DNA of 64,000 nt from Gemmatimonas sp. (GCA_031414535.1 JANNVQ010000030.1:32001-96000), one strand, 5' to 3'. Positions 1-64,000 are shown, counted from the first letter of the stretch. Numbers and translations are program-made. Notes: generated by a model not told the origin, from the sequence alone.

Positions 1-1137
1 AGCCATGACCAAGAGGCGCACGTACTCCTCAGGTTGCAAGCGCATCACGAGCGCGTTGGCCTGAAGCGGACCGCCGCGATCCTTAAAGATGTTGTGTGGC
101 ACCGGCTTGAACTGCACGACAATCTCTGAGCGCCGCTCGGTCAGCCGCTTGCCCGTCCGTAGGTAGAATGGTACCCCACGCCAACGCCAGTTATCCACGT
201 AGGTCTTGATGGCCACAAAGCTTTCCGTTTCCGAAGGCTTACCGCAGTCCGCCTCGTAGCTCGACACGAGCTCCCCCTGCACCGCGCCCTGACCGTACTG
301 GCCCGTGACCACGTCGCCAGCGGCAACGGGGCGCAAGGCGCGTAGCACCTTTACCTTCTCGTCGCGAATGGACGTGGCATCGCGGTTCGCCGGCGGCTCC
401 ATGGCCGTGAGCGCCAGAAGCTGCAGCATGTGGTTCTGCACCATATCGCGCAGGGCGCCAGTCTCATCATAGAAGCCGGCCCGTCCCTCCAATCCCACGG
501 TCTCGCTCACGGTGATCTGCACGTGCTCAATGGCATTTGCGTTCCACAGCGGCTCAAAGAGCATGTTACCAAAGCGCAGGGCCATCAGGTTCTGCACCGT
601 CTCCTTGCCCAAATAGTGGTCAATGCGGAAGGTGCGGCTCTCCGGGAACACGGCGTTCACCGCGTCATTAATTGACCGGCTGCTGGCGAGGTCCTGGCCG
701 AGCGGTTTTTCGAGGCCGATGCGCACATCGGCGCCTGAGAGTCCAGCGGCGTGCAGGCCCTTGATGGTGGCCTCAAACAGCGCCGGAGCCGTGGACAAGA
801 AAATGGAAAGTCCAGCGGAGATGTCACCAATACTGGCAGCGAGCGCCGCAAATCCCTCCGGCTTCGTTGCATCCAAAGCCTGATAGCGCAGGCGGGTCAG
901 AAAGGCGGCCATCTTGGCCTCGTCCTTTCGGTCCTCGGGCACGAAGCTCCTGAGCGATTCCAGGGCCAAGGCCCGGTAGCTCTCATCATTGTGCTCGCTC
1001 CGCGCCGTGCCAAAAATCCGCAGGCCGGGGGCAATCAGGCCGTCAGCGTGCAGGGCGTAGAGCGACGGCAACAGCATCCGCTTGGCGAGGTCGCCGGTGG
1101 CACCGAACAACAGGAGGGTCTGGCTATGCAGGCTCAT
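1..1137 (-). CDS. zwf: Glucose-6-phosphate 1-dehydrogenase (3' end runs off the window)
   Basis: Absent from the ORF track. Manual translation from ATG 1137 gives MSLHSQTLLLFGATGDLAKR (NADP-binding motif) and FRIDHYLGKE near 600-630, the G6PD signature. Confidence 0.96.
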   Translation of the reverse strand, partial: MSLHSQTLLLFGATGDLAKRMLLPSLYALHADGLIAPGLRIFGTARSEHNDESYRALALESLRSFVPEDRKDEAKMAAFLTRLRYQALDATKPEGFAALAASIGDISAGLSIFLSTAPALFEATIKGLHAAGLSGADVRIGLEKPLGQDLASSRSINDAVNAVFPESRTFRIDHYLGKETVQNLMALRFGNMLFEPLWNANAIEHVQITVSETVGLEGRAGFYDETGALRDMVQNHMLQLLALTAMEPPANRDATSIRDEKVKVLRALRPVAAGDVVTGQYGQGAVQGELVSSYEADCGKPSETESFVAIKTYVDNWRWRGVPFYLRTGKRLTERRSEIVVQFKPVPHNIFKDRGGPLQANALVMRLQPEEYVRLLVMA

Positions 1138-1177
1138 CCCGGGAATCTTCCTTCAAGGGGGTGGTTCAGGCAAATCC

Positions 1178-1227
1178 TTGACAGCGTACGGGTAAAAGTA
1201 GCACTTTGTTTGGCGTCCGAACAAAGT
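1178..1227 (+). promoter_or_regulatory. Putative sigma70 promoter with ROK-type operator
   Basis: TTGACA at 1178-1183, followed by the imperfect palindrome ACTTTGTTTG-GCGTC-CGAACAAAGT at 1203-1227, which matches the site at 14020-14042. Confidence 0.75.
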
Positions 1228-1287
1228 CCCCTGGGTATCATCCACAGATACCATCCATCTCCGACCACGCGCCTGCGTGGAGGCATT

Positions 1288-4200
1288 ATGGGATCCACTG
1301 GTCGCGCCGCGCTCGTCTTCTCCCTTCTCGCGGTGTTCGCCCCCGCGCCCGTGGACGGGCAGTCCGCCCTACCGGTGGTCCGGGTGACCTCTGACCCCGC
1401 CGGTCAGCGTCTGCAGGTGGACGGCCGGGACTTCTTCGTAAAGGGTGTGAACTGGGACTACTTCCCGGTGGGCACCAACTACGCGTTCTCCCTCTGGACC
1501 CAGCCCGACAACATTATCTCAGAAGCCCTCGACCGTGAGATGGGGCTGCTCCGCACCATGGGGGTGAATGCCATCCGCGTGTACAATGGCATCCCGGCCC
1601 GCTGGGTCCGCTACATCTATGAAAAGCACGCCATCTGGACGGTCGTGAATCATCCCTTGGGCCGTTACGGTCTCACGGTGGATGGGACTTGGATGCCCCA
1701 GACCGACTACTCCAACCCACGCGTCCGCCAGCTCATCCTGGCCGAAGTCGCAGCCATGACCGCTGAGCTCAAGGACACGCCGGGCGTACTCTTCTGGCTC
1801 CTCGGGAACGAGAACAATTACGGCCTCGAGTGGCGCTCCGCAGCCACGGAAAACCTCCCCGCTGGCGAGCGTCAGGCCGCGAAGGCCCGCTTCCTCTACT
1901 CGCTGTACGGCGAGGCCGTGCAGCAAATCCACGGCAGCGATGCCCGCCCGGTCGCGATGGCCAACGGCGACCTCCAGTACCTCGACATCATCGCCCAGGA
2001 AGTGAAGGGGCTCGACCTCTTCGGCTCCAATGTGTACCGGGGTCAGTCCTTCCGTGACCTGTTCATGCGCGTGAAGGAGACGCTGGGCATCCCCGTGGTG
2101 TTCACGGAGTTCGGCTCAGACGCCTGGAACTCACGCGATGAGCGCGAAGACCAGGCCTCGCAGGCCGCCGTGGTACTCAAGCAATGGGAAGAGATTTACG
2201 CCAACACCGCCGGCAAGGGCCTCGCCGGCAACGCCATCGGCGGCCTCACCTTCCAATGGTCCGACGGATGGTGGAAGTACGGTCAGGAAACGGGCCTCGA
2301 TGTGCACGATGTCAACGCGTCGTGGGCCAACGAAGCCTATCCGTCCGACTTCGTGCAGGGCCAGAACAACATGAACGAAGAGTGGTGGGGCATCATGGCC
2401 AAGGGCCCCGCTGACACCCGCTACCAGTACGACCTGTATCCGCGCGCGCTCTTTTATGGATTGCAGCAGGCCTACCTGTTGGATCCCTACGCGGCCGGTA
2501 CGGACCGCACACGCATCGCGCAGCACTTCAGCAACATCAACGTCGCCGCACTTGCGCTGCAAGCGCGTGCGAGCCAGCCGGCATCAGCCAGCAACTCGAG
2601 CAAGGTGAGCGTGCGCGGCATGCGCATGGAACTCTCCACCTACCAGACGGGCGGCGACCGCATCAGCACACCCCGCGGCGGCTCCTCCGTCTCCACGCAG
2701 TACCCGGCCTTCCAAGGCTTCGACCGCATGGAATCATTCTATGTGGAATTCGAAGCCAAACCCACCGAGCGCGTGACCGCTCGACTCGCACTCAATGTGC
2801 TTGGTTCGGTGGCCGAGAACCCGATTGATCAGATCTTCTACGAGAATCGCGGTCGTGCACAGATCGTGAACACGACCACCGGCAGCCAGCTCACGTCCGA
2901 CATCGAACGCCTGCGCGTCTATCAAGCCAGCGTCACCTGGGATGAAGCCAATTTCCGCCTTGATGCCTTCAATCGCACCGGCCATTACCACTGGGGCTAC
3001 GAAGGCGACTTCTTTGGCATCTACAGAGAAGCGAACTACGGCCGCAACATTGACATCTACAATGGCGATGCGCCGCTCGGCATGGAATTCACGGGCAAGC
3101 GCAGCTTCGAAGGCCTGAAGTTCGCCATCGGTCCGGAACTGTGGTGGGGCGCCAATCCGGCGGCCATCATCAAGTACCGCCGCAACGTGCTCGGCTTCGT
3201 CGTCACGGGCTTGTTCCAAGAAGACATCGCGCGCAACAATCCTGGCGCGGCGCAGAGTTCGTTTGCGATTCCTATTCCACAGGCTCGTCGCGCCACCCTG
3301 CACGCCTCCACGATGGTCGGGCCCTTCGGCGTGGAAGTGGGTGGCATCTGGTCCGGCGGCTCACGCATGGGCCAGACCTTCCAGTTCGTGGAGGGCACAT
3401 CGGGCGCCTACACGGTTTTTGAAGACCAGATCAACGGTAGCGACGCCATCGGCGGCAAGGCCAAGGTCACCTTCAGCCGCGGTCGCTTGAACTGGTACGC
3501 GCAGGCCGCCTCCATGGGCCTCATCGCCGACGGTGGACCCACCAGCGTGCAGACGTTCACCGGTTGGTCGCTCAAGGACACGGGCCTTAACAATCAATTC
3601 AACGTCCTCTCCGGCTTCACGTGGTTGATGGGCTCGCTGTCCATCGCACCCAACTTCCTGTATCAGGTGCCAATCGTCGGCCCCATTCCCAACGACGCAC
3701 CCCCTCCAGCTCGCAAGCGCAACGTCATCGAGGATCCCTTCGCCGTGCGCGCCAATCGCGAAACGGTCGGCGGCGAACTGCTGCTCACCTGGGACCCCAC
3801 GCCGGCCACCTGGATGTACCAGTGGGACAATGACATGCGCGAGGACGCCCGCTTCGCGGCAAGCCTCGGGTACACCTTCCGCCACATGCCCACGCAGCAG
3901 GACGCCGCCATCGGCATCTTGGGCGACGGTCGCACCACCTTTGCCTTCCCGGGTTCGACGCCGGCTCGCGACCTCTGGGAAGTCCGTGCGCGTGTCATCA
4001 CGCGACTCGGCGACAATACGCGCGTGATCGTGAATGGACTCGTCGGTACCGCCGAGCCCAATGGCGATAGCCAGCGCTTGGTGAGCCGTTCGAGCCTAGA
4101 CCTCCGCCTCGTGCACAAGCAGTTGAAGATCGTTGGCGCCGCCAAGCTGAATGACTTCGGCCCGTATGACTATCACCGCGACTTCAACCTCACATTCCCG

Positions 4201-4434
4201 CGGCAATACATGCTCGACGCGTCGTACGCGCTCACGCGTCCGCAGTGGTGGGATGTACCGGAGACGAAGTTCGGCATCCGCGGCACGCTTCGCTCACTCG
4301 ATCGCTACTCACCGCGGTACTGCCCGACCCAGGTGCCCGATGGCACGGGCACCCCGGTTTGCGATCCGCTCGCGCCAGGGTTCGCGCTGGGCCGCGAGTG
4401 GGAAATCCGCAGCTACGTCATGGTGGCCTGGTAA
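1288..4434 (+). CDS. Exported GH-A clan (GH2-TIM-like) glycoside hydrolase with C-terminal beta-strand-rich, barrel-like domain, 1048 aa
   Basis: GGAGG RBS before ATG 1288 and a signal peptide. LGNEN (acid/base) and FTEFG (nucleophile) motifs. The C-terminal ~600 aa show alternating aromatic strands and end in Trp. Confidence 0.8.
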   Translation: MGSTGRAALVFSLLAVFAPAPVDGQSALPVVRVTSDPAGQRLQVDGRDFFVKGVNWDYFPVGTNYAFSLWTQPDNIISEALDREMGLLRTMGVNAIRVYNGIPARWVRYIYEKHAIWTVVNHPLGRYGLTVDGTWMPQTDYSNPRVRQLILAEVAAMTAELKDTPGVLFWLLGNENNYGLEWRSAATENLPAGERQAAKARFLYSLYGEAVQQIHGSDARPVAMANGDLQYLDIIAQEVKGLDLFGSNVYRGQSFRDLFMRVKETLGIPVVFTEFGSDAWNSRDEREDQASQAAVVLKQWEEIYANTAGKGLAGNAIGGLTFQWSDGWWKYGQETGLDVHDVNASWANEAYPSDFVQGQNNMNEEWWGIMAKGPADTRYQYDLYPRALFYGLQQAYLLDPYAAGTDRTRIAQHFSNINVAALALQARASQPASASNSSKVSVRGMRMELSTYQTGGDRISTPRGGSSVSTQYPAFQGFDRMESFYVEFEAKPTERVTARLALNVLGSVAENPIDQIFYENRGRAQIVNTTTGSQLTSDIERLRVYQASVTWDEANFRLDAFNRTGHYHWGYEGDFFGIYREANYGRNIDIYNGDAPLGMEFTGKRSFEGLKFAIGPELWWGANPAAIIKYRRNVLGFVVTGLFQEDIARNNPGAAQSSFAIPIPQARRATLHASTMVGPFGVEVGGIWSGGSRMGQTFQFVEGTSGAYTVFEDQINGSDAIGGKAKVTFSRGRLNWYAQAASMGLIADGGPTSVQTFTGWSLKDTGLNNQFNVLSGFTWLMGSLSIAPNFLYQVPIVGPIPNDAPPPARKRNVIEDPFAVRANRETVGGELLLTWDPTPATWMYQWDNDMREDARFAASLGYTFRHMPTQQDAAIGILGDGRTTFAFPGSTPARDLWEVRARVITRLGDNTRVIVNGLVGTAEPNGDSQRLVSRSSLDLRLVHKQLKIVGAAKLNDFGPYDYHRDFNLTFPRQYMLDASYALTRPQWWDVPETKFGIRGTLRSLDRYSPRYCPTQVPDGTGTPVCDPLAPGFALGREWEIRSYVMVAW

Positions 4435-4444
4435 GGTGACAGCA

Positions 4445-6640
4445 ATGGATGTGCAGGAAGAAATGAGCGTGGCAGAACGCGTACAAGAACTCCTCGGGCG
4501 CATGACGCTCGAGGAGAAGATTGGGCAGCTACAGATGATGCCCGCCGGCGGCTGGCACGTGCCCGACCATCTGCGGGACGCCATCCGCGGCGGTCGCGTG
4601 GGCTCGGTGCTCAACGAGGTGCACGTGGAGACGGTGAACGAACTACAGCGCCTCGCCACGCAGGAAAGCCGCCTCGGTATTCCGTTGCTCGTGGGGCGTG
4701 ATGTTATTCACGGGTTCAAGACGGTGTTTCCCATTCCGCTTGGGCAAGCGGCCACCTGGAATCCGGAGATCGTGGAGAGTGGAGCCCGCATCGCAGCACT
4801 CGAAGCCGCAAGCCACGGCGTGAACTGGACCTTCGCACCAATGCTCGATGTGGGACGTGATCCCCGTTGGGGCCGTGTGGCCGAGGGCTTCGGGGAAGAC
4901 CCTTATCTAATTGGCGTGATGGGCGCTGCCTCCGTGCGCGGCTATCAGGGGAAGCGCTTGGACGAAGTGGGGAGCATCGCGGCCTGCGCCAAGCACTTCG
5001 CTGGCTATGGTGCCTCCGAGAGTGGCCGCGACTACAACACAACCAACATCCCAGAGAACGAACTGCGCAACGTCCACCTGCCGCCTTTCTCGGCGGCGGT
5101 AGATGCAGGGTGCGCGACCATCATGACCTCGTTCTCTGATATTGATGGGATTCCCGCCACCGCCAATGAATTCTTGCTGCGCCGCGTCCTCCGCGGCGAG
5201 TGGGAATTCGATGGTGTGGTGGTGAGCGACTGGGAATCCATCCGTCAACTTGCCGTACACGGGCTCACCGAAGGCGATCGGGATTCGGCAGTCGAGGCCG
5301 CCACCGCTGGCGTTGATGTGGAGATGACGAGCACCGCGTATCGCGACCACCTCGCTTCGCTCATCGAGGAAGGCCGGATCCCGCTCGCCACCTTGGATGC
5401 GCTGGTGGCCAACATCCTCGCGCTCAAGTTCAAGCTCGGCTTGTTTGAATCGCCGATGACGGACGCAAACGCCTTCCCGGCCATCGGTGCGCCCGCGCAT
5501 CTCGCCGCGGCACGCGCTGCCGCCACCGAGAGTGTGGTACTCCTCAAGAACGCGCACGGGATGCTGCCCCTCAATGCGGCACACATCTCGCGCCTCGCCG
5601 TCATTGGCCCCTTCGCGGACGACGCGCACGAGCAGCTTGGTACGTGGATCTTTGACGGCGATGCTGGAATGAGCGTGCCGCTGTTACCTGCCCTGCGCTC
5701 GATGCATCCCGAAATGGAAATTGTGCACGCGCGGGGTCTCGCGACCGGGCGCAGCCACGACCATCACGGGTTCGCCGAGGCCGTTTCTGCGGCCGAACAG
5801 AGCGATGCGGTTGTACTCGTGCTTGGCGAGGAGGCCATCCTTTCAGGCGAAGCGCATTGTCGCAGCGACATCACGCTTCCTGGCGCCCAAGAGGCGCTGA
5901 TTGAGGCTATCGCTGCCACTGGTAAGCCTGTGGTTCTCGTCCTGATGGCGGGCCGCGCACTCGCACTGGAATCCGTGGTGCCAAAGGTTCACGCCCTGCT
6001 CTATGCTTGGCATCCGGGTACGATGGGCGGGCCAGCACTCGCGGACCTACTGTTTGGCCGCATTGCGCCGAGCGGCAAGCTGCCGGTCACGCTTCCCCGC
6101 GTGACGGGCCAGATTCCCATTTACTACGCGCAGAAGCGCACGGGAAAGCCGCCCACGCCGGAGTCCGTCGTGCGCATGGAAGACATTCCGGCGCGCGCCG
6201 AGCAGCTGTCCATCGGCAACACGTCTTTTCACTTGGACGTGCATCCCTCTCCGCTATTTCCCTTTGGCTATGGCCTCTCGTACACCAGCTTCCATTACGA
6301 GAACCTGCAGCTGAGCAGCCACCACCTGAAGCGAGGGGAGTCGCTCATCATCACGGTGGATTTGAGCAACGCGGGTGCTCACGAAGCAACCGAAGTCGTG
6401 CAGTTGTATGCGCGAGACCCCGTGGCCAGCGTGACGAGACCTGTGCGCGAACTGAAGGCATTTGCACGCATAACTCTCGCGCCCGGCGAGCGCCGTCAGG
6501 TATCGTTCACCCTCAAGTCCAGTGACCTGGCCTTCTTTGGACGCGCCATGACCCAAGTGGTTGAGCCTGGCCAGTTTCACCTCTGGGTGGGCGGCAGCAG
6601 CGAGGCCGAGCTACACCAAGAGTTCACGTTGGTTGATTGA
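4445..6640 (+). CDS. bglX: GH3 beta-glucosidase (BglX-like, C-terminal Fn3 domain)
   Basis: MTLEEKIGQL, DVIHG, RDPRWGR, KHFAG and VSDW motifs, with an Fn3-like tail (EVVQLY...ELKAF). No signal peptide. Alternative start at 4463. Confidence 0.92.
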   Translation: MDVQEEMSVAERVQELLGRMTLEEKIGQLQMMPAGGWHVPDHLRDAIRGGRVGSVLNEVHVETVNELQRLATQESRLGIPLLVGRDVIHGFKTVFPIPLGQAATWNPEIVESGARIAALEAASHGVNWTFAPMLDVGRDPRWGRVAEGFGEDPYLIGVMGAASVRGYQGKRLDEVGSIAACAKHFAGYGASESGRDYNTTNIPENELRNVHLPPFSAAVDAGCATIMTSFSDIDGIPATANEFLLRRVLRGEWEFDGVVVSDWESIRQLAVHGLTEGDRDSAVEAATAGVDVEMTSTAYRDHLASLIEEGRIPLATLDALVANILALKFKLGLFESPMTDANAFPAIGAPAHLAAARAAATESVVLLKNAHGMLPLNAAHISRLAVIGPFADDAHEQLGTWIFDGDAGMSVPLLPALRSMHPEMEIVHARGLATGRSHDHHGFAEAVSAAEQSDAVVLVLGEEAILSGEAHCRSDITLPGAQEALIEAIAATGKPVVLVLMAGRALALESVVPKVHALLYAWHPGTMGGPALADLLFGRIAPSGKLPVTLPRVTGQIPIYYAQKRTGKPPTPESVVRMEDIPARAEQLSIGNTSFHLDVHPSPLFPFGYGLSYTSFHYENLQLSSHHLKRGESLIITVDLSNAGAHEATEVVQLYARDPVASVTRPVRELKAFARITLAPGERRQVSFTLKSSDLAFFGRAMTQVVEPGQFHLWVGGSSEAELHQEFTLVD

Positions 6641-6650
6641 CCTTACTGAA

Positions 6651-8450
6651 ATGACTGCGACCCTGACTACCATGGATGCCAAAACCCGCGCGGAGTCCCT
6701 CCTGGGGCAGATGCGCCTCGAACATAAGCTCGGCCAGATGATCCAAGCTGAGCGCGCCAGTACGACCCCCGACGACGTGGAGCGCTATCACCTCGGCTCC
6801 GTGTTGAGCGGTGGCGGCAGTGTACCGGGAGCCAACCGTGTGGAGGATTGGGTGGCCATGAACGACGCCTACTGGATGGCGTCCATGAGCACGGCCGATG
6901 GCCGCATGCCCATTCCTCTGCTCTATGCTATTGATGCCATTCACGGCAACGCCAATGTGCTTGGCGCGACCGTGTTTCCACATAATATCGGGCTCGGCGC
7001 GGCGCGCGATCCGGAATTGATTGAACGTCTCGCCCGCGTCTGCGCCGAAGAAGTGCTGGCCACGGGTCTCGATTGGACGTTTGCCCCCACGCTGGCCGTG
7101 GTGCGCAACATCAAGTGGGGCCGCACCTACGAGAGCTTCTCGGAAGATTCCGACGTGGTAGCCTCGTATGCGGCGCAGTACGTGCGCGGCCTGCAGGGCG
7201 CGCTGGACGACAACGGCGTGATTGCCTGCGCCAAGCATTGGATTGGCGATGGCGGCACCACCGGTGGCGTGGACCAAGGCAATACCGCCATCTCTGAAGA
7301 CGAGCTCCTGCGGGTGCACTCGGCGCCGTATCTCCCAGCCCTGCAGGCCGGCGTCCTCACCGTGATGGCCTCCTTCAATAGCTGGAACCACGAGAAGTGC
7401 CACGCCTCACGCTACCTGCTGACGGACGTGCTCAAGGGCCGACTGGGCTTCGATGGCTTCGTGGTGTCCGATTGGGACGGCGTAGATCAGCTCGACACTG
7501 ATTTGGCCACGGCGCTCGCGACCGCAATCAACGCCGGCGTAGACATGGTCATGGTGTCGGTGGACTGGAAGCGCATGCTGGGCACGCTGCGGCAGTTGGT
7601 GGAAGACGGCCGCGTACCGGAGTCGCGCATTGATGACGCCGTGCGACGTATTCTCGAAGTGAAGGCCCGCGCCGGACTATTTGAGCGCGCGCGGCCCGCC
7701 GATCGTCCGTGGGCGAATAGCGATTCGTTCGGCGGCGCCGCGCACCGTGCCATCGCGCGCGAAGCTGTGCAGAAGTCGCTGGTGCTGCTCAAGCATGAGG
7801 GTGGCCTACTGCCCGTGTCCAAGAACGCGCGCTTGCTTGTTGCCGGTAAGAACGCCAACGACCGCGGCCATCAGTGCGGTGGCTTCACCGTGGAGTGGCA
7901 GGGCACGCACGGCAACGACCGCATCGTCGGCGGCACGTCCATCTGGGAAGGCATTCACGCAGTCGCGCCGCAGGCCGAACTGAGCTGGGACGGCTCGGCA
8001 GCCGACAAGAGCAAGCACGACGTGGCCATCGTCGTGATTGGTGAAGCGCCGTACGCCGAAGGCATGGGTGATATCCGGCACGGCGGTGCAGTGGCGCGAG
8101 GCTCGGGAGTGCAAACCATGACCAACCTCGCGCCATATGGAAGCACACTGGTGCTTGCAGAGCGGCATCCGGAAGACTTGGCCACCATCCAGCGGATTCG
8201 GGCGGAGGGCATCCCTGTAATCGCCGTGCTCGTGAGCGGGCGTCCGCTGGTCACCAACGCAGAGATGGCGGCCTCACAGGCCTTTGTGGCGGCTTGGCTG
8301 CCCGGTTCTGAGGGCGCTGGCGTAGCCGACGTGCTCTTCGGCGATGTCCAATTCCGCGGCACCCTTCCCTTCACCTGGCCGTCCACCGATGAAGGTGCGC
8401 ACGGCCAGATGGTGGCGGCCTTCCCGCACGGCTACAGCGTCACGCTGTAG
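6651..8450 (+). CDS. GH3 exo-beta-glucanase/beta-glucosidase
   Basis: LGSVLSGGG, DAIHG, FPHNIGLGA, WGRTYES, KHWIGDG, VSDW and AWLPGSEG motifs. No signal peptide. Confidence 0.92.
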   Translation: MTATLTTMDAKTRAESLLGQMRLEHKLGQMIQAERASTTPDDVERYHLGSVLSGGGSVPGANRVEDWVAMNDAYWMASMSTADGRMPIPLLYAIDAIHGNANVLGATVFPHNIGLGAARDPELIERLARVCAEEVLATGLDWTFAPTLAVVRNIKWGRTYESFSEDSDVVASYAAQYVRGLQGALDDNGVIACAKHWIGDGGTTGGVDQGNTAISEDELLRVHSAPYLPALQAGVLTVMASFNSWNHEKCHASRYLLTDVLKGRLGFDGFVVSDWDGVDQLDTDLATALATAINAGVDMVMVSVDWKRMLGTLRQLVEDGRVPESRIDDAVRRILEVKARAGLFERARPADRPWANSDSFGGAAHRAIAREAVQKSLVLLKHEGGLLPVSKNARLLVAGKNANDRGHQCGGFTVEWQGTHGNDRIVGGTSIWEGIHAVAPQAELSWDGSAADKSKHDVAIVVIGEAPYAEGMGDIRHGGAVARGSGVQTMTNLAPYGSTLVLAERHPEDLATIQRIRAEGIPVIAVLVSGRPLVTNAEMAASQAFVAAWLPGSEGAGVADVLFGDVQFRGTLPFTWPSTDEGAHGQMVAAFPHGYSVTL

Positions 8451-8468
8451 CCGCGGTCTTTACTCGAG

Positions 8469-10028
8469 CTACACCGACGCCGTCGCAGCCTTCTCGCTGC
8501 GGCGGCGTTCGAGTTCCTCGCGGGTTACGTGCGCCCGCTCTTCGGTGATTGGATACGAGGCGATCATCCAAATCGCCAGCATGGACGTGGCCATCGGCAC
8601 AAACACGTCAAAGAGGCGCAGGAGCAAGAGCGTGCGCTCCGTCTGTGCTCCACCAAGCGCGACGTCAAAGCCGGTCGCGTTGAGCAGGAAGCCGCCAGCT
8701 GCGAGCGCCGCGGCCATACCCACCTTGACCACCCACCAGAAGATGGAGCCAAACATGCCCTCGCGGCGCTCATTGGACGTCAGCTCGTCCTCATCCACGA
8801 CGTCAGCAATCATCGAGCCCATGAGCGTGAAGAGGCCGCCGAGGCCAAATGCGATGAGCGGTGCCGGCAGTAACACCAACCACGGACGCTCGGTGTCGTA
8901 GCAGAACCACTTGAGCCCGTAGCCCAGCACGGACATGCCCGTGGAGAAGAAGAAGGCCTTCCGCTTGCCTACCTGGGTGGCGAGCCAGGTGACGATCGTG
9001 ATGACCACGAAAGTGGAGATGGCGCCAAGCGTGCCATTGTACCCGGCCCACTTCGCGCCCGCCTCCTGATCGCCGCCAAACACGTAGTAGATGATCACGT
9101 ACGAAGAGAACGACGAGATCATGATGAAGCCGTTGAACACCAGGAACGTGGCGCCGCAGAGCTTGAGATACGGCTTGGTACCGATGGTGCTCTTAAACCC
9201 CTTGAGGAAGGCGCGCATGTTGCGCGCCAACATTCCGCCGAAGGGCTCGGCGGGAGGAGCGTCCGCCAGCGGGGAACTCAGCGTCTCTTGGACTCGCTCG
9301 CGCAAGAAGATGGCCGGCAGCACGCCGATTACAATTGCCACGGTTCCAATCGCGATCGCCAGACCCTTCGCACCTTCCACCGGCGTCGGGAACCACGGCT
9401 TGTGCGTCATGATCCACAGGAACCATGGCGACACCATGTACGCCAACTGACCGATGAAGTTCTGCACGCCCATGAGGCGCGTGCGCTCATGGTAGTCCGG
9501 CGTGAGTTCGTAGCCAAGCGCCACCCAGGGCGTCGCGAAAATGGTGTAGCCCAGATAAAAAATCGTCGAGCCGATGGTGAAGTACCAGAAGTACCACATC
9601 TCGGTTTTGCCTACGGGCAACCACCACAGTGCGATGTACAGGATGCCCGAAAGCACTGCGCCGACAAAGATATACGGGCGCCGGCGTCCCCAGCGGGAGC
9701 GCGTGTTGTCGGAGATGAAGCCCATCAACGGATCGGTGAGCGCATCCGTGATGCGGGGCAGCGAACTCGCGAGCCCGACGAGCACCGGGTTCACGCCAAG
9801 GCCGAGATTCAAGATGATGAGCATGCCGCCAATCGCGGCGGCCAGCGTGTTGTTTACGAAGGCGCCTAACCCGTAGGCAATCTTCTTCAAGAACGGGATG
9901 CGATCTTCCGGCTTGGTCTCGTAATGCGCGATGGCTATGTGCTCACCGGTCTTCTTGAGCCCCAGCCGCGTATGCCAAGCTGCAATGGCAACGCGGACAA
10001 TGTCTCGCATCTCGTCGCGTGCGCTCAT
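8469..10028 (-). CDS. MFS glycoside-pentoside-hexuronide (GPH) family sugar transporter
   Basis: DPLMGFISDNTRSRWGRRRPY, ELTPDYHERTRL and ADVVDEDE...RREG motifs with many TM segments. The ATG at 10028 overlaps the GH16 stop codon (ATGA). Confidence 0.92.
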   Translation of the reverse strand: MSARDEMRDIVRVAIAAWHTRLGLKKTGEHIAIAHYETKPEDRIPFLKKIAYGLGAFVNNTLAAAIGGMLIILNLGLGVNPVLVGLASSLPRITDALTDPLMGFISDNTRSRWGRRRPYIFVGAVLSGILYIALWWLPVGKTEMWYFWYFTIGSTIFYLGYTIFATPWVALGYELTPDYHERTRLMGVQNFIGQLAYMVSPWFLWIMTHKPWFPTPVEGAKGLAIAIGTVAIVIGVLPAIFLRERVQETLSSPLADAPPAEPFGGMLARNMRAFLKGFKSTIGTKPYLKLCGATFLVFNGFIMISSFSSYVIIYYVFGGDQEAGAKWAGYNGTLGAISTFVVITIVTWLATQVGKRKAFFFSTGMSVLGYGLKWFCYDTERPWLVLLPAPLIAFGLGGLFTLMGSMIADVVDEDELTSNERREGMFGSIFWWVVKVGMAAALAAGGFLLNATGFDVALGGAQTERTLLLLRLFDVFVPMATSMLAIWMIASYPITEERAHVTREELERRRSEKAATASV

Positions 10029-10822
10029 GGCTTCCTCTGGGAGACACGCACCCAATCCACCAACATCTGCTGTGGAAACACCGTCCCGGCACCCACTGGA
10101 CCCACGAAGCCACCACCCACCGCGACGTTCAAGATGATGTAAAAGTCATGATTGTAGACCCAGTCGCCAGTTTGATCGCCGCGGCGCACCAGGTTGTAAA
10201 TCTGCCCATCCACATACCAACGAATCTCGCTCGGATCCCACTCTACCATGTAGATGTGAAAGTCCTCATTGAGCGGGGTGGCGCTGGTGAAGCGCCGCGT
10301 GATGCCGTTGCCCCCCGAGTAGCCAGGGCCATGAAGCGTGCCGTGATTGATGTTTGGCTCCTGCCCACGATACTCCATGATGTCAATCTCGCCGGAGCGC
10401 GGCCAGCTCACTTCCGTGATGTTCGCCCCAAGTAGCCAGAAGGCCGGCCAGATACCTTGGCCCACCGGCAACTTGATGCGCGCCTCGAAGCGACCGTACG
10501 TGAACTCCTGCTTGCCTGCCGTGGTGATGCGCGCCGAGGTGTATTGGCGACCGTTGTAACTCTCGCGGATCGCGGTGATGACCAAATTACCAGTGCCGTC
10601 GAGCGACACGTTCTGCGGACGATCGGTGTCGAACTCCAACTGCGCGTTACCCCAATCGGTGCCGATGTCGTACTTCCAGTTCGCGGCATTGGGCGAGGTC
10701 CCGGCGGCGCCGACGAACTCGTCCTCCCACACCAGTTCGTACGAGCCGAGACCCGTACTCGGGCTACAAGACCCGATGGAGACACCAGCTCCAACCAACG
10801 AAATGAGGGCGCGCAAGGTCAT
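10025..10822 (-). CDS. GH16 endo-beta-1,3-glucanase (laminarinase), probable lipoprotein
   Basis: WPAFW, EIDIME catalytic motif, YTSARI and ILNVAVGG. GGAG RBS before ATG 10822 and a lipobox-like IGSC. Confidence 0.93.
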   Translation of the reverse strand: MTLRALISLVGAGVSIGSCSPSTGLGSYELVWEDEFVGAAGTSPNAANWKYDIGTDWGNAQLEFDTDRPQNVSLDGTGNLVITAIRESYNGRQYTSARITTAGKQEFTYGRFEARIKLPVGQGIWPAFWLLGANITEVSWPRSGEIDIMEYRGQEPNINHGTLHGPGYSGGNGITRRFTSATPLNEDFHIYMVEWDPSEIRWYVDGQIYNLVRRGDQTGDWVYNHDFYIILNVAVGGGFVGPVGAGTVFPQQMLVDWVRVSQRKP

Positions 10823-10850
10823 CGTGCAATAGCTCCGGTCAGTTGGTTCG

Positions 10851-12038
10851 TCAGGTGTTGCGGAGAGACGGAAAGAGCCTGGGATCCTGCAGTGCCGCGT
10901 CCAGTACCAGCGTGGCGGCACCGATGGCGATGCTTTGCGGGCCCAGCGTGCTCGTTCGAATCTCCGTGGAGGCAACCGCGGGGACGAAGGTGCGGCGCAG
11001 CGCAGATGCGCGCAGGGGCAACAGCAGGCGGTCGCCAAGCACCGCGAGGCCACCGCCCAGAATGACGGCGGCGGGGTTTAAGAGGTTGAGCATGCCAGCG
11101 ATGGCCACACCGAGGTGCTGGGCCGCTTCCTGTACCACTTGCAAGGCCAGCACATCATCACGGAGGGCAGCCTGCTCTATTCGCGAGAGCGTGACCTTGC
11201 CCGTGTTCAACTCACTCTGCGGCATGCTACCGAGCAACGCCTCCGCGCGCGCCACGAGTGCGTGTCCGCCCACAAGTGTGGTGAGGCAGCCGCGATTGCC
11301 GCACACGCAGAGTTCGCCACGTGGATCAATGGCCACGTGACCAATCTCGCCTGCGACGCCACTCGCACCGCGCCTAATGGCGCCGCCAATGAAGTGCCCC
11401 GCGCCGATGCCCGTGGCCACCTTGATGAAAGTGAAATCCTGCAGGCCTTGGGCCCCGCCCCACCAATGCTCAGCTAAAGCGCCACAATTGGCGTCGTTAT
11501 CCACCTGCACGGGCACGCGGTACTTGGATAGCAATGACTTAAAGCCGTGTAAGCCCTGCCAAGCAGGGAGCGCCACCGTCGAAACGCGTTCGGGATGGTT
11601 TGGGTCCACGGGGCTGGGGACGGCAACACCGATGCCCACCAGCCGGCGACGTGGAATGCCTGACATCGCCGCGTCGCAGAGATTGGCGATGACCTCGCGT
11701 GTCCCATCTGGGTCTGCTTGGACGGCCTGTTCCTTTCCGAACCAGGCGTGCACGCGCCCGCGCAAATCCACGCGCGCCACCGACACGTGAGACGCGCCCA
11801 TATCCACACCGATGATGTCGAAGGCCTCGTCCTGGAACTCAAGAACGATGGGGCGACGCCCGCCACGCGAGGCGCCTGCACCCGCCTCCGCCACGAGGCC
11901 GGAGGCGAGCAGGGGCTCCACAATCTCAGAGACTGTGGAGCGAGAAAGTCCGAGCCGCTGCGCAATTTCTGCGCGGGAAATGCGATGCTCCGACCAAATC
12001 AGTCGGAGCACCGCATCGGCTAAAGGGCTACGGGGCAT
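10851..12038 (-). CDS. ROK family transcriptional repressor (NagC/XylR-like)
   Basis: N-terminal HTH (SRAEIAQRLGLSRSTVS), GGRRP linker, DNDAN, and GEIGH...CVCGNRGCL Zn motif. Confidence 0.94.
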   Translation of the reverse strand: MPRSPLADAVLRLIWSEHRISRAEIAQRLGLSRSTVSEIVEPLLASGLVAEAGAGASRGGRRPIVLEFQDEAFDIIGVDMGASHVSVARVDLRGRVHAWFGKEQAVQADPDGTREVIANLCDAAMSGIPRRRLVGIGVAVPSPVDPNHPERVSTVALPAWQGLHGFKSLLSKYRVPVQVDNDANCGALAEHWWGGAQGLQDFTFIKVATGIGAGHFIGGAIRRGASGVAGEIGHVAIDPRGELCVCGNRGCLTTLVGGHALVARAEALLGSMPQSELNTGKVTLSRIEQAALRDDVLALQVVQEAAQHLGVAIAGMLNLLNPAAVILGGGLAVLGDRLLLPLRASALRRTFVPAVASTEIRTSTLGPQSIAIGAATLVLDAALQDPRLFPSLRNT

Positions 12039-12050
12039 CGGCGTCGGAGG

Positions 12051-12078
12051 TCCGGGGGACGGTACTCCGTCCCCCGGA
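12051..12078. other. Intercistronic GC-rich stem-loop
   Basis: TCCGGGGGACGG-TACT-CCGTCCCCCGGA forms a perfect 12-bp stem between the 625-aa lipoprotein gene and the ROK gene. Confidence 0.7.
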
Positions 12079-12086
12079 GTCCGTTG

Positions 12087-13964
12087 CTAGCGGTGCAGAA
12101 GAACGTTGTCCACGAAGAGCGTGTTCAACGCGCCTGTACCCACGAAGATGTACTGGGCAAGATTCGCGCGGGTCGTAAGACCCGTAAACTGGGACAACGG
12201 GATGTCGAGCGTAATCCAGCTTCCGGCGGTCACCGCCGGCGTGGAGCTGGCCGAGAAGGTCAATTCATGTTCCACGTCGTCACCGCCGCCGAACGCCGCG
12301 TTGGCACCGAAATCTACCAACTTCACGCGGAAGTCCACGCCGGCCACAATGGCATCGGGCGTCCAGATGTCCATCCGGAAGTGCGTCATCGTGGTCGCGT
12401 TGATCTGGCTCGCCACGGTCTCGACGCCGACAAAGTTCAAGCTCGTGTACTTCTTCACATCATTGCCGGCCACCTGCTCATCGGTGAGCGTGGCGTCGCT
12501 CCAGCCCGTGCGCCAGGTGTCCACCGTACGGTTGGTGTAGGCATTGCTGAACAGCGAGATGACGTCGCCAGCAGCGTAAGTCGGCGTGGGCGCGGCCGTC
12601 GTCGGTGCCGTCGGCGTTGCCACGCGGTAGAAGTACACGTTGTCAATGTAGGTGATCGGGCTCGACCCGACGAGAATCATCTGCGCGACTGCCTGCCGGC
12701 CCGTCATGCCCGCGAAGGCCGAGAGCGGCAGGTCAATGCTGTTCCACGCGCCCGCCGTGATGGCTGGTGAGGACGTGGCATTCAGCACGACCTCGTGCTC
12801 GCTGTCATCGCCGCCACCGAAGGTCCCATTGGCGCCGAAGTTCACGAGCTTCACGCGGAAGTTCGAGTTGCTGTTCACATAGGCATCAATGTGAAAGTGC
12901 GTCATCGTGGTCGCGTTCACCGGAGCGGTGGTGAACTCGACGCCCGCGAATACCAAGTTGGCATAGCGCTTCGTCGCATTGCCGGCGATGGTCACATCCG
13001 TGACATCAGCTTGGTCCCACGAAGCCGACCAGGTATCCACGGTACGGTTCGTGTACGTGTTGCTGAAGAGCGAGATGACGTCCGCCGCCAAGCGCGTCGG
13101 CACCGGCGCGGCCACCGTCGGGGCCGCCACCGCCGTCAGGGCAACCGTGCCAACGGCCGCCGTGCTGCCGAGCGTGGCGGTCACGTTGGTCGTGCCCGCC
13201 GTCAGCACCGTCACGAGGCCGGACGCGTTCACCGACGCCACGGCCGGCGCACTGGAGACGAAGTTGAAGTAGGCGGCGCCGGCGCTCTGGGACTGGTCCA
13301 CGCCACCGACCGCGTAGGTCACGTTCAAACCGCTCAACTGCTGCGTGGCGCCGATTTCCGTCGTGATCGCCGATGCGGTCATCGTCGGGCGCGGGTTCGT
13401 GATGGTGGTGACGGAGTCGTACTGGATGTCATCCAGCCACAGGTCGTAACCGCTGGCGCCCTCGGGGCCTTCCGCAAAGAAAAAGAGCCCGCGCTCGGAG
13501 GTCAGCTTCGAGGCGAGCGGAATCGGAATTGTGTACTTCTGCCACGTGGTTGTGAGCGCGATGTTGTTGCGCTCGGACGTGTAGAGTGAGGTACCCGTGT
13601 TGTCGTTGCCAATACCGGCCACATTGAGCGTGGCGGCCACCGAGGAGCGCGCATAGAAGGTCAGCGCATTGTAAGCCGAGAGGTCACGCGGCGCCGAGGC
13701 CACGAATGCACCGCCCGAGTACGAGCCCGGCGCGGGAATCGTCACCTTGAGCGAAGCCGTGCCGCGGAACTTGACCGTATTGTCGAGGGACACCGCATCG
13801 AGCTTGGACCCAGAGAACGCCTGGAAGTCCGACGCGATGAAGTTGTCAATGAAGACGCGGCCGTCCTTGGGGGTGCCGGCAAGTCCGGTCGGGCCGTCAT
13901 CCCGACAAGCCAGCATTGATACTGAAAGGACGGTCGCAAGCACGAGGGCATGACGCGTACGCAT
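12087..13964 (-). CDS. Multi-domain lipoprotein: CBM-like beta-sandwich, Ig-like (Big_2) domain, and two copies of a ~170-aa glycan-binding-type module
   Basis: Lipobox SMLAC and Ig-like SSAPAVASVNASGLVT. Duplicated DVISLFSNxYTNRTVDTW and FGGGDDxEHE motifs. Confidence 0.8.
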   Translation of the reverse strand: MRTRHALVLATVLSVSMLACRDDGPTGLAGTPKDGRVFIDNFIASDFQAFSGSKLDAVSLDNTVKFRGTASLKVTIPAPGSYSGGAFVASAPRDLSAYNALTFYARSSVAATLNVAGIGNDNTGTSLYTSERNNIALTTTWQKYTIPIPLASKLTSERGLFFFAEGPEGASGYDLWLDDIQYDSVTTITNPRPTMTASAITTEIGATQQLSGLNVTYAVGGVDQSQSAGAAYFNFVSSAPAVASVNASGLVTVLTAGTTNVTATLGSTAAVGTVALTAVAAPTVAAPVPTRLAADVISLFSNTYTNRTVDTWSASWDQADVTDVTIAGNATKRYANLVFAGVEFTTAPVNATTMTHFHIDAYVNSNSNFRVKLVNFGANGTFGGGDDSEHEVVLNATSSPAITAGAWNSIDLPLSAFAGMTGRQAVAQMILVGSSPITYIDNVYFYRVATPTAPTTAAPTPTYAAGDVISLFSNAYTNRTVDTWRTGWSDATLTDEQVAGNDVKKYTSLNFVGVETVASQINATTMTHFRMDIWTPDAIVAGVDFRVKLVDFGANAAFGGGDDVEHELTFSASSTPAVTAGSWITLDIPLSQFTGLTTRANLAQYIFVGTGALNTLFVDNVLLHR

Positions 13965-14019
13965 TCGTTCACTCCGGGTCCGGTGGACCGATTGAGGTCC
14001 GCGCCGGGCGCGGGCCTGT

Positions 14020-14069
14020 CTTTGTTCGACTGCCGAACAAAGTATGTTATATCCTTAGAAGCCTGTCAA
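14020..14069 (-). promoter_or_regulatory. Putative sigma70 promoter with ROK-type operator
   Basis: On the minus strand, TTGACA (14069-14064)-N17-CATACT (14046-14041) overlaps a perfect inverted repeat CTTTGTTCG-ACTGC-CGAACAAAG (14020-14042). Confidence 0.8.
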
Positions 14070-14194
14070 GACAGGCCCCCGAATCCGCCGACGGCGGAGA
14101 CCGGGGAGGACGCCGCGCTACCTCGTCAAACGCTTGGGTGACTTCGTTCGAGTTCCCCTTGTGGCTACCCAACCCTCGAACAGAGACCTAACCG

Positions 14195-15079
14195 ATGCCG
14201 CGATCTACCCGCTTTTTCCCCGCACGCGCCCTCGTGGGACTTTTCTCACTCTCCGTCCTGCTCGCGGCCTGTGAGGGTTCCACTGGACCTAACGGCGACG
14301 CCCAAGAGATCACCTTCGCGAGCCCCGGTACGCAGATTCTTGGTCGCACTACGGCGCCGCTCGCCGGCAGCGCCAGCTCGTTGCTCCCCGTGCAGTTCTC
14401 CTCGACCACGCTGCCCGTGTGCACCGTGTCGGGCAACGTGCTCACACTGGTGGCCGTCGGGACCTGCCGCATCAACGCCGATCAGCCGGGCGACGGCACC
14501 TTCGCTCCGGCCCCCCGAGTCAGCGTCAGCTTCGATGTCATTAGCTGTCCCGCCGTGACCGACGGCTCCGGCGTGCGGGTGAGCTTCGACAACGCGTCCG
14601 TCAGCTACAGCGTGGCCGGTTTCAATGGCGCGGTCGGTGCCACGGCGAGCGACCCGACCAACAACTGCAACGTCGTCGGTTCGGTTCGGCGCACCCCCAC
14701 ATCCCAGTATGATGGCGCCACCTTCGGCACCCTGCCGCCGACGTCCAACCCTACCATCACGGCCATCCCCTTCACCTCCACCACCAACACGCTGACGCTC
14801 CGAGTGTACGTGCCGACGGCCAACACCTTGGTGCACCTAAAAATCGAGAACGCGGCCAACGGCGCCCAGAACTATGAGACTGAAGTGAATGCACCGCTGG
14901 CTAACACCTGGCAGACGCTCACCTTCTCGCTCAACGCGCCGCTCGTGGGTGGGTTGCCCGGCCAAGCCTTCAACATGAGCACCACGTTCAACCGCGTCTC
15001 GGTCTTCTTTGAGTTCGGCGGGGTGCGCGGGGCAACGCCCGCCACTTTCTTCTTTGATGACCTGCGCCTCGTGCCTTAA
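14195..15079 (+). CDS. Lipoprotein with Ig-like and C-terminal CBM-like beta-sandwich domain
   Basis: Lipobox LLAAC. C-terminal NTWQTLTF...FFFDDLRL pattern is typical of galactose-binding-like folds. Confidence 0.7.
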   Translation: MPRSTRFFPARALVGLFSLSVLLAACEGSTGPNGDAQEITFASPGTQILGRTTAPLAGSASSLLPVQFSSTTLPVCTVSGNVLTLVAVGTCRINADQPGDGTFAPAPRVSVSFDVISCPAVTDGSGVRVSFDNASVSYSVAGFNGAVGATASDPTNNCNVVGSVRRTPTSQYDGATFGTLPPTSNPTITAIPFTSTTNTLTLRVYVPTANTLVHLKIENAANGAQNYETEVNAPLANTWQTLTFSLNAPLVGGLPGQAFNMSTTFNRVSVFFEFGGVRGATPATFFFDDLRLVP

Positions 15080-15098
15080 GCGCGATGGCTGGAAAACG

Positions 15099-15138
15099 AA
15101 TCGGGCGGCGAGGTCCCAAAGGACCCCGCCGCCCGATT
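15099..15138. terminator. Probable bidirectional intrinsic terminator
   Basis: AATCGGGCGGCG-A-GGTCC-CAAA-GGACC-C-CGCCGCCCGATT lies between convergent genes with T-rich flanks. Confidence 0.8.
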
Positions 15139-15183
15139 GTTCTTCAGGCAGACGCTAAGCGCCTACCTAAAGAAGACTCCAAC

Positions 15184-16440
15184 TCACGGAATGTTGTCGT
15201 TGTTGTCCGTCTCCGCCAAAGGCAGCGGATAGCAGGTCTGGTTGCCGATTGGGGCAAAGCCCGGCTTGAAGTACGCGGCACCAGCCACCGGCACGCCAGT
15301 CACTGCCGCCGTGTTCCGGCGGAAGTCACCAAGGCGCTGACCCTCGAGGTAGAAGTCGAGGTGCTTCTGGCGCATGAACTCCGACAGCACGCTGGCTGCA
15401 TCAGTAGCGCCGGCGTACGCCGGGCGGCCTGCCGCAGTGCGACGCGTGCCGACGAGTGACAGTTGTGCCGCCGTGCCCTGCGCTTCGGCCGCGATGTAAT
15501 CGGCCTCAAGCTTGGACGCGACGCGAATCGGCGACGTAAACGCCGGGTACTTCTGCTGCACCACGAACGGACCAGAGTTCGGGTCCTGCGCGGCGAGCGA
15601 GTGCTGGCCAGGCAGAAGGTAGGTCACACGCGGATCCGAGACCTGGTACGAAGCCGGCACAGAAATGGAGCCGCGGTCAAACGTGAACTGCCACATACGG
15701 TTGCTCAGGCGCGTGCGGTTGCCCGGATCGTCGAGGTGGTTGAACGAGAAGCTGAAGCCAGCCGGCACGGCCGTCGCATCGGCGATTGCCGCTGCGGTGT
15801 TGCCGCGCTGGAGGTTCGCACGAGCGCGACCCACGCGCGAGACGTTGCCAAGGGTCGTTGCCGTTGCCGTGCCGTTCGCCGTTGCCTTCGTGATGGCCAC
15901 CGTGAAGTTGGCGATCGCCGAGTCGAGCATGGCGTTCGTATTCAGCAGCGGACCGCCGTACACTGTGCCCTCGCAGAACGACTCCGCCATCCGGACGAAA
16001 CCGTAACCAAGCCAAGTGTGCGCGCGCACGAGGTTGATGTTGGTGTCCGGCGTCGGCAGGGCCGGATTCAGGGCCAGCTCGGCGACGAGGTGGTTGCCCG
16101 CCATAGACTGCGACAGCGGGAACCACACTTCGCCGTTGTGCGAGCCGTTGGCCGTGGTGACATCGCGACGCCCGAACTCATTGCGCGTCGGGAAGGTCTC
16201 GGCCACAATGGCCTCGCCCGTGAACCAGGCGCCGTACATGATGGACCAGCCGAGTGCCGACTGGAACGACTGCTGCGCGGAGTTCGCCAGCGTCACTGCG
16301 TCGGTGATCGGGTTCACCGCCGCAGCGTCAATGACGTTGGGCGATTCAACCTCGAGGAAGCCTGAGCAGGCTGCCACCGAGGTGAGGGCGGCCGTCGCGA
16401 GGACGCGAGCCGCCTTTCTCGGAATGTTGGTATAAGTCAT
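15184..16440 (-). CDS. RagB/SusD-like outer membrane lipoprotein
   Basis: Lipobox VAAC and C-terminal DFYLEGQRLGDFRR...YPLPLAETDNN SusD-type motif. Lies directly downstream of a susC-like gene. Confidence 0.88.
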   Translation of the reverse strand: MTYTNIPRKAARVLATAALTSVAACSGFLEVESPNVIDAAAVNPITDAVTLANSAQQSFQSALGWSIMYGAWFTGEAIVAETFPTRNEFGRRDVTTANGSHNGEVWFPLSQSMAGNHLVAELALNPALPTPDTNINLVRAHTWLGYGFVRMAESFCEGTVYGGPLLNTNAMLDSAIANFTVAITKATANGTATATTLGNVSRVGRARANLQRGNTAAAIADATAVPAGFSFSFNHLDDPGNRTRLSNRMWQFTFDRGSISVPASYQVSDPRVTYLLPGQHSLAAQDPNSGPFVVQQKYPAFTSPIRVASKLEADYIAAEAQGTAAQLSLVGTRRTAAGRPAYAGATDAASVLSEFMRQKHLDFYLEGQRLGDFRRNTAAVTGVPVAGAAYFKPGFAPIGNQTCYPLPLAETDNNDNIP

Positions 16441-16447
16441 CAGTTCC

Positions 16448-19400
16448 TCAGAAGGTCAGGTTGAACCGCAGCACAGTCGTGCGCGGATTCGGTTGGGTGA
16501 GGAAGTCGTCGCGCGAGAACTGCGCGCCGGCGGCCGAAATCACTTCAGGGTCCGCACCGGTGAAGTCCTTGTGCGTCCACAGCGCAACGTTCTGCACCGC
16601 AAGGCCAATCGAGGCCGTCTGCGCACCAGGGAGCAGCGACACGAAGCGCGTCGGCACGTCCCAGTTCACACCGAGCTCGCGGAAGCGCACAAAGTCACCC
16701 GGCTGCAGGTAGTGGTCGCGGACTTCGTTCACCGTCGTCGAGGCACCGTTTTCCTGACGGAAAGCCGGCTGGCCTGGGGTCGGGTTGCCGAAGCGCTGCA
16801 GGCGCTCACGGCGCGCCAGAACCGTCGTGTCGAGACGGGCGTTGCTGCGCACCAGCTGCGTTTCACGGAAGAAGTCCGTGAGGTTGTACACGGAGAAGTC
16901 CTGCTTGGTATCGAACTGGGCGTTGATGCGCAGCTGACGGAAGAGCGTCAGCGTAGCGGTCATCGTGCCTTCGAAGGTCGGGAACAGGTTGCCGGCCACC
17001 TCGAAGGTGTCAGCGACCGTCACGATGCCAGTCGTCTCGTCAATGTTGCGGATACGCTTGGACACCCAGGAACCGAGCTGCGCGCCTTCGGTGAAGCGGT
17101 TGAGCGTGCCGAAGGCGTTGATGCCGCCAAGGTCGGTGAGCTCGTTCTTCAGGGTCGCGAAGCCACCGCGGAGGTCAAGCGCCACGTTCTGGCTCTCAAA
17201 TACCGAGGCGTTGACCGTGACTTCGAAGCCCGCGTTACGCACGCCGCCGATGTTGACCTGCGGATTCTGCGTGAAGCCAAGCGACGGGGGCAGCGGACGG
17301 CTGAGGATCAGGTCGTTCGTGGTCTTGTCGAAGTACGTGAGTTCAAGACCCACGCGCTCGTTGAAGAGACCGATGTCGAATCCAACTTCGACTTCCGTGC
17401 CGCGCTCCGGCTTGAGGTCAGCGTTACCCGGGTTGGCCGGGACTGCGCCCGCTTCGTTCGTCGTGCCGGCAATGCTCGGCGCTGCAGCGAGGGTTGTGAG
17501 GGCCGCGCCAGCGCCCGGTGCACGACCGGTGGTGCCGTAGGCTGCGCGGGCGCGCAGCGAGCTCACGGAGCTGGCTAGGAAGCCACCCCAGAAGCCTTCT
17601 TCAGAAATCACCCACGAGCCGCCGATCTTCGGCAGGATCGCCGGATCTACCTGGGAACCGAACACCGAGAACTCGTCCACGCGCACGCCGACCGTGAGGA
17701 AGCGGCGGTTGAGCTGGCCGAGCTGCGACTGCGCGATCCAGCCGCGCTGGCGCACTTCCGTCAGCTGACCGGTCGCCGAGGTCTGCGACGCCGCCGAGAT
17801 CACATTGTTGCTGTTGACCACGAAGCCCGTACCAGTGGCGCTCACGAACTCGGAGCGGGTCTGGATCATCTGCAGGCCGAGCGTGGTGTTGAGTTCAAAC
17901 TGGTTGTCGGCGCCGAACTGGTTGCGGGCGTTGGCCTGGTAATCGACCGTGTAGCGCTCGCTGCTGGTGCGCGACTGCGTGTTGGAGCCGGTGTTGAGCA
18001 GGCCGGCGTACGAGTTGATCGGGTTCTTCGGGAAGAAGACCGTCGCTTCATCAAACAGGAGGTCGCCGCCCACCACGAGCTTGTGCGTCAACCAGGAGTT
18101 CGGAACGAAGCTGACCGTCACACCTGCCGTGGTGCCGCGCGAGAACAGGCCCGTCTCGATGGCCTCGATGGCCGAGAGCTGACGGTTGGCACCGAACCAG
18201 CCGTTGGCGCCGGTGTTGTCATCGGTGCGCGTTAGCGGCGTGCCGAGGAGGCCGCCGCCGAGGAAGCCGTAAATGTTGTTGTCGTTCTGCGGTGCGTTCA
18301 GGCTGGACTGCTGCACGCCCAACGACGCATTCACGGTGACCTTGGAGCTGGGCACAAAGTTGAAGTTCGTGCGGATGCCCTTACGGCCGAACGAGTTGTT
18401 CGGGAGGGTGCCGTTCTGCAGGTCGTTGTTGACCGAGAAGAAGTAGCCGTAGCCCTGGCCGCCGCCGTTCGCGGAGTAGGACAGGTTGCCCACCGAGCCG
18501 GTGCGGAACGCGCCCGAGCGCACGAGCGGGTTGTCCGAGACCAGCGTGGTCGTGGTCTGGCCACGGCACAGCGGGTTGGTGCTGGTCGGAAGAATCGACG
18601 CCGCAGAGCAGAAGGCGTAGTTCGTTGGCGGGGTCCAATTCTGGTCCGACGTGCCCGCCTCGAGCGTGATGCTCTGATTGAAGCGCTGGGCGCCGGCGCG
18701 GCCGGACTTGGTGATGATCTGAATCACGCCCGCAGAAGCGTCGGCGCCGTACAGCGTGGCGGCGGCGGGGCCCTTCACGACTTCGATGGACTCGATGTCG
18801 TCGGGGTTGATGTTGTTCAGACGGTCAGCGCTCTGGCCGCCGGCGCCGAGGCCCGGCTGGCCTTCGTTGACGCGGATGCCGTCAATGAAGATGAGCGGCT
18901 GATTGGAGAGGTTGACCGACGCTGCGCCGCGGATGTTGATGCGACGGGAGGTGCCAGCCGTGCCCGAGGCGGAGTTCACCGAGACGCTCGGCACGCGGGA
19001 CTGCAGCAACTGGCTGAATGACTGCGCCGGGGAAGACTTGGCGATGTCGCTGACATCAACGCTCGTGACCACGGCGGCCTGCGCGCGCCGCTCCTGGTTA
19101 CCCGCGGTGCCCGTCACGACCACGTCGGACAGCTGCACGCGCGAGACGTTCAGAGCGAAGTTCACGGTGGACGTCTGCCCTGCCGTCACACGTACGGTGT
19201 CCGTAGAGGACTGGTAGCCGATCTTGTAGATCGTCACATTGGCCGGACCTGCCGGCGCCTGCGTGATACGGTATTCACCCTGCGCATTCGAGAAGACCGC
19301 GATGGCCGTGCCAACGACAATGACACGGGCTTCTGCGAGGGGTCGACCGGTACCGCGATCCGTCACCTTCCCGGTGATTACGCCTGTGGCGACCTGCGCG

Positions 19401-19471
19401 CCAAGAGCGGTCACACCAGCCGTGGCCAGCAATACTACGCCGACACAGGCTTGGGCGAGCCTTCTAAACAT
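16448..19471 (-). CDS. SusC/RagA-like TonB-dependent outer membrane transporter
   Basis: N-terminal carboxypeptidase-regulatory-like domain, VVVTG, DIESIEVVKGPAAATLYG plug motif, GNADLKPE and terminal Phe. Confidence 0.95.
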   Translation of the reverse strand: MFRRLAQACVGVVLLATAGVTALGAQVATGVITGKVTDRGTGRPLAEARVIVVGTAIAVFSNAQGEYRITQAPAGPANVTIYKIGYQSSTDTVRVTAGQTSTVNFALNVSRVQLSDVVVTGTAGNQERRAQAAVVTSVDVSDIAKSSPAQSFSQLLQSRVPSVSVNSASGTAGTSRRINIRGAASVNLSNQPLIFIDGIRVNEGQPGLGAGGQSADRLNNINPDDIESIEVVKGPAAATLYGADASAGVIQIITKSGRAGAQRFNQSITLEAGTSDQNWTPPTNYAFCSAASILPTSTNPLCRGQTTTTLVSDNPLVRSGAFRTGSVGNLSYSANGGGQGYGYFFSVNNDLQNGTLPNNSFGRKGIRTNFNFVPSSKVTVNASLGVQQSSLNAPQNDNNIYGFLGGGLLGTPLTRTDDNTGANGWFGANRQLSAIEAIETGLFSRGTTAGVTVSFVPNSWLTHKLVVGGDLLFDEATVFFPKNPINSYAGLLNTGSNTQSRTSSERYTVDYQANARNQFGADNQFELNTTLGLQMIQTRSEFVSATGTGFVVNSNNVISAASQTSATGQLTEVRQRGWIAQSQLGQLNRRFLTVGVRVDEFSVFGSQVDPAILPKIGGSWVISEEGFWGGFLASSVSSLRARAAYGTTGRAPGAGAALTTLAAAPSIAGTTNEAGAVPANPGNADLKPERGTEVEVGFDIGLFNERVGLELTYFDKTTNDLILSRPLPPSLGFTQNPQVNIGGVRNAGFEVTVNASVFESQNVALDLRGGFATLKNELTDLGGINAFGTLNRFTEGAQLGSWVSKRIRNIDETTGIVTVADTFEVAGNLFPTFEGTMTATLTLFRQLRINAQFDTKQDFSVYNLTDFFRETQLVRSNARLDTTVLARRERLQRFGNPTPGQPAFRQENGASTTVNEVRDHYLQPGDFVRFRELGVNWDVPTRFVSLLPGAQTASIGLAVQNVALWTHKDFTGADPEVISAAGAQFSRDDFLTQPNPRTTVLRFNLTF

Positions 19472-19694
19472 CAGGAAATCTCCTAAATGTGGTGGGGCAG
19501 GTCATGTGACCTGTGCTACAAGTACTGCGGTTACTCTATCGTTACTCCACCTGTAGAGCAACCCGTCACAACGTATTTGCTTTTAGGGCCCGATTCTGCT
19601 AGCGAATATTTACCGAACAGAGTCTTAAGGCACCATTAAGCCCTCGTTTAGATATTCATTTGCTTTTTTCGCGCCGGAACATAGGCTCAACTGA

Positions 19695-20837
19695 GTGCCG
19701 TCTCTCTCCGCCTCCCCACGTGCTATCTGCCAACTTTGGTTCGCGCTCCTCCTCGGATGCGCAACGCCGGGGCTGAGCCTCGCGGCGCAGGAGGCCGGAG
19801 TCACCGTGAGCGGCACCGTGCGTGATTCGCTGGGACAGGGGGTGTCTGGCGCGCTCGTACAGTTGGCGGGCGGCATCCAGCGCGCCGAGTCGGACGCCAC
19901 GGGCAGCTTCGCGCTTCGGGACGTCCCAACTGGCGCACGAGAGCTCGTGATCCGACGAATTGGCTATCAGCCGCGCAGGCAACCACTGACGGTGTCTCGC
20001 AGCGGCGAAACCGGCATAGCGATTCGCCTCGAGACGCTCGCGCAGCCCATTGCGCCGGTGATCGTGCGTGGTCGCGAAACCCTGCGCGGCAATGCCGCCG
20101 CCTTTTACGCTCGGCGCGCGAGTGGACGTGGGCGTTTCCTCACCGCGGCGGAGATTGACAATCGTCAGTTGTGGACGATGCGCGACGTGATGCGCACGGT
20201 GCCCGGGACCCAAGTCCGAAACAATCGAGGGCGGCAGACTTTCTATATGCGCGGCGCGAGCCGTCCACCCGTGGTCTATCTCGACGGCGTGCGCATGGCG
20301 GCTGGTGAAGTCGATCTCAACCTTTTAGATCCTCGAACCTTTCTCGGCGTCGAGATTTACTCTGGCACGGCCACGACGCCGCCGGAGTACTCAATGAGCG
20401 ACCTCTACGGACAGAACGGCGGCGTGATTGTCGTGTGGACACGCGAAGGACGTGCGCTTCCGCGCCGGCCGCGCCGCGGAGACAGCTCACCGGCCGAGGT
20501 GGTGGCCGCTCTTATTGAGGCCAAGGAAGCGCTCACGGCCGACGCCGTGGATCGGCCCGCGCACATTGACCCGGCCAACGAGCTCACGCCGCTTTACCCC
20601 GACTCATTGTTCGAGGCCGGAATTGCCGGGTCCGCCACGCTCGAGTTCGTCATCGAGCCCGATGGGCAACTCCGCGTGGAGACCCTGAGCATTGTGAGTG
20701 CGACGCATCCGGCCTTCGGTGCGGCGGCGCGCGATGCCCTGCTTTCTGTACGGTTCATCCCAGCAGTGCAAAGAAACCGCAACGTGGCGCAGGTGGTGCT
20801 ACTGACGATTCGCTTCGAACCGGTCAGAAGGCCGTAG
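19695..20837 (+). CDS. Exported protein: carboxypeptidase-regulatory-like domain + plug-like domain + TonB C-terminal domain
   Basis: VSGTVRDS..., VEIYSG...GVIVVWT, and PLYP...GSATLEFVIEPDG...RFIPA...IRF (TonB_C). Start codon uncertain. Confidence 0.75.
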   Translation: MPSLSASPRAICQLWFALLLGCATPGLSLAAQEAGVTVSGTVRDSLGQGVSGALVQLAGGIQRAESDATGSFALRDVPTGARELVIRRIGYQPRRQPLTVSRSGETGIAIRLETLAQPIAPVIVRGRETLRGNAAAFYARRASGRGRFLTAAEIDNRQLWTMRDVMRTVPGTQVRNNRGRQTFYMRGASRPPVVYLDGVRMAAGEVDLNLLDPRTFLGVEIYSGTATTPPEYSMSDLYGQNGGVIVVWTREGRALPRRPRRGDSSPAEVVAALIEAKEALTADAVDRPAHIDPANELTPLYPDSLFEAGIAGSATLEFVIEPDGQLRVETLSIVSATHPAFGAAARDALLSVRFIPAVQRNRNVAQVVLLTIRFEPVRRP

Positions 20838-22233
20838 TCCAGAGCACCACGACGCCACAACCGGTGGCCGCGTTGGCAAACTCCGAGGGAATGCTCACGC
20901 CTCGACGATAGAGTTCCAAGCGTTTGGCGGACTGGAGGAGGATATGCAACTCCCACCCGTCCATGCGCAGGCGCGGAACACCATCCACGAAGACAGTCGG
21001 AACACAGAGGTCACCTCCCACACCGCGAAAAAAAATCATCGGGCGGTTGGTGTAACCGAGTTCCCCCTGCGACATCGGCGCTCGCACGCCGCCAATCGCC
21101 GTAAGGTCCTGCGCACGACGGCCGATCTTGTTGAGGTCGTCATTATCGAGGAACGTGCCCGACCCGGAACGCCGTCTCAACTCGTACGCGGTCCTGAAGG
21201 CGTCCGCGGCGAGGCCCGTCACGCGATACTCTGGGAGCAGAGTTCCCACAGCCGACATGCGCGCATCAAGGCTGAGCTCCTCATCGGGCATGAGCGCCAC
21301 TACCTGCGTGAGCGGCGCCCGACCGACTGCGCGCACAATCACCGTCTGAGATCCCGAGGGCACGCCAATGAGTCGTACATCACCACTCGGATCGCTTGTA
21401 CCCGAAGCGGCGTGGCCACGGATGCCAATCGTCGCATTCTCAATGGGCCGTCCGCGATCGTCGACGACGCGCACTCGCAGTCGCGCGCGTCCTCGGCGCG
21501 AGACTCCAGGATTGGCTACGTACAAACTGTCCGCCGCCACCGTGGCCGCGCTGTCGCTCAAGCTCACCGCCACGTCGCGTATGGTGATGGCACGCCCCTT
21601 TTCGGGGAATGCAAGCTGACCTGTTCGATGCGAGCCCACGCTGACGGTCATCGTGAGGTCCACGTCGGTTGGCACGCCGCAGAGCCTGAACTCACCGAGA
21701 CTGTCGGCATCCACGGTCATGGTCCGATCGATTTGTCTGGCGCCGCCCGCCCCACCGAAGTTCATCTCCCACCACGACACCTGCGCGGTTGCGCCTGCGA
21801 GCGGCCGACCATCTTCTGCTGCGCGCACGCGACCCAGGACAATCGTGGATGCTGAGTCCAAGGTGGTTCCGCACAGGAACCGACTCGTAGTGGCGAAAGA
21901 CGGCGTCGCGAGTTGCAGGTTGCGCAGCCCCTCGGCGGGAACCGTGACGCGATATGCTGGAGCGCTCAAGCGGGCTGAGTCGAGGGCGGGATGGAAAAAC
22001 GTCAGGAGATAGCTGCCCTCGGGAACGTCAGGCAGGACGAAGCGTCCGCGGCGGTCGGTCGTCGCGATTTGCGGCAAGCCTTCGATCACTACACGTGCGC
22101 CCTCCATGGGACCACGCGCCACGAGGGAGTCGTAGACCTCGCCGCGCAGTGTTTGCGCGCCCGCCTGACTGGCGTGGAGAGCAGCGCAGATGAGTGCACC
22201 GAGTAGGCCGCGTCGATTGCTGAGGAACGTCAT
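20824..22233 (-). CDS. Exported protein with three carboxypeptidase-regulatory-like domains and a C-terminal plug-like domain
   Basis: Repeated G.V.D...G.P..GA patterns. The C-terminus reads PTVFVDG...LELYR...CGVVVLWT. Signal peptide present. Confidence 0.75.
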   Translation of the reverse strand: MTFLSNRRGLLGALICAALHASQAGAQTLRGEVYDSLVARGPMEGARVVIEGLPQIATTDRRGRFVLPDVPEGSYLLTFFHPALDSARLSAPAYRVTVPAEGLRNLQLATPSFATTSRFLCGTTLDSASTIVLGRVRAAEDGRPLAGATAQVSWWEMNFGGAGGARQIDRTMTVDADSLGEFRLCGVPTDVDLTMTVSVGSHRTGQLAFPEKGRAITIRDVAVSLSDSAATVAADSLYVANPGVSRRGRARLRVRVVDDRGRPIENATIGIRGHAASGTSDPSGDVRLIGVPSGSQTVIVRAVGRAPLTQVVALMPDEELSLDARMSAVGTLLPEYRVTGLAADAFRTAYELRRRSGSGTFLDNDDLNKIGRRAQDLTAIGGVRAPMSQGELGYTNRPMIFFRGVGGDLCVPTVFVDGVPRLRMDGWELHILLQSAKRLELYRRGVSIPSEFANAATGCGVVVLWTTAF

Positions 22234-22266
22234 GGCCTCAGAATACCCCTTGAGAGAAGAGACGGC

Positions 22267-23091
22267 TCAGGGCCGTCGTCGCCGAGATACCGCAATGATC
22301 TCTGGTGGCACACTTCCCCGCTGAGACTCCGTCACCCAGTCGTAGTCCGCGTCCCACGCGTCACCGCCAAAGAGAATGAAGGCCCCGGCAGGGATGTTGC
22401 CGAGCGAGGCGCAGGGCCCCGCATCAGCTTGACGTCCGGGTGGCAGATCGTGAACCCACACGCGGCACTGGCCCTCGGGCGGATACTGCCCGGGTGGGAC
22501 GAAGAGCGTGCGGCGGCCGGCGACGCGAATGGTATCACTGCGAAACACGGTGTCTCGCAGAGTCACGATGACCGTGTCTAGGCGCGTGACAACAACCGTG
22601 TCCACCCGAGCGACAACAACCGTATCCACGCGCCCAGGATTACCCGTCGTCGGTGTCCCGGTCGTGGGTGTCCCGGTCGTGGGCGTCCCGGTCGTGGGCG
22701 TCCCCGTCCCCGGCAGAGTAGTCGGCACGGGCCGTGTGCCACTTCCCGTCCGCGTGGGAATGCGCGTGGGTATTGGAGTCTGAGGCGTACCCGTGCTCGG
22801 TAGCGTCACTGGTGCGCCGACCTTTACCGTGTCCACTCGGCGCAGGGTATCCACGCGCACGATAGTCCGTGTGCCGCCACGCCAGAGTGTATCGAGCCGC
22901 GTGACGGTATCCACACGCAACACGCTGTCGAAGCGGAACGAGATCACCACGCGGTTGCCACGATGGAACCCGTAGAGCGTGTCGCGCTCCGTGTACGCGC
23001 GGTCGGTTTGCGGAACGATGATAATCGCTCGGCGACAGCCACCGATGGACGCGGCAACGAAGAGTGCGAGAGTCCAGAGCAGTCGGTTCAT
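22267..23091 (-). CDS. Hypothetical lipoprotein with DT[VL] repeats and Thr/Pro/Gly linker
   Basis: Lipobox IGGC, repeated R[VL]DT[VL], GTPTT repeats and a C-terminal PPGQYPPEGQCRVW domain. Confidence 0.7.
   Translation of the reverse strand: MNRLLWTLALFVAASIGGCRRAIIIVPQTDRAYTERDTLYGFHRGNRVVISFRFDSVLRVDTVTRLDTLWRGGTRTIVRVDTLRRVDTVKVGAPVTLPSTGTPQTPIPTRIPTRTGSGTRPVPTTLPGTGTPTTGTPTTGTPTTGTPTTGNPGRVDTVVVARVDTVVVTRLDTVIVTLRDTVFRSDTIRVAGRRTLFVPPGQYPPEGQCRVWVHDLPPGRQADAGPCASLGNIPAGAFILFGGDAWDADYDWVTESQRGSVPPEIIAVSRRRRP
22642..22701. repeat. 15-bp coding tandem repeat x4 (TPTTG)
   Basis: CCCGGTCGTGGGYGT x3 plus one degenerate copy. Confidence 0.85.
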
Positions 23092-23098
23092 ACTGTCC

Positions 23099-23476
23099 TC
23101 AAGTCGGCTTGTACACGGCCATCGCGGCGGCGAGCATTGCCAGCAGGGGCAAGGCGAGAAGCAAGGGACGCGTGGCCTGCGGTGCGCGGTAGGGTAGAAT
23201 CACAACAACGGCCAGCACGGCCCACAGCGAGAGCTTCACCCAAAGCCAGAGCGGGAATCCGCTGCCGTGCGCGAATCCAATGCGCGCCAGCAGGCCGAAT
23301 CCACCGACGAGCACGAAGAGCGCACCCACGCCATGCATGGCGATCAGCAACTTGCGCGCGGCATTGTCTGCCTTGCGACCACCGTTGAGCGCATGCACGG
23401 TGAGCCCGCCGAGTGAGACGAGGGCGAGGGCGATGCCCAAGACGTGCACGATTTTATAGAAGGAGTACGGAAGCAT
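23099..23476 (-). CDS. Small four-helix membrane protein (SirB2-like)
   Basis: Four hydrophobic segments with His residues (YKIVHV, MHG) and WLWVKL. Confidence 0.7.
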   Translation of the reverse strand: MLPYSFYKIVHVLGIALALVSLGGLTVHALNGGRKADNAARKLLIAMHGVGALFVLVGGFGLLARIGFAHGSGFPLWLWVKLSLWAVLAVVVILPYRAPQATRPLLLALPLLAMLAAAMAVYKPT

Positions 23477-23552
23477 CTCAAAATGTTGCCTGCGGGCCGC
23501 GGATGAACAAGCGTCGCTGGCGCGAGGCGCGTCACCACGCTAGGCTGGCCGC

Positions 23553-23747
23553 ATGACGAAACAACCACCACAGATGTCGCCCCTCGTCGCGTGGGCCTCG
23601 CGCAATGGGGGCATCATCCTCTTTGTCCTGCTGCTTTCCGTTGCGATGATAGAAGGCGTGGCCATGTACGCGGCCAAACGGCGGGCCGCCCGCGAGGCGC
23701 CCGACGGTGCAACGACAGCAACGACAGCAGTTCCAGCGGCGCGCTAG
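23553..23747 (+). CDS. Small single-TM hypothetical protein
   Basis: 64-aa ORF with one hydrophobic stretch, filling the gap upstream of the GNAT gene. Confidence 0.45.
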   Translation: MTKQPPQMSPLVAWASRNGGIILFVLLLSVAMIEGVAMYAAKRRAAREAPDGATTATTAVPAAR

Positions 23748-23766
23748 CGAAGCGCACTCTCGAGAC

Positions 23767-24309
23767 ATGCCCTACACCCCAGAGATCCGCACGGAGCGAT
23801 TGCTGCTGCGCCCCTGGCGCGTGGCCGACGCAGGGCTGCTCAAGGACGCGATTGACCGCAATCTGGCGCATCTACGGCCGTGGATGGCGTGGGCACACGA
23901 TGAGCCCTCTCCCCTCAGCGTGATTGAGGCGCGGATCCTCAAGTTCGAGCAAGACTTCTTGGCGGGGCGCGACAGCATCTACGCCATCTTCTCGGCCGAT
24001 GAATCCACGGTGATTGGCGGCACAGGACTGCATCCACGCATTGAGGCCGGCGTTGAGATCGGCTATTGGCTCGACCGTCGAGAGCAAGGCAATGGCTACG
24101 CCACGGAAGCGGCCCAAGCACTCGTGCGAGAGGCCTTCCAACATGCGGACATCGCGTGCGTCCAGATTCGCTGCGACCCTGGTAACCTGAGGAGCGCCGC
24201 CCTGCCCGCGCGCCTGGGATTCGTGCATGTGGAGACGCTCGCGGGCGACATCACCGCGCCGGACGGCAGCCTGCGCGACACCATGGTGTGGGAGTTGCGG
24301 CGCCCGTAA
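23767..24309 (+). CDS. GNAT N-acetyltransferase, RimJ/RimL family
   Basis: IRTERLLLRP, EIGYWL...QGNGYATEA and N.RS..L..RLGF motifs. Confidence 0.9.
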   Translation: MPYTPEIRTERLLLRPWRVADAGLLKDAIDRNLAHLRPWMAWAHDEPSPLSVIEARILKFEQDFLAGRDSIYAIFSADESTVIGGTGLHPRIEAGVEIGYWLDRREQGNGYATEAAQALVREAFQHADIACVQIRCDPGNLRSAALPARLGFVHVETLAGDITAPDGSLRDTMVWELRRP

Positions 24310-24354
24310 GGGCGCGAATAAGTGAACCACAAAGCCGCCGATTCAGAGCAGGCC

Positions 24355-24396
24355 TTGCGTTACGCCAATGTACTTTGTATCGTCAAGTACTTGACG
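24355..24396 (+). promoter_or_regulatory. Putative promoter with overlapping palindromes
   Basis: TTGCGT-N17-TATCGT, with a perfect 16-bp palindrome CGTCAAGTACTTGACG at 24381-24396. Confidence 0.45.
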
Positions 24397-24440
24397 GCCA
24401 GCCATTTTCGCCACGCGCCACCTCTTCCAACGAACCCGGC

Positions 24441-25862
24441 ATGACTCCCCAACTCGCTCGCCGCCTCCTCGCCCTTGCCGCTGTGCTTGGCATTGCGGCC
24501 GACTACTTCCTCCGCGCAGGTGCCTGGCGCGCGGGGTTCGTGGTCTGGGCGCTCATGGTGCTCGGCGTCGGCGTCACTCTTGGCCACGATGAGGCCGCCA
24601 AAGGCGAGCGTCGCATGCTTTTCGCCGCGGCGGGCGCGCTCGCGTTGCTGCTGATTCTGCGCGACGCCCCAATGCTCTATGCGCTCGACTTCTTTGGCTT
24701 TGTCGTCGTGCTCTTCCTCATTGCCTGGCGCGCCCATGGGCGTCCTCTCGCGCAACTCGAGCCTCGCGATGCGCTGATTGGAGTAGCCTCGACCGTGGCA
24801 GCCGGAGCGGCCGGTGGCCCCATGCTCGTGGTTCGGGACTCCGACGCCACCAAAGTAGACGAAGGCTGGCGACGCTCGGCCAAGACGTTCGCCATCGGCA
24901 GCGTAGCCGCGATTCCCGTGCTCTTTATCGTCTCTGGATTGCTCGCCGAGGCCGATCCAATGTACGCGCGGTTCCTCGACCAGATTGGCACAGTCTTGCA
25001 ACTCAGCAGCGTGAGCCACGCGCTACTGATCGTGGTGGCGACTTGGCTCACGGCCGGTGCCCTGCGCGGCTCCGTGCAACCGGTGTTTATTGACGCGAGT
25101 AAGCTGCGCGGACGGCTTGACCTCCCCTTCGCCGCCGCCGCCCCCGTGCTGGGCGGGCTCTGTTTGCTGCTCAGCGTATGGATTGGCCTGCAGATGCGTA
25201 GCCTGTTTGGCGGTACTTCGTACATTGCCGGAGCGTCGGGTGTCACGGTGGCCGACTACGCGCGCCGCGGATTCTTCGAGCTCATCGTGATTGCCGGCAT
25301 CGTGCTCGCGGTGCTCCTCGTGGCAGACGATGTGCTCGACCGTGAGGACGGTGCCCAGCGTCGCTCGTTCCGCACCTGGGGCCAATTGCTCGTCGCACTC
25401 GTGGGCGCCGTGTTGATCTCCGCCATCATGCGCCTCGCACTCTACTTGGACTACTTCGGGCTCACTGACGATCGCGTGTTCGCGCTTGCCGTGCTGGTGT
25501 GGGTGGCCTTGGTACTTGTATGGTTCTCTTTGACCGTATTACGCGGTGTCCGCATGCGCTTTGCGCCAGGGGTGCTGGTCATCTCCGCCTGCTGGCTTGG
25601 CCTGCTCAACATCGCGAACCCAGAGCGTTGGGTGGTGGAGCTGAACCTGCGTCGCGCGGAGCAAGGTCAAGAGTTTGACGTCGCCTACCACGCTCAGCTT
25701 TCGGGCGATGCAATTCCAACATTGCTGCGCGAAGTAAACCGACTTGGCGCCGAGCGTGCCGCTGAAGTGCGCGCAGCCGTCACAACGGAGTGGACAAAGC
25801 GAAAGCTCCACCGCGCCGACTGGCGCAGGTGGAGCTTGCCCTTCTCACTCGTGAAGCCTTAG
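24441..25862 (+). CDS. DUF4173-family multi-pass membrane protein
   Basis: LLAEADP, YARRGFFEL, RLALYLDYFGLT..R and LSGDAIP motifs. Confidence 0.82.
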   Translation: MTPQLARRLLALAAVLGIAADYFLRAGAWRAGFVVWALMVLGVGVTLGHDEAAKGERRMLFAAAGALALLLILRDAPMLYALDFFGFVVVLFLIAWRAHGRPLAQLEPRDALIGVASTVAAGAAGGPMLVVRDSDATKVDEGWRRSAKTFAIGSVAAIPVLFIVSGLLAEADPMYARFLDQIGTVLQLSSVSHALLIVVATWLTAGALRGSVQPVFIDASKLRGRLDLPFAAAAPVLGGLCLLLSVWIGLQMRSLFGGTSYIAGASGVTVADYARRGFFELIVIAGIVLAVLLVADDVLDREDGAQRRSFRTWGQLLVALVGAVLISAIMRLALYLDYFGLTDDRVFALAVLVWVALVLVWFSLTVLRGVRMRFAPGVLVISACWLGLLNIANPERWVVELNLRRAEQGQEFDVAYHAQLSGDAIPTLLREVNRLGAERAAEVRAAVTTEWTKRKLHRADWRRWSLPFSLVKP

Positions 25863-25868
25863 CCAACT

Positions 25869-28130
<2,262 letters not shown>

Positions 28131-28183
28131 TTACGAATCTACTTCAAGGGCGAAGGGTTTCCGATTTTCGCTAAGGAGAGAGA

Positions 28184-28615
28184 ATGTCCCGTTCTGAGAC
28201 TGAAATGAGACCGCTTGCTTTGCAGATTGCCCGGAATTTCGCTCTTTGGCTGCTGTTTGTTCCCATCATCTTCATTCTGCTGAGTCCCATCGGAACGGCG
28301 CCCCTACCGGACGCTGAGGGCTGGATGCGCTTGGCGATGGTCGGCGTTCCCTTTCTCCTCGCCGGCGCGGTAGTAGAGGCAGTCTCCGCCCGGGCCTCTA
28401 CACCGTGGCGCCGCGCAATCGGAAATGGATTTTCGACTGCACTATTTATGTTCGTGGTATTGAATAGCGAGCGACTCGCGGTGGGCTTCGACGGCGCGCG
28501 CTTCGCGAAGGGGCTCGTCGTGCTTCCCGTGATGGCCCTCTTCTTTGCGCTGCATCCGTGGATCATAGAGACCTACCTCACCCCCCGCAAGCCGCCGACA
28601 GAGCCCGCCACGTAG
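28184..28615 (+). CDS. Hypothetical membrane protein
   Basis: AAGGAG RBS and four hydrophobic segments. Confidence 0.6.
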   Translation: MSRSETEMRPLALQIARNFALWLLFVPIIFILLSPIGTAPLPDAEGWMRLAMVGVPFLLAGAVVEAVSARASTPWRRAIGNGFSTALFMFVVLNSERLAVGFDGARFAKGLVVLPVMALFFALHPWIIETYLTPRKPPTEPAT

Positions 28616-28644
28616 TCAACGAAGCGCCTTCCAGTGGAGCGAAA

Positions 28645-28866
28645 ATGTCAAAGAAACTGCAGACCTACGAAGCGCCTGGCATCACGGTCACGTTCGACCC
28701 TAACATCTGCACGCACTCGGCCGTGTGCGTGCGCGGCTTGCCGGCGGTGTTCGACACAAAGCGCAGCCGCTGGGTACGCCCTGAACTCGCGACGCCAGAG
28801 GAAGTCATGGCGCAAGTCGCCAAGTGTCCCTCTGGAGCACTGCAAGCGACGCTGACCTCGAAGTGA
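28645..28866 (+). CDS. Divergent 4Fe-4S mono-cluster protein (YjdI-like)
   Basis: CTHSAVC...VF...W..P...CPSGAL motif with GGAG RBS. Confidence 0.88.
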   Translation: MSKKLQTYEAPGITVTFDPNICTHSAVCVRGLPAVFDTKRSRWVRPELATPEEVMAQVAKCPSGALQATLTSK

Positions 28867-29603
28867 CGGCTCTGAGTCGCAGCGCGCCGGGCCGCTTTCT
28901 CACGGCGAAGTGGCGCGACCTGTTGATGCTCAACTACGCTGTGGACCCGGCGCTCCTGCTGCCGTTGGTTCCGGCGGGCACCACACTTGATCTCTGGGAC
29001 GGCGCCGCCATCGCGAGCGTGGTCGGGTTTCGCTTCGTGGACACGCGAGTGCTCGGTATTCCCGTACCGTGGCATCGCGATTTTGACGAAGTGAACCTGC
29101 GCTTCTACGTGCGGCGGGTGGAGGGAAGCGAGGTGCGGCGCGGCGTCGTGTTCATCCGCGAACTCGTCCCCCGCGCTGCCATCGCCTGGCTGGCGCGCAC
29201 CCTCTACAACGAGCCATATCGCGCGCTGCCGATGCGGCACGCAATTGCCGAGAGCGCCGCGGGTCGCGAGCTGCGCTACGAGTGGCGCGAACGCGAACAG
29301 TGGGTGGGCATCGCCGCGCGCACTCGCGGTGCGGCGGCTCCGTTTGTCGTCGGCTCAGAGGCGGAGTTCATCACCGAGCACTATTGGGGCTACACGCGCC
29401 AGCGTGATGGCGGGACTATTGAGTACCGCGTGGCGCATCCCTCGTGGTCCGTGTGGGCCGCCGAAGAGCCGCGTGTGTACGGCGATGTTGCTCGTACCTA
29501 CGGCGCGCAGTTTGCGGCGGCTCTCAGTGGCAGCCCGCGCTCGGCGTTCGTCGCCGTGGGTAGCGAGATTAGCGTAGATAAGGGGCGACGCTTGTCGGCC
29601 TGA
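28863..29603 (+). CDS. DUF2071/YqjF family protein
   Basis: FLTAKWRDLLMLNY, FDEVNLRFYV and FITEHYWGY. GTG start overlaps the upstream stop (GTGA). Confidence 0.85.
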   Translation: MTALSRSAPGRFLTAKWRDLLMLNYAVDPALLLPLVPAGTTLDLWDGAAIASVVGFRFVDTRVLGIPVPWHRDFDEVNLRFYVRRVEGSEVRRGVVFIRELVPRAAIAWLARTLYNEPYRALPMRHAIAESAAGRELRYEWREREQWVGIAARTRGAAAPFVVGSEAEFITEHYWGYTRQRDGGTIEYRVAHPSWSVWAAEEPRVYGDVARTYGAQFAAALSGSPRSAFVAVGSEISVDKGRRLSA

Positions 29604-29615
29604 GTATTTTCCGCG

Positions 29616-30527
29616 ATGACCCGTTCTGCTGACATCGCCCTGCTCACCGACCACCGCTTCACCGCCACGGAGGCGGCACCGGACGATTGGTACCTGCGCA
29701 ACATCCTGCACGACGATGGCTTGCTGCAGACTGCACTCAGTGAGCTAGGGCTGACGAGCGTTCGGCTCGACTGGGCGGATCCGACGGTGGATTGGTCGCA
29801 GTTCCGCTGCGCCGTGTTCCGCACCACCTGGGATTACTTCGAGCGCTATGCGGAGTTCACGGCTTGGCTTGAGCGCATCGAGACCCAAACGCGGCTCGTG
29901 AACGCCGCGCACACCATTTGGTGGAATCTCGACAAGCATTATCTGGCTGATCTCGAGAGGCGCGGCGTGCCCGTGGTGCCTTCGAGATACATCGAGCCGG
30001 GGGATGGGTCGTCGCTGCTGGCGCTACTTGGCGAGATGCAGTGGGACGAAGCGGTGCTCAAACCCTGCGTCTCGGGCGCGGCGCGGCATACGTATCGCGT
30101 GAACGCCTCGAACGCCGCATCACTGCAAAGCGAACTGGTGCCGCTCTTGGCGACGGAATCGTTCATGCTGCAGCCTTTCGTGGCGGATATTACCGTGAAC
30201 GGTGAATACACGCTGATGGTGATTGACGGCGAAGTCACACACGCCGTGCAAAAGGTGCCGAAGGCTGGCGACTTCCGCGTGCAGGACGATCACGGCGGGA
30301 AGTGGATGCCCTACGCGCCGACTGCTGAGCAGAGTGCCTTTGCGCAGCGCGCGATGCAGTCGGTGACGCCGATGCCACAGTACGGGCGAGTGGACATGGT
30401 GCGCGGCAATGACGGCGGCTGGCAAATCATGGAGCTAGAGCTGATTGAGCCGGAGCTTTGGCTGCGGACTAAGCCGGAGGCGGCCACGCGATTGGCAGCC
30501 GCGCTAGCCCGCGATATCGCAGGCTAG
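29616..30527 (+). CDS. RimK-like ATP-grasp ligase
   Basis: RTTWDY, WNLDKHYL, VLKP..SG, QPF, RVD and MELELIEP motifs. Confidence 0.85.
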   Translation: MTRSADIALLTDHRFTATEAAPDDWYLRNILHDDGLLQTALSELGLTSVRLDWADPTVDWSQFRCAVFRTTWDYFERYAEFTAWLERIETQTRLVNAAHTIWWNLDKHYLADLERRGVPVVPSRYIEPGDGSSLLALLGEMQWDEAVLKPCVSGAARHTYRVNASNAASLQSELVPLLATESFMLQPFVADITVNGEYTLMVIDGEVTHAVQKVPKAGDFRVQDDHGGKWMPYAPTAEQSAFAQRAMQSVTPMPQYGRVDMVRGNDGGWQIMELELIEPELWLRTKPEAATRLAAALARDIAG

Positions 30528-30540
30528 CGCCTAGCGGAGC

Positions 30541-31110
30541 TTACTTCAGCTCCGTCATCGACTTAATCATCTTCCCCGCCACACCGTACTCAATGGCCGA
30601 CTGCGCGTCGAGCCAGAAGTTACGGTTGGTGTCTTCCTCGATGCGCGCGAGGGGCTGGCCTGTGGCCGCCGCGAAGATCTTGTTGAGACGCTCGCGCATC
30701 TTGATGATTTCGCGTGCCTCGATAGCGATGTCCGACGCGGTACCGCCCATGCCGCCTGCCGGCTGATGCAGCAGGAAGCGCGTGTTGGGCAGGCAGAAGC
30801 GCCGCTCCTTGGGCACAGAGACGTAGATGAGGGCACCTGCGCTCGCCACCCAACCCGTGCCCACGATGCGCACCGGTGCGTCCACGAACTGGATCATGTC
30901 GTGGATGGTGTCGCCGGCCTCGACGTGCCCGCCCTGCGAGTTCAAATAGAGCGTGATGGCATCCTTGGACTCAGAAGCCATCGCGAGCAACTGGGTGGTC
31001 ACCCGCTCGGACAGTTCCTGGTCGATGCCACCGGAAATAATGATGGCGCGCGCCTTGTAGAGGCGTTCGGCGAGAAGGTCCTGCGCGATGACGGGGTTGC
31101 TGCTGGACAT
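30541..31110 (-). CDS. clpP: ATP-dependent Clp protease proteolytic subunit (ClpP1-like isoform)
   Basis: [24 protein letters not shown] (Ser), LLHQPAGG (His) and RNFWL. Confidence 0.95.
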
Positions 31111-31177
31111 TAGAGCTCCGCGGCCGCTTGGCCGTTTGGGTTAGTTGGAAATCTAGCGGCCTGCGCTATTCTACAAG

Positions 31178-32350
31178 ATGCGCATTCTCGCCTCCCTCCT
31201 GCTCCTCCCCTCCTTCCTGTGCGCCCAACCCGGCGGCAATCAAGGCGGCGTCACCATCCAGGCCGGCGAGCAGTGCCCGCCGGGCATGACCGAAGTGCGG
31301 CCGCGCAACTGTCGCGCGCCCACCATGCCGGCACCGAGCATCCTCGACTACCGCCCGCGTAACACGGTGGTGAGCGTGGAGCACACGGTGCCGCGCGCCA
31401 AGTTCCCGGCCGTGGACTTCCACGGACATCCGGCGACGATCACCAGCGCCGCGCAATTGGATGCGCTACGCGCCGAGTTTGATGCCATGGGACTGGGCGT
31501 GATGGTCGCGGCGAACAACGTACGCGGCGATGCCTTGCGGAATCAGATGGCGATTGTGGCGGCGCATCCGACGATGAAGGACCGGATGCGATTCCTCACG
31601 GGCATTGATTTCCGTGACGTGGGGCCCGGCTGGGCCACGCGGGCCATCGCGGACCTTGAGGCCAATGCCGCGGCGGGCGCCATCGGCATCGGCGAGATCG
31701 GCAAGGGCCTTGGGCTCAACACCCGCAAGGCGGACGGCTCGAGACTGGCGATTGACGACCCCGAGCTTGACCCCATCTGGCAGGCCGCCGCGCGACTGAA
31801 CCTTCCTGTGTTCATCCACACCGCGGACCCGGCCGAGTTCTGGCAGGCGATTGACTTCAACAACGAGCGCTGGCTCGAGCTCGCGCTATTTCCGAATCGC
31901 CGCTACGGTGAGGAATTCCCGAGCTTCGAGCAGCTCGCTCGTGAGCGCGACAACATGATCAAGCGCAATCCACGCACAACGTTCGTGGTGGCGCACATGG
32001 CTTGGTACGCCAACGACCTGCCCCGCCTCTCGCGGATGATGGACGAGATGCCCAACATGACCGTGGAAGTCGGCGCCGTGCTCTATGACATCGGCCGCCA
32101 GCCGCGCGCCATGCGCGACTTCTTCATCAAGTACCAAGACCGCATCCTCTTCGGGAAGGATTCGTATCAGCCGGAAGAGTACCCGTACTACTGGCGCGTG
32201 TTTGAGACGCGGGACGACTACTTCGATTACTACCGCGACTATCACGCCTTCTGGAAGCTCTACGGCATTGACCTGCCGGATGACGTGCTGCGCAAAGTGT
32301 ATGCCGGGAATGCGCAGCGGATACTGCCGCGGATGCGGGGTAGCCGGTAA
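31178..32350 (+). CDS. Exported amidohydrolase family protein
   Basis: Signal peptide with DFHGH, GIGE, FIHTAD, AHM and LFGKD metal-site motifs. Confidence 0.85.
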   Translation: MRILASLLLLPSFLCAQPGGNQGGVTIQAGEQCPPGMTEVRPRNCRAPTMPAPSILDYRPRNTVVSVEHTVPRAKFPAVDFHGHPATITSAAQLDALRAEFDAMGLGVMVAANNVRGDALRNQMAIVAAHPTMKDRMRFLTGIDFRDVGPGWATRAIADLEANAAAGAIGIGEIGKGLGLNTRKADGSRLAIDDPELDPIWQAAARLNLPVFIHTADPAEFWQAIDFNNERWLELALFPNRRYGEEFPSFEQLARERDNMIKRNPRTTFVVAHMAWYANDLPRLSRMMDEMPNMTVEVGAVLYDIGRQPRAMRDFFIKYQDRILFGKDSYQPEEYPYYWRVFETRDDYFDYYRDYHAFWKLYGIDLPDDVLRKVYAGNAQRILPRMRGSR

Positions 32351-32357
32351 ACCCAGC

Positions 32358-32816
32358 TCAGCGCGGCGCCCGCACTGCCGTCACTTCAATTTCCACGTTC
32401 GCCGGCGCCGCCAGCAGGCGCGTGACCTGCACCCACGTCGCAGCCGGCGTGTGCCCGGCATACGCGCGCAGACGCACAGGGTTTGTCGCCGCGAAGGCCT
32501 CGATGTCCTTGGCGTAGACGGTCTCCTTCACGACGTCTTGGATGGCGAATCCATTCGCGCGCAGTGTGCGCTCAATGCGACGGTAGATGTTGGTGACTTC
32601 ATCAGTGAGTGTGGCGCCGCCACTGACCGTACCGGAGACGTAAATGGTGTTGCCGACGACAATCGCCTGGGCGTAGCCCCATTCCTGCTCACTTGGGGCG
32701 TGCTGATGATACAGCGTGCGGTCGCCACGGACGATGCTGGAGTCACGTGCAGGCACCGCTTGGGCCGCGAGTACTGAAGGGACGAGAAGGAAGGCAAGTG
32801 CAGGTAGCAGTCTCAT
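32358..32816 (-). CDS. Rid (YjgF/YER057c/UK114) family protein with signal peptide
   Basis: GYAQAIVVGNTIYVSG, DVVK and P..T.VQV..L...VEIEVTA motifs. Confidence 0.85.
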   Translation of the reverse strand: MRLLPALAFLLVPSVLAAQAVPARDSSIVRGDRTLYHQHAPSEQEWGYAQAIVVGNTIYVSGTVSGGATLTDEVTNIYRRIERTLRANGFAIQDVVKETVYAKDIEAFAATNPVRLRAYAGHTPAATWVQVTRLLAAPANVEIEVTAVRAPR

Positions 32817-32911
32817 GAATTGTCTCGGATGTGCGGGTGATAGCTGGCCTTACGGACAATCTTTCGGCATTGTTTTGCGTCCGTGGGTTTCCTCACTCTT
32901 TGCCGACACGC

Positions 32912-33907
32912 ATGCCGCGCCGTCTCACCGCTCTCGCCCTTCTCGCCTTCGCGGCCTGCGCTGCCCCCGACTCGGCGGCGGCGCAATCTGCCCCCGCCGC
33001 GCGCCCCGCGTCCTTGGGCCTCGACGCCAACATCACCTTCCTCTACTACCGCGACATCCCGCGCGCCCAACGATTCTACGAGGACGTGCTCGGCCTCACG
33101 CTCACGGTGGATCAAGGCTACTCCAAGATTTATCGCGTATCGCCCACGTCGTACGTGGGGCTCGTAGATGAGTCGCGCGGTTTGCATCGCGCGTCCGCCA
33201 CGAAGCCCGTTACGCTCTCATTCGTGAGCGCTCAGGTGGATGAGTGGTACGCGTATTTGCGCGGGCGTGGCGTGGAGATGGTGCACGAACTCGCCAACGG
33301 CACGCGGCAACCCACCCGCGGCTTCGTCGCCAAGGATCCGGAAGGCTACTACCTCGAGTTTGAGACCTTCCACGACGATCCGCAGAACGCGAGCATTCGG
33401 CCCGCGCTCGAAGGCACGGCACTGCCCGCTCAAGCCACTGAGGCCCAGCGCTGGGTGCGCGACGTCGTGAAGGAGTATCTCTCACAGTTCGGGGACGTGA
33501 GCGACAAGCCAGTCAACTGGGATCCCGCGACGATGATTGAGGCTCGCCTCGTCCCGAGTCTGCGCCAAGCGCTGAGCGATGACCGTGCCGCGGCGAGGGC
33601 AAACAACGACGAAATCGTTGGCCTGGATTTCGACCCCTTCTCCAACTCACAAGACCCCTGCGAGACCTACCGCGCGGGCGCGGTCGCCATGAACGGCGAC
33701 TCCGTCCAAGTCGCCATCCACGCCAACTGCGATTACGGCTCAACCTTATTTCCCGATGCGGTGTACGTACTGGTACGCAGCGGCACGGATTTCCTGATTG
33801 CCGACATCCAGTATCCCGGCAACAGCTCGCTGACGCAGATTCTCAAGTACCTCGCTGAACAGCGCGCACAGCCCGCCGACGCCCGTCCCCCACTCTCGAT
33901 CCGCTAA
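32912..33907 (+). CDS. Lipoprotein: VOC/glyoxalase domain fused to DUF3828(YbjP)-like domain
   Basis: Lipobox FAAC. VOC motifs AQRFYEDVLGL and DPEGYYLEF. C-terminal GLDFDPFSNSQD. Confidence 0.75.
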   Translation: MPRRLTALALLAFAACAAPDSAAAQSAPAARPASLGLDANITFLYYRDIPRAQRFYEDVLGLTLTVDQGYSKIYRVSPTSYVGLVDESRGLHRASATKPVTLSFVSAQVDEWYAYLRGRGVEMVHELANGTRQPTRGFVAKDPEGYYLEFETFHDDPQNASIRPALEGTALPAQATEAQRWVRDVVKEYLSQFGDVSDKPVNWDPATMIEARLVPSLRQALSDDRAAARANNDEIVGLDFDPFSNSQDPCETYRAGAVAMNGDSVQVAIHANCDYGSTLFPDAVYVLVRSGTDFLIADIQYPGNSSLTQILKYLAEQRAQPADARPPLSIR

Positions 33908-34638
33908 TGCAACTCCCCGACCGCACCCCGCTCGGCACCATCATTCTCGCGCTGGGCATCGCCGGCGGCGGATTCCTCGCCGGCCACGGCGTGGTGCGCG
34001 CCAAGGCCGCCGAGCGCTACGTGACGGTGAAGGGTGTGGCCGAGCGTGAGGCCACGGCAGATCTCGCCATCTGGCCGCTGCGTGTGGTGGCGACGAACGA
34101 CGATTTGGCCCGCGCCAACAGCGACCTGCAGACCAGCGTGGGGCGCATCAAGCGCTTTCTGGCGCGGCACGGCGTGGACACCACCCAAATCACACTTCAG
34201 GACTTCGCCGTGCGCGATAAACAGGCCAATGAATACGGGAACAGCGCGAGTGGCCCGCGGTACTTGATCAACCAGACCGTGCTCGTGCGCAGCACGCAGC
34301 CCGATGTAGTTGCTGCGGCGAGCCAGCGAGTCGCCGAGCTCGTGAACGAAGGCGTGGTGCTCTCAAGTGGCGAGCAGTACGGCAACGGCGGTCCGACGTT
34401 CGTGTTCACTGGCCTCAACGCGCTCAAGCCAGAAATGATTGCGCAGGCCACCGCGCGGGCACGCGAAGCCGCCCAGCAGTTCGCCGAGGACGCAGGTTCG
34501 TCGCTCGGCGGTATTCGCCAGGCCAATCAGGGCTACTTCGAGATCCTCCCGCGCGATCAAGCGCAGGGGATCAGCGAAGCATCACAGGTGCGGAAGATGG
34601 TCCGCGTGGTGGCGACCGTGGAGTATCTGCTGAAGTAG
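33907..34638 (+). CDS. SIMPL (DUF541) domain protein
   Basis: VTVKGVAERE, LKPEMIAQAT..AR.AA.QFA.D and K.VRVV.TVEY motifs. Confidence 0.88.
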   Translation: MQLPDRTPLGTIILALGIAGGGFLAGHGVVRAKAAERYVTVKGVAEREATADLAIWPLRVVATNDDLARANSDLQTSVGRIKRFLARHGVDTTQITLQDFAVRDKQANEYGNSASGPRYLINQTVLVRSTQPDVVAAASQRVAELVNEGVVLSSGEQYGNGGPTFVFTGLNALKPEMIAQATARAREAAQQFAEDAGSSLGGIRQANQGYFEILPRDQAQGISEASQVRKMVRVVATVEYLLK

Positions 34639-34640
34639 CG

Positions 34641-35090
34641 TTAAGGCTTCGGAATCACCGGCCCGACGCTCTCGACTGGCGGAGCATTCGCTGCCGGTCC
34701 CATCCCGATGCCGCTGATCATGCCTTCGGCATTCAGGTTGATGCGCAGTAGGAAGTCCTCGGGGATGATCGACATCTTCGAGGTACGCCAGTACTGCCGC
34801 TGTCCATTGCGCATGTTCCAGCGCTCTTCCACGACACTGACTTCATCGCCGGCGCGGGTGCCGACCATCGACAACCCCTCGAGGAGCCCGGCCTTTCCGC
34901 CGATGGATTCAAGGGTGGCGGGCGTCAAGCGGGCAACGAGGCTGTCCGCTTCTCCAGCGTAGAAGAACCGCGCCGCGGTGCGCGCACGTTCGAGAGAATC
35001 GGCGGGCAGGGCCGTCTGTGCGGAGGCGGCGGGCACCATGATGGCCGCGGCGGCAAACGCACCGGCGAGACTGCGGGTAAGGCTGAACAT
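34641..35090 (-). CDS. Exported hypothetical protein
   Basis: GGAG RBS and a signal peptide ending ASA-Q. Confidence 0.7.
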   Translation of the reverse strand: MFSLTRSLAGAFAAAAIMVPAASAQTALPADSLERARTAARFFYAGEADSLVARLTPATLESIGGKAGLLEGLSMVGTRAGDEVSVVEERWNMRNGQRQYWRTSKMSIIPEDFLLRINLNAEGMISGIGMGPAANAPPVESVGPVIPKP

Positions 35091-35162
35091 CGCTACCACT
35101 CCGAGCTGAGGGAAAACGCGTGTGCCACTGCCTACGCGCCCTCCCTCCGCTCGGTTTCTCGC

Positions 35163-36545
<1,383 letters not shown>

Positions 36546-36629
36546 CTATAAAAGATAACGCGCCAGACACCCTTGCCGAGGCGATACTGGGCCTGCACCC
36601 TTACCGGACTCCCACACCATTGGACTCCC

Positions 36630-37787
36630 ATGCTGCGCACGCTCGTCCCACAGTTTGCCACGCTCTGCTCCATCGCCGTGCTCGGATCGTGCGCCGCACC
36701 AGAAGAGAGCCGAGAGTATCTCTACGCGTGGACCGCCGGCGCCGATAGCACCCAGCCCGACTTCCTCGCCGTGATTGATGTGACAGAGGGCGCCGAAGCG
36801 GCGGGCAAGGTGCTCACAACGGTGCCCGTACCGGGCCGCCGAAACATGCCGCACCATAGCGAGCACGAGATGGGGCCAGACGGACGGCTCTTCGTCAACG
36901 GCTTTGGCACCGGGCAGAGTTGGGTCTTCGACATGAGCGATCGGGCGCGGCCGACGATTGTCACGCAGTTCGGCGACCTCGGGGGCTACTCGCACCCGCA
37001 TTCGTTCCTGCGCCTGCCAAACGGCAACGTACTCGCCGCGTACCAGATGCAGCATCTTGCCGACGGCATGCGTCCGGGTGGCCTAGTTGAGCTGACCAAA
37101 GACGGCGCGTTGGTGCGAGCCTCCCAGCCGCAGCCGGAGAGCATCACCGCTGCCACGCGCGTCTACTCCGGCGTGATTGTCGAGGCGCTCGACCGCATCG
37201 TCACCACCACCACCGACATGGATGGCGATGACCAAGCCTCGCGGCAAGTTCAAGTGTGGCGACTGTCAGACCTCAGCTTGCTGCACAGCTTTGCCCTCGC
37301 CGACGGCCCGCGCGGTGGCGAGGGAATGTACACGGCCGAGCCGCGACTGCTCGCAGACGGACGCACCGTGCTCGTCTCAACCTTCGCCTGCGGTCTCTAC
37401 CTCTTAGAGGGGCTCGACGGCGACGCGCCGAGCGGAAAGCTCGTGGCATCGTTCCCCGAGAAGGCAAAGACCAACTGTGCGATTCCCGCCGTCGTGGGCA
37501 ACTTCTATCTCGTGACGGTCCCCGCCTACTCGGCGGTTGTCGCACTCGACATCTCCAATCCCTCGGCACCGCGCGAAGTCTCGCGTGTGGCCTTCGACAG
37601 CACCGACGTGCCGCACTGGCTTGCGGTATCACCGAACCAGCGACGGGTGGTCGTCACGGGATACGACACAATGGCGCGTCGCATTGAACTGCTGACGTTT
37701 GACCCACAGACCGGAGCGCTCTCGCGCGACCGAACGATTGCCGACATCGGTGGCGTGCCGCACGGCACGGTGTTCAGTCGTCCGTGA
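36630..37787 (+). CDS. Beta-propeller lipoprotein, selenium-binding protein (SBP56)-like
   Basis: Lipobox LGSC, DFLAVIDV, and PHH, HPHS, PHW and PHG His motifs. Confidence 0.7.
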   Translation: MLRTLVPQFATLCSIAVLGSCAAPEESREYLYAWTAGADSTQPDFLAVIDVTEGAEAAGKVLTTVPVPGRRNMPHHSEHEMGPDGRLFVNGFGTGQSWVFDMSDRARPTIVTQFGDLGGYSHPHSFLRLPNGNVLAAYQMQHLADGMRPGGLVELTKDGALVRASQPQPESITAATRVYSGVIVEALDRIVTTTTDMDGDDQASRQVQVWRLSDLSLLHSFALADGPRGGEGMYTAEPRLLADGRTVLVSTFACGLYLLEGLDGDAPSGKLVASFPEKAKTNCAIPAVVGNFYLVTVPAYSAVVALDISNPSAPREVSRVAFDSTDVPHWLAVSPNQRRVVVTGYDTMARRIELLTFDPQTGALSRDRTIADIGGVPHGTVFSRP

Positions 37788-39109
37788 GTGTGAGCGCGCT
37801 AGAGCCGCAACACGAGTCAAAAGCCCCGCCACGCCACCTCGGCCTCGCGGCTGCGGTGGCCATTCTCGTCTCGAATATGGTGGGCACCGGCGTGTTCACC
37901 TCTTTGGGCTTTCAGGTCCTCTCACTCTCCAGCGGCTTCGCCTTACTCGCGCTCTGGGCAGTTGGCGGCCTTCTCGCCCTGAGTGGCGCCCTGTGCTACG
38001 CCGAGCTCGGCGCGATGCATCCCCGCAGTGGCGGCGAGTATGTGTATCTCACGGAAGCCTGGTCGCCGATGTTGGGCTTCATCGGCGGATTTGTCTCAAT
38101 GACCGCGGGCTTCGCGGCGCCCATCGCACTCGCAGCAATCGCCTTCGGGCGCTACGGCGCGCAGGTCTTCGACGTGGCGCCCATGATGGCCACCGTTGCG
38201 GTGCTGGTGTTCGTGGCCTCGGTACATCTAACAGGCGTGAGTCGCGCTCGCATTTTTCAGCTGACCACCACCAGCGTCACCATCGTCATCATTACCGCGT
38301 TCATCGTGACGGGTCTGCTGATTGGCCCTCGTGAGCCAATATCGTTTGCGCCGAGCGGGGCAGCGTGGGGGGAGGTTGGATCCGCGCCCTTCGCCATCTC
38401 ACTGATCTACGTGGTGTATGCCTACACGGGTTGGAATGCCATTGGCTACGTGGCAGGTGAGATTCGTGAGCCACAGCGGACGATCCCACGGGCGATTGTG
38501 GTCGCGGTGCTGCTCGTGGCGGCGATGTACCTGATGCTGCACTGGGTTTTTCTGAGAACCGTACCGATTGATGCCTTACGCGGCACCGTTGAGGTGGGCG
38601 CACTCTCTGGCGGCCGCATTCTCGGTGAGATTGGCGGCCGTGTCATGAGCGGCATCATCGCGCTGGTGCTGGTTGCGACGATCTCCGGTTTCATGCTGGC
38701 TGGCTCACGCGTGACCCAGGCTGTTGGCGCCGGCGTCGGTGGACTTGGCTGGATTGGCGTGCTCAGCGGTGATGGGGTCCCGAGGCGAGCGCTCGGCTTA
38801 CAACTCGCACTCATCACGTTGCTCATTGCCACGGCGAGCTTCGAGGCTGTGCTCGCGTACGCTGGCGTCGTGCTCAATCTCATGAATCTTCTCGCGGTTG
38901 CGGGCCTGATGAAGCTGCGACGCAGCGCACCAGAGATAGCGCGTCCCTTCCGCACGCCCTTGTATCCGTTCACGCCGCTGCTGTTCGCGACGCTCAGTTG
39001 TTGGATGATTACCTTCGTGATGTGGCAACGCCCGAGCGTGATCATTGCTGCGGTTGGCACATTGCTCGTTGGCGCCGTGCTGTTCCGCGTCCTCAGACGC
39101 GCGCGCTGA
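37784..39109 (+). CDS. APC family amino acid permease
   Basis: MVGTGVF, YAELG..P.SGGEY, YAYTGW, GEI..P.R.IP and RPF..PLYP. GTG start overlaps the upstream stop. Confidence 0.92.
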   Translation: MSVSALEPQHESKAPPRHLGLAAAVAILVSNMVGTGVFTSLGFQVLSLSSGFALLALWAVGGLLALSGALCYAELGAMHPRSGGEYVYLTEAWSPMLGFIGGFVSMTAGFAAPIALAAIAFGRYGAQVFDVAPMMATVAVLVFVASVHLTGVSRARIFQLTTTSVTIVIITAFIVTGLLIGPREPISFAPSGAAWGEVGSAPFAISLIYVVYAYTGWNAIGYVAGEIREPQRTIPRAIVVAVLLVAAMYLMLHWVFLRTVPIDALRGTVEVGALSGGRILGEIGGRVMSGIIALVLVATISGFMLAGSRVTQAVGAGVGGLGWIGVLSGDGVPRRALGLQLALITLLIATASFEAVLAYAGVVLNLMNLLAVAGLMKLRRSAPEIARPFRTPLYPFTPLLFATLSCWMITFVMWQRPSVIIAAVGTLLVGAVLFRVLRRAR

Positions 39110-39122
39110 GGTAGGTAGTTGC

Positions 39123-39159
39123 AAGACGGCCCGCACTCAGTTCGAGTGCGGGCCGTCTT
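39123..39159. terminator. Bidirectional intrinsic terminator
   Basis: Perfect 16-bp stem AAGACGGCCCGCACTC/GAGTGCGGGCCGTCTT between convergent genes. Confidence 0.85.
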
Positions 39160-39176
39160 TGTAGGACACGGGCTGT

Positions 39177-42152
39177 TTAGCGTCCGGCGTGCAAATCGTT
39201 CCAGTGGAGGATGGCGTTGAATCCGAGGAAGAAGGTTCCATGCGTCTGCCAGCGCCAGAACGGACGAATGGCAAACATGACCACGTGACCATCACCGATC
39301 GGTGCATCCACGACCTGCGCCTTGCCCGCGAGCGCAGACCCGTTGTCGAGCGTGCCGGAAAGGAGAATCTCGCCAGCGTTCTGCGGGAAGGACAGAATCA
39401 CGCGCGGGTTCATGTTGCGTGTGGTCGCCGCGGCTGAGCGCGCGGCTCCGGCATTGGGAGCAGCACCTGCGGCGGCGCGTCCACCCTGTCCGCCAGTAAC
39501 CGCAGCAGCACCGCGCCCGCCGCGCGCCGGAGCTGAAGTTGTCGCTCCTGTACCCGTACTCTCTGTCGCAGCAGGAATTCCTTCGACACTGTTCCAATCC
39601 CACGCCGAGGTGGTCACGGGCGACGCCTGCGGCGTGGTGTTTTGCTGCGAGCGGCTTGCTCCACCGCCACCACCGCCACCGAATCCAGTACCCGCACCAC
39701 CGACAGTGATCACGGGCGCCTGATTGAAGTACACCGGCACCTGCGCGTTATAGCCGTAGGCAATCGGGCTCGTACGGTCGGCCACGATACCGCGCATCAC
39801 CGAGCCGCGCGCAAACAGTCCGGCCGGCTCATCAATGGTGATCCCGGTGGTGAGGTTGTACTCCGGGAAGATGCTCGTGGTGGCCCCTTCAACAATCAGC
39901 GTGCCGCCTTCCTTTACAAACTTCCACAGTTCGAGCAGGCCCTCGTAGCCCATGCCGCCGCGAATGTCCTCGGCGGAATCGTTGAAGCCCAAGTTGGGCG
40001 TTTTGTCTGTGCGCTGATACGGCAGGGGCATCGTGCCGGTCATCGCGATGCCGTTCACCTGTGCCTGCGCGCTACCACCCACGCTGGGATACACGATTAC
40101 GTCATAGCGCGAGCGGAGATTGCCTTCCTTGAGGCGCGTATCGGCGAAGTAGGTATAGGGCACGCCGTAGGTGTCGAGTGCGGCGCGGACCCAGCCTTCG
40201 TCCTGCGTGCGCTGCCAGGAATGGATGTAGCCAATGCGTGGGAGGTCGAGTTCATGCGTGGCCACCGACGGCACCGTCGCCATCGCGAAGCCATTCAAGC
40301 CGAGTTCGCTGAGCACCGGACCAATCTTGCTGGCGTCCGCGTCGGGGATGATGAAGGAGCCCGCGCGAAAGCGACGGCCCGCGACTTCGAAGTCCGCCTC
40401 CGCCGCGCTCATCGCCACATCCTTCAAGCGGAAGCGCATGCTCACGAGCGCGTTGTCCGTGGTGTGATCTACCACCATCACGCGTCCTGTTCCGGTGATA
40501 CCACCCGTCGCGCGCGCCGCCGTGGTGAGACGCGTCATCGCGCGCGTAAGCACGCTTGAATCCGCCACGCCCTGCACCACCACGTTGCGCATCAGCTGAA
40601 AAGTCCAGCCGGTGTCGTCATACGGACGCGGATTGCTCGGCGAGAAGTTCTGCACCGAGAAGTACATATCGGCGAGCGTACGATACGGTTGATCCGCGCG
40701 CACGATGTAATCGCCGCGCTGTACGCGCACATTGCCGAGCGTGTAGGCGGCATCCGCGACGTGAATCTCGAGGCCTTGGCGCTGCAGTTCATTGACTGCG
40801 TCCACGGCATCCACACGACGACGCTGGCCGGCGGGAATCACCCAGGCATACGGCGCCTCGCTACGGCCGCGCGTAACGGAGCGCTTATTCTTGAGCCAAT
40901 AGTTCTCGAGATAGAGGCGACGATTCGTCGCGAAATGGTCGAGAGAGAAAATCAGCGCGGACTGACCGATGTTCACCGAATTGCGTGGCCCCCAAGCGAT
41001 TTCGGGCAGCGGCGGATTCGGCCGAAACCACTCGCGGCTCGTGGTGTTCGGAGCCACGCGAAGATTGGGCTGGTTGTCCGGGCCGTAGTTCTGCACTTCA
41101 TAGAAACGCCCAATCGCATTGTGCGAGTGCGCGGCGAAGAACAGGTAGTTGGGCGTCCAACCATCGTAGAAGCCATAGGTCCACACGCCGGGCACGCCGC
41201 GCTTGGTCATCTCCATCACGTCCACCTGCGCCATCGTCCACCACTCCGTGACCGTGATGGGATCTAGCCATTCGTTGTACGGGCCAGTGCCGGTCGAGGT
41301 GTAGAGATAGGACACGGACTCGTGCAAGTCGTGCATCACCTGCGGCGTCCACTCGAGGAAAAGCTTGTTGGTGTTACGCGTAAGCGCGAGGAACTGCCCC
41401 ATGCCATCACGATTGTTGTCGTGCGCTACGTACTTGCCCCAGTACATGAGCGGCAAGCGCGCTTCGCCGGCCGGGCGGGTCTTGTTGAAGTAGTAGGTGT
41501 CCACCTGACGCTCACGGCCATCTACTTCGAGCACGGGCGTGATGAATACGATGCTGTTGTCGCGGATGTTCTGGATAATCGGCTGCTCAGACACCGCGAG
41601 GCGGTACGCCAGCTCCATCAACATCTCGGGGCCACCGGTCTCGCCGGAGTGCAAGCCAGACGTCACCCAATAAATGGGCTTCGTGGTGTTGATTAGTTCG
41701 CGAGCCCGCGCGTCATTGGTGCGACGCGTATCCGTGAGTTCCTTCAGCTGGTCACGATGCTGTTCGAGATTGGCGATGGTCCGCTCATCGGACGCCGCGA
41801 GCACGTACATATCGCGGCCTTCCTCTGACGTCCCGATCTTCCACACCTTGATGCGATCGCTCGCGGCGTCGAGCGCCTGGTAGTAACGATGGATGTCCGC
41901 CGCGTACGTGAGTTCGCCGGGAGTGCCCACCACGCGGCCCAAGAAGGCCAGCGGCGTGGGAACCGTGGCCGACGCCGGCAGATGATCCACCAACTCCGTG
42001 GTAATACGCGAATCCTGCAAGAGCGCACGAATCTGGCGCGTGTACGCGGTGTCGTTGGGCTGCTGCGACCGTGGAGAGATCTGCGCGAGCAGCAGCGAGG
42101 GGCTGAGTGCGGCGGCGATTAGGAAAGCGCGCGCGCGTGCGGCAACGGACAT
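39177..42152 (-). CDS. Exported M14 family zinc carboxypeptidase-like protein
   Basis: Signal peptide, LHSGE, DNNRD and HDLHE motifs. C-terminal GATase-like domain with a Gly/Ala-rich insertion. Confidence 0.88.
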   Translation of the reverse strand: MSVAARARAFLIAAALSPSLLLAQISPRSQQPNDTAYTRQIRALLQDSRITTELVDHLPASATVPTPLAFLGRVVGTPGELTYAADIHRYYQALDAASDRIKVWKIGTSEEGRDMYVLAASDERTIANLEQHRDQLKELTDTRRTNDARARELINTTKPIYWVTSGLHSGETGGPEMLMELAYRLAVSEQPIIQNIRDNSIVFITPVLEVDGRERQVDTYYFNKTRPAGEARLPLMYWGKYVAHDNNRDGMGQFLALTRNTNKLFLEWTPQVMHDLHESVSYLYTSTGTGPYNEWLDPITVTEWWTMAQVDVMEMTKRGVPGVWTYGFYDGWTPNYLFFAAHSHNAIGRFYEVQNYGPDNQPNLRVAPNTTSREWFRPNPPLPEIAWGPRNSVNIGQSALIFSLDHFATNRRLYLENYWLKNKRSVTRGRSEAPYAWVIPAGQRRRVDAVDAVNELQRQGLEIHVADAAYTLGNVRVQRGDYIVRADQPYRTLADMYFSVQNFSPSNPRPYDDTGWTFQLMRNVVVQGVADSSVLTRAMTRLTTAARATGGITGTGRVMVVDHTTDNALVSMRFRLKDVAMSAAEADFEVAGRRFRAGSFIIPDADASKIGPVLSELGLNGFAMATVPSVATHELDLPRIGYIHSWQRTQDEGWVRAALDTYGVPYTYFADTRLKEGNLRSRYDVIVYPSVGGSAQAQVNGIAMTGTMPLPYQRTDKTPNLGFNDSAEDIRGGMGYEGLLELWKFVKEGGTLIVEGATTSIFPEYNLTTGITIDEPAGLFARGSVMRGIVADRTSPIAYGYNAQVPVYFNQAPVITVGGAGTGFGGGGGGGASRSQQNTTPQASPVTTSAWDWNSVEGIPAATESTGTGATTSAPARGGRGAAAVTGGQGGRAAAGAAPNAGAARSAAATTRNMNPRVILSFPQNAGEILLSGTLDNGSALAGKAQVVDAPIGDGHVVMFAIRPFWRWQTHGTFFLGFNAILHWNDLHAGR

Positions 42153-42238
42153 CTGAACTCCGATTGCTGGTGGTGGGAACGTCCGATGAAACTACGCGCC
42201 ACGGCGCCGGAACGCTCGCGACGAGTTATTCTCTCCGT

Positions 42239-42622
42239 ATGGCCCGCGCAATCGACCCCGCCCTCGCGAAGCTGCGTGCAGTTTGCCTCGCGCTTCCCGA
42301 CGCGCACGAGGTGCCAGCGTGGGGCACCTTCACGTGGCGCACCAAGAAGATTTTTGCGATGTACGCCATGCCCTCAGACTCCAAGCATAGTGGAGGCAGG
42401 CCTGGCGTGTGGCTGGCCGCGGCGAAGGGCAACCAAGCGCTGATGGTTCGCGACCGGCCGGAGCGCTTTTACGTGCCGCCCTACGTGGGCGCGAGCGGCT
42501 GGATTGGTGTCTGGCTCGACAAGCGCGCGCCGTGGAGGGAGATCGCTGCGCTCGTGGAGGACTCGTGGCGGCTCACGGCGCTCAGGCGCACGGTGAACAA
42601 GCGCACGGTGAACAAGCGCTAA
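42239..42622 (+). CDS. MmcQ/YjbR family protein
   Basis: LRAVCLALP, KIFA, FYVPPYVG..GW.G and LVEDSW motifs. Confidence 0.85.
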   Translation: MARAIDPALAKLRAVCLALPDAHEVPAWGTFTWRTKKIFAMYAMPSDSKHSGGRPGVWLAAAKGNQALMVRDRPERFYVPPYVGASGWIGVWLDKRAPWREIAALVEDSWRLTALRRTVNKRTVNKR

Positions 42623-43554
42623 CGGCGACGCACACGCTTGATGAGCAGGACGACCGCCACCACGATGCTGCCAGCGACGATGCCAACCACGCCCTCGAGC
42701 AAGAGCTTCACCACGCCACCCAGCGCGCCGGAGCCATGCGCCGCCGCGTCAACCAGGTGCTCAATTGGCGCTACGCCATGCACGATGATGGATCCGCCCA
42801 CCAAGAACATCGCGGCCGTGCCCACCACCGACAGCGTACGCATCAACCAAGGCGCCGAGCGCAGAATGAAGGCACCAAACGCGCGGCTCGATGCCGCTGC
42901 GGGGTTCTTGCCGGCCGCGCGCGTAAGCCGCAATCCCAGATCATCCAGCTTCACGATGCCCGCCACCAATCCGTACACCAGCACGGTGATGCCCACACCA
43001 ATCACGCTCAGCGCGCCAATCTGCTGCGCGATGGGCGCCGTAGCCATGGTCCCCAGCGCGATGACCACGATCTCGGCAGAGAGAATGAAGTCCGTGCGGA
43101 TGGCACCCTTGATGCGCGTCTTCTCGAGCGCCACAAGGTCAATCTCCGGGTTCACCAGCGCGGCCACGCGCACTTCGCGAGCTGCCTTGTCCTGCTCGGC
43201 GTCCTCGCGGTGCAAGTACTTGTGCATGTACTTGTGCACAAGCTTCTCCACGCCTTCGAAGCAGAGAAACACACCGCCAATCATGAGCAAGGGGACAATC
43301 AGCCGCGGCACGAAGGCGCTGATAAGCAGCGCGGCCGGTACGAGAATCAGCTTGTTGACGAACGAGCCCTTGGCCACGGCCCACACCACCGGGAGCTCGC
43401 GGTCCGCCTGAAATCCGGTAACCTGCTCGGCGTTCAACGCGAGATCATCGCCGACTACACCGGAGGTTTTTTTAACCGCCACCTTGCTGAGGACGGCGAC
43501 GTCGTCAAGCAGGCTGGTGATGTCATCAAGCAGGGCGAGGAGACTGGTGGCCAT
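42619..43554 (-). CDS. DUF808 (YedI-like) inner membrane protein
   Basis: SLLALLDDI, GDDLALNAEQV, AIRTDFILSAEI and GIVKLDDLG. Confidence 0.92.
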   Translation of the reverse strand: MATSLLALLDDITSLLDDVAVLSKVAVKKTSGVVGDDLALNAEQVTGFQADRELPVVWAVAKGSFVNKLILVPAALLISAFVPRLIVPLLMIGGVFLCFEGVEKLVHKYMHKYLHREDAEQDKAAREVRVAALVNPEIDLVALEKTRIKGAIRTDFILSAEIVVIALGTMATAPIAQQIGALSVIGVGITVLVYGLVAGIVKLDDLGLRLTRAAGKNPAAASSRAFGAFILRSAPWLMRTLSVVGTAAMFLVGGSIIVHGVAPIEHLVDAAAHGSGALGGVVKLLLEGVVGIVAGSIVVAVVLLIKRVRRR

Positions 43555-43571
43555 AGGCCTGAAAGCAAACC

Positions 43572-43617
43572 AATGAACAGCGCGGGGCAAGGTCATCCTT
43601 GCCCCGCGCTGTTCATT
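43572..43617. terminator. Perfect 21-bp inverted repeat (probable terminator of the upstream minus-strand gene)
   Basis: AATGAACAGCGCGGGGCAAGG-TCAT-CCTTGCCCCGCGCTGTTCATT. Confidence 0.7.
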
Positions 43618-43634
43618 CGTGAGGCGTCAGAGCC

Positions 43635-44438
43635 TCAGTCGTCGATCTCGACCTCGCAGCCGTCTTCGAATTCCACTTCGAACTCTACCAAGGTCCCCGT
43701 CGTCGCAAAGTTCGAGAGCGCCAAGTTGCGCACCGACCCGTCGGGGTTCTTGAACCAGAGGTCGGGCCACAGGTCAATGGTGAGGCCCGTGCTCGTGGCA
43801 TCGACCAAGAGCGGCGGCGAGAGCAGGCGCTCTACCTCGACCTCCGCATCGAAGTAGGTACGAAACGGCTGTGCCACGCCACCCGTGGGGGTAAACGTGC
43901 CGACGATGACCATCGAGGCACCGGCAGGCCAGTCAGAGTACGTCGCACGAACCTGCGCCAGCACCGCCGCGATGCGCGCGGCGTCCAAGGCTTCGTCCGC
44001 GTCACCCACGTCCACCTCAAGATCCTTGACCTCGAACTCTACGGCCGTGTAGGTGCCCTCGGGGATTCGGTCCGAGCCGATGGTCACCGCGCCTGAGCCC
44101 AAGGGCACATCCGCGACGAAGTAGCGTGATTCAAATGACCCGCAGTCTCCAGGGCCCGAACTATCGTCGTCACAGTCCATCACCGACTGACGCCGGAGTT
44201 CCAGTTCGTTGACGATGAGCTTGATATCCGTAATCAGCAGGGTCCCGTTGGTACCCGCGATGGAGAGGCCCCCGCTCTGCTCCACGCTGCTGCCCACCAC
44301 CGCCGGCGCCGTCATCCGAATGACCGCACTGCTGCCGGCGTCGGTTCCGGTATCGCAGGCGGAGAGCGTCAAGGCGAGGCCAAGCCCAAGAACAATGGCA
44401 CGCGGGGGCTGAGAGGCGTATCGTGTGTGCTTTTGCAT
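43635..44438 (-). CDS. Acidic hypothetical lipoprotein
   Basis: AGGAG RBS, lipobox LSAC and a beta-rich acidic sequence. Confidence 0.75.
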   Translation of the reverse strand: MQKHTRYASQPPRAIVLGLGLALTLSACDTGTDAGSSAVIRMTAPAVVGSSVEQSGGLSIAGTNGTLLITDIKLIVNELELRRQSVMDCDDDSSGPGDCGSFESRYFVADVPLGSGAVTIGSDRIPEGTYTAVEFEVKDLEVDVGDADEALDAARIAAVLAQVRATYSDWPAGASMVIVGTFTPTGGVAQPFRTYFDAEVEVERLLSPPLLVDATSTGLTIDLWPDLWFKNPDGSVRNLALSNFATTGTLVEFEVEFEDGCEVEIDD

Positions 44439-44649
44439 AATGGTACTCCTGTACATGTGATTACGAGCCGAGGGAATCAATCACTCGTACACTAAAGATG
44501 TATGCATGATGCTTCTGACCCGTGTGCGCAAAATCACAGAACGAACGGGAACTTTTTTCGGCATCGCACGCAGGGGATTTGCTGTGGTTGCCTATTCGAT
44601 GCTCGGTTCGTCAGGTACATTTTCCAAACACTCTCTTCTGAGGAACGCC

Positions 44650-44973
44650 ATGCTCGTCGTCACCACCGAAACTGTCGAAGGCAAGCCAATCAAGAAGCAC
44701 CTGGGCCTCGTCAGCGGAGAAGCAATTCTGGGTGCAAACATCTTCCGCGACTTCTTCGCGGGTATCCGCGACATCGTGGGTGGCCGCTCCGCCGCCTATG
44801 AGGAAGAGCTCCGCAAGGCGAAGGACATCGCCATTCAGGAAATGCAGCAGCAGGCGGCAGCGATGGGGGGCAACGCCGTCGTCGGCGTGGACCTCGATTA
44901 CGAGAACATCACCGTCGGCGCGAGTGGCGGCATGTTGATGGTGAGCGCGAGCGGCACCGCGGTCGTGCTGTAG
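44650..44973 (+). CDS. YbjQ/UPF0145 family protein
   Basis: [22 protein letters not shown] and [11 protein letters not shown]. Confidence 0.93.
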
Positions 44974-44994
44974 TCACAGCACGGCCGGCCTCAT

Positions 44995-46119
44995 TCAAGG
45001 GAGTCGCGCCCGCTCCTCAAAACGCGTGAAGTCCGCGCCGAGCACACGCAACGAGAGCTCGGCGCGGAGGGCGGCAGGAGGCAACTCCACTGCAAAGCGC
45101 GGCCCGTCGAGCCTCGCGCGACGTCCATTCACAAACAACTTGGCCCCGGGCGCTAACCCGAGAGCCCGCCCAACCAGCGTGTAGTTGTTCTCCACGCCTT
45201 CGAGCGTGAGGGTTGGGCAGTCCCGCTCACAGCCGGCCCAACGCGCGGTGTCTCGGAGCGCGCCAGCCGCGGACTCGGCCGCGGCATCAGCCCCCAGGAC
45301 AAGGTCCGCACCGGCCTCGTGCACCATGATGGGCGCGTCGAGCCGATACACAACCCGAGGCACCAGCGTGGAGAACAGCGCGAGGCCACGCGCAGCTCGC
45401 TCCTCCTCGAGCGATTCCACAAACGCCGCCGTCAACACCCCACTCTCGCCCGACGCAAACATGAGGGCAGTCGGTGCGCCCGGTGTAGCAAAGGCGGCGA
45501 GATCCTTCGTGGCTCGCAGCGCTGCGGGAGGTGCCGCCAGACGCTCGCGCACGTTGTGAAAGAAGCTTGAGGCCTCCGGAGCCTCCAGCACCACAAACAT
45601 CTGACGGGCCGGCAGGGTGATCATCCAGTTCGCCATTACCTCGTGGCGCAGGATGCGTGCCTCAAACGAGGCCGGCGGCCGCTCCCCCGCACTTCTCGGT
45701 GCAGGCGGCATCGGCAACGTGTCGGCGAGCACGAGGAAGCGCGGTCCGCCGAGCCCCCGAAAGTACAGCGCCACCAGATCATTCGGACCGGCACTTCGCT
45801 GCACCGAGTCGAGCGCGGCCATCAGCGCGGCGCGCGTAGCCGACGCGCCCACGAGTGTGTGCGCCTGCACCGAATAGAACGGCATCGCGAGTTGGCTCAT
45901 CGCGACGGCCACACGCACCGCGTCCTCCTCGGCACCTGCTTGGCGTAAGGCCGGGCTACCGTACTGCGCAATACCAATGGTGATCACATGGAGCTTGGGA
46001 CGCGTGTCGTTCAACGTGGGCCCGCTTAGATGCGACAATGGGGATGACGGCCGACAGCCCGTCATCCCCACAAGCCACAGCCCAACCAAGGCGCCTCGCA
46101 GCGCCTGCCACGGGATCAC
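44995..46119 (-). CDS. Caspase-fold (C14-like) lipoprotein lacking both catalytic residues
   Basis: GTG start overlaps the upstream stop. Lipobox MTGC. ITIGIAQY, DA..VA and ATR..L motifs, with LYFRGLG in place of F[AS]GHG and LEAP in place of DAC. Confidence 0.75.
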   Translation of the reverse strand: MIPWQALRGALVGLWLVGMTGCRPSSPLSHLSGPTLNDTRPKLHVITIGIAQYGSPALRQAGAEEDAVRVAVAMSQLAMPFYSVQAHTLVGASATRAALMAALDSVQRSAGPNDLVALYFRGLGGPRFLVLADTLPMPPAPRSAGERPPASFEARILRHEVMANWMITLPARQMFVVLEAPEASSFFHNVRERLAAPPAALRATKDLAAFATPGAPTALMFASGESGVLTAAFVESLEEERAARGLALFSTLVPRVVYRLDAPIMVHEAGADLVLGADAAAESAAGALRDTARWAGCERDCPTLTLEGVENNYTLVGRALGLAPGAKLFVNGRRARLDGPRFAVELPPAALRAELSLRVLGADFTRFEERARLP

Positions 46120-47561
46120 TGGAGGCGTGCGGCCAGCGGCGACCAATCGAAGATGGACAGCGACACGTACATCCGCGGCTTGCCATAGGTGTCCGTCGTG
46201 CTCAATTCGGAAGGATCGGCGAGTACGCTGCCCTCCGACAATCCCACGAGTTGGCGACTTCGCATCCATGCGGCCCCAACTCCAATCCGAAGGAAAGTCC
46301 GGCTCGCTGCAATGCCAACACCGAACGTCGGCGTGCTGCCAGCGCCAACGACGATCTCCGGGAGCCAGAACGCCGTACCATTGATATGCCGCTGATCGAG
46401 TACGCCATACGTGAATCCCAAGACGCCAGCGGCGCTGAAGCGTGCGTCGCTGGTGCCCGTGCGCGCCACCACCGTACTGGTACCACTCGTCGCGGTGCCC
46501 CAGCGCGGAAAGCGGGCGGTGGGTGCCGCGAGCCCACCAATGCTCAGCGCAGGTGAGATGAGGACACGCGGCTGCACCGTGACGGTCCACTCCACCTTCG
46601 GGAGGGTCGCGACGCGCGCGAGTTCCCGCTCGGAGCGTGGCAGTGCGGTGATGGTCATGCGCCGCGCGGAGCCCGCGCGCGCCGCGACGGTGTCAAGCGC
46701 GAGCGCGGAACAAGCGCCACCAACAATGCCGACCAACTGCTCAAGCTGATACGCGGAGGTCACGAGGGACTCGTAATCGTCAAGCATACGCGCCGCGCGC
46801 GATTTTTCGACGAGCGCGGAGTCGTACGTGGCCTGCCACGACTTGACGTCGCTGAAGGCTGGGCCCGCGAGTGCTTCCCCTAAAGCCGCTTGCGCACGTG
46901 CCGTCTCAAAGACGCTCGCCAAAAGATTCCGCGCGGTGGGCAAGCGGACCGGCGCATCATTCCCACACGACACGGGGACAGGTAGCAGCTCTTGCAATTC
47001 CACCGTCGCTTCTTCAGGCGCCACACCAAAACGCATGCGTTCAAGCGCATACAGCGTGGTCGTCTGCAACTGCTGAATCCCGGCGCGCCCCTGCACCGCT
47101 ACATCCACTCGGGCCGCCGCGAGACGAATCGCTGACGCCGCCTCGCTGAGGTCCCGACGATCTGACTCCGCCATTGCCGCCATCGCCTCAGCGGCAGCGG
47201 CATCGGAATCGCCGCCGCGCCCGCCGAGCGCTGCTGCTACCTTCTGCAGCTCTGGCATGTACGGGGCTGAACGAAGAATCAGCGACGTCACTGTTTCCAC
47301 TTCCGGCAAGGGCACGGCAGCCTGTGACGATTCAAAGCGATAAAGGGCCGTGTTAGACCCCACGACCCGGATCTCGACGGGCACCCCGCGTGGCACGCGT
47401 ATCGTCGGGTTGCGTCCGACGACGCTCGTGTCGCTGCGTCCGTTTACTGTGTAAATGAAGCGTGCGATGCCGCTCTTGTGATCTATCTCAACACGCCCGT
47501 GCCGCTCCTGCGCCGCCAGCGGCAGAGCCGCGGCGGCGAGGAGCATCAAAGCGAGCTTCAT
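46116..47561 (-). CDS. Exported hypothetical protein: helical middle, beta-strand-rich C-terminus
   Basis: Signal peptide MKLALMLLAAAALPLAA-Q. Operonic spacing with both neighbours. Confidence 0.75.
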   Translation of the reverse strand: MKLALMLLAAAALPLAAQERHGRVEIDHKSGIARFIYTVNGRSDTSVVGRNPTIRVPRGVPVEIRVVGSNTALYRFESSQAAVPLPEVETVTSLILRSAPYMPELQKVAAALGGRGGDSDAAAAEAMAAMAESDRRDLSEAASAIRLAAARVDVAVQGRAGIQQLQTTTLYALERMRFGVAPEEATVELQELLPVPVSCGNDAPVRLPTARNLLASVFETARAQAALGEALAGPAFSDVKSWQATYDSALVEKSRAARMLDDYESLVTSAYQLEQLVGIVGGACSALALDTVAARAGSARRMTITALPRSERELARVATLPKVEWTVTVQPRVLISPALSIGGLAAPTARFPRWGTATSGTSTVVARTGTSDARFSAAGVLGFTYGVLDQRHINGTAFWLPEIVVGAGSTPTFGVGIAASRTFLRIGVGAAWMRSRQLVGLSEGSVLADPSELSTTDTYGKPRMYVSLSIFDWSPLAARLQ

Positions 47562-47575
47562 GTCACACACGCGAA

Positions 47576-49456
47576 CTAATTCCGACCTGCGCCGACACCA
47601 ATCACGTTGCCGTTGTTCGCCACCACAATCAGCGACCACGAACCCTTATTCCAGCGGTGCACCGTGCCCTGACTACCCTGCTGCTGGAGCTCCGAGTTTC
47701 CGTGCGCCGCGGTCACGCTGGCGAAGGTGCTGCCCACGGTCACACCAGCAACGGCACCACCCTCGCGACGTTCAATGGCGAACAGCTTCACGAGGCCCTC
47801 TTCATCGAGCACGATGGAGAGACCGCGCGCCGGATACCGCCACACCGTGCCAGCGGCATCCTGGCCACCCTGTGGCTCACCGAGCGCCGCCACGATGCGC
47901 GAACGCGTGGCACCAAGCTCTACACCGTTCACGTTCGGTGCCGGTGAGGCCGTCGGTGGCGTGGACGGCGTCACGGCCGGAACCGCGCCGCCGGCCGCAC
48001 GGGCGATCTCCTGCGCCTCACGCGCCCAAGTCGAACGGCCGTCACGCTGGATGTAGCGCGTCACGTAGCGATTCGCTCCGTCACGGTCACCCATCGCCAG
48101 CGACACGCGGGCGAGGTTGAACAGCACCTGCGCCGGCACGGCCGTTCCCGAGGCCTGCTCGGCGCGCGTGAACGCGTCCTTGGCCTCGGCGTTCCGGTTG
48201 GCGAGGAAGTACACCACGCCAAGGTTGTTGAGCACGGCGGGATCACGCGGCGCACGAGTGGCCGCGAGGGTCGCCTTCTCAATGGCCGGCGCCGTCTCGC
48301 CATCGTACGCCTCAATGACGGCCAAGTTCGAGAGCGTGTACGGATGCGCGTCGCGCGTGAACAGTACGGTGAAGGCCTCGCGCGCCGGACGGCGAGCGGC
48401 AATGCCCTGACTCGGGTTCGAACCGCGGATGGCGCCCATGAAGCGCGCGTCATACGCGGGCAGCATTGGACGAAGCTTCAATTCGGACGGTTCAGAACCC
48501 GCCAGCCACTGCTGGGCCAACACCACCGCCCGTGCGTGCTGCGCGGCCGCCAACTGCGGGAACGCCGCGAGCACGCGGTCGAGCATGGCAATCGCGGTAT
48601 CCGGAAGTTCATTGGCCTGGATCAGCGCGATGGCGTCGTCGTAGTCGCGCTGCAGGAGCTTGAGTTGGCCGCGGGCGACTTCGAGCATCGCCACGCGCTC
48701 AGCAGCGCGCGGGTGACCGCCGGTCCACGTGATGCGATTGCGCCAACTGCGACTGTTGCGCTCGTCGCGGTCCATCGAATCAAAGAGATCGATGGCGTCC
48801 TGCACTTCGTAGCCGATGCGCAGGATGTACACGGCGCCTGCGCGGTCAGCCTCCAGCTCTTGGTCGCGCTCAAACCGCGTAGCCGCCATGAGGACGGAGT
48901 CGCGGACAACAGCGCCCATGGTCTGCGCTTGGCTCAAACGCCGCGTCATCTCCTGCCGGCGCTGCATAGTGCGATTCACGTTCTCCGTGTGGCCGAGCTC
49001 GAGATGCCCGAACTCGTGGCCAATGACGGCCGCCATGCAGCCCATGTAAGCTCGGCGCTTGGCCGTGGCGTCCGAGGGTGCCTTGGTGCTCGCGTACTCA
49101 TTGCAATACAACGAGAGACCCACGTTGATGAGCATACCGCCGCCAGGAATCGCCGCCGCATTGAGCGACGAGTCCATGATGATTTCCCACTTGAGCGGAT
49201 GCGTGTCGTAACTCACGGTGCGCTGCACCGCTTGGATGATGCCGCCAATGTCGGCGCGGCGCTGAGGGTCCGTGTCGCGCCCAAAGCGACGCACACGATC
49301 CGCGAGCACTTGGTCGGTGATGTCCCGCAGCTGCTGGTCGGACATCATGTTGTCCCGCGCCGAGAGGTTCTGCTGGGCCGAAACGGACGACGCCGCGATA
49401 CCCATCGCGACAAGGGCGCCAAGAGCGCGGCGCATCAAACTGTGTGTGCGTGACAT
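47576..49456 (-). CDS. Exported M48 family metalloprotease with TPR repeats and C-terminal domain
   Basis: NAAAIPGG, HEFGH, ELEAD..G and HP...ER motifs, plus TPR-like LNNLGVVYF and LFNLARV. Confidence 0.9.
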   Translation of the reverse strand: MSRTHSLMRRALGALVAMGIAASSVSAQQNLSARDNMMSDQQLRDITDQVLADRVRRFGRDTDPQRRADIGGIIQAVQRTVSYDTHPLKWEIIMDSSLNAAAIPGGGMLINVGLSLYCNEYASTKAPSDATAKRRAYMGCMAAVIGHEFGHLELGHTENVNRTMQRRQEMTRRLSQAQTMGAVVRDSVLMAATRFERDQELEADRAGAVYILRIGYEVQDAIDLFDSMDRDERNSRSWRNRITWTGGHPRAAERVAMLEVARGQLKLLQRDYDDAIALIQANELPDTAIAMLDRVLAAFPQLAAAQHARAVVLAQQWLAGSEPSELKLRPMLPAYDARFMGAIRGSNPSQGIAARRPAREAFTVLFTRDAHPYTLSNLAVIEAYDGETAPAIEKATLAATRAPRDPAVLNNLGVVYFLANRNAEAKDAFTRAEQASGTAVPAQVLFNLARVSLAMGDRDGANRYVTRYIQRDGRSTWAREAQEIARAAGGAVPAVTPSTPPTASPAPNVNGVELGATRSRIVAALGEPQGGQDAAGTVWRYPARGLSIVLDEEGLVKLFAIERREGGAVAGVTVGSTFASVTAAHGNSELQQQGSQGTVHRWNKGSWSLIVVANNGNVIGVGAGRN

Positions 49457-49500
49457 GGGATCGGGATTTGGGAACGAGACAAAACAAAGATGGGGATATT

Positions 49501-51804
49501 CTACGGCGCCGTGCTGCGAATGACGATACGGTCGAGCGACCAATTGAGCGGGGCCTGCGTGGTGGTGCCGCGTGTACGGTTACCGGTTCCACCCAAAAGC
49601 GTCGACAGCCCGCCTGCTGCTGCGCCACGGGTGGCCGAGCGCACGCCCGACCATTCGAAAGCCCATGGCTCGATAATCTCGTCTGAGGACAGAAGCAGGA
49701 AGGAGTCCACGCCGAAAGGCGCGCCCACCCCAAACTGGCTCTGCGGCCCAAGCGGGATGTTGGTGGGCCAGCGTCCGCTGGGCGCGCGCTCAAACGGCAC
49801 ACGATTCTCCACGTTGGCCGACTGCGGGTAGATGAGCGCCGAGTTGCCGTAGGAGTCAATCGCAAACACATAGATGCGACGACGCTCGATGCGCTCCGAG
49901 ACCGCGGCGGAGTCCGCGACGAGTTCAATCTCGTACTGCTCTCCGCCCACAAACGGACCTTCGGTACGCAGTGCGCCATCACGCACGCGGCGGAAGGCCA
50001 GGCGATACGGAAAGGTGCGACCGCCCGGAGGCGCCTCCAGCAGGAACCAGGACCTCACGCGTGCCAAAGTGAAGGCCTTATCGGCCAACTGCGAGACGAC
50101 GCGCTGTTCACCATCGGCCGCATTCAGCCACTCCGTGCGCAGCGGCAGTGGCGAGGTGTTGGCAATCGCCTCGGATGCCGTGGGTTGCACCAGTGCGTAC
50201 TGCACACCGTTGCCCGTCGTGCGTCCGACCAGTGCGTACGTCGCATTGCCAATCTCGTTCACGAGCTGCACCGAGCTTCCCGCGGGAAACGAGCCGGACA
50301 ACTGCGCGGCCACCGCCGCCGTGGGCGGAAGATTCAAGAAGAAGCGCACGGCGCTCGCACTCCCACGCAGGCGCGCCAACCGCTCACGCAACACGGCCGG
50401 CGTGATGCGGCGCGGCAAGGCGATGGCGGCCGCACCACTTGGCTTCAACTCCCAGCCTGCCGTGCCCCACTGCATCACCACGAAGGGCAGTGAATCCGTG
50501 GGCAGCGCCGCGAGATCGTCGAGCCATTCAATGCCATCTTCACCGCGCAGCTCACTGGCCGAATCCGCCACGGCCTGCAAGGCTGCCGCATCCGGACCAG
50601 CCGCGGCCACAAATAGCGTCACGCCCGCACTCGGCGCCGACACCCAGCGCTCCAGCACGAAGAGATCGCCCACCTGCACGCGCCCGGCGTCGCCGGTGGT
50701 CACGCGACCGCGCGTGCGACTGATGCCAAGCACCGTATCAACCGTGATGCGTACGCTCGAGTCGGCGCCGGTGGAAAGCTTGCGGAGCACGGCACCGCCG
50801 CGAATGCCCAACGCGGGGCCACCCTGCAACTCGACGCCGTTAAGGCCGATGCGCAACACGGCCACGGACGTCGTGCCATCGCCAGCCGCCGAGCCGCCAA
50901 AGAGCGGCCGCAACTGGCGCTCGCTCGTGGCGTCGAGCACCGGCTCTTGCGGCAAGCCATCCATCTGCATGCGCGCGCGCATGCGGCGGAACACGTTCAC
51001 CGCCGATTCGCCGGGCGGCACGTTGTTGAGCGTCTCGATGAGTGCCACGGTGAACACGCCGCGTGGCTCGCCGCTGGGCCCCGCGCGTTCAAGGGCCGAC
51101 TGGTAGTCTTGGGCAGCCGAGATCACCAGCGCACCACGACGGTCCGGTGACTCGTCCACGCCGAGGCCGGGATCGGCGGCGTCGCGCTCATCGATGGCCG
51201 CCCAACGCTCAACGGCTTGCGAGAGCCCTCCCCGTGTGATGGAACCCGAGTGGCAGGAATCGAAAATCAGAATGAGTTCGACGCCCTTGTCTAAGAACGG
51301 ATTAAACAAGCGCGCCAGTTCTTTGTCGCGAATATCGAAGGCACCGATGTTGGCATCAGCCACGACGATGGTTTGATCGAGCTTGCTCGGGCTATTGTTG
51401 AGCGTGTTGCGACGCTGCGATCCGTGGCCCGCGTAGTAGAACACCACGACGTCGCCGCGCTCGGATTTCGCCAGCAACTCGTTGACGGCCGCGACCACCG
51501 CCTCGCGCGTGGCTGCGGCGTCCGTGAGCAATTGTGTATTTTGCTGCGGAAAGCCAAAGCGACCCACCAAGAGATCGCGCATGGAGGTGGCATCGTTCAC
51601 GGCGCCATTGAGGTTCGTGATGCGGCGTGCGGTGGTAAACTGCGAGCCCGTGGGAGAACTCACTGCGTCGTAGCGATTGATGCCGACCGCGAGCGCGCGC
51701 TTGGTCTGCGCTTCAAGAAAGCTCGTCGCCAACAGGAAGAGCGCCGCAAGGAGCGTCGCGCGGCTGAGAGGCCTGCTGACTTGCTGAGCGAGAGAGACGA
51801 GCAC
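49501..51804 (-). CDS. Exported caspase-family (C14) protease with C-terminal DUF4384-like domain
   Basis: KRALAVGINRY, L.GAVNDA, YYAGHG (His 51424-51426), FDSCHSG (Cys 51253-51255) and GVFT.AL. Start uncertain (GTG 51804 or TTG 51846). Confidence 0.9.
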   Translation of the reverse strand: MLVSLAQQVSRPLSRATLLAALFLLATSFLEAQTKRALAVGINRYDAVSSPTGSQFTTARRITNLNGAVNDATSMRDLLVGRFGFPQQNTQLLTDAAATREAVVAAVNELLAKSERGDVVVFYYAGHGSQRRNTLNNSPSKLDQTIVVADANIGAFDIRDKELARLFNPFLDKGVELILIFDSCHSGSITRGGLSQAVERWAAIDERDAADPGLGVDESPDRRGALVISAAQDYQSALERAGPSGEPRGVFTVALIETLNNVPPGESAVNVFRRMRARMQMDGLPQEPVLDATSERQLRPLFGGSAAGDGTTSVAVLRIGLNGVELQGGPALGIRGGAVLRKLSTGADSSVRITVDTVLGISRTRGRVTTGDAGRVQVGDLFVLERWVSAPSAGVTLFVAAAGPDAAALQAVADSASELRGEDGIEWLDDLAALPTDSLPFVVMQWGTAGWELKPSGAAAIALPRRITPAVLRERLARLRGSASAVRFFLNLPPTAAVAAQLSGSFPAGSSVQLVNEIGNATYALVGRTTGNGVQYALVQPTASEAIANTSPLPLRTEWLNAADGEQRVVSQLADKAFTLARVRSWFLLEAPPGGRTFPYRLAFRRVRDGALRTEGPFVGGEQYEIELVADSAAVSERIERRRIYVFAIDSYGNSALIYPQSANVENRVPFERAPSGRWPTNIPLGPQSQFGVGAPFGVDSFLLLSSDEIIEPWAFEWSGVRSATRGAAAGGLSTLLGGTGNRTRGTTTQAPLNWSLDRIVIRSTAP

Positions 51805-52059
51805 GTTCGCGGAATGATGAGTGAAGTGGAGTGGCGCGCAGCGCAATCACGATCTCGCGGCTGTGCTACACCGCGAGTTCCTACGAGATCATTGCGTGAC
51901 CGGCGTCACCAAAGACGTAGGACATCAGGAACGAGTGGAACACTTAGAAGAAGCGGTGAATACAAGAGCCGCGCAACAGCACCACACCCATTGCGCATCA
52001 TGCCCGCCGCAATGCAACGTCCGTTGTCTGTAAATCTCCTCTCCAGTTGGAGCTCCGCA

Positions 52060-52545
52060 ATGCCCGCGTCCCATTCTCTGCTCGGTCGCCTCGTCATCGT
52101 GGTTGCCCTGATGGCGCTTGCCTCCCGCGCTGAGGCCCAAGCCGGCGAGCAATTGAAGGTCCGCGAGCGCGCCAACACCTCGCGTGGAGCACCGTCCGAT
52201 CCCTCCGAGGACGAGAACATCAAGACGGTGGGTGGCCTCAACGTCCGCGGCGAAATGGGAGAGCAAGCTCCTGACTCAAAGCGAGAGAACGGCGCCATGA
52301 GCCGCGGCTCCGCTAGCTGCAAGGTGCACTACGACAATCGCACCAGCTTGCACGTCGCCACCTACGCCGAGGGCATCTTCCGCGGCGACGTGGCGCCTTG
52401 GGGGGACCTGTATACATACGTAATCGGCGGCCAGACGCGCATCTACGCGCGCGCCGGCTTCACCGACGGCTCCGTCACCACCTGGGGCCCTCGCCTCGTG
52501 GAATGCCCAGCTGGCCGCGAGTTCCAGTGGATGCTGTACAACTAG
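52060..52545 (+). CDS. Small exported hypothetical protein, 161 aa
   Basis: GGAG RBS and signal peptide ending AEA-Q. Low-complexity N-terminal half and a beta-rich C-terminal domain with two Cys. Confidence 0.75.
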   Translation: MPASHSLLGRLVIVVALMALASRAEAQAGEQLKVRERANTSRGAPSDPSEDENIKTVGGLNVRGEMGEQAPDSKRENGAMSRGSASCKVHYDNRTSLHVATYAEGIFRGDVAPWGDLYTYVIGGQTRIYARAGFTDGSVTTWGPRLVECPAGREFQWMLYN

Positions 52546-52646
52546 CTGTATAGGTAGGCGACACTCCGGACTGCACGTTCCTGATTGCATCTCCGGACGC
52601 TTCCCCGCACGTTTTAGTGTTGAGCCCTCACACTTTCGCTCCTGAC

Positions 52647-55600
52647 ATGCGCTCGCTTCGCATCCTGTTGGTCGCCGTCGCCGCTTCGCTGGCACTCAGC
52701 GCCATCCCCGCCGACGCACAGACGGACAACCGCGCGGGGAGCCGCGGCGTGATCCCGCAGCGCAACACGCAACAGCGTGTCGTCGGCAAGCGCCGCGCCC
52801 TCATCGTGGGCGTGGATGAATACCAGGACCGCCGCATCCCGCAGCTGCGCTACGCCACGGTTGACGCGATGGCCTTTGTGGGCTGGCTGCGCTCACCCGC
52901 CTCCGCGGCGAGCATTGATACGATGGTCATTCTGCTCAACAAGGATGCCACCCGTGAGCGCGTGCTCGACACCTACCGTGAACTGGTCGCGCAGACGCAA
53001 GAGAACGACGAGATTATCTTCTACTTCGCCGGCCACGGCGGCGTACGCGAAGTGCACAATGCCGTGGAGGGCTATCTCTTTCCGCACGATGCGGACTCCT
53101 CCAACATCGCCCGCCGCGGCATCTCGCTCGACGACATCAATAAAGAAGTGAGCTACCTGCCCGGCCAGAGTCCGGTGCTGCTCATCCTCGACGCCTGCCG
53201 CTCGGGCAATCTCTTCGGCTCCAACCAAATGAGCCGCGCCGCCGCCAACCTCGGCCCTAACGTGCGGCGCATCGTCTCCAGCTCCGGCAACCAGGATTCG
53301 CAGGAAGGCGATCGCTGGGAAGGCCATGGCGCTTTCACCTACTTCCTATTGAATGGCCTCTACGGCATGGCGGATGCCGATCGGAGCGGCAACGTGACGC
53401 TCGCCGAGCTCGGGCTCTGGGTGGTTAGTCAGGTTTCGCTCGAAACCAACGATGCCCAAGTGCCCGAGGTGCAGCCCTTCGATCACAAGTGGGGCATCAC
53501 GGGCGTGGTCCCGAGCTTACGGGATTCCGTAGCAAGGCGAGTCGCGGCGCGGCCTGGTTCCTCAGGAGCCGGCCCGACGCGCGGCATCTCACCGCCAACG
53601 GCCCCGGCGCCCTCGCCTGCACCCACGCCGGCAACGACCCGTCCGGCCAATCGTCCGGCTCTCCGTCGGGGTGGCGTCATCAACGTGGGCGATCGCGTGG
53701 CTGGTGAGCTCGCCCTCACGTCGCCAACGCTCGGCGATTCCACGCGCTTCGATGTGTGGACGTTCAGCGGCAAGCGCGGAGATCGCATCGCCATCACGAT
53801 GCGCTCCTCGGCATTTGATCCGTATCTGATACTCACGCGGAACGTCGGTGGCTCCAACGAGAACGTCCGTCAAGATGACGATGGCGGCGGCGGCACGGAT
53901 GCGCGCGTGGCCGTGGAACTGCCCGCCGACGGCAACTACAGCATCGTGGCCAACGCCGTGGGCAAGGAAGCGCTTGGCGAGTACTCACTCGCGCTCGAGG
54001 CCGTTGATCGTGTCCAGATTGCCTTCCCGCAAGTCATCGCCAATGCCGCGCAGCACACCGCGATGCGTATCGGTTCTACTGTCAACGGCACGCTCACGCC
54101 GCAAAGCGCGCTACTCACCGACGGCTCGTCGTTTGACGCCTACACCTTTGAAGGCCGCGCCGGTGAGTCCATTGAGATCTCGATGGAGACCACGGATTTC
54201 GACGCATTCCTCGCGCTCGGCATCTTCGGGAGCGACTCGGTCGTGGCCAAGGATGACGACTCGGGCGAGAACAGCAACGCGCTCATCGTGGCACGTCTGC
54301 CGCGCACGGGGCGCTACGTTATTCTGGCCAACTCGTTTGGCCGCGATGCCGCCGGCACCTACTCGCTGGGCCTTCGTACCGGCCGGCCGACCCTGCCCAC
54401 CACGACAATCCTCGGGCGGACTGGGGGCACTCCGCCCATTCGTGTGGGCCAAACGGTCACAGGAGACCTTGGCCGCGCCACCGAAGCCATGCAGGACGCC
54501 TCTCCGTTCCAGGTTTGGTATTTCGAGGGCCGAGCCGGTCAGCGCATCACGGTGAACATGCGTTCGGCGGACTTCGACAACTTCCTCCACATCGGACGCG
54601 TTGGCGCCAAGGTCACACTCGGTAGTGATGACGATTCTGGTGGCGGCACGAATGCACGCGTGAGCGTCACGTTGCCCGAGAACGGGCTGTACGCCATCAT
54701 CGCCAACGCACTGCGGCCCAACGGCAGCGGGAGCTACACCCTCCACGTGCGCGAAGGCTCGGGTCCGGATTGGAGATCGATGACTAACAAGGATGTCCTC
54801 GCGGCGGCGGACTCGTTCCCGCGCATCCAGCTGGGTCAGAGCGTTCGCGGGCGCTTCAATGACTCGAGCCCGCTGCGTAACGACGAGTCCCCTTTTACTG
54901 GCTACGTCTTCGAGGGTCGTCGCGGCAATGTCTTTCAGATTGATATGGAAGCGGGCTTCGATGCCTTCCTCTCAGTAGGACGTGCGGGCACCGATTCCAT
55001 CATCGCCAACGATGACGATGGCGGCGACAGCACCAACGCCCGCCTCACGGTGACCTTGCCAGCCGACGGCCGCTATGTGGTGATTGCCAACTCCGTAGGC
55101 AAGGACGCGCGTGGGGAGTTCACGCTCCGGCTTTCTGCCGGCCGCGCTGCTGTTGGGCTGACGCAGATTCTTGCACGGAACCCGACGGCCACGCAGATGC
55201 TCCGCGCCGGCCAAACCGTGAGCGGGCGACTGTCCGATGCGGACCCCATCATGACCGACCGTAGCCCCTTTGCGACTTGGTTCTACGAAGGGCGCGCCGG
55301 TGAGCAAATCACGGTCACCATGCGCTCGACGGACTTCGACGCCTTCCTGCATCTCGGACAGCAAGGGCTCACCGAAGCGCTGGCCAACAACGACGATGCC
55401 GCAGAAGCCGGTGGCACCAACGCGCAGATCAGCATCACACTGCCGCGTGATGGTATGTACGTGATTGTCGCCAACATGTTGTCGTCAGGCAGTAGCGGCG
55501 CCTACACGCTCGAACTCGCGAGCCACAACGCGCCAGCTGGACCCACGAGCAGTCTCAGGCCGAGCACCGGCAAGGGCGCCCCGCGTCCGTCCGCAGGAGT

Positions 55601-56018
55601 AGCCCCTGCCGCAACCCCCCTAGCAATTCCCGCCGCGCTCGCCGTGCCCACCGACCCTAATCGCACGGTGCGAATCGGGCAGACCGTGAACGGCACGCTC
55701 GGCGCTTCAAGCACAACTCTCAGTGACAACTCCCCGTTCGAGGCTTGGTACATTGAGGGCCGCGCGGGCGATCGCATCACTATCACCATGCGCTCCAGCG
55801 ATTTTGACGCGTACGTACACATTGGCCGGCAGGGCGATCGGGCCGTCCTCGGCAACGACGACGACTCGGGCGGCAGCACCGATGCACAGCTCAGTGTGAC
55901 GCTGCCGGCTACCGGCACCTACGTGATTATCGCCAATACGTTCGCCGCTGGGGCCAGCGGCTCGTACCGACTCGAAGTCAGCGCGGCACGCGGCGCCGAT
56001 GAGAGCCTCCGCCAGTAG
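52647..56018 (+). CDS. Exported caspase-family (C14) protease with six PPC-like repeat domains
   Basis: Signal peptide, RALIVGVDEY, FAGHG (His 53034-53036), LDACRSG (Cys 53196-53198), HGAFT and ADADRSGNVTLAEL. Six ~110-aa modules of pattern F.G..G..I...M.S..FD...[ND]DD.G. Confidence 0.92.
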   Translation: MRSLRILLVAVAASLALSAIPADAQTDNRAGSRGVIPQRNTQQRVVGKRRALIVGVDEYQDRRIPQLRYATVDAMAFVGWLRSPASAASIDTMVILLNKDATRERVLDTYRELVAQTQENDEIIFYFAGHGGVREVHNAVEGYLFPHDADSSNIARRGISLDDINKEVSYLPGQSPVLLILDACRSGNLFGSNQMSRAAANLGPNVRRIVSSSGNQDSQEGDRWEGHGAFTYFLLNGLYGMADADRSGNVTLAELGLWVVSQVSLETNDAQVPEVQPFDHKWGITGVVPSLRDSVARRVAARPGSSGAGPTRGISPPTAPAPSPAPTPATTRPANRPALRRGGVINVGDRVAGELALTSPTLGDSTRFDVWTFSGKRGDRIAITMRSSAFDPYLILTRNVGGSNENVRQDDDGGGGTDARVAVELPADGNYSIVANAVGKEALGEYSLALEAVDRVQIAFPQVIANAAQHTAMRIGSTVNGTLTPQSALLTDGSSFDAYTFEGRAGESIEISMETTDFDAFLALGIFGSDSVVAKDDDSGENSNALIVARLPRTGRYVILANSFGRDAAGTYSLGLRTGRPTLPTTTILGRTGGTPPIRVGQTVTGDLGRATEAMQDASPFQVWYFEGRAGQRITVNMRSADFDNFLHIGRVGAKVTLGSDDDSGGGTNARVSVTLPENGLYAIIANALRPNGSGSYTLHVREGSGPDWRSMTNKDVLAAADSFPRIQLGQSVRGRFNDSSPLRNDESPFTGYVFEGRRGNVFQIDMEAGFDAFLSVGRAGTDSIIANDDDGGDSTNARLTVTLPADGRYVVIANSVGKDARGEFTLRLSAGRAAVGLTQILARNPTATQMLRAGQTVSGRLSDADPIMTDRSPFATWFYEGRAGEQITVTMRSTDFDAFLHLGQQGLTEALANNDDAAEAGGTNAQISITLPRDGMYVIVANMLSSGSSGAYTLELASHNAPAGPTSSLRPSTGKGAPRPSAGVAPAATPLAIPAALAVPTDPNRTVRIGQTVNGTLGASSTTLSDNSPFEAWYIEGRAGDRITITMRSSDFDAYVHIGRQGDRAVLGNDDDSGGSTDAQLSVTLPATGTYVIIANTFAAGASGSYRLEVSAARGADESLRQ

Positions 56019-56045
56019 TTCAACACCATCCTCACATCCAAACAT

Positions 56046-56930
56046 ATGAAGACCGCGTTTGTCGTCCGCGCCGCTGCGGTTGCCGCACTCTCTTTGTCCG
56101 CAACCATCGCTCTCGGTGCCCAAGAAGTCGACAAGTCTAAGGCCGTTGATCGCGCACTCGCCGCGTTCAATGCCACGAGTTCTTTGCGCAGCGGTTCCTC
56201 CGATGCCGTCCGGCCCATCACCATCGGCGCTCGCCAGTCCTCGTCACTCGATGCCAGCGATCCCACGCTCGGCGACGGGTCGCACTTTGAAGCATGGTCA
56301 ATCGAACTCCGCGCCGGCCAGGCCGTGTCCGTCACCCTGCGCTCAAGCGAGTTCGACGCCATGCTCATGATGCTCCAACAGGACAACCCGGAAAACCGCG
56401 CCGAGAACGATGACTTTGAAGAAGGCTCGACTGATGCGCGTATCTCGTTCCGCGCGCCGGCCACGGCCACGTACATCATCGTCGCGAACTCCTACGAGGG
56501 CGGTCAGCGCGGCGCCTACACCATTGAGGTTTCGGCCGCGAACGGCGGCGGCAACAGCGGTGGTGGCGCGGTGGGTGACATGATGGCATCGTCCGGTAAC
56601 GTGATCACGATTGGCCAGACGATCAACGGAGAGCTCTCCAGCAGCGACCCGACGCTCACCGACGACTCGCATTACGACGAGTACACGTTTGAAGGCAACG
56701 CCGGGGATCGCATCGTCATCACGATGCGCAGCGGTGCCTTCGACACCTTTCTGAAGGTCCAAGACGCGGCCGGCAACGACGTCGGCTCCAACGACGACGC
56801 CTTCGAAGGCAGCACCGACTCGCAGGTGGTGGCGACGCTCTCCGCCCGTGGTCGGTTCACCATCGTGGCCAACTCGCTCGAGGCCGGCCAGACCGGCACC
56901 TACACCCTGACGCTTGAGCGCGGCCGCTAA
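56046..56930 (+). CDS. Exported protein with two PPC-like domains
   Basis: Signal peptide and two modules homologous to those of the upstream caspase. Confidence 0.85.
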   Translation: MKTAFVVRAAAVAALSLSATIALGAQEVDKSKAVDRALAAFNATSSLRSGSSDAVRPITIGARQSSSLDASDPTLGDGSHFEAWSIELRAGQAVSVTLRSSEFDAMLMMLQQDNPENRAENDDFEEGSTDARISFRAPATATYIIVANSYEGGQRGAYTIEVSAANGGGNSGGGAVGDMMASSGNVITIGQTINGELSSSDPTLTDDSHYDEYTFEGNAGDRIVITMRSGAFDTFLKVQDAAGNDVGSNDDAFEGSTDSQVVATLSARGRFTIVANSLEAGQTGTYTLTLERGR

Positions 56931-56972
56931 GGCCTCGCTTCACTCCTTCCAGCCCTCCTGCTCACTCAATCC

Positions 56973-58241
56973 ATGTACACTCGCAACTTTGTCCGCGCTC
57001 TGGCGCTCGCGTCTCTCCTCTCCGGCGCGCCTGTCGCGCTCGAGGCGCAGGACGGCTGGAACCTTCCGATTGACCGCAACCGTATGATCCGCGGCGGCGA
57101 GACCAAGAGTTCCTCCCTCGACAGCGGCGACCGCGCGCTCGGCGACGGCTCGTTCTTCGAAGCTTGGTTCTTCGAGGGTCGCGCCGGGCAGCAGGTCACG
57201 ATCACCATGCGCTCCGGTGGCTTCGACACCTTCCTCGCCGTTGGCCGCCACAACGGCGATGTCATCGAGACCAACGATGACTACGAAGGAAGCGCCAGCA
57301 CCAACTCGCAGATTTCCATCGCGCTCCCGGCCGATGGCATGTACATGATTCGGGCCAACTCGCTCGAAGCCAGCAAGACGGGCGACTACACACTGTCGTT
57401 GGAAGGCGGCAGCGGCAGCGGCCCCGTCAGCACTGGCAAGGGCGGCAATACCACCAGCACCACGATGACCGCCGCACAGGTCTTCGGTATGCCTGTCAAC
57501 CGCTCGCGGATGCTGCAGTCCGCCCAGCAAGCCTCCGCGGCGCTCGACGCCAGTGACAACAAGCTCAGCGACGACTCGTACTTCGAGGTCTACTACGTGG
57601 AGCTTGCCGCCGGTCAGCAGGTGACCGTCACCATGCGCTCGGGGGCCTTTGATACCTACCTCTCGATTGCCGCTCAGGGCAGTTCCGAGGCCGCCGAGAG
57701 CAATGATGACATGGAGGAAGGCAACACCGACTCTCGGGTCAGCTTTACGGCCCCGTCGGCTGGGACCTACGTCATCATCGCCAATTCGCTCGAGGCAGGC
57801 GAAACCGGTGACTTCACCATCGTCGCCACAGTCTCCGGTGGCGCCAGCGTTGGCGGTATCGCCGGCGATATGATCGGCGCGAGTGGCAAGGGCTCGGCCC
57901 CCAGTAGTTCGCGGGTGCTGACGCTGGGCCAGACGGTTAGCTCTGAGCTTAGCGCGGATGACCAGAAGCTCGAGGACAACTCCTTCGTCGAGCTCTGGGT
58001 GTTTCAGGGCCAGGCCGGCTCCCGCGTGACCATCACGATGCGCTCGGGCGACTTTGACGCCTTCGTCATCGTGCGCGACGCGGCCGGCGAGGCCATCGGT
58101 AACGACGATGACTCCGGCGGCGGCACGGACGCGCAGGTCACGGTCACCATCCCCGCCAACGGGCGAATTGCCATCGTGGCCAACTCCCTGGGCGAGGGCG
58201 AAACCGGGCGCTACACCCTCCAGATTGTCCGGGCAAACTGA
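56973..58241 (+). CDS. Exported protein with three PPC-like domains
   Basis: Signal peptide and three MRS..FD...NDD...NS modules. Confidence 0.85.
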   Translation: MYTRNFVRALALASLLSGAPVALEAQDGWNLPIDRNRMIRGGETKSSSLDSGDRALGDGSFFEAWFFEGRAGQQVTITMRSGGFDTFLAVGRHNGDVIETNDDYEGSASTNSQISIALPADGMYMIRANSLEASKTGDYTLSLEGGSGSGPVSTGKGGNTTSTTMTAAQVFGMPVNRSRMLQSAQQASAALDASDNKLSDDSYFEVYYVELAAGQQVTVTMRSGAFDTYLSIAAQGSSEAAESNDDMEEGNTDSRVSFTAPSAGTYVIIANSLEAGETGDFTIVATVSGGASVGGIAGDMIGASGKGSAPSSSRVLTLGQTVSSELSADDQKLEDNSFVELWVFQGQAGSRVTITMRSGDFDAFVIVRDAAGEAIGNDDDSGGGTDAQVTVTIPANGRIAIVANSLGEGETGRYTLQIVRAN

Positions 58242-58319
58242 AACTGAGCCCGCGCGCTTCGAGTAGATTGGAAGCAACCCCGCCCAACCGGGCGGCTGTC
58301 CAATCTGTAGACCGCCCTC

Positions 58320-59015
58320 ATGCGTATTTCCTTCCCTCTACTTATGCTGGCGGCGGCCTCCCTTTCGGCCTGCGCCCCCCAAGGTCGAGCGGCGCAAGCT
58401 CCCGCGCCGCTCGACCCAGCTGCCCAAGTCCGCGCTGACTCCCTCCGCCTGCCGTACAACGAGGCGGACATCACCTTTATGACCGAGATGATTGGCCACC
58501 ACGCCCAGGCCATCCTCATCTCCCGCTGGGCACCGACGCACGGGGCCGACAGCTCTATTCGAATCCTCGCCGCACGCATCATCAACTCGCAGATGGACGA
58601 CATCGCGTTGATGCGTCGCTGGCTCGCCGACCGCAACAAGCCACTCCCGAGCGTCACACCGGCAGGGGTGTTCACGCCCGCTCCCGCCGACACCACCGGT
58701 GAGCATGATGGCCATGACATGGGCGATATGGCCCACGACCACTCGATGATGGCCGGAATGCTCACGCCGGCCCAACTGGTTGAACTCGACGCCGCCCGCG
58801 GCGAAGATTTCAGCATTCTGTTTTTGCAGCGCATGATCAACCATCACCGCGGTGCGGTCACGATGGTCCAGACGCTGATCCGCGACCGCGGCGCGATTGA
58901 CGAAACCGTGTTTCGCTTTGCAGCCGACGTCGAGGTGGACCAGTCCACTGAGATTCGGCGCATGCTCCAGATGTTGCTCGAACGGGGCGGCAATCCGCCC
59001 AGCCCGCCCCAGTGA
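58320..59015 (+). CDS. DUF305 (ferritin-like) lipoprotein
   Basis: Lipobox LSAC, MIGHHAQA, MINHHRGAV and a His/Met-rich loop. Confidence 0.9.
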   Translation: MRISFPLLMLAAASLSACAPQGRAAQAPAPLDPAAQVRADSLRLPYNEADITFMTEMIGHHAQAILISRWAPTHGADSSIRILAARIINSQMDDIALMRRWLADRNKPLPSVTPAGVFTPAPADTTGEHDGHDMGDMAHDHSMMAGMLTPAQLVELDAARGEDFSILFLQRMINHHRGAVTMVQTLIRDRGAIDETVFRFAADVEVDQSTEIRRMLQMLLERGGNPPSPPQ

Positions 59016-59056
59016 TTCTGCAGTTCCCGTTGCACCACCATCCGAAGAGGGTTCCA

Positions 59057-61072
59057 ATGAAGTCTCTGTTCCAGCGTACCGCGACAGGTACCGCGAGAGG
59101 TACCGCCATGGCCGCGCTCGTCGCCGTCGCGGCCTGCTCCCAGCCGGCGGTGGAAACCGCGCCCATGGCGCGCTCCACGCCGACCCCGCCTTCCTTTATG
59201 AACGACCCCCGCGTTGGGCTTTCGGCCGGTCTCTTTGACGCCGCCCAAGCCACCAGCGGCATGCGCGTCGTCGCCAGCGCCCGCTCGCCCGAAGGCCACC
59301 TCGGCATCACCAACTCCGACCTCGCCTTCACTGGCAACTATGTCATTCAAGGCAACTACGCCGGCCCGGTGATCTGGGACATCTCCAATCCTGCCAGCCC
59401 GACCGTTGTCGCGGCTGTGGCCTGCCCGGCCTCGCAGAACGACGTCTCCGTGTTCGCCAACCTGATGTTCCTCTCGGCCGAGGCCTTCAACGGCCGCACC
59501 GATTGCGGCACCCAGGCACCCACCGGCCAGTCCAACCCCGCTCGTTTCCGTGGCGTGCGTGTGTTCGACATCTCTGACATTCGTAACCCCAAGCTCGTGG
59601 CCGGCGTCCAGACCTGCCGCGGCTCGCACACGCACACCGTGGTCGAGAACCCGCGCGATCCGGCCAACGTCTACATCTACGTCTCGGGCTCCGCGCCCGT
59701 GCGTCCGAACTCGGAGCTCGAAGGCTGCATTGGCGATGCACCGTCGGCCAATCCGAACTCTTCGCTGATGAAGATCGAAATCATCCGGGTGCCGCTCGCC
59801 AACCCGGCGGCCGCGGCCATCGTGAACCGCGCGGCAATCTTCACAGGCCTCACGGCTCCGCCAGAGCATGGTGAGACCGCGGCTGACAAGGCCGTTGCCA
59901 TCGCCCGCGCCGACTCCGCCCGTGCCCGCGGCGGCTTCGTCGCCATCAACCCGCAGTCCGGCAGCCCGATTGTGCTCGGCGGCGGATTCGTCCGCACCCA
60001 GCTCGACTCCATCGTCCGCACTCGCGGCGGTTCAGGCGCGCCGACGGCCGCTGACTCCGCCACGCTCCGCGCTGGCATTCAGGGCATCATTGATCGCGTG
60101 TTCGGTTCCGGCCCCCAGCCGGGTGCCCCGGTTTCCTCAGGCTCACAGTGCCACGACATCACCGTGTATCCGCAGTTGGGACTCGCTGGTGGTGCCTGCG
60201 AAGGTCACGGCCTCCTGCTCGACATCAGCGATCCGGTGAACCCGGTGCGCCTTGATGCCGCCGCGGACTCCAACTTCGCCTACTGGCACTCGGCCACGTT
60301 CAGCAACGACGGCTCCAAGATTCTCTTCTCCGATGAATGGGGCGGTGGCGGCGCGCCGAAGTGCCGCGCGACGGACAACGCTGAATGGGGCGCAAACGCA
60401 ATCTTCCGCGTCGTGAACCGCAAGCTCGTGTTCGAGAGCTACTACAAAATCCCAACCGTCCAGAGCGCCACGGAAAACTGCGTCGCCCACAACGGGTCGC
60501 TCGTGCCGGTGCCGGGCCGCGACGTGATGGTGCAGTCCTGGTATCAGGGTGGCATCTCAGTGTTCGATTGGACCGACCCCAAGAAGCCGTTTGAGATTGC
60601 GTACTTCGACCGCGGTCCGGTGGACGCTAACCGTCCGGCGATGGGCGGCGCCTGGTCCACGTACTGGTACAACGGCCAGATCATCTCGTCCGAGATCGCT
60701 CGCGGTCTCGACGTTGCCGAACTGACGCCGACGCAGTTCCTCACGCAAAACGAGATTGACGCCGCCAAGACGGTGCGCTTCTCGCAGTTCAACGCGCAGG
60801 GCCAGCCGCAGCTCAACTGGCCGCCGAGCTTCGCCCTGGCCAAGGCCTTCTTGGATCAGTCGGAGCGCAACAAGTGCGTCACGGCCGCGCGCGCGGGCGA
60901 GATCCGCACGGCGATTGGCAACGCTGAGCGCGCCACCGGCTCGGCTCGTCAGCAGCAGTTGCAGGCGCTGGCCTCGCAGATGGGCAGCGACGCCCGCAGC
61001 AGCTGCGACAACAGCAAGAACAGCCAGCTGCAGCGTGCCCTGCAGAACCTCTCGCAGGTGACGATTTCGTAA
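59057..61072 (+). CDS. LVIVD-repeat beta-propeller lipoprotein
   Basis: Lipobox VAAC, NSDLAF, WDISNP, CRGSHTHT, CHDIT, YWHSATF and CVAHNG. Paired with the DUF305 gene. Confidence 0.85.
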   Translation: MKSLFQRTATGTARGTAMAALVAVAACSQPAVETAPMARSTPTPPSFMNDPRVGLSAGLFDAAQATSGMRVVASARSPEGHLGITNSDLAFTGNYVIQGNYAGPVIWDISNPASPTVVAAVACPASQNDVSVFANLMFLSAEAFNGRTDCGTQAPTGQSNPARFRGVRVFDISDIRNPKLVAGVQTCRGSHTHTVVENPRDPANVYIYVSGSAPVRPNSELEGCIGDAPSANPNSSLMKIEIIRVPLANPAAAAIVNRAAIFTGLTAPPEHGETAADKAVAIARADSARARGGFVAINPQSGSPIVLGGGFVRTQLDSIVRTRGGSGAPTAADSATLRAGIQGIIDRVFGSGPQPGAPVSSGSQCHDITVYPQLGLAGGACEGHGLLLDISDPVNPVRLDAAADSNFAYWHSATFSNDGSKILFSDEWGGGGAPKCRATDNAEWGANAIFRVVNRKLVFESYYKIPTVQSATENCVAHNGSLVPVPGRDVMVQSWYQGGISVFDWTDPKKPFEIAYFDRGPVDANRPAMGGAWSTYWYNGQIISSEIARGLDVAELTPTQFLTQNEIDAAKTVRFSQFNAQGQPQLNWPPSFALAKAFLDQSERNKCVTAARAGEIRTAIGNAERATGSARQQQLQALASQMGSDARSSCDNSKNSQLQRALQNLSQVTIS

Positions 61073-61099
61073 CTGCAGCACCGATGTTCCCGTAGTGAG

Positions 61100-61133
61100 C
61101 GACGCCCCCGGTGCTTATGCGCCGGGGGCGTCG
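61100..61133 (+). terminator. Intrinsic terminator-like hairpin
   Basis: CGACGCCCCCGGTGC-TTAT-GCGCCGGGGGCGTCG followed by TTGT. Confidence 0.7.
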
Positions 61134-61210
61134 TTGTGCTCATTCCCCGACTCGCGCAACAAGCGCGGAATTGAGTGATTGCTGACTACCCCCCCGATTT
61201 GGAGGTTTCC

Positions 61211-62056
61211 GTGCGCGTCGCCCGTTTCGTTGTCCCCGCCCTGCTCCTCATTGCCGCTCCCGCCGCGTCCCTGGGCGCCCAGCAGCGAGCCATGCCACTG
61301 GAAGCCGTGCTCTCGTTGCCGCTCGACGTCACGCGGATGATTGCGCCCGGCGAGACCAAGAGTGCCGCGCTCGCGGCCAGTGATGCGATGCTCAGCGACA
61401 GTTCACACTTTGGGCGTTGGCTCTTTGAGGGCAAGCGCGGGCAACGGGTGACCGTGACGCAGCGCTCCGCGACCTTCGACACCTTCCTACACGTAGGGAA
61501 GCAGGGTGCTAGCGAGGTCGCTGCGCAGAACGACGATGCCGAGGAGACAAACTCCGAGATTTCGTACACGCTCCCTGAGGACGGTGTGTACGTCATCATC
61601 GCTGGCTCATTCGCGCCGCGCGAGACGGGTGACTACACCCTAACGCTGGCCGTGCAGGATCCCCTGCCTGGCATGACGGGCCCTGTCACGCCCGTGACTG
61701 TGCTGCTCAGGGACGTGGACCCGATGCTCCGGGTGGGCCTCGACCGTCGCATGGGCTCGCAGCTCGATGCACGCGATGCGCGCATGGATGACTCGACGCA
61801 TTACGAGCTCTGGTACTTCACAGCCAACGCGGGCGACAACATCAGCGTGGCGCTCGAAAGCGCCGAGTTCTCCGGTGCCCTGTTCGTGGGACCACAAGGC
61901 GGTCATCGAGCGGAGGCTGGCGCCGTCGGATCACGACCGCAGGTCAATTTCACGGCACAGGCCAGCGGCACCTTCGTGATTGTCGTGAAGGGGAATGGGC
62001 TCAACGACCGGGGCAGCTACATGCTCGACATCGCGAGGAAGCCGCGTATCCCCTAG
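61211..62056 (+). CDS. Exported protein with two PPC-like domains
   Basis: GGAGG RBS before GTG and a signal peptide. The first module is close to that of 56973..58241 and the second is degenerate. Confidence 0.8.
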   Translation: MRVARFVVPALLLIAAPAASLGAQQRAMPLEAVLSLPLDVTRMIAPGETKSAALAASDAMLSDSSHFGRWLFEGKRGQRVTVTQRSATFDTFLHVGKQGASEVAAQNDDAEETNSEISYTLPEDGVYVIIAGSFAPRETGDYTLTLAVQDPLPGMTGPVTPVTVLLRDVDPMLRVGLDRRMGSQLDARDARMDDSTHYELWYFTANAGDNISVALESAEFSGALFVGPQGGHRAEAGAVGSRPQVNFTAQASGTFVIVVKGNGLNDRGSYMLDIARKPRIP

Positions 62057-62727
62057 CGTGCGGCGTTGCTCGACTCGTCGCAGACCGCGAGCCCATCAAG
62101 TGAATCAACCGGTGTTCCGGGCACCCCATCCGTTCCGGTGAAAATGCGACAGCGTGGCGCGAAGTCGCGGTAGCTCGCTTCGGCGACAAACGAAGTGCTG
62201 TCGGCGCGCAGCAGCGACACGCTGACATTTGGCGAGGGCTCGAACATCAGCGAGTCCATCGTCGATGCATAGTGACCGTAATCCGAGAAGAAAGCCTCCT
62301 GCGCGGTCACGAAGTTTCGCAGGTCCGCCTTCATTGTGGCTTTGTACGCCTTCGGGTACATGTGCGGCCGATTGGACTCCGCGCCCACGACAATCATCAA
62401 GCCTAGCGCGCCCAGGACGATACTGAGCGGCGCATGTAGCACCCGTCGCAGGAGCAATGGAGATGACGGTGTAGCACCCGCGTCTTTCGGCGCGGAAAAT
62501 TGCAGCATCCTGTCGCCAGCGAGACCGTACACGAGCCCGTAGCCGGCCCAGACGACGAGAGAGGCAATCCCCAAGTCGTAGACGTCGGCGACGTCTCCCA
62601 TCCGCAGCCACGCGGCGACGAGAAACGGGAAGAGCACGCTCAGCACGCGCGCGATCAGCACGTTACGGTACCAGCCCCAACAGGGAATGAGGGCGGCCTC
62701 CCAGTTCCAGCGTCGAGGTGATTTCAT
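62053..62727 (-). CDS. Membrane protein with C-terminal pilin-like domain
   Basis: Three hydrophobic segments, then KAYKATMKADLRNFVTAQEAFFSDY and a C-terminal Cys pair. Confidence 0.6.
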   Translation of the reverse strand: MKSPRRWNWEAALIPCWGWYRNVLIARVLSVLFPFLVAAWLRMGDVADVYDLGIASLVVWAGYGLVYGLAGDRMLQFSAPKDAGATPSSPLLLRRVLHAPLSIVLGALGLMIVVGAESNRPHMYPKAYKATMKADLRNFVTAQEAFFSDYGHYASTMDSLMFEPSPNVSVSLLRADSTSFVAEASYRDFAPRCRIFTGTDGVPGTPVDSLDGLAVCDESSNAAR

Positions 62728-63507
62728 TCAGTGTGCTCCAGAAAGGAGGGTGGCCGCTGCCGACAATCCAAACCCCGCCGCGCAAGCCACGAGCTGCTTC
62801 ACAGGTAAATCCCAAGTCTTCTGCGCCTTCAGCTGCGAGACCATCACCGCGGCGCCAACAAAAAGAAACGAACCGGCCGCCACCGGAACGACCACCTCGG
62901 CAGCCTCTGCCGTGCCCTCCCCGAGCCAGAGCGTGAGCCCAGCGCCGACGAAGGCCATCATGCCACTCAGCAAGGTGAACAGCACCGCGCGCGCCGGACG
63001 CGTGCCATAGTGCACAAACACACCGAAGGTGCCCACTTCGCGGGGGAGTTCGTGCGCGAGCATCGCCATGGCCGTCGCGATACCCGGCCCCGTGCCCGCG
63101 AGGAATGCCGCCGCAATCAACGCGCCATCCACGAAATTATGCGCGGCATCGGCGCCAAAACTCACGGCCACCATCGCGGGATCATCAAAGGCCGAGATGG
63201 CCGCATCCTTCGACGGCGCTTCGTGCGCTGTGTGCTGCAAGCGGTGCAGCCAACGCTCCACGAGGTAGCTGCCCACCACGCCCGCCGCGACGCTCAAGCC
63301 CACGAAGCCCACGGCGGGATGCCGCTCATACGCCTCGGGCAACAGATGAAACACCGCCGCGCCAATCAACGCGCCCGCGCCAAAGCTCACCAGCATCGGT
63401 AGCAACCGACTCAAGGTGCGGCCGGTGCCCGCGAGCAACGCAATCACCACGAGCGGCACGCCGGTCACGGCGAGCAGGCTCAGGAAGGTCGGCATCCAAG
63501 GAATCAC
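62728..63507 (-). CDS. ZIP family metal transporter
   Basis: SFGAGAL..AVFHLLPEA, HNFVDG, HELP.E and AAGSFL motifs. Confidence 0.9.
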   Translation of the reverse strand: MIPWMPTFLSLLAVTGVPLVVIALLAGTGRTLSRLLPMLVSFGAGALIGAAVFHLLPEAYERHPAVGFVGLSVAAGVVGSYLVERWLHRLQHTAHEAPSKDAAISAFDDPAMVAVSFGADAAHNFVDGALIAAAFLAGTGPGIATAMAMLAHELPREVGTFGVFVHYGTRPARAVLFTLLSGMMAFVGAGLTLWLGEGTAEAAEVVVPVAAGSFLFVGAAVMVSQLKAQKTWDLPVKQLVACAAGFGLSAAATLLSGAH

Positions 63508-63532
63508 AGCGTGAACTTATCCGTGTCGTAGA

Positions 63533-63568
63533 GGGTCCGCTCGGGTCCGCTCGGGTCCGTTCGGGTCC
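63533..63568. repeat. Intergenic 10-bp tandem repeat (~3.6 copies)
   Basis: GGGTCCGC-TCGGGTCCGC-TCGGGTCCGT-TCGGGTCC. Confidence 0.8.
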
Positions 63569-63648
63569 AAACCCTGCCGCCGGCCCCAACCCGCAACAAT
63601 CCGGACCGGTTAGGAGTAGTTTCTCATGACCCCCCGACCCAGCTTCTA

Positions 63649-64000
63649 ATGACGCTCGATCTGCGCTACGTCCTCCGCAGCTTGGCCCGTGCCCGCGGTT
63701 TCGCCATCGCGGTGATCCTCACGCTGGGACTCGGCATTGGCGCCAACACCGCCATCTTCTCCGTGGTCAGGGGCGTGCTCCTCAAGCCACTGCCTCACCG
63801 CGACGGCGAGCGCCTGCTCTACCTGCGCCACTCCGTCCAGGCCACCGGCGTGGACATCGCGTTCTCGGTGCCGGAGATCAACGACTTCCGCCGCGAGTCG
63901 CGCACGCTCGAGCAAATCGCTGAGTACTCGCCGATTACGCTCAACTTCGTGGACGAGAGCAACGCCTCGCAGATTGACGTCGGCCTCGTCACCGGCAACT
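63649..64000 (+). CDS. ABC transporter permease (ADOP/MacB-FtsX-like), 5' part only
   Basis: Absent from the ORF track. Manual translation gives MTLDLRYVLRSLARARGFAIAVILTLGLGIGANTAIFSVVRGVLLKPLP. Confidence 0.9.
   Translation, partial: MTLDLRYVLRSLARARGFAIAVILTLGLGIGANTAIFSVVRGVLLKPLPHRDGERLLYLRHSVQATGVDIAFSVPEINDFRRESRTLEQIAEYSPITLNFVDESNASQIDVGLVTGN

Follow-up and report, generated by a model that had tools for sequence, protein, structure and literature searches.

A divergent pair of gene runs in a Gemmatimonas-like bacterium (positions 44995-62056 of the window, that is, the whole stretch of 64,000 nucleotides that was analyzed) is interpreted here as a gene cluster, restricted to one lineage, that serves extracytoplasmic proteolysis, a reading to which, together with the mechanism proposed below, we give an even chance of being correct. 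Sequence comparison suggests a conserved core made up of an exported caspase-family peptidase (A) paired with a small exported protein (E), a second caspase-family peptidase (F) with an exchangeable tail, and a metalloprotease (B) that, among 301 sampled genomes of the phylum, lies only beside genes for clan-CD proteases. Related bacteria share part of the gene set, which makes extracytoplasmic protein cleavage likely, and the domain assignments, the export-like N-termini and the recurring parts of the neighborhood together make it likely that these extracytoplasmic proteases are to some degree functionally coupled.

The leftward run is A-B-C-D and the rightward run E-F-G-H-I-J-K, and the gene models agree with the two divergent, tightly spaced runs described in a sequence-only reading that preceded this analysis. 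Genes within each run are 14-138 bp apart, the GTG start of D overlaps the stop of C by four bases, and the starts of A and E are separated by a 255-bp intergenic region (51805-52059), where no convincing sigma-70 consensus site was found. What that reading had said of the genes, their domains, and the state of the catalytic residues (intact or lost) was borne out by Pfam, alignments, and AF2/Foldseek; its gene list, correct for A to H and K, had passed over I and J, which lie between H and K. A roughly 11-kb stretch of the 3.7-Mb genome holds two of its three C14 matches and 12 of its 20 PPC matches, a clustering that exceeds chance, and one further PPC match adjoins the third C14 gene.

A (49501-51804, minus strand; 767 aa from a GTG start at 51804) and F (52647-56018, plus strand) are predicted exported C14 peptidases, matching Peptidase_C14 (PF00656) in Pfam at 2.2e-22 (80.3 bits) and 1.3e-14 (54.9 bits), respectively, against a gathering cut-off of 21.4. 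Alignment to an HMM built from 15 C14 domains of the phylum placed an intact His/Cys dyad in both, within the G-H-G and D-x-C motifs (YYAGHG and FDSCHSG in A; FYFAGHGG and LILDACR in F), as in 61 of the 65 C14 proteins of the fetched loci. Judged from their sequences, the two belong to different C14 clades, have their catalytic residues intact, and are predicted to be active. The initial description of A as a caspase with a DUF4384-like part held for the C14 domain, whereas the DUF4384-like stretch within its C-terminal region of ~450 aa stayed below the gathering score (PF14326; E 0.013, 16 bits where 27 are required). A has 251 homologs at E<=1e-10, with a query coverage of 91-100% among the 120 listed, and PF14326 is precomputed in 9 of these 120 full-length homologs, which makes homology likely for the C-terminal part of A. 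In F, the caspase domain is followed by a Pro/Ala/Thr-rich linker and the six PPC modules originally reported; Pfam alone counts five stretches (2.3e-33, 115.3 bits), and the sixth module is seen only in the alignment. The caspase domain of F clades with C14-TPR proteins of two genomes, one adjoining the A ortholog (G101) and the other the B ortholog (G042). These sequence relationships indicate that the tail of F is an exchangeable array, PPC here and TPR in two other genera.

D (44995-46119, minus strand; 374 aa, accessory) is confirmed, on its modeled fold, as a true pseudocaspase that has lost both catalytic residues. The AF2 model (pLDDT 88.3) has a caspase fold followed by a C-terminal Ig-like domain, and Foldseek matched it, at probability 1.0, to MALT1 caspase-Ig3 (8e-10) as well as to legumain, caspase-7/-4/-1, gingipain, and GSU0716. 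D has no Pfam match even at E<=10, and sequence-level C14 matches came from the PADLOC 'caspase' model (3.3e-6), our own C14 HMM (1e-7), and BLASTP against A over the p20 His region (4e-4). The family comprises 26 homologs, confined to Gemmatimonadaceae-type sequences, in which R121-G122-L123 is invariant, Leu stands at the His site (26/26 sequences), and Pro stands at the Cys site within 'LEAPE/LDAP'; a more distant ortholog in G255 has Ala at the His site, and this protein and D are two of the four among the 65 C14 proteins that are without the dyad. The label of a dead caspase lipoprotein is thus retained, given the fold, the His-to-Leu and Cys-to-Pro replacements, and a fitting lipobox-like signal (MTGC).

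E (52060-52545, plus strand) is a predicted exported protein of 161 aa without a Pfam match even at E<=10, in which the signal is followed by a disordered, conserved Arg/Lys-rich stretch of ~55 aa and a 77-aa beta-sandwich with a Cys pair (AF2 pLDDT >93 for residues 85-161, low for residues 29-84). Structure comparison of the domain returned only generic beta-sandwich matches, and neither sequence nor fold comparison matched E to a known inhibitor or immunity family. E has 35 homologs. Of the ten loci compared, nine (G000, G255, G101, G283, L044, L046, L048, L049, and L050) have the gene next to an A-type caspase, and the tenth (G168) has it next to a CHAT-TPR gene. E is present in 5 of the 301 phylum genomes, with a full-length A-type caspase in four of the same five, and on this sequence evidence we regard it as a conserved partner of A-type caspases.

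A small exported gene attached in this way to a protease gene, and tandemly duplicated in L049, would also suit a conflict system, in which A and/or F act as exported toxins or defense effectors against competitors, predators, or phage and E, perhaps also D, protects the producer as a periplasmic immunity protein or inhibitor; we consider this quite unlikely. The patchy distribution, the varying gene content of close relatives, and the swapping of targeting tails (PPC or TPR) fit such a system, as do the published descriptions of polymorphic toxin systems with caspase-like domains that are exported by Sec and act as toxins or in processing (PMC3482391) and of a defense island under the control of the periplasmic TPR-CHAT protein DdvA (PMC11506125). 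A, D, and F also match the PADLOC 'caspase' model, but this is a generic caspase domain model only. Furthermore, Pfam and NCBIfam found no T5SS, T6SS, or RHS delivery component, no C-terminal toxin domain, and no sigma/anti-sigma pair within the window, and E, readable as immunity-like, matches no known inhibitor or immunity family.

B (47576-49456, minus strand) is a predicted exported M48 zinc metalloprotease with TPR repeats and a C-terminal extension (Peptidase_M48 5.6e-13 and TPR_2 5.5e-9 in Pfam), and its sequence contains HEFGH, an intact-looking M48 zinc motif. Assignment as BepA was rejected, at 20.9 bits against an NCBIfam equivalog cut-off of 570 (NF052400). Orthologs of B occur in 4 of the 301 phylum genomes and always near C14 or CHAT (clan-CD protease) genes: a C14 gene is adjacent in three, and the fourth lies <=3 kb from a CHAT-TPR gene and <=12 kb from A. 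C (46116-47561, minus strand) is an accessory, predicted exported protein of 481 aa with no Pfam match even at E<=10 and none in NCBIfam. It belongs to an unnamed family of 179 representative clusters with a Pfam family in 0 of 44 members, and its distant homologs were not beside caspases in the loci examined.

G (56046-56930), H (56973-58241), and K (61211-62056), all on the plus strand, are predicted exported proteins with two, three, and two PPC modules, as had been read from the sequence, Pfam counting 2, 3, and 2 stretches at 1.3e-14 (55.2 bits), 9.1e-27 (94.2 bits), and 3.3e-11 (44.3 bits), respectively, against a gathering cut-off of 25.9. The 13 PPC modules (PF04151) of F, G, H, and K are 19-55% identical to one another; those of K, the second of which is divergent, are 19-52% identical to the remaining ones. 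H has an ortholog in G255 (45% identical), and the accessory genes G and K were not found at that locus. Two genes described as metal-related are placed between H and K. I (58320-59015, plus strand) is a DUF305/CopM-like lipoprotein (DUF305 1.5e-38 in Pfam; CopM 5e-22 in NCBIfam, below the cut-off) that is conserved after H in G255 and probably belongs to metal homeostasis rather than to the protease set. J (59057-61072, plus strand) is an LVIVD/choice-of-anchor-B-like lipoprotein (LVIVD 1.2e-4 in Pfam; choice_anch_B 9e-18 in NCBIfam, below the cut-off) with a 77% identical ortholog in G255, and is probably unrelated to the protease set, though inside the run.

The interleaving of I and J, the descent of the 13 PPC modules as old paralogs, the variable gene content among relatives, and the abundance of exported proteins across the window would all be compatible with there being no system, only exported paralogs gathered by local duplication and chance in two functionally uncoupled runs. 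We consider this very unlikely, since the E/A, B/clan-CD, and A-type/F-type adjacencies recur across genera and families with order and orientation rearranged, and the D/C overlap and close spacing of the run genes likewise speak against it.

Export was assessed with our own permissive heuristic, not SignalP, under which signal-peptide-like N-termini were found at the chosen starts of all 11 products A-K. The claim of a signal peptide or lipobox on every product was upheld on this measure, with a lipobox fitting only D, I, and J and the other products resembling ordinary Sec signals. By the same heuristic, 1 of 20 clearly cytoplasmic enzymes was positive, and 5 of 25 controls overall, four of these five being CHAT-TPR proteins that are possibly truly exported. 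Positives also included 49 of the 65 C14 proteins of phylum loci and, at the family level, 48/60 for A, 38/39 for E, 33/44 for C, and 14/26 for D, where many negatives are N-terminally truncated gene calls. Allowing alternative starts makes the heuristic permissive, 21 of the 35 other genes of the window then being positive, and exported proteins are abundant throughout the window.

Neighborhood conservation was partial: pieces of the locus recur elsewhere, whereas the whole is conserved only within a Gemmatimonas-level clade, in which C, D, G, and K are variably present. G255 and the Gemmatimonas MAG loci L044-L046 and L048 retain the arrangement F,E / A,B,(C),D; L044 lacks C, L048 lacks both C and D, and G and K were not found at the G255 locus. 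The other four sampled genomes of the genus gave no A-type, B, C, or E match, and the distribution of the cluster is sporadic. The links that recur join A to E, B to clan-CD protease genes, A-type to F-type caspases, and C14 to PPC-array genes. Of the 52 phylum genomes that carry C14, at least 14 have clustered C14 genes, PPC-array genes lie within C14 clusters in G122, G163, G224, G264, G168, G279, and G167, and loci that combine several caspases with PPC-array genes are frequent in the phylum.

The flanks of these loci bear on another explanation, nutrient scavenging, in which A, F, and B are secreted degradative enzymes, PPC arrays bind insoluble environmental protein, PPC-only proteins aid binding, and no regulatory logic is involved; we regard it as unlikely. 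PPC domains occur in secreted collagenases and vibriolysins, and PPC is by name and usage a secreted-peptidase domain (Pfam description). At a distance of 3-6 kb are genes for an M14 carboxypeptidase of 991 aa and for an amino-acid permease, a 61% identical M14 lies beside a C14 pair in G279, and C14/PPC clusters elsewhere are flanked by gamma-glutamyltranspeptidase (L012, L029), M28 (L028), or M20 (L031) genes; the DNA was also found in freshwater-sediment metagenome runs. However, the M14 gene is not retained in genus-level synteny, and caspase-family peptidases are usually processing enzymes of narrow specificity. A conserved family of 26 dead caspases whose former active site is surrounded by invariant residues and a dedicated small partner (E, 9/10 loci) would be unexpected for bulk digestion, and B, E, and A-type caspases, found in 4-5 of 301 genomes, are rare, unlike general digestive enzymes.

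In the favored reading of a lineage-restricted extracytoplasmic protease set, the proteins would be exported by Sec, and PPC or TPR arrays would then anchor F, and likewise the free PPC proteins, on a common ligand, a protein or a polymer, located either in the envelope or beyond the cell. Bound proteins would be cut by A and F, probably after basic residues like other orthocaspases, and B would trim or clear the cleavage products. E would be the cognate partner of A, its Arg/Lys-rich disordered half acting as a pseudo-substrate inhibitor, a chaperone, or the first substrate of A, and D may be a non-catalytic paralog that binds substrate or one active caspase. The sequence-only reading had proposed an envelope proteolytic signaling or assembly system, a candidate cascade with regulator, adaptors, and substrates. 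Some coupling of the extracytoplasmic proteases remains likely, but the cascade roles were not sustained: D and C, as well as G and K among the three PPC-only genes, are absent from one or another close relative that retains A, B, E, and F, so the supposed regulator and substrates are dispensable. The peptidase, peptide, and amino-acid genes flanking several loci, which fit plain nutrient scavenging, also count against the favored reading, as do the sporadic distribution of the cluster, the permissiveness of the export heuristic, and the generic nature of the structural matches of E. By analogy, one may imagine a eukaryote-like envelope caspase circuit, in which E, as a dedicated pseudo-substrate, restrains A or F, membrane-anchored D switches an active caspase by pairing (cf. 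cFLIP/caspase-8), PPC/TPR arrays sense a ligand, and the M48 protease provides a second step. We hold this to be improbable; if true, it would constitute a genuine extracytoplasmic proteolytic signaling cascade.

Secreted clan-CD proteases, such as gingipains, are well established. The premise that the best-characterized caspase-fold systems act in the cytoplasm was incomplete, since extracytoplasmic precedents are described in three sources: the periplasmic TPR-CHAT domain of DdvA has been solved (PMC11506125), a 2012 survey lists bacterial metacaspases with likely signal peptides (N-terminal helices) and extracellular partner domains (PMC3501461), and polymorphic toxins include Sec-exported caspase-like domains (PMC3482391). 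In the same survey (Asplund-Samuelsson et al. 2012, PMC3501461), metacaspases are described as sharing operons with further peptidases. The statement that no described system has such an architecture agrees with our literature search, which did not find the locus architecture as such and returned no paper combining 'pre-peptidase C-terminal' and 'metacaspase'.

At the family level, the comparison is with orthocaspases and pseudo-orthocaspases (Klemencic et al. 2019, PMC6426788; PMC3501461): A and F are likewise C14 proteins with a His-Cys dyad, D has a C14 fold without it, and DUF4384 is a known companion domain. The pseudo-orthocaspases described there carry Tyr/Ser, Tyr/Ala, Phe/Ser, or Gln/Cys and come mainly from Alphaproteobacteria and Cyanobacteria, whereas D has Leu/Pro, is found only in Gemmatimonadaceae-type sequences, bears an Ig-like tail, and as a protein escapes Pfam. 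A PPC fusion or an E-like partner was not found in the available text of these surveys (PMC6426788, PMC3501461). DdvA resembles the cluster in having a caspase-superfamily domain outside the cytoplasm, a repeat array, and a proposed role in envelope proteolytic signaling; however, it is described as a CHAT rather than a C14 protein, with putative protease activity, and as belonging to an anti-sigma factor in the membrane whose partner is an ECF sigma (PMC11506125), whereas the cluster proteins are predicted to be soluble or lipid-anchored. A DdvA-like TPR-CHAT anti-sigma system was rejected here, with no CHAT, zinc-anti-sigma, or sigma-70 family match among the window genes scanned.

The MALT1 paracaspase provides the best Foldseek matches to D (caspase-Ig3 chains, E 8e-10; TM 0.66 between the D model and the MALT1 caspase domain alone, 3v4o_A), and in both an Ig-like beta-sandwich comes after the caspase domain. 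At 10-13% identity, and with MALT1 active, cytoplasmic, and eukaryotic whereas D is predicted to be exported and is without catalytic residues, the modeled likeness is limited to fold and domain order. BepA (YfgC) of E. coli is a periplasmic M48 protease with a TPR domain; B shares the M48 HEXXH domain followed by TPR and a predicted signal peptide, but has an extra C-terminal domain and is not housekeeping-like, being found in the sample solely as a neighbor of clan-CD protease genes. Among periplasmic inhibitors whose genes adjoin those of secreted proteases is AprI/Inh of serralysin operons, and staphostatins are a further example of protease-adjacent inhibitors. E is similarly small, exported, and adjacent to a protease gene, with an extended N-terminal stretch before a small beta domain, but resembles no inhibitor family in sequence, nor convincingly in fold, and its inhibitory role is putative. 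The Csp germination proteases of Clostridioides difficile, as described in PMC7200643 and PMC4619724, form an extracytoplasmic proteolytic signaling set in which active CspB and the pseudoproteases CspA and CspC, active and dead paralogs, are encoded together. They are subtilisin-family proteins of spore-forming Firmicutes with unrelated sequences, whereas here the coupling of active and dead members is presumed and one close relative does without D. Exported caspase-fold proteins already have precedents, and the present cluster is read as a lineage-restricted exported proteolysis module on that theme.

The divergent cluster at window positions 44995-62056 may encode an exported proteolysis module, a reading that we hold to be an even call. 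Its grounds are the domain content, the intact catalytic dyads of two caspases and the lost dyad of a third, export-like signals, operon-like spacing and recurring gene adjacencies. Long spurious ORFs are abundant in the window because its G+C is 62-66% throughout, and genes were called from codon-position G+C (GC3 0.72-0.83 versus GC2 0.50-0.55 in real frames) together with start-codon context. The leftward run (minus strand) consists of the caspase gene A (49501-51804; Pfam Peptidase_C14), the protease gene B (47576-49456; Peptidase_M48 plus TPR), C (46116-47561) and the pseudocaspase gene D (44995-46119), the last two without a Pfam match at E ≤ 10. The gaps are 44 bp between A and B and 14 bp between B and C, and C and D share 4 bases (GTGA); upstream of the chosen start, the long ORF of D is non-coding in composition. 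Starting 255 bp from A, the rightward run (plus strand) comprises E (52060-52545), likewise without a Pfam match at E ≤ 10, the second caspase gene F (52647-56018; Peptidase_C14 plus PPC) and the PPC-only genes G (56046-56930), H (56973-58241) and K (61211-62056). Placed inside this run are I (58320-59015; DUF305) and J (59057-61072; LVIVD), which the sequence-only reading had passed over.

By alignment F has six PPC modules, five of them scored by Pfam, and the 13 modules of F, G, H and K are only 19-55% identical to one another, so they are old paralogues. Two of the three C14 matches and 12 of the 20 PPC matches in the 3.7-Mb genome fall in this stretch; this concentration, together with the Pfam matches, bears out the gene set and domains described from the sequence, with small amendments. 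DUF4384, which had been proposed for A, stays below threshold there (16 versus 27 bits), although nine among the 120 full-length homologues listed carry it. Consensus scans for promoters and terminators gave matches at or below shuffled expectation. The sequencing runs listed as containing this DNA were five DNA runs in two studies, with no RNA run among them.

The catalytic His and Cys are both present in A and in F, so that the two caspases described as active are still predicted to be so. Across all fetched loci, both residues are kept in 61 of 65 C14-domain proteins; the four exceptions are D, its orthologue in a second genome of the genus (G255), one Tyr/Ser protein and one Cys-to-Gly protein. 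Homologues of D (n=26, 46-100% identity) are all unnamed, and those labelled are from Gemmatimonadaceae. Their alignment shows Leu at the His site throughout, in the motif Y-x-R-G-L, and L-E/D-A-P at the Cys site. The AlphaFold model of D, a confident one (pLDDT 88.3), matched in Foldseek the caspase-Ig3 portion of MALT1 (E 8e-10), legumain, caspases 7, 4 and 1, gingipain and the bacterial GSU0716, and D therefore consists of a caspase domain with an Ig-like sandwich behind it. The sequence of D also matched the PADLOC "caspase" model (3.3e-6), our own C14 HMM built from 15 phylum domains (1e-7) and, by BLASTP, A (4e-4). These results uphold the assignment of D as a pseudocaspase, and they add a pseudocaspase family, with Leu/Pro replacing His/Cys, that Pfam misses. 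No relative turned up when metagenomes were scanned with the D alignment.

The small protein E, with 35 homologues in addition to the locus copies, has a signal peptide, a predicted-disordered stretch of about 55 residues and a 77-residue beta-sandwich modelled at pLDDT >93. The disordered stretch holds conserved Arg/Lys-containing motifs (R42-G43, D51-E52-N53-I54, K74 and R82), and the two most distant copies lack both Cys of the protein. Foldseek returned no match for the fold at E ≤ 0.001, VIA-align gave only generic beta-sandwiches with a best Z of 8-9 (AlgF domains, transthyretin-like proteins and a hydrazine dehydrogenase subunit), and a PDB profile search gave no match; no inhibitor family appeared in any of the three. 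The C family, itself unnamed, comprises about 180 representative clusters, and none of 44 members has a Pfam family. A PDB profile search with C gave helical-bundle noise and no relative, the clusters returned by the ESM Atlas were all unnamed, PagL (0.75) being a weak lead, and distant C homologues are not beside caspases.

Export was assessed with a heuristic of our own, which called for a positive n-region, a hydrophobic core of at least nine residues and either small residues at -3/-1 or a lipobox. All 11 products of A-K have signal-like N-termini with the starts chosen here, and their export is likely. The sequence-only reading had given every product a signal peptide or lipobox; this stands as far as the permissive heuristic goes, but lipobox-like sites occur only in D, I and J. 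Family-wide positives were 48/60 for A, 38/39 for E, 33/44 for C and 14/26 for D, many of the negatives being visibly truncated within the signal, and 49 of the 65 C14 proteins in phylum loci were positive. Among 25 controls five were positive, four of them CHAT-TPR proteins with convincing signals; with the CHAT-TPR proteins set aside, 1 of 20 cytoplasmic enzymes scored. The heuristic is permissive once all starts within the first 60 codons are allowed, since 21 of 35 other window genes then score positive, many of which encode true envelope proteins. TPR-CHAT proteins of 980-1600 aa lie next to C14 clusters or E (L008:4482-10363, L010:10556-15358, L014:2584-7395 and L024:6666-9605); signal-like N-termini are convincing in four of five, so exported CHAT proteases, too, seem common in the phylum. 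A C14 clade in L018, L019, L020 and L021 (three proteins of about 1170 aa and one of 689 aa, with the caspase domain from residue 10) lacks signal-like N-termini, and cytoplasmic-type C14 proteins thus coexist with exported ones.

In a sample of 301 Gemmatimonadota genomes, C14 occurs in 52, full-length A-type caspases in four (the genome under study, G255, G101 and G283), B in four (the genome under study, G255, G042 and G283), E in five (the A-bearing genomes plus G168) and C in four. The full arrangement F, E / A, B, C, D, YbjQ (the slash marking the point of divergence) is retained in G255, where amino-acid identities are 78% for A, 70% for B, 67% for F, 64% for E, 58% for C, 45% for H and 41% for D; G and K were not found in that locus. 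Further loci came from a search with the D alignment (four Gemmatimonas/Gemmatimonadaceae MAG loci) and one with the E alignment (a metagenome contig). The gene caller was crude, and gene starts in the loci other than the window are approximate. L046 has F, E / A, B, C, D; L045 has A, B, C, D; L044 has F, E / A, B, D without C; and in L048, which lacks C and D, F, E / A, B is followed directly by YbjQ. The core is E, F, A and B, since these are kept in relatives' loci where the accessories C, D, G and K come and go. Conservation of the neighbourhood is accordingly partial: the core persists in close relatives and adjacencies recur beyond the genus, but the accessories vary and the other four sampled genomes of the genus gave no match for A-type, B, C or E. 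The A family itself is large and full-length (about 750-830 aa), named only "caspase family protein", and its source names include Gemmatimonadaceae, Acidobacteria-type and Bacteroidota MAGs.

Beyond the genus, G101 carries E, A and an F-type gene in order on one strand, G283 has the order E, A, and metagenome contigs L049 and L050 encode A-type proteins 31-32% identical to A with E adjoining, present twice in tandem in L049. Nine of ten E loci have an A-type neighbour; the tenth has another protease of clan CD, the clan that takes in C14 and CHAT. In G168, E adjoins an exported CHAT-TPR gene. B lies near clan-CD genes in all four B-bearing genomes, as in G042 (B, C14-TPR, C14) and in G283, where a CHASE2-cyclase and two CHAT-TPR genes come after B and the genes E and A lie 12 kb off; the cyclase protein, standing with these CHAT-TPR proteins and the B homologue, also carries DUF928. 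An identity of B as BepA was ruled out (20.9 bits against a cut-off of 570). In the C14-domain tree F clusters with the F of G255 and with C14-TPR proteins of G101 and G042, so the clade keeps its protease and swaps its tail, PPC for TPR. This placement also led us to drop an orthologous fusion of the adjacent "short C14" and "PPC-only" genes of G224, G264, G279 and G167 as the origin of F, whose caspase domain lies in another clade.

At least two C14 genes lie within 20 kb in at least 14 of the 52 C14-bearing genomes, a lower bound because known copies escaped the initial filter. In seven other genomes a long C14 gene, often with DUF4384, occurs together with a PPC-C14 fusion, and sometimes also with a short C14 gene and a gene for a PPC-only protein of 700-1170 aa. 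The third C14 gene of the genome under study (contig C17, L025:6279-17086) encodes an 870-aa protein with a C-terminal C14 domain; after it come a 1081-aa Big_2+PPC protein, two proteins with DUF4384 alone (286 and 309 aa) and a 1040-aa AAA_16/BTAD/Trans_reg_C regulator, the domain vocabulary of the cluster being split there over separate genes. G008 (L032:2-10406) has five tandem C14 genes fused to FGE-sulfatase, peptidoglycan-binding, Sel1 and glucodextranase-B-like domains, and G078 (L033:7941-12100) two tandem C14-FGE-sulfatase genes. Patchy occurrence, exchanged tails and E copies in tandem would also fit a conflict system in which the exported caspases are toxin-like and E confers immunity; with no delivery or toxin domain present, we consider this improbable.

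Metal-related genes surround and interrupt the cluster, namely a DUF305/CopM-like and an LVIVD beta-propeller lipoprotein (58320-61072), a putative heavy-metal-binding YbjQ protein (44506-44973) and a ZIP transporter (62728-63507). In all relatives seen, YbjQ comes after D or, in those lacking D, after B; ahead of the C14/PPC cluster of G168 lie genes for a copper-type P-ATPase and an M28 peptidase. A 281-aa ORF between DUF808 and YbjQ (43635-44480, minus strand) has a good lipobox (LALTLSAC), no family match and, by tblastn, no relative in any fetched locus. The window also holds a glycan-use cluster (4151-22233) with two GH3, a GH16, an MFS sugar transporter, a ROK regulator, a TonB-dependent receptor with a CarboxypepD_reg domain and TonB-C/Plug proteins, and a 1227-aa ORF (751-4434) without a Pfam match.

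A 991-aa exported Peptidase_M14 carboxypeptidase is encoded at 39177-42152 (minus strand), 3 kb beyond D. Its full-length homologue (61% identical) in the class-level relative G279 (L017:10446-13460) adjoins a TPR-C14 and C14-DUF4384 pair; the gene is not retained in genus-level synteny. Speculatively, such an enzyme could trim basic C-termini left by Arg/Lys-specific caspase-type cuts. This carboxypeptidase and an amino-acid permease near the cluster, along with the gamma-glutamyltranspeptidase, M28, M20 and M14 genes that flank such clusters elsewhere, speak for nutrient scavenging, a serious rival that we nonetheless judge rather unlikely; if scavenging were all, this would be an ordinary secreted-protease cluster with unusual enzymes. 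In an exported proteolysis module, PPC or TPR arrays would bring F to its ligand, A would work together with E, B would act on the same material as the caspases, and D would be a non-catalytic paralogue. Of the sequence-only reading, an extracytoplasmic proteolytic system survives in this reduced form, in which one protease may or may not activate another, with recurring adjacencies in its favour but with C, D, G and K as accessories only.

To our knowledge, work on bacterial caspase homologues has dealt almost solely with cytoplasmic proteases of cell death, defence or toxin-antitoxin systems. In this cluster and many others of the phylum, the caspases have export signals and are accompanied by binding-module proteins, a specialised zinc protease, a dedicated small partner and, in some loci, a dead paralogue. 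Should the coupling prove real, the pairings of A and E, F and its PPC/TPR tail, B and the caspases, and D and A or F would be tractable for learning what role caspase-type proteases play beyond the cytoplasm of bacteria. In open-access text, no paper was found that links PPC to metacaspases or describes this gene set. Going by the accessible portions of the respective papers, DdvA is a solved precedent for a periplasmic caspase-superfamily domain (PMC11506125), a 2012 survey pointed out that bacterial metacaspases may carry signal peptides and extracellular domains (PMC3501461), and polymorphic toxins contain Sec-exported caspase-like domains (PMC3482391). Cooperation of dead and active paralogues outside the cytoplasm is described for the Csp subtilases in the abstracts of PMC7200643 and PMC4619724. 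Pseudo-orthocaspases with other substitutions are known from other phyla and are stated, in the accessible part of PMC6426788, to be absent from phototrophic Gemmatimonadetes; the Leu/Pro pair of the D family differs from the dyad variants named there.
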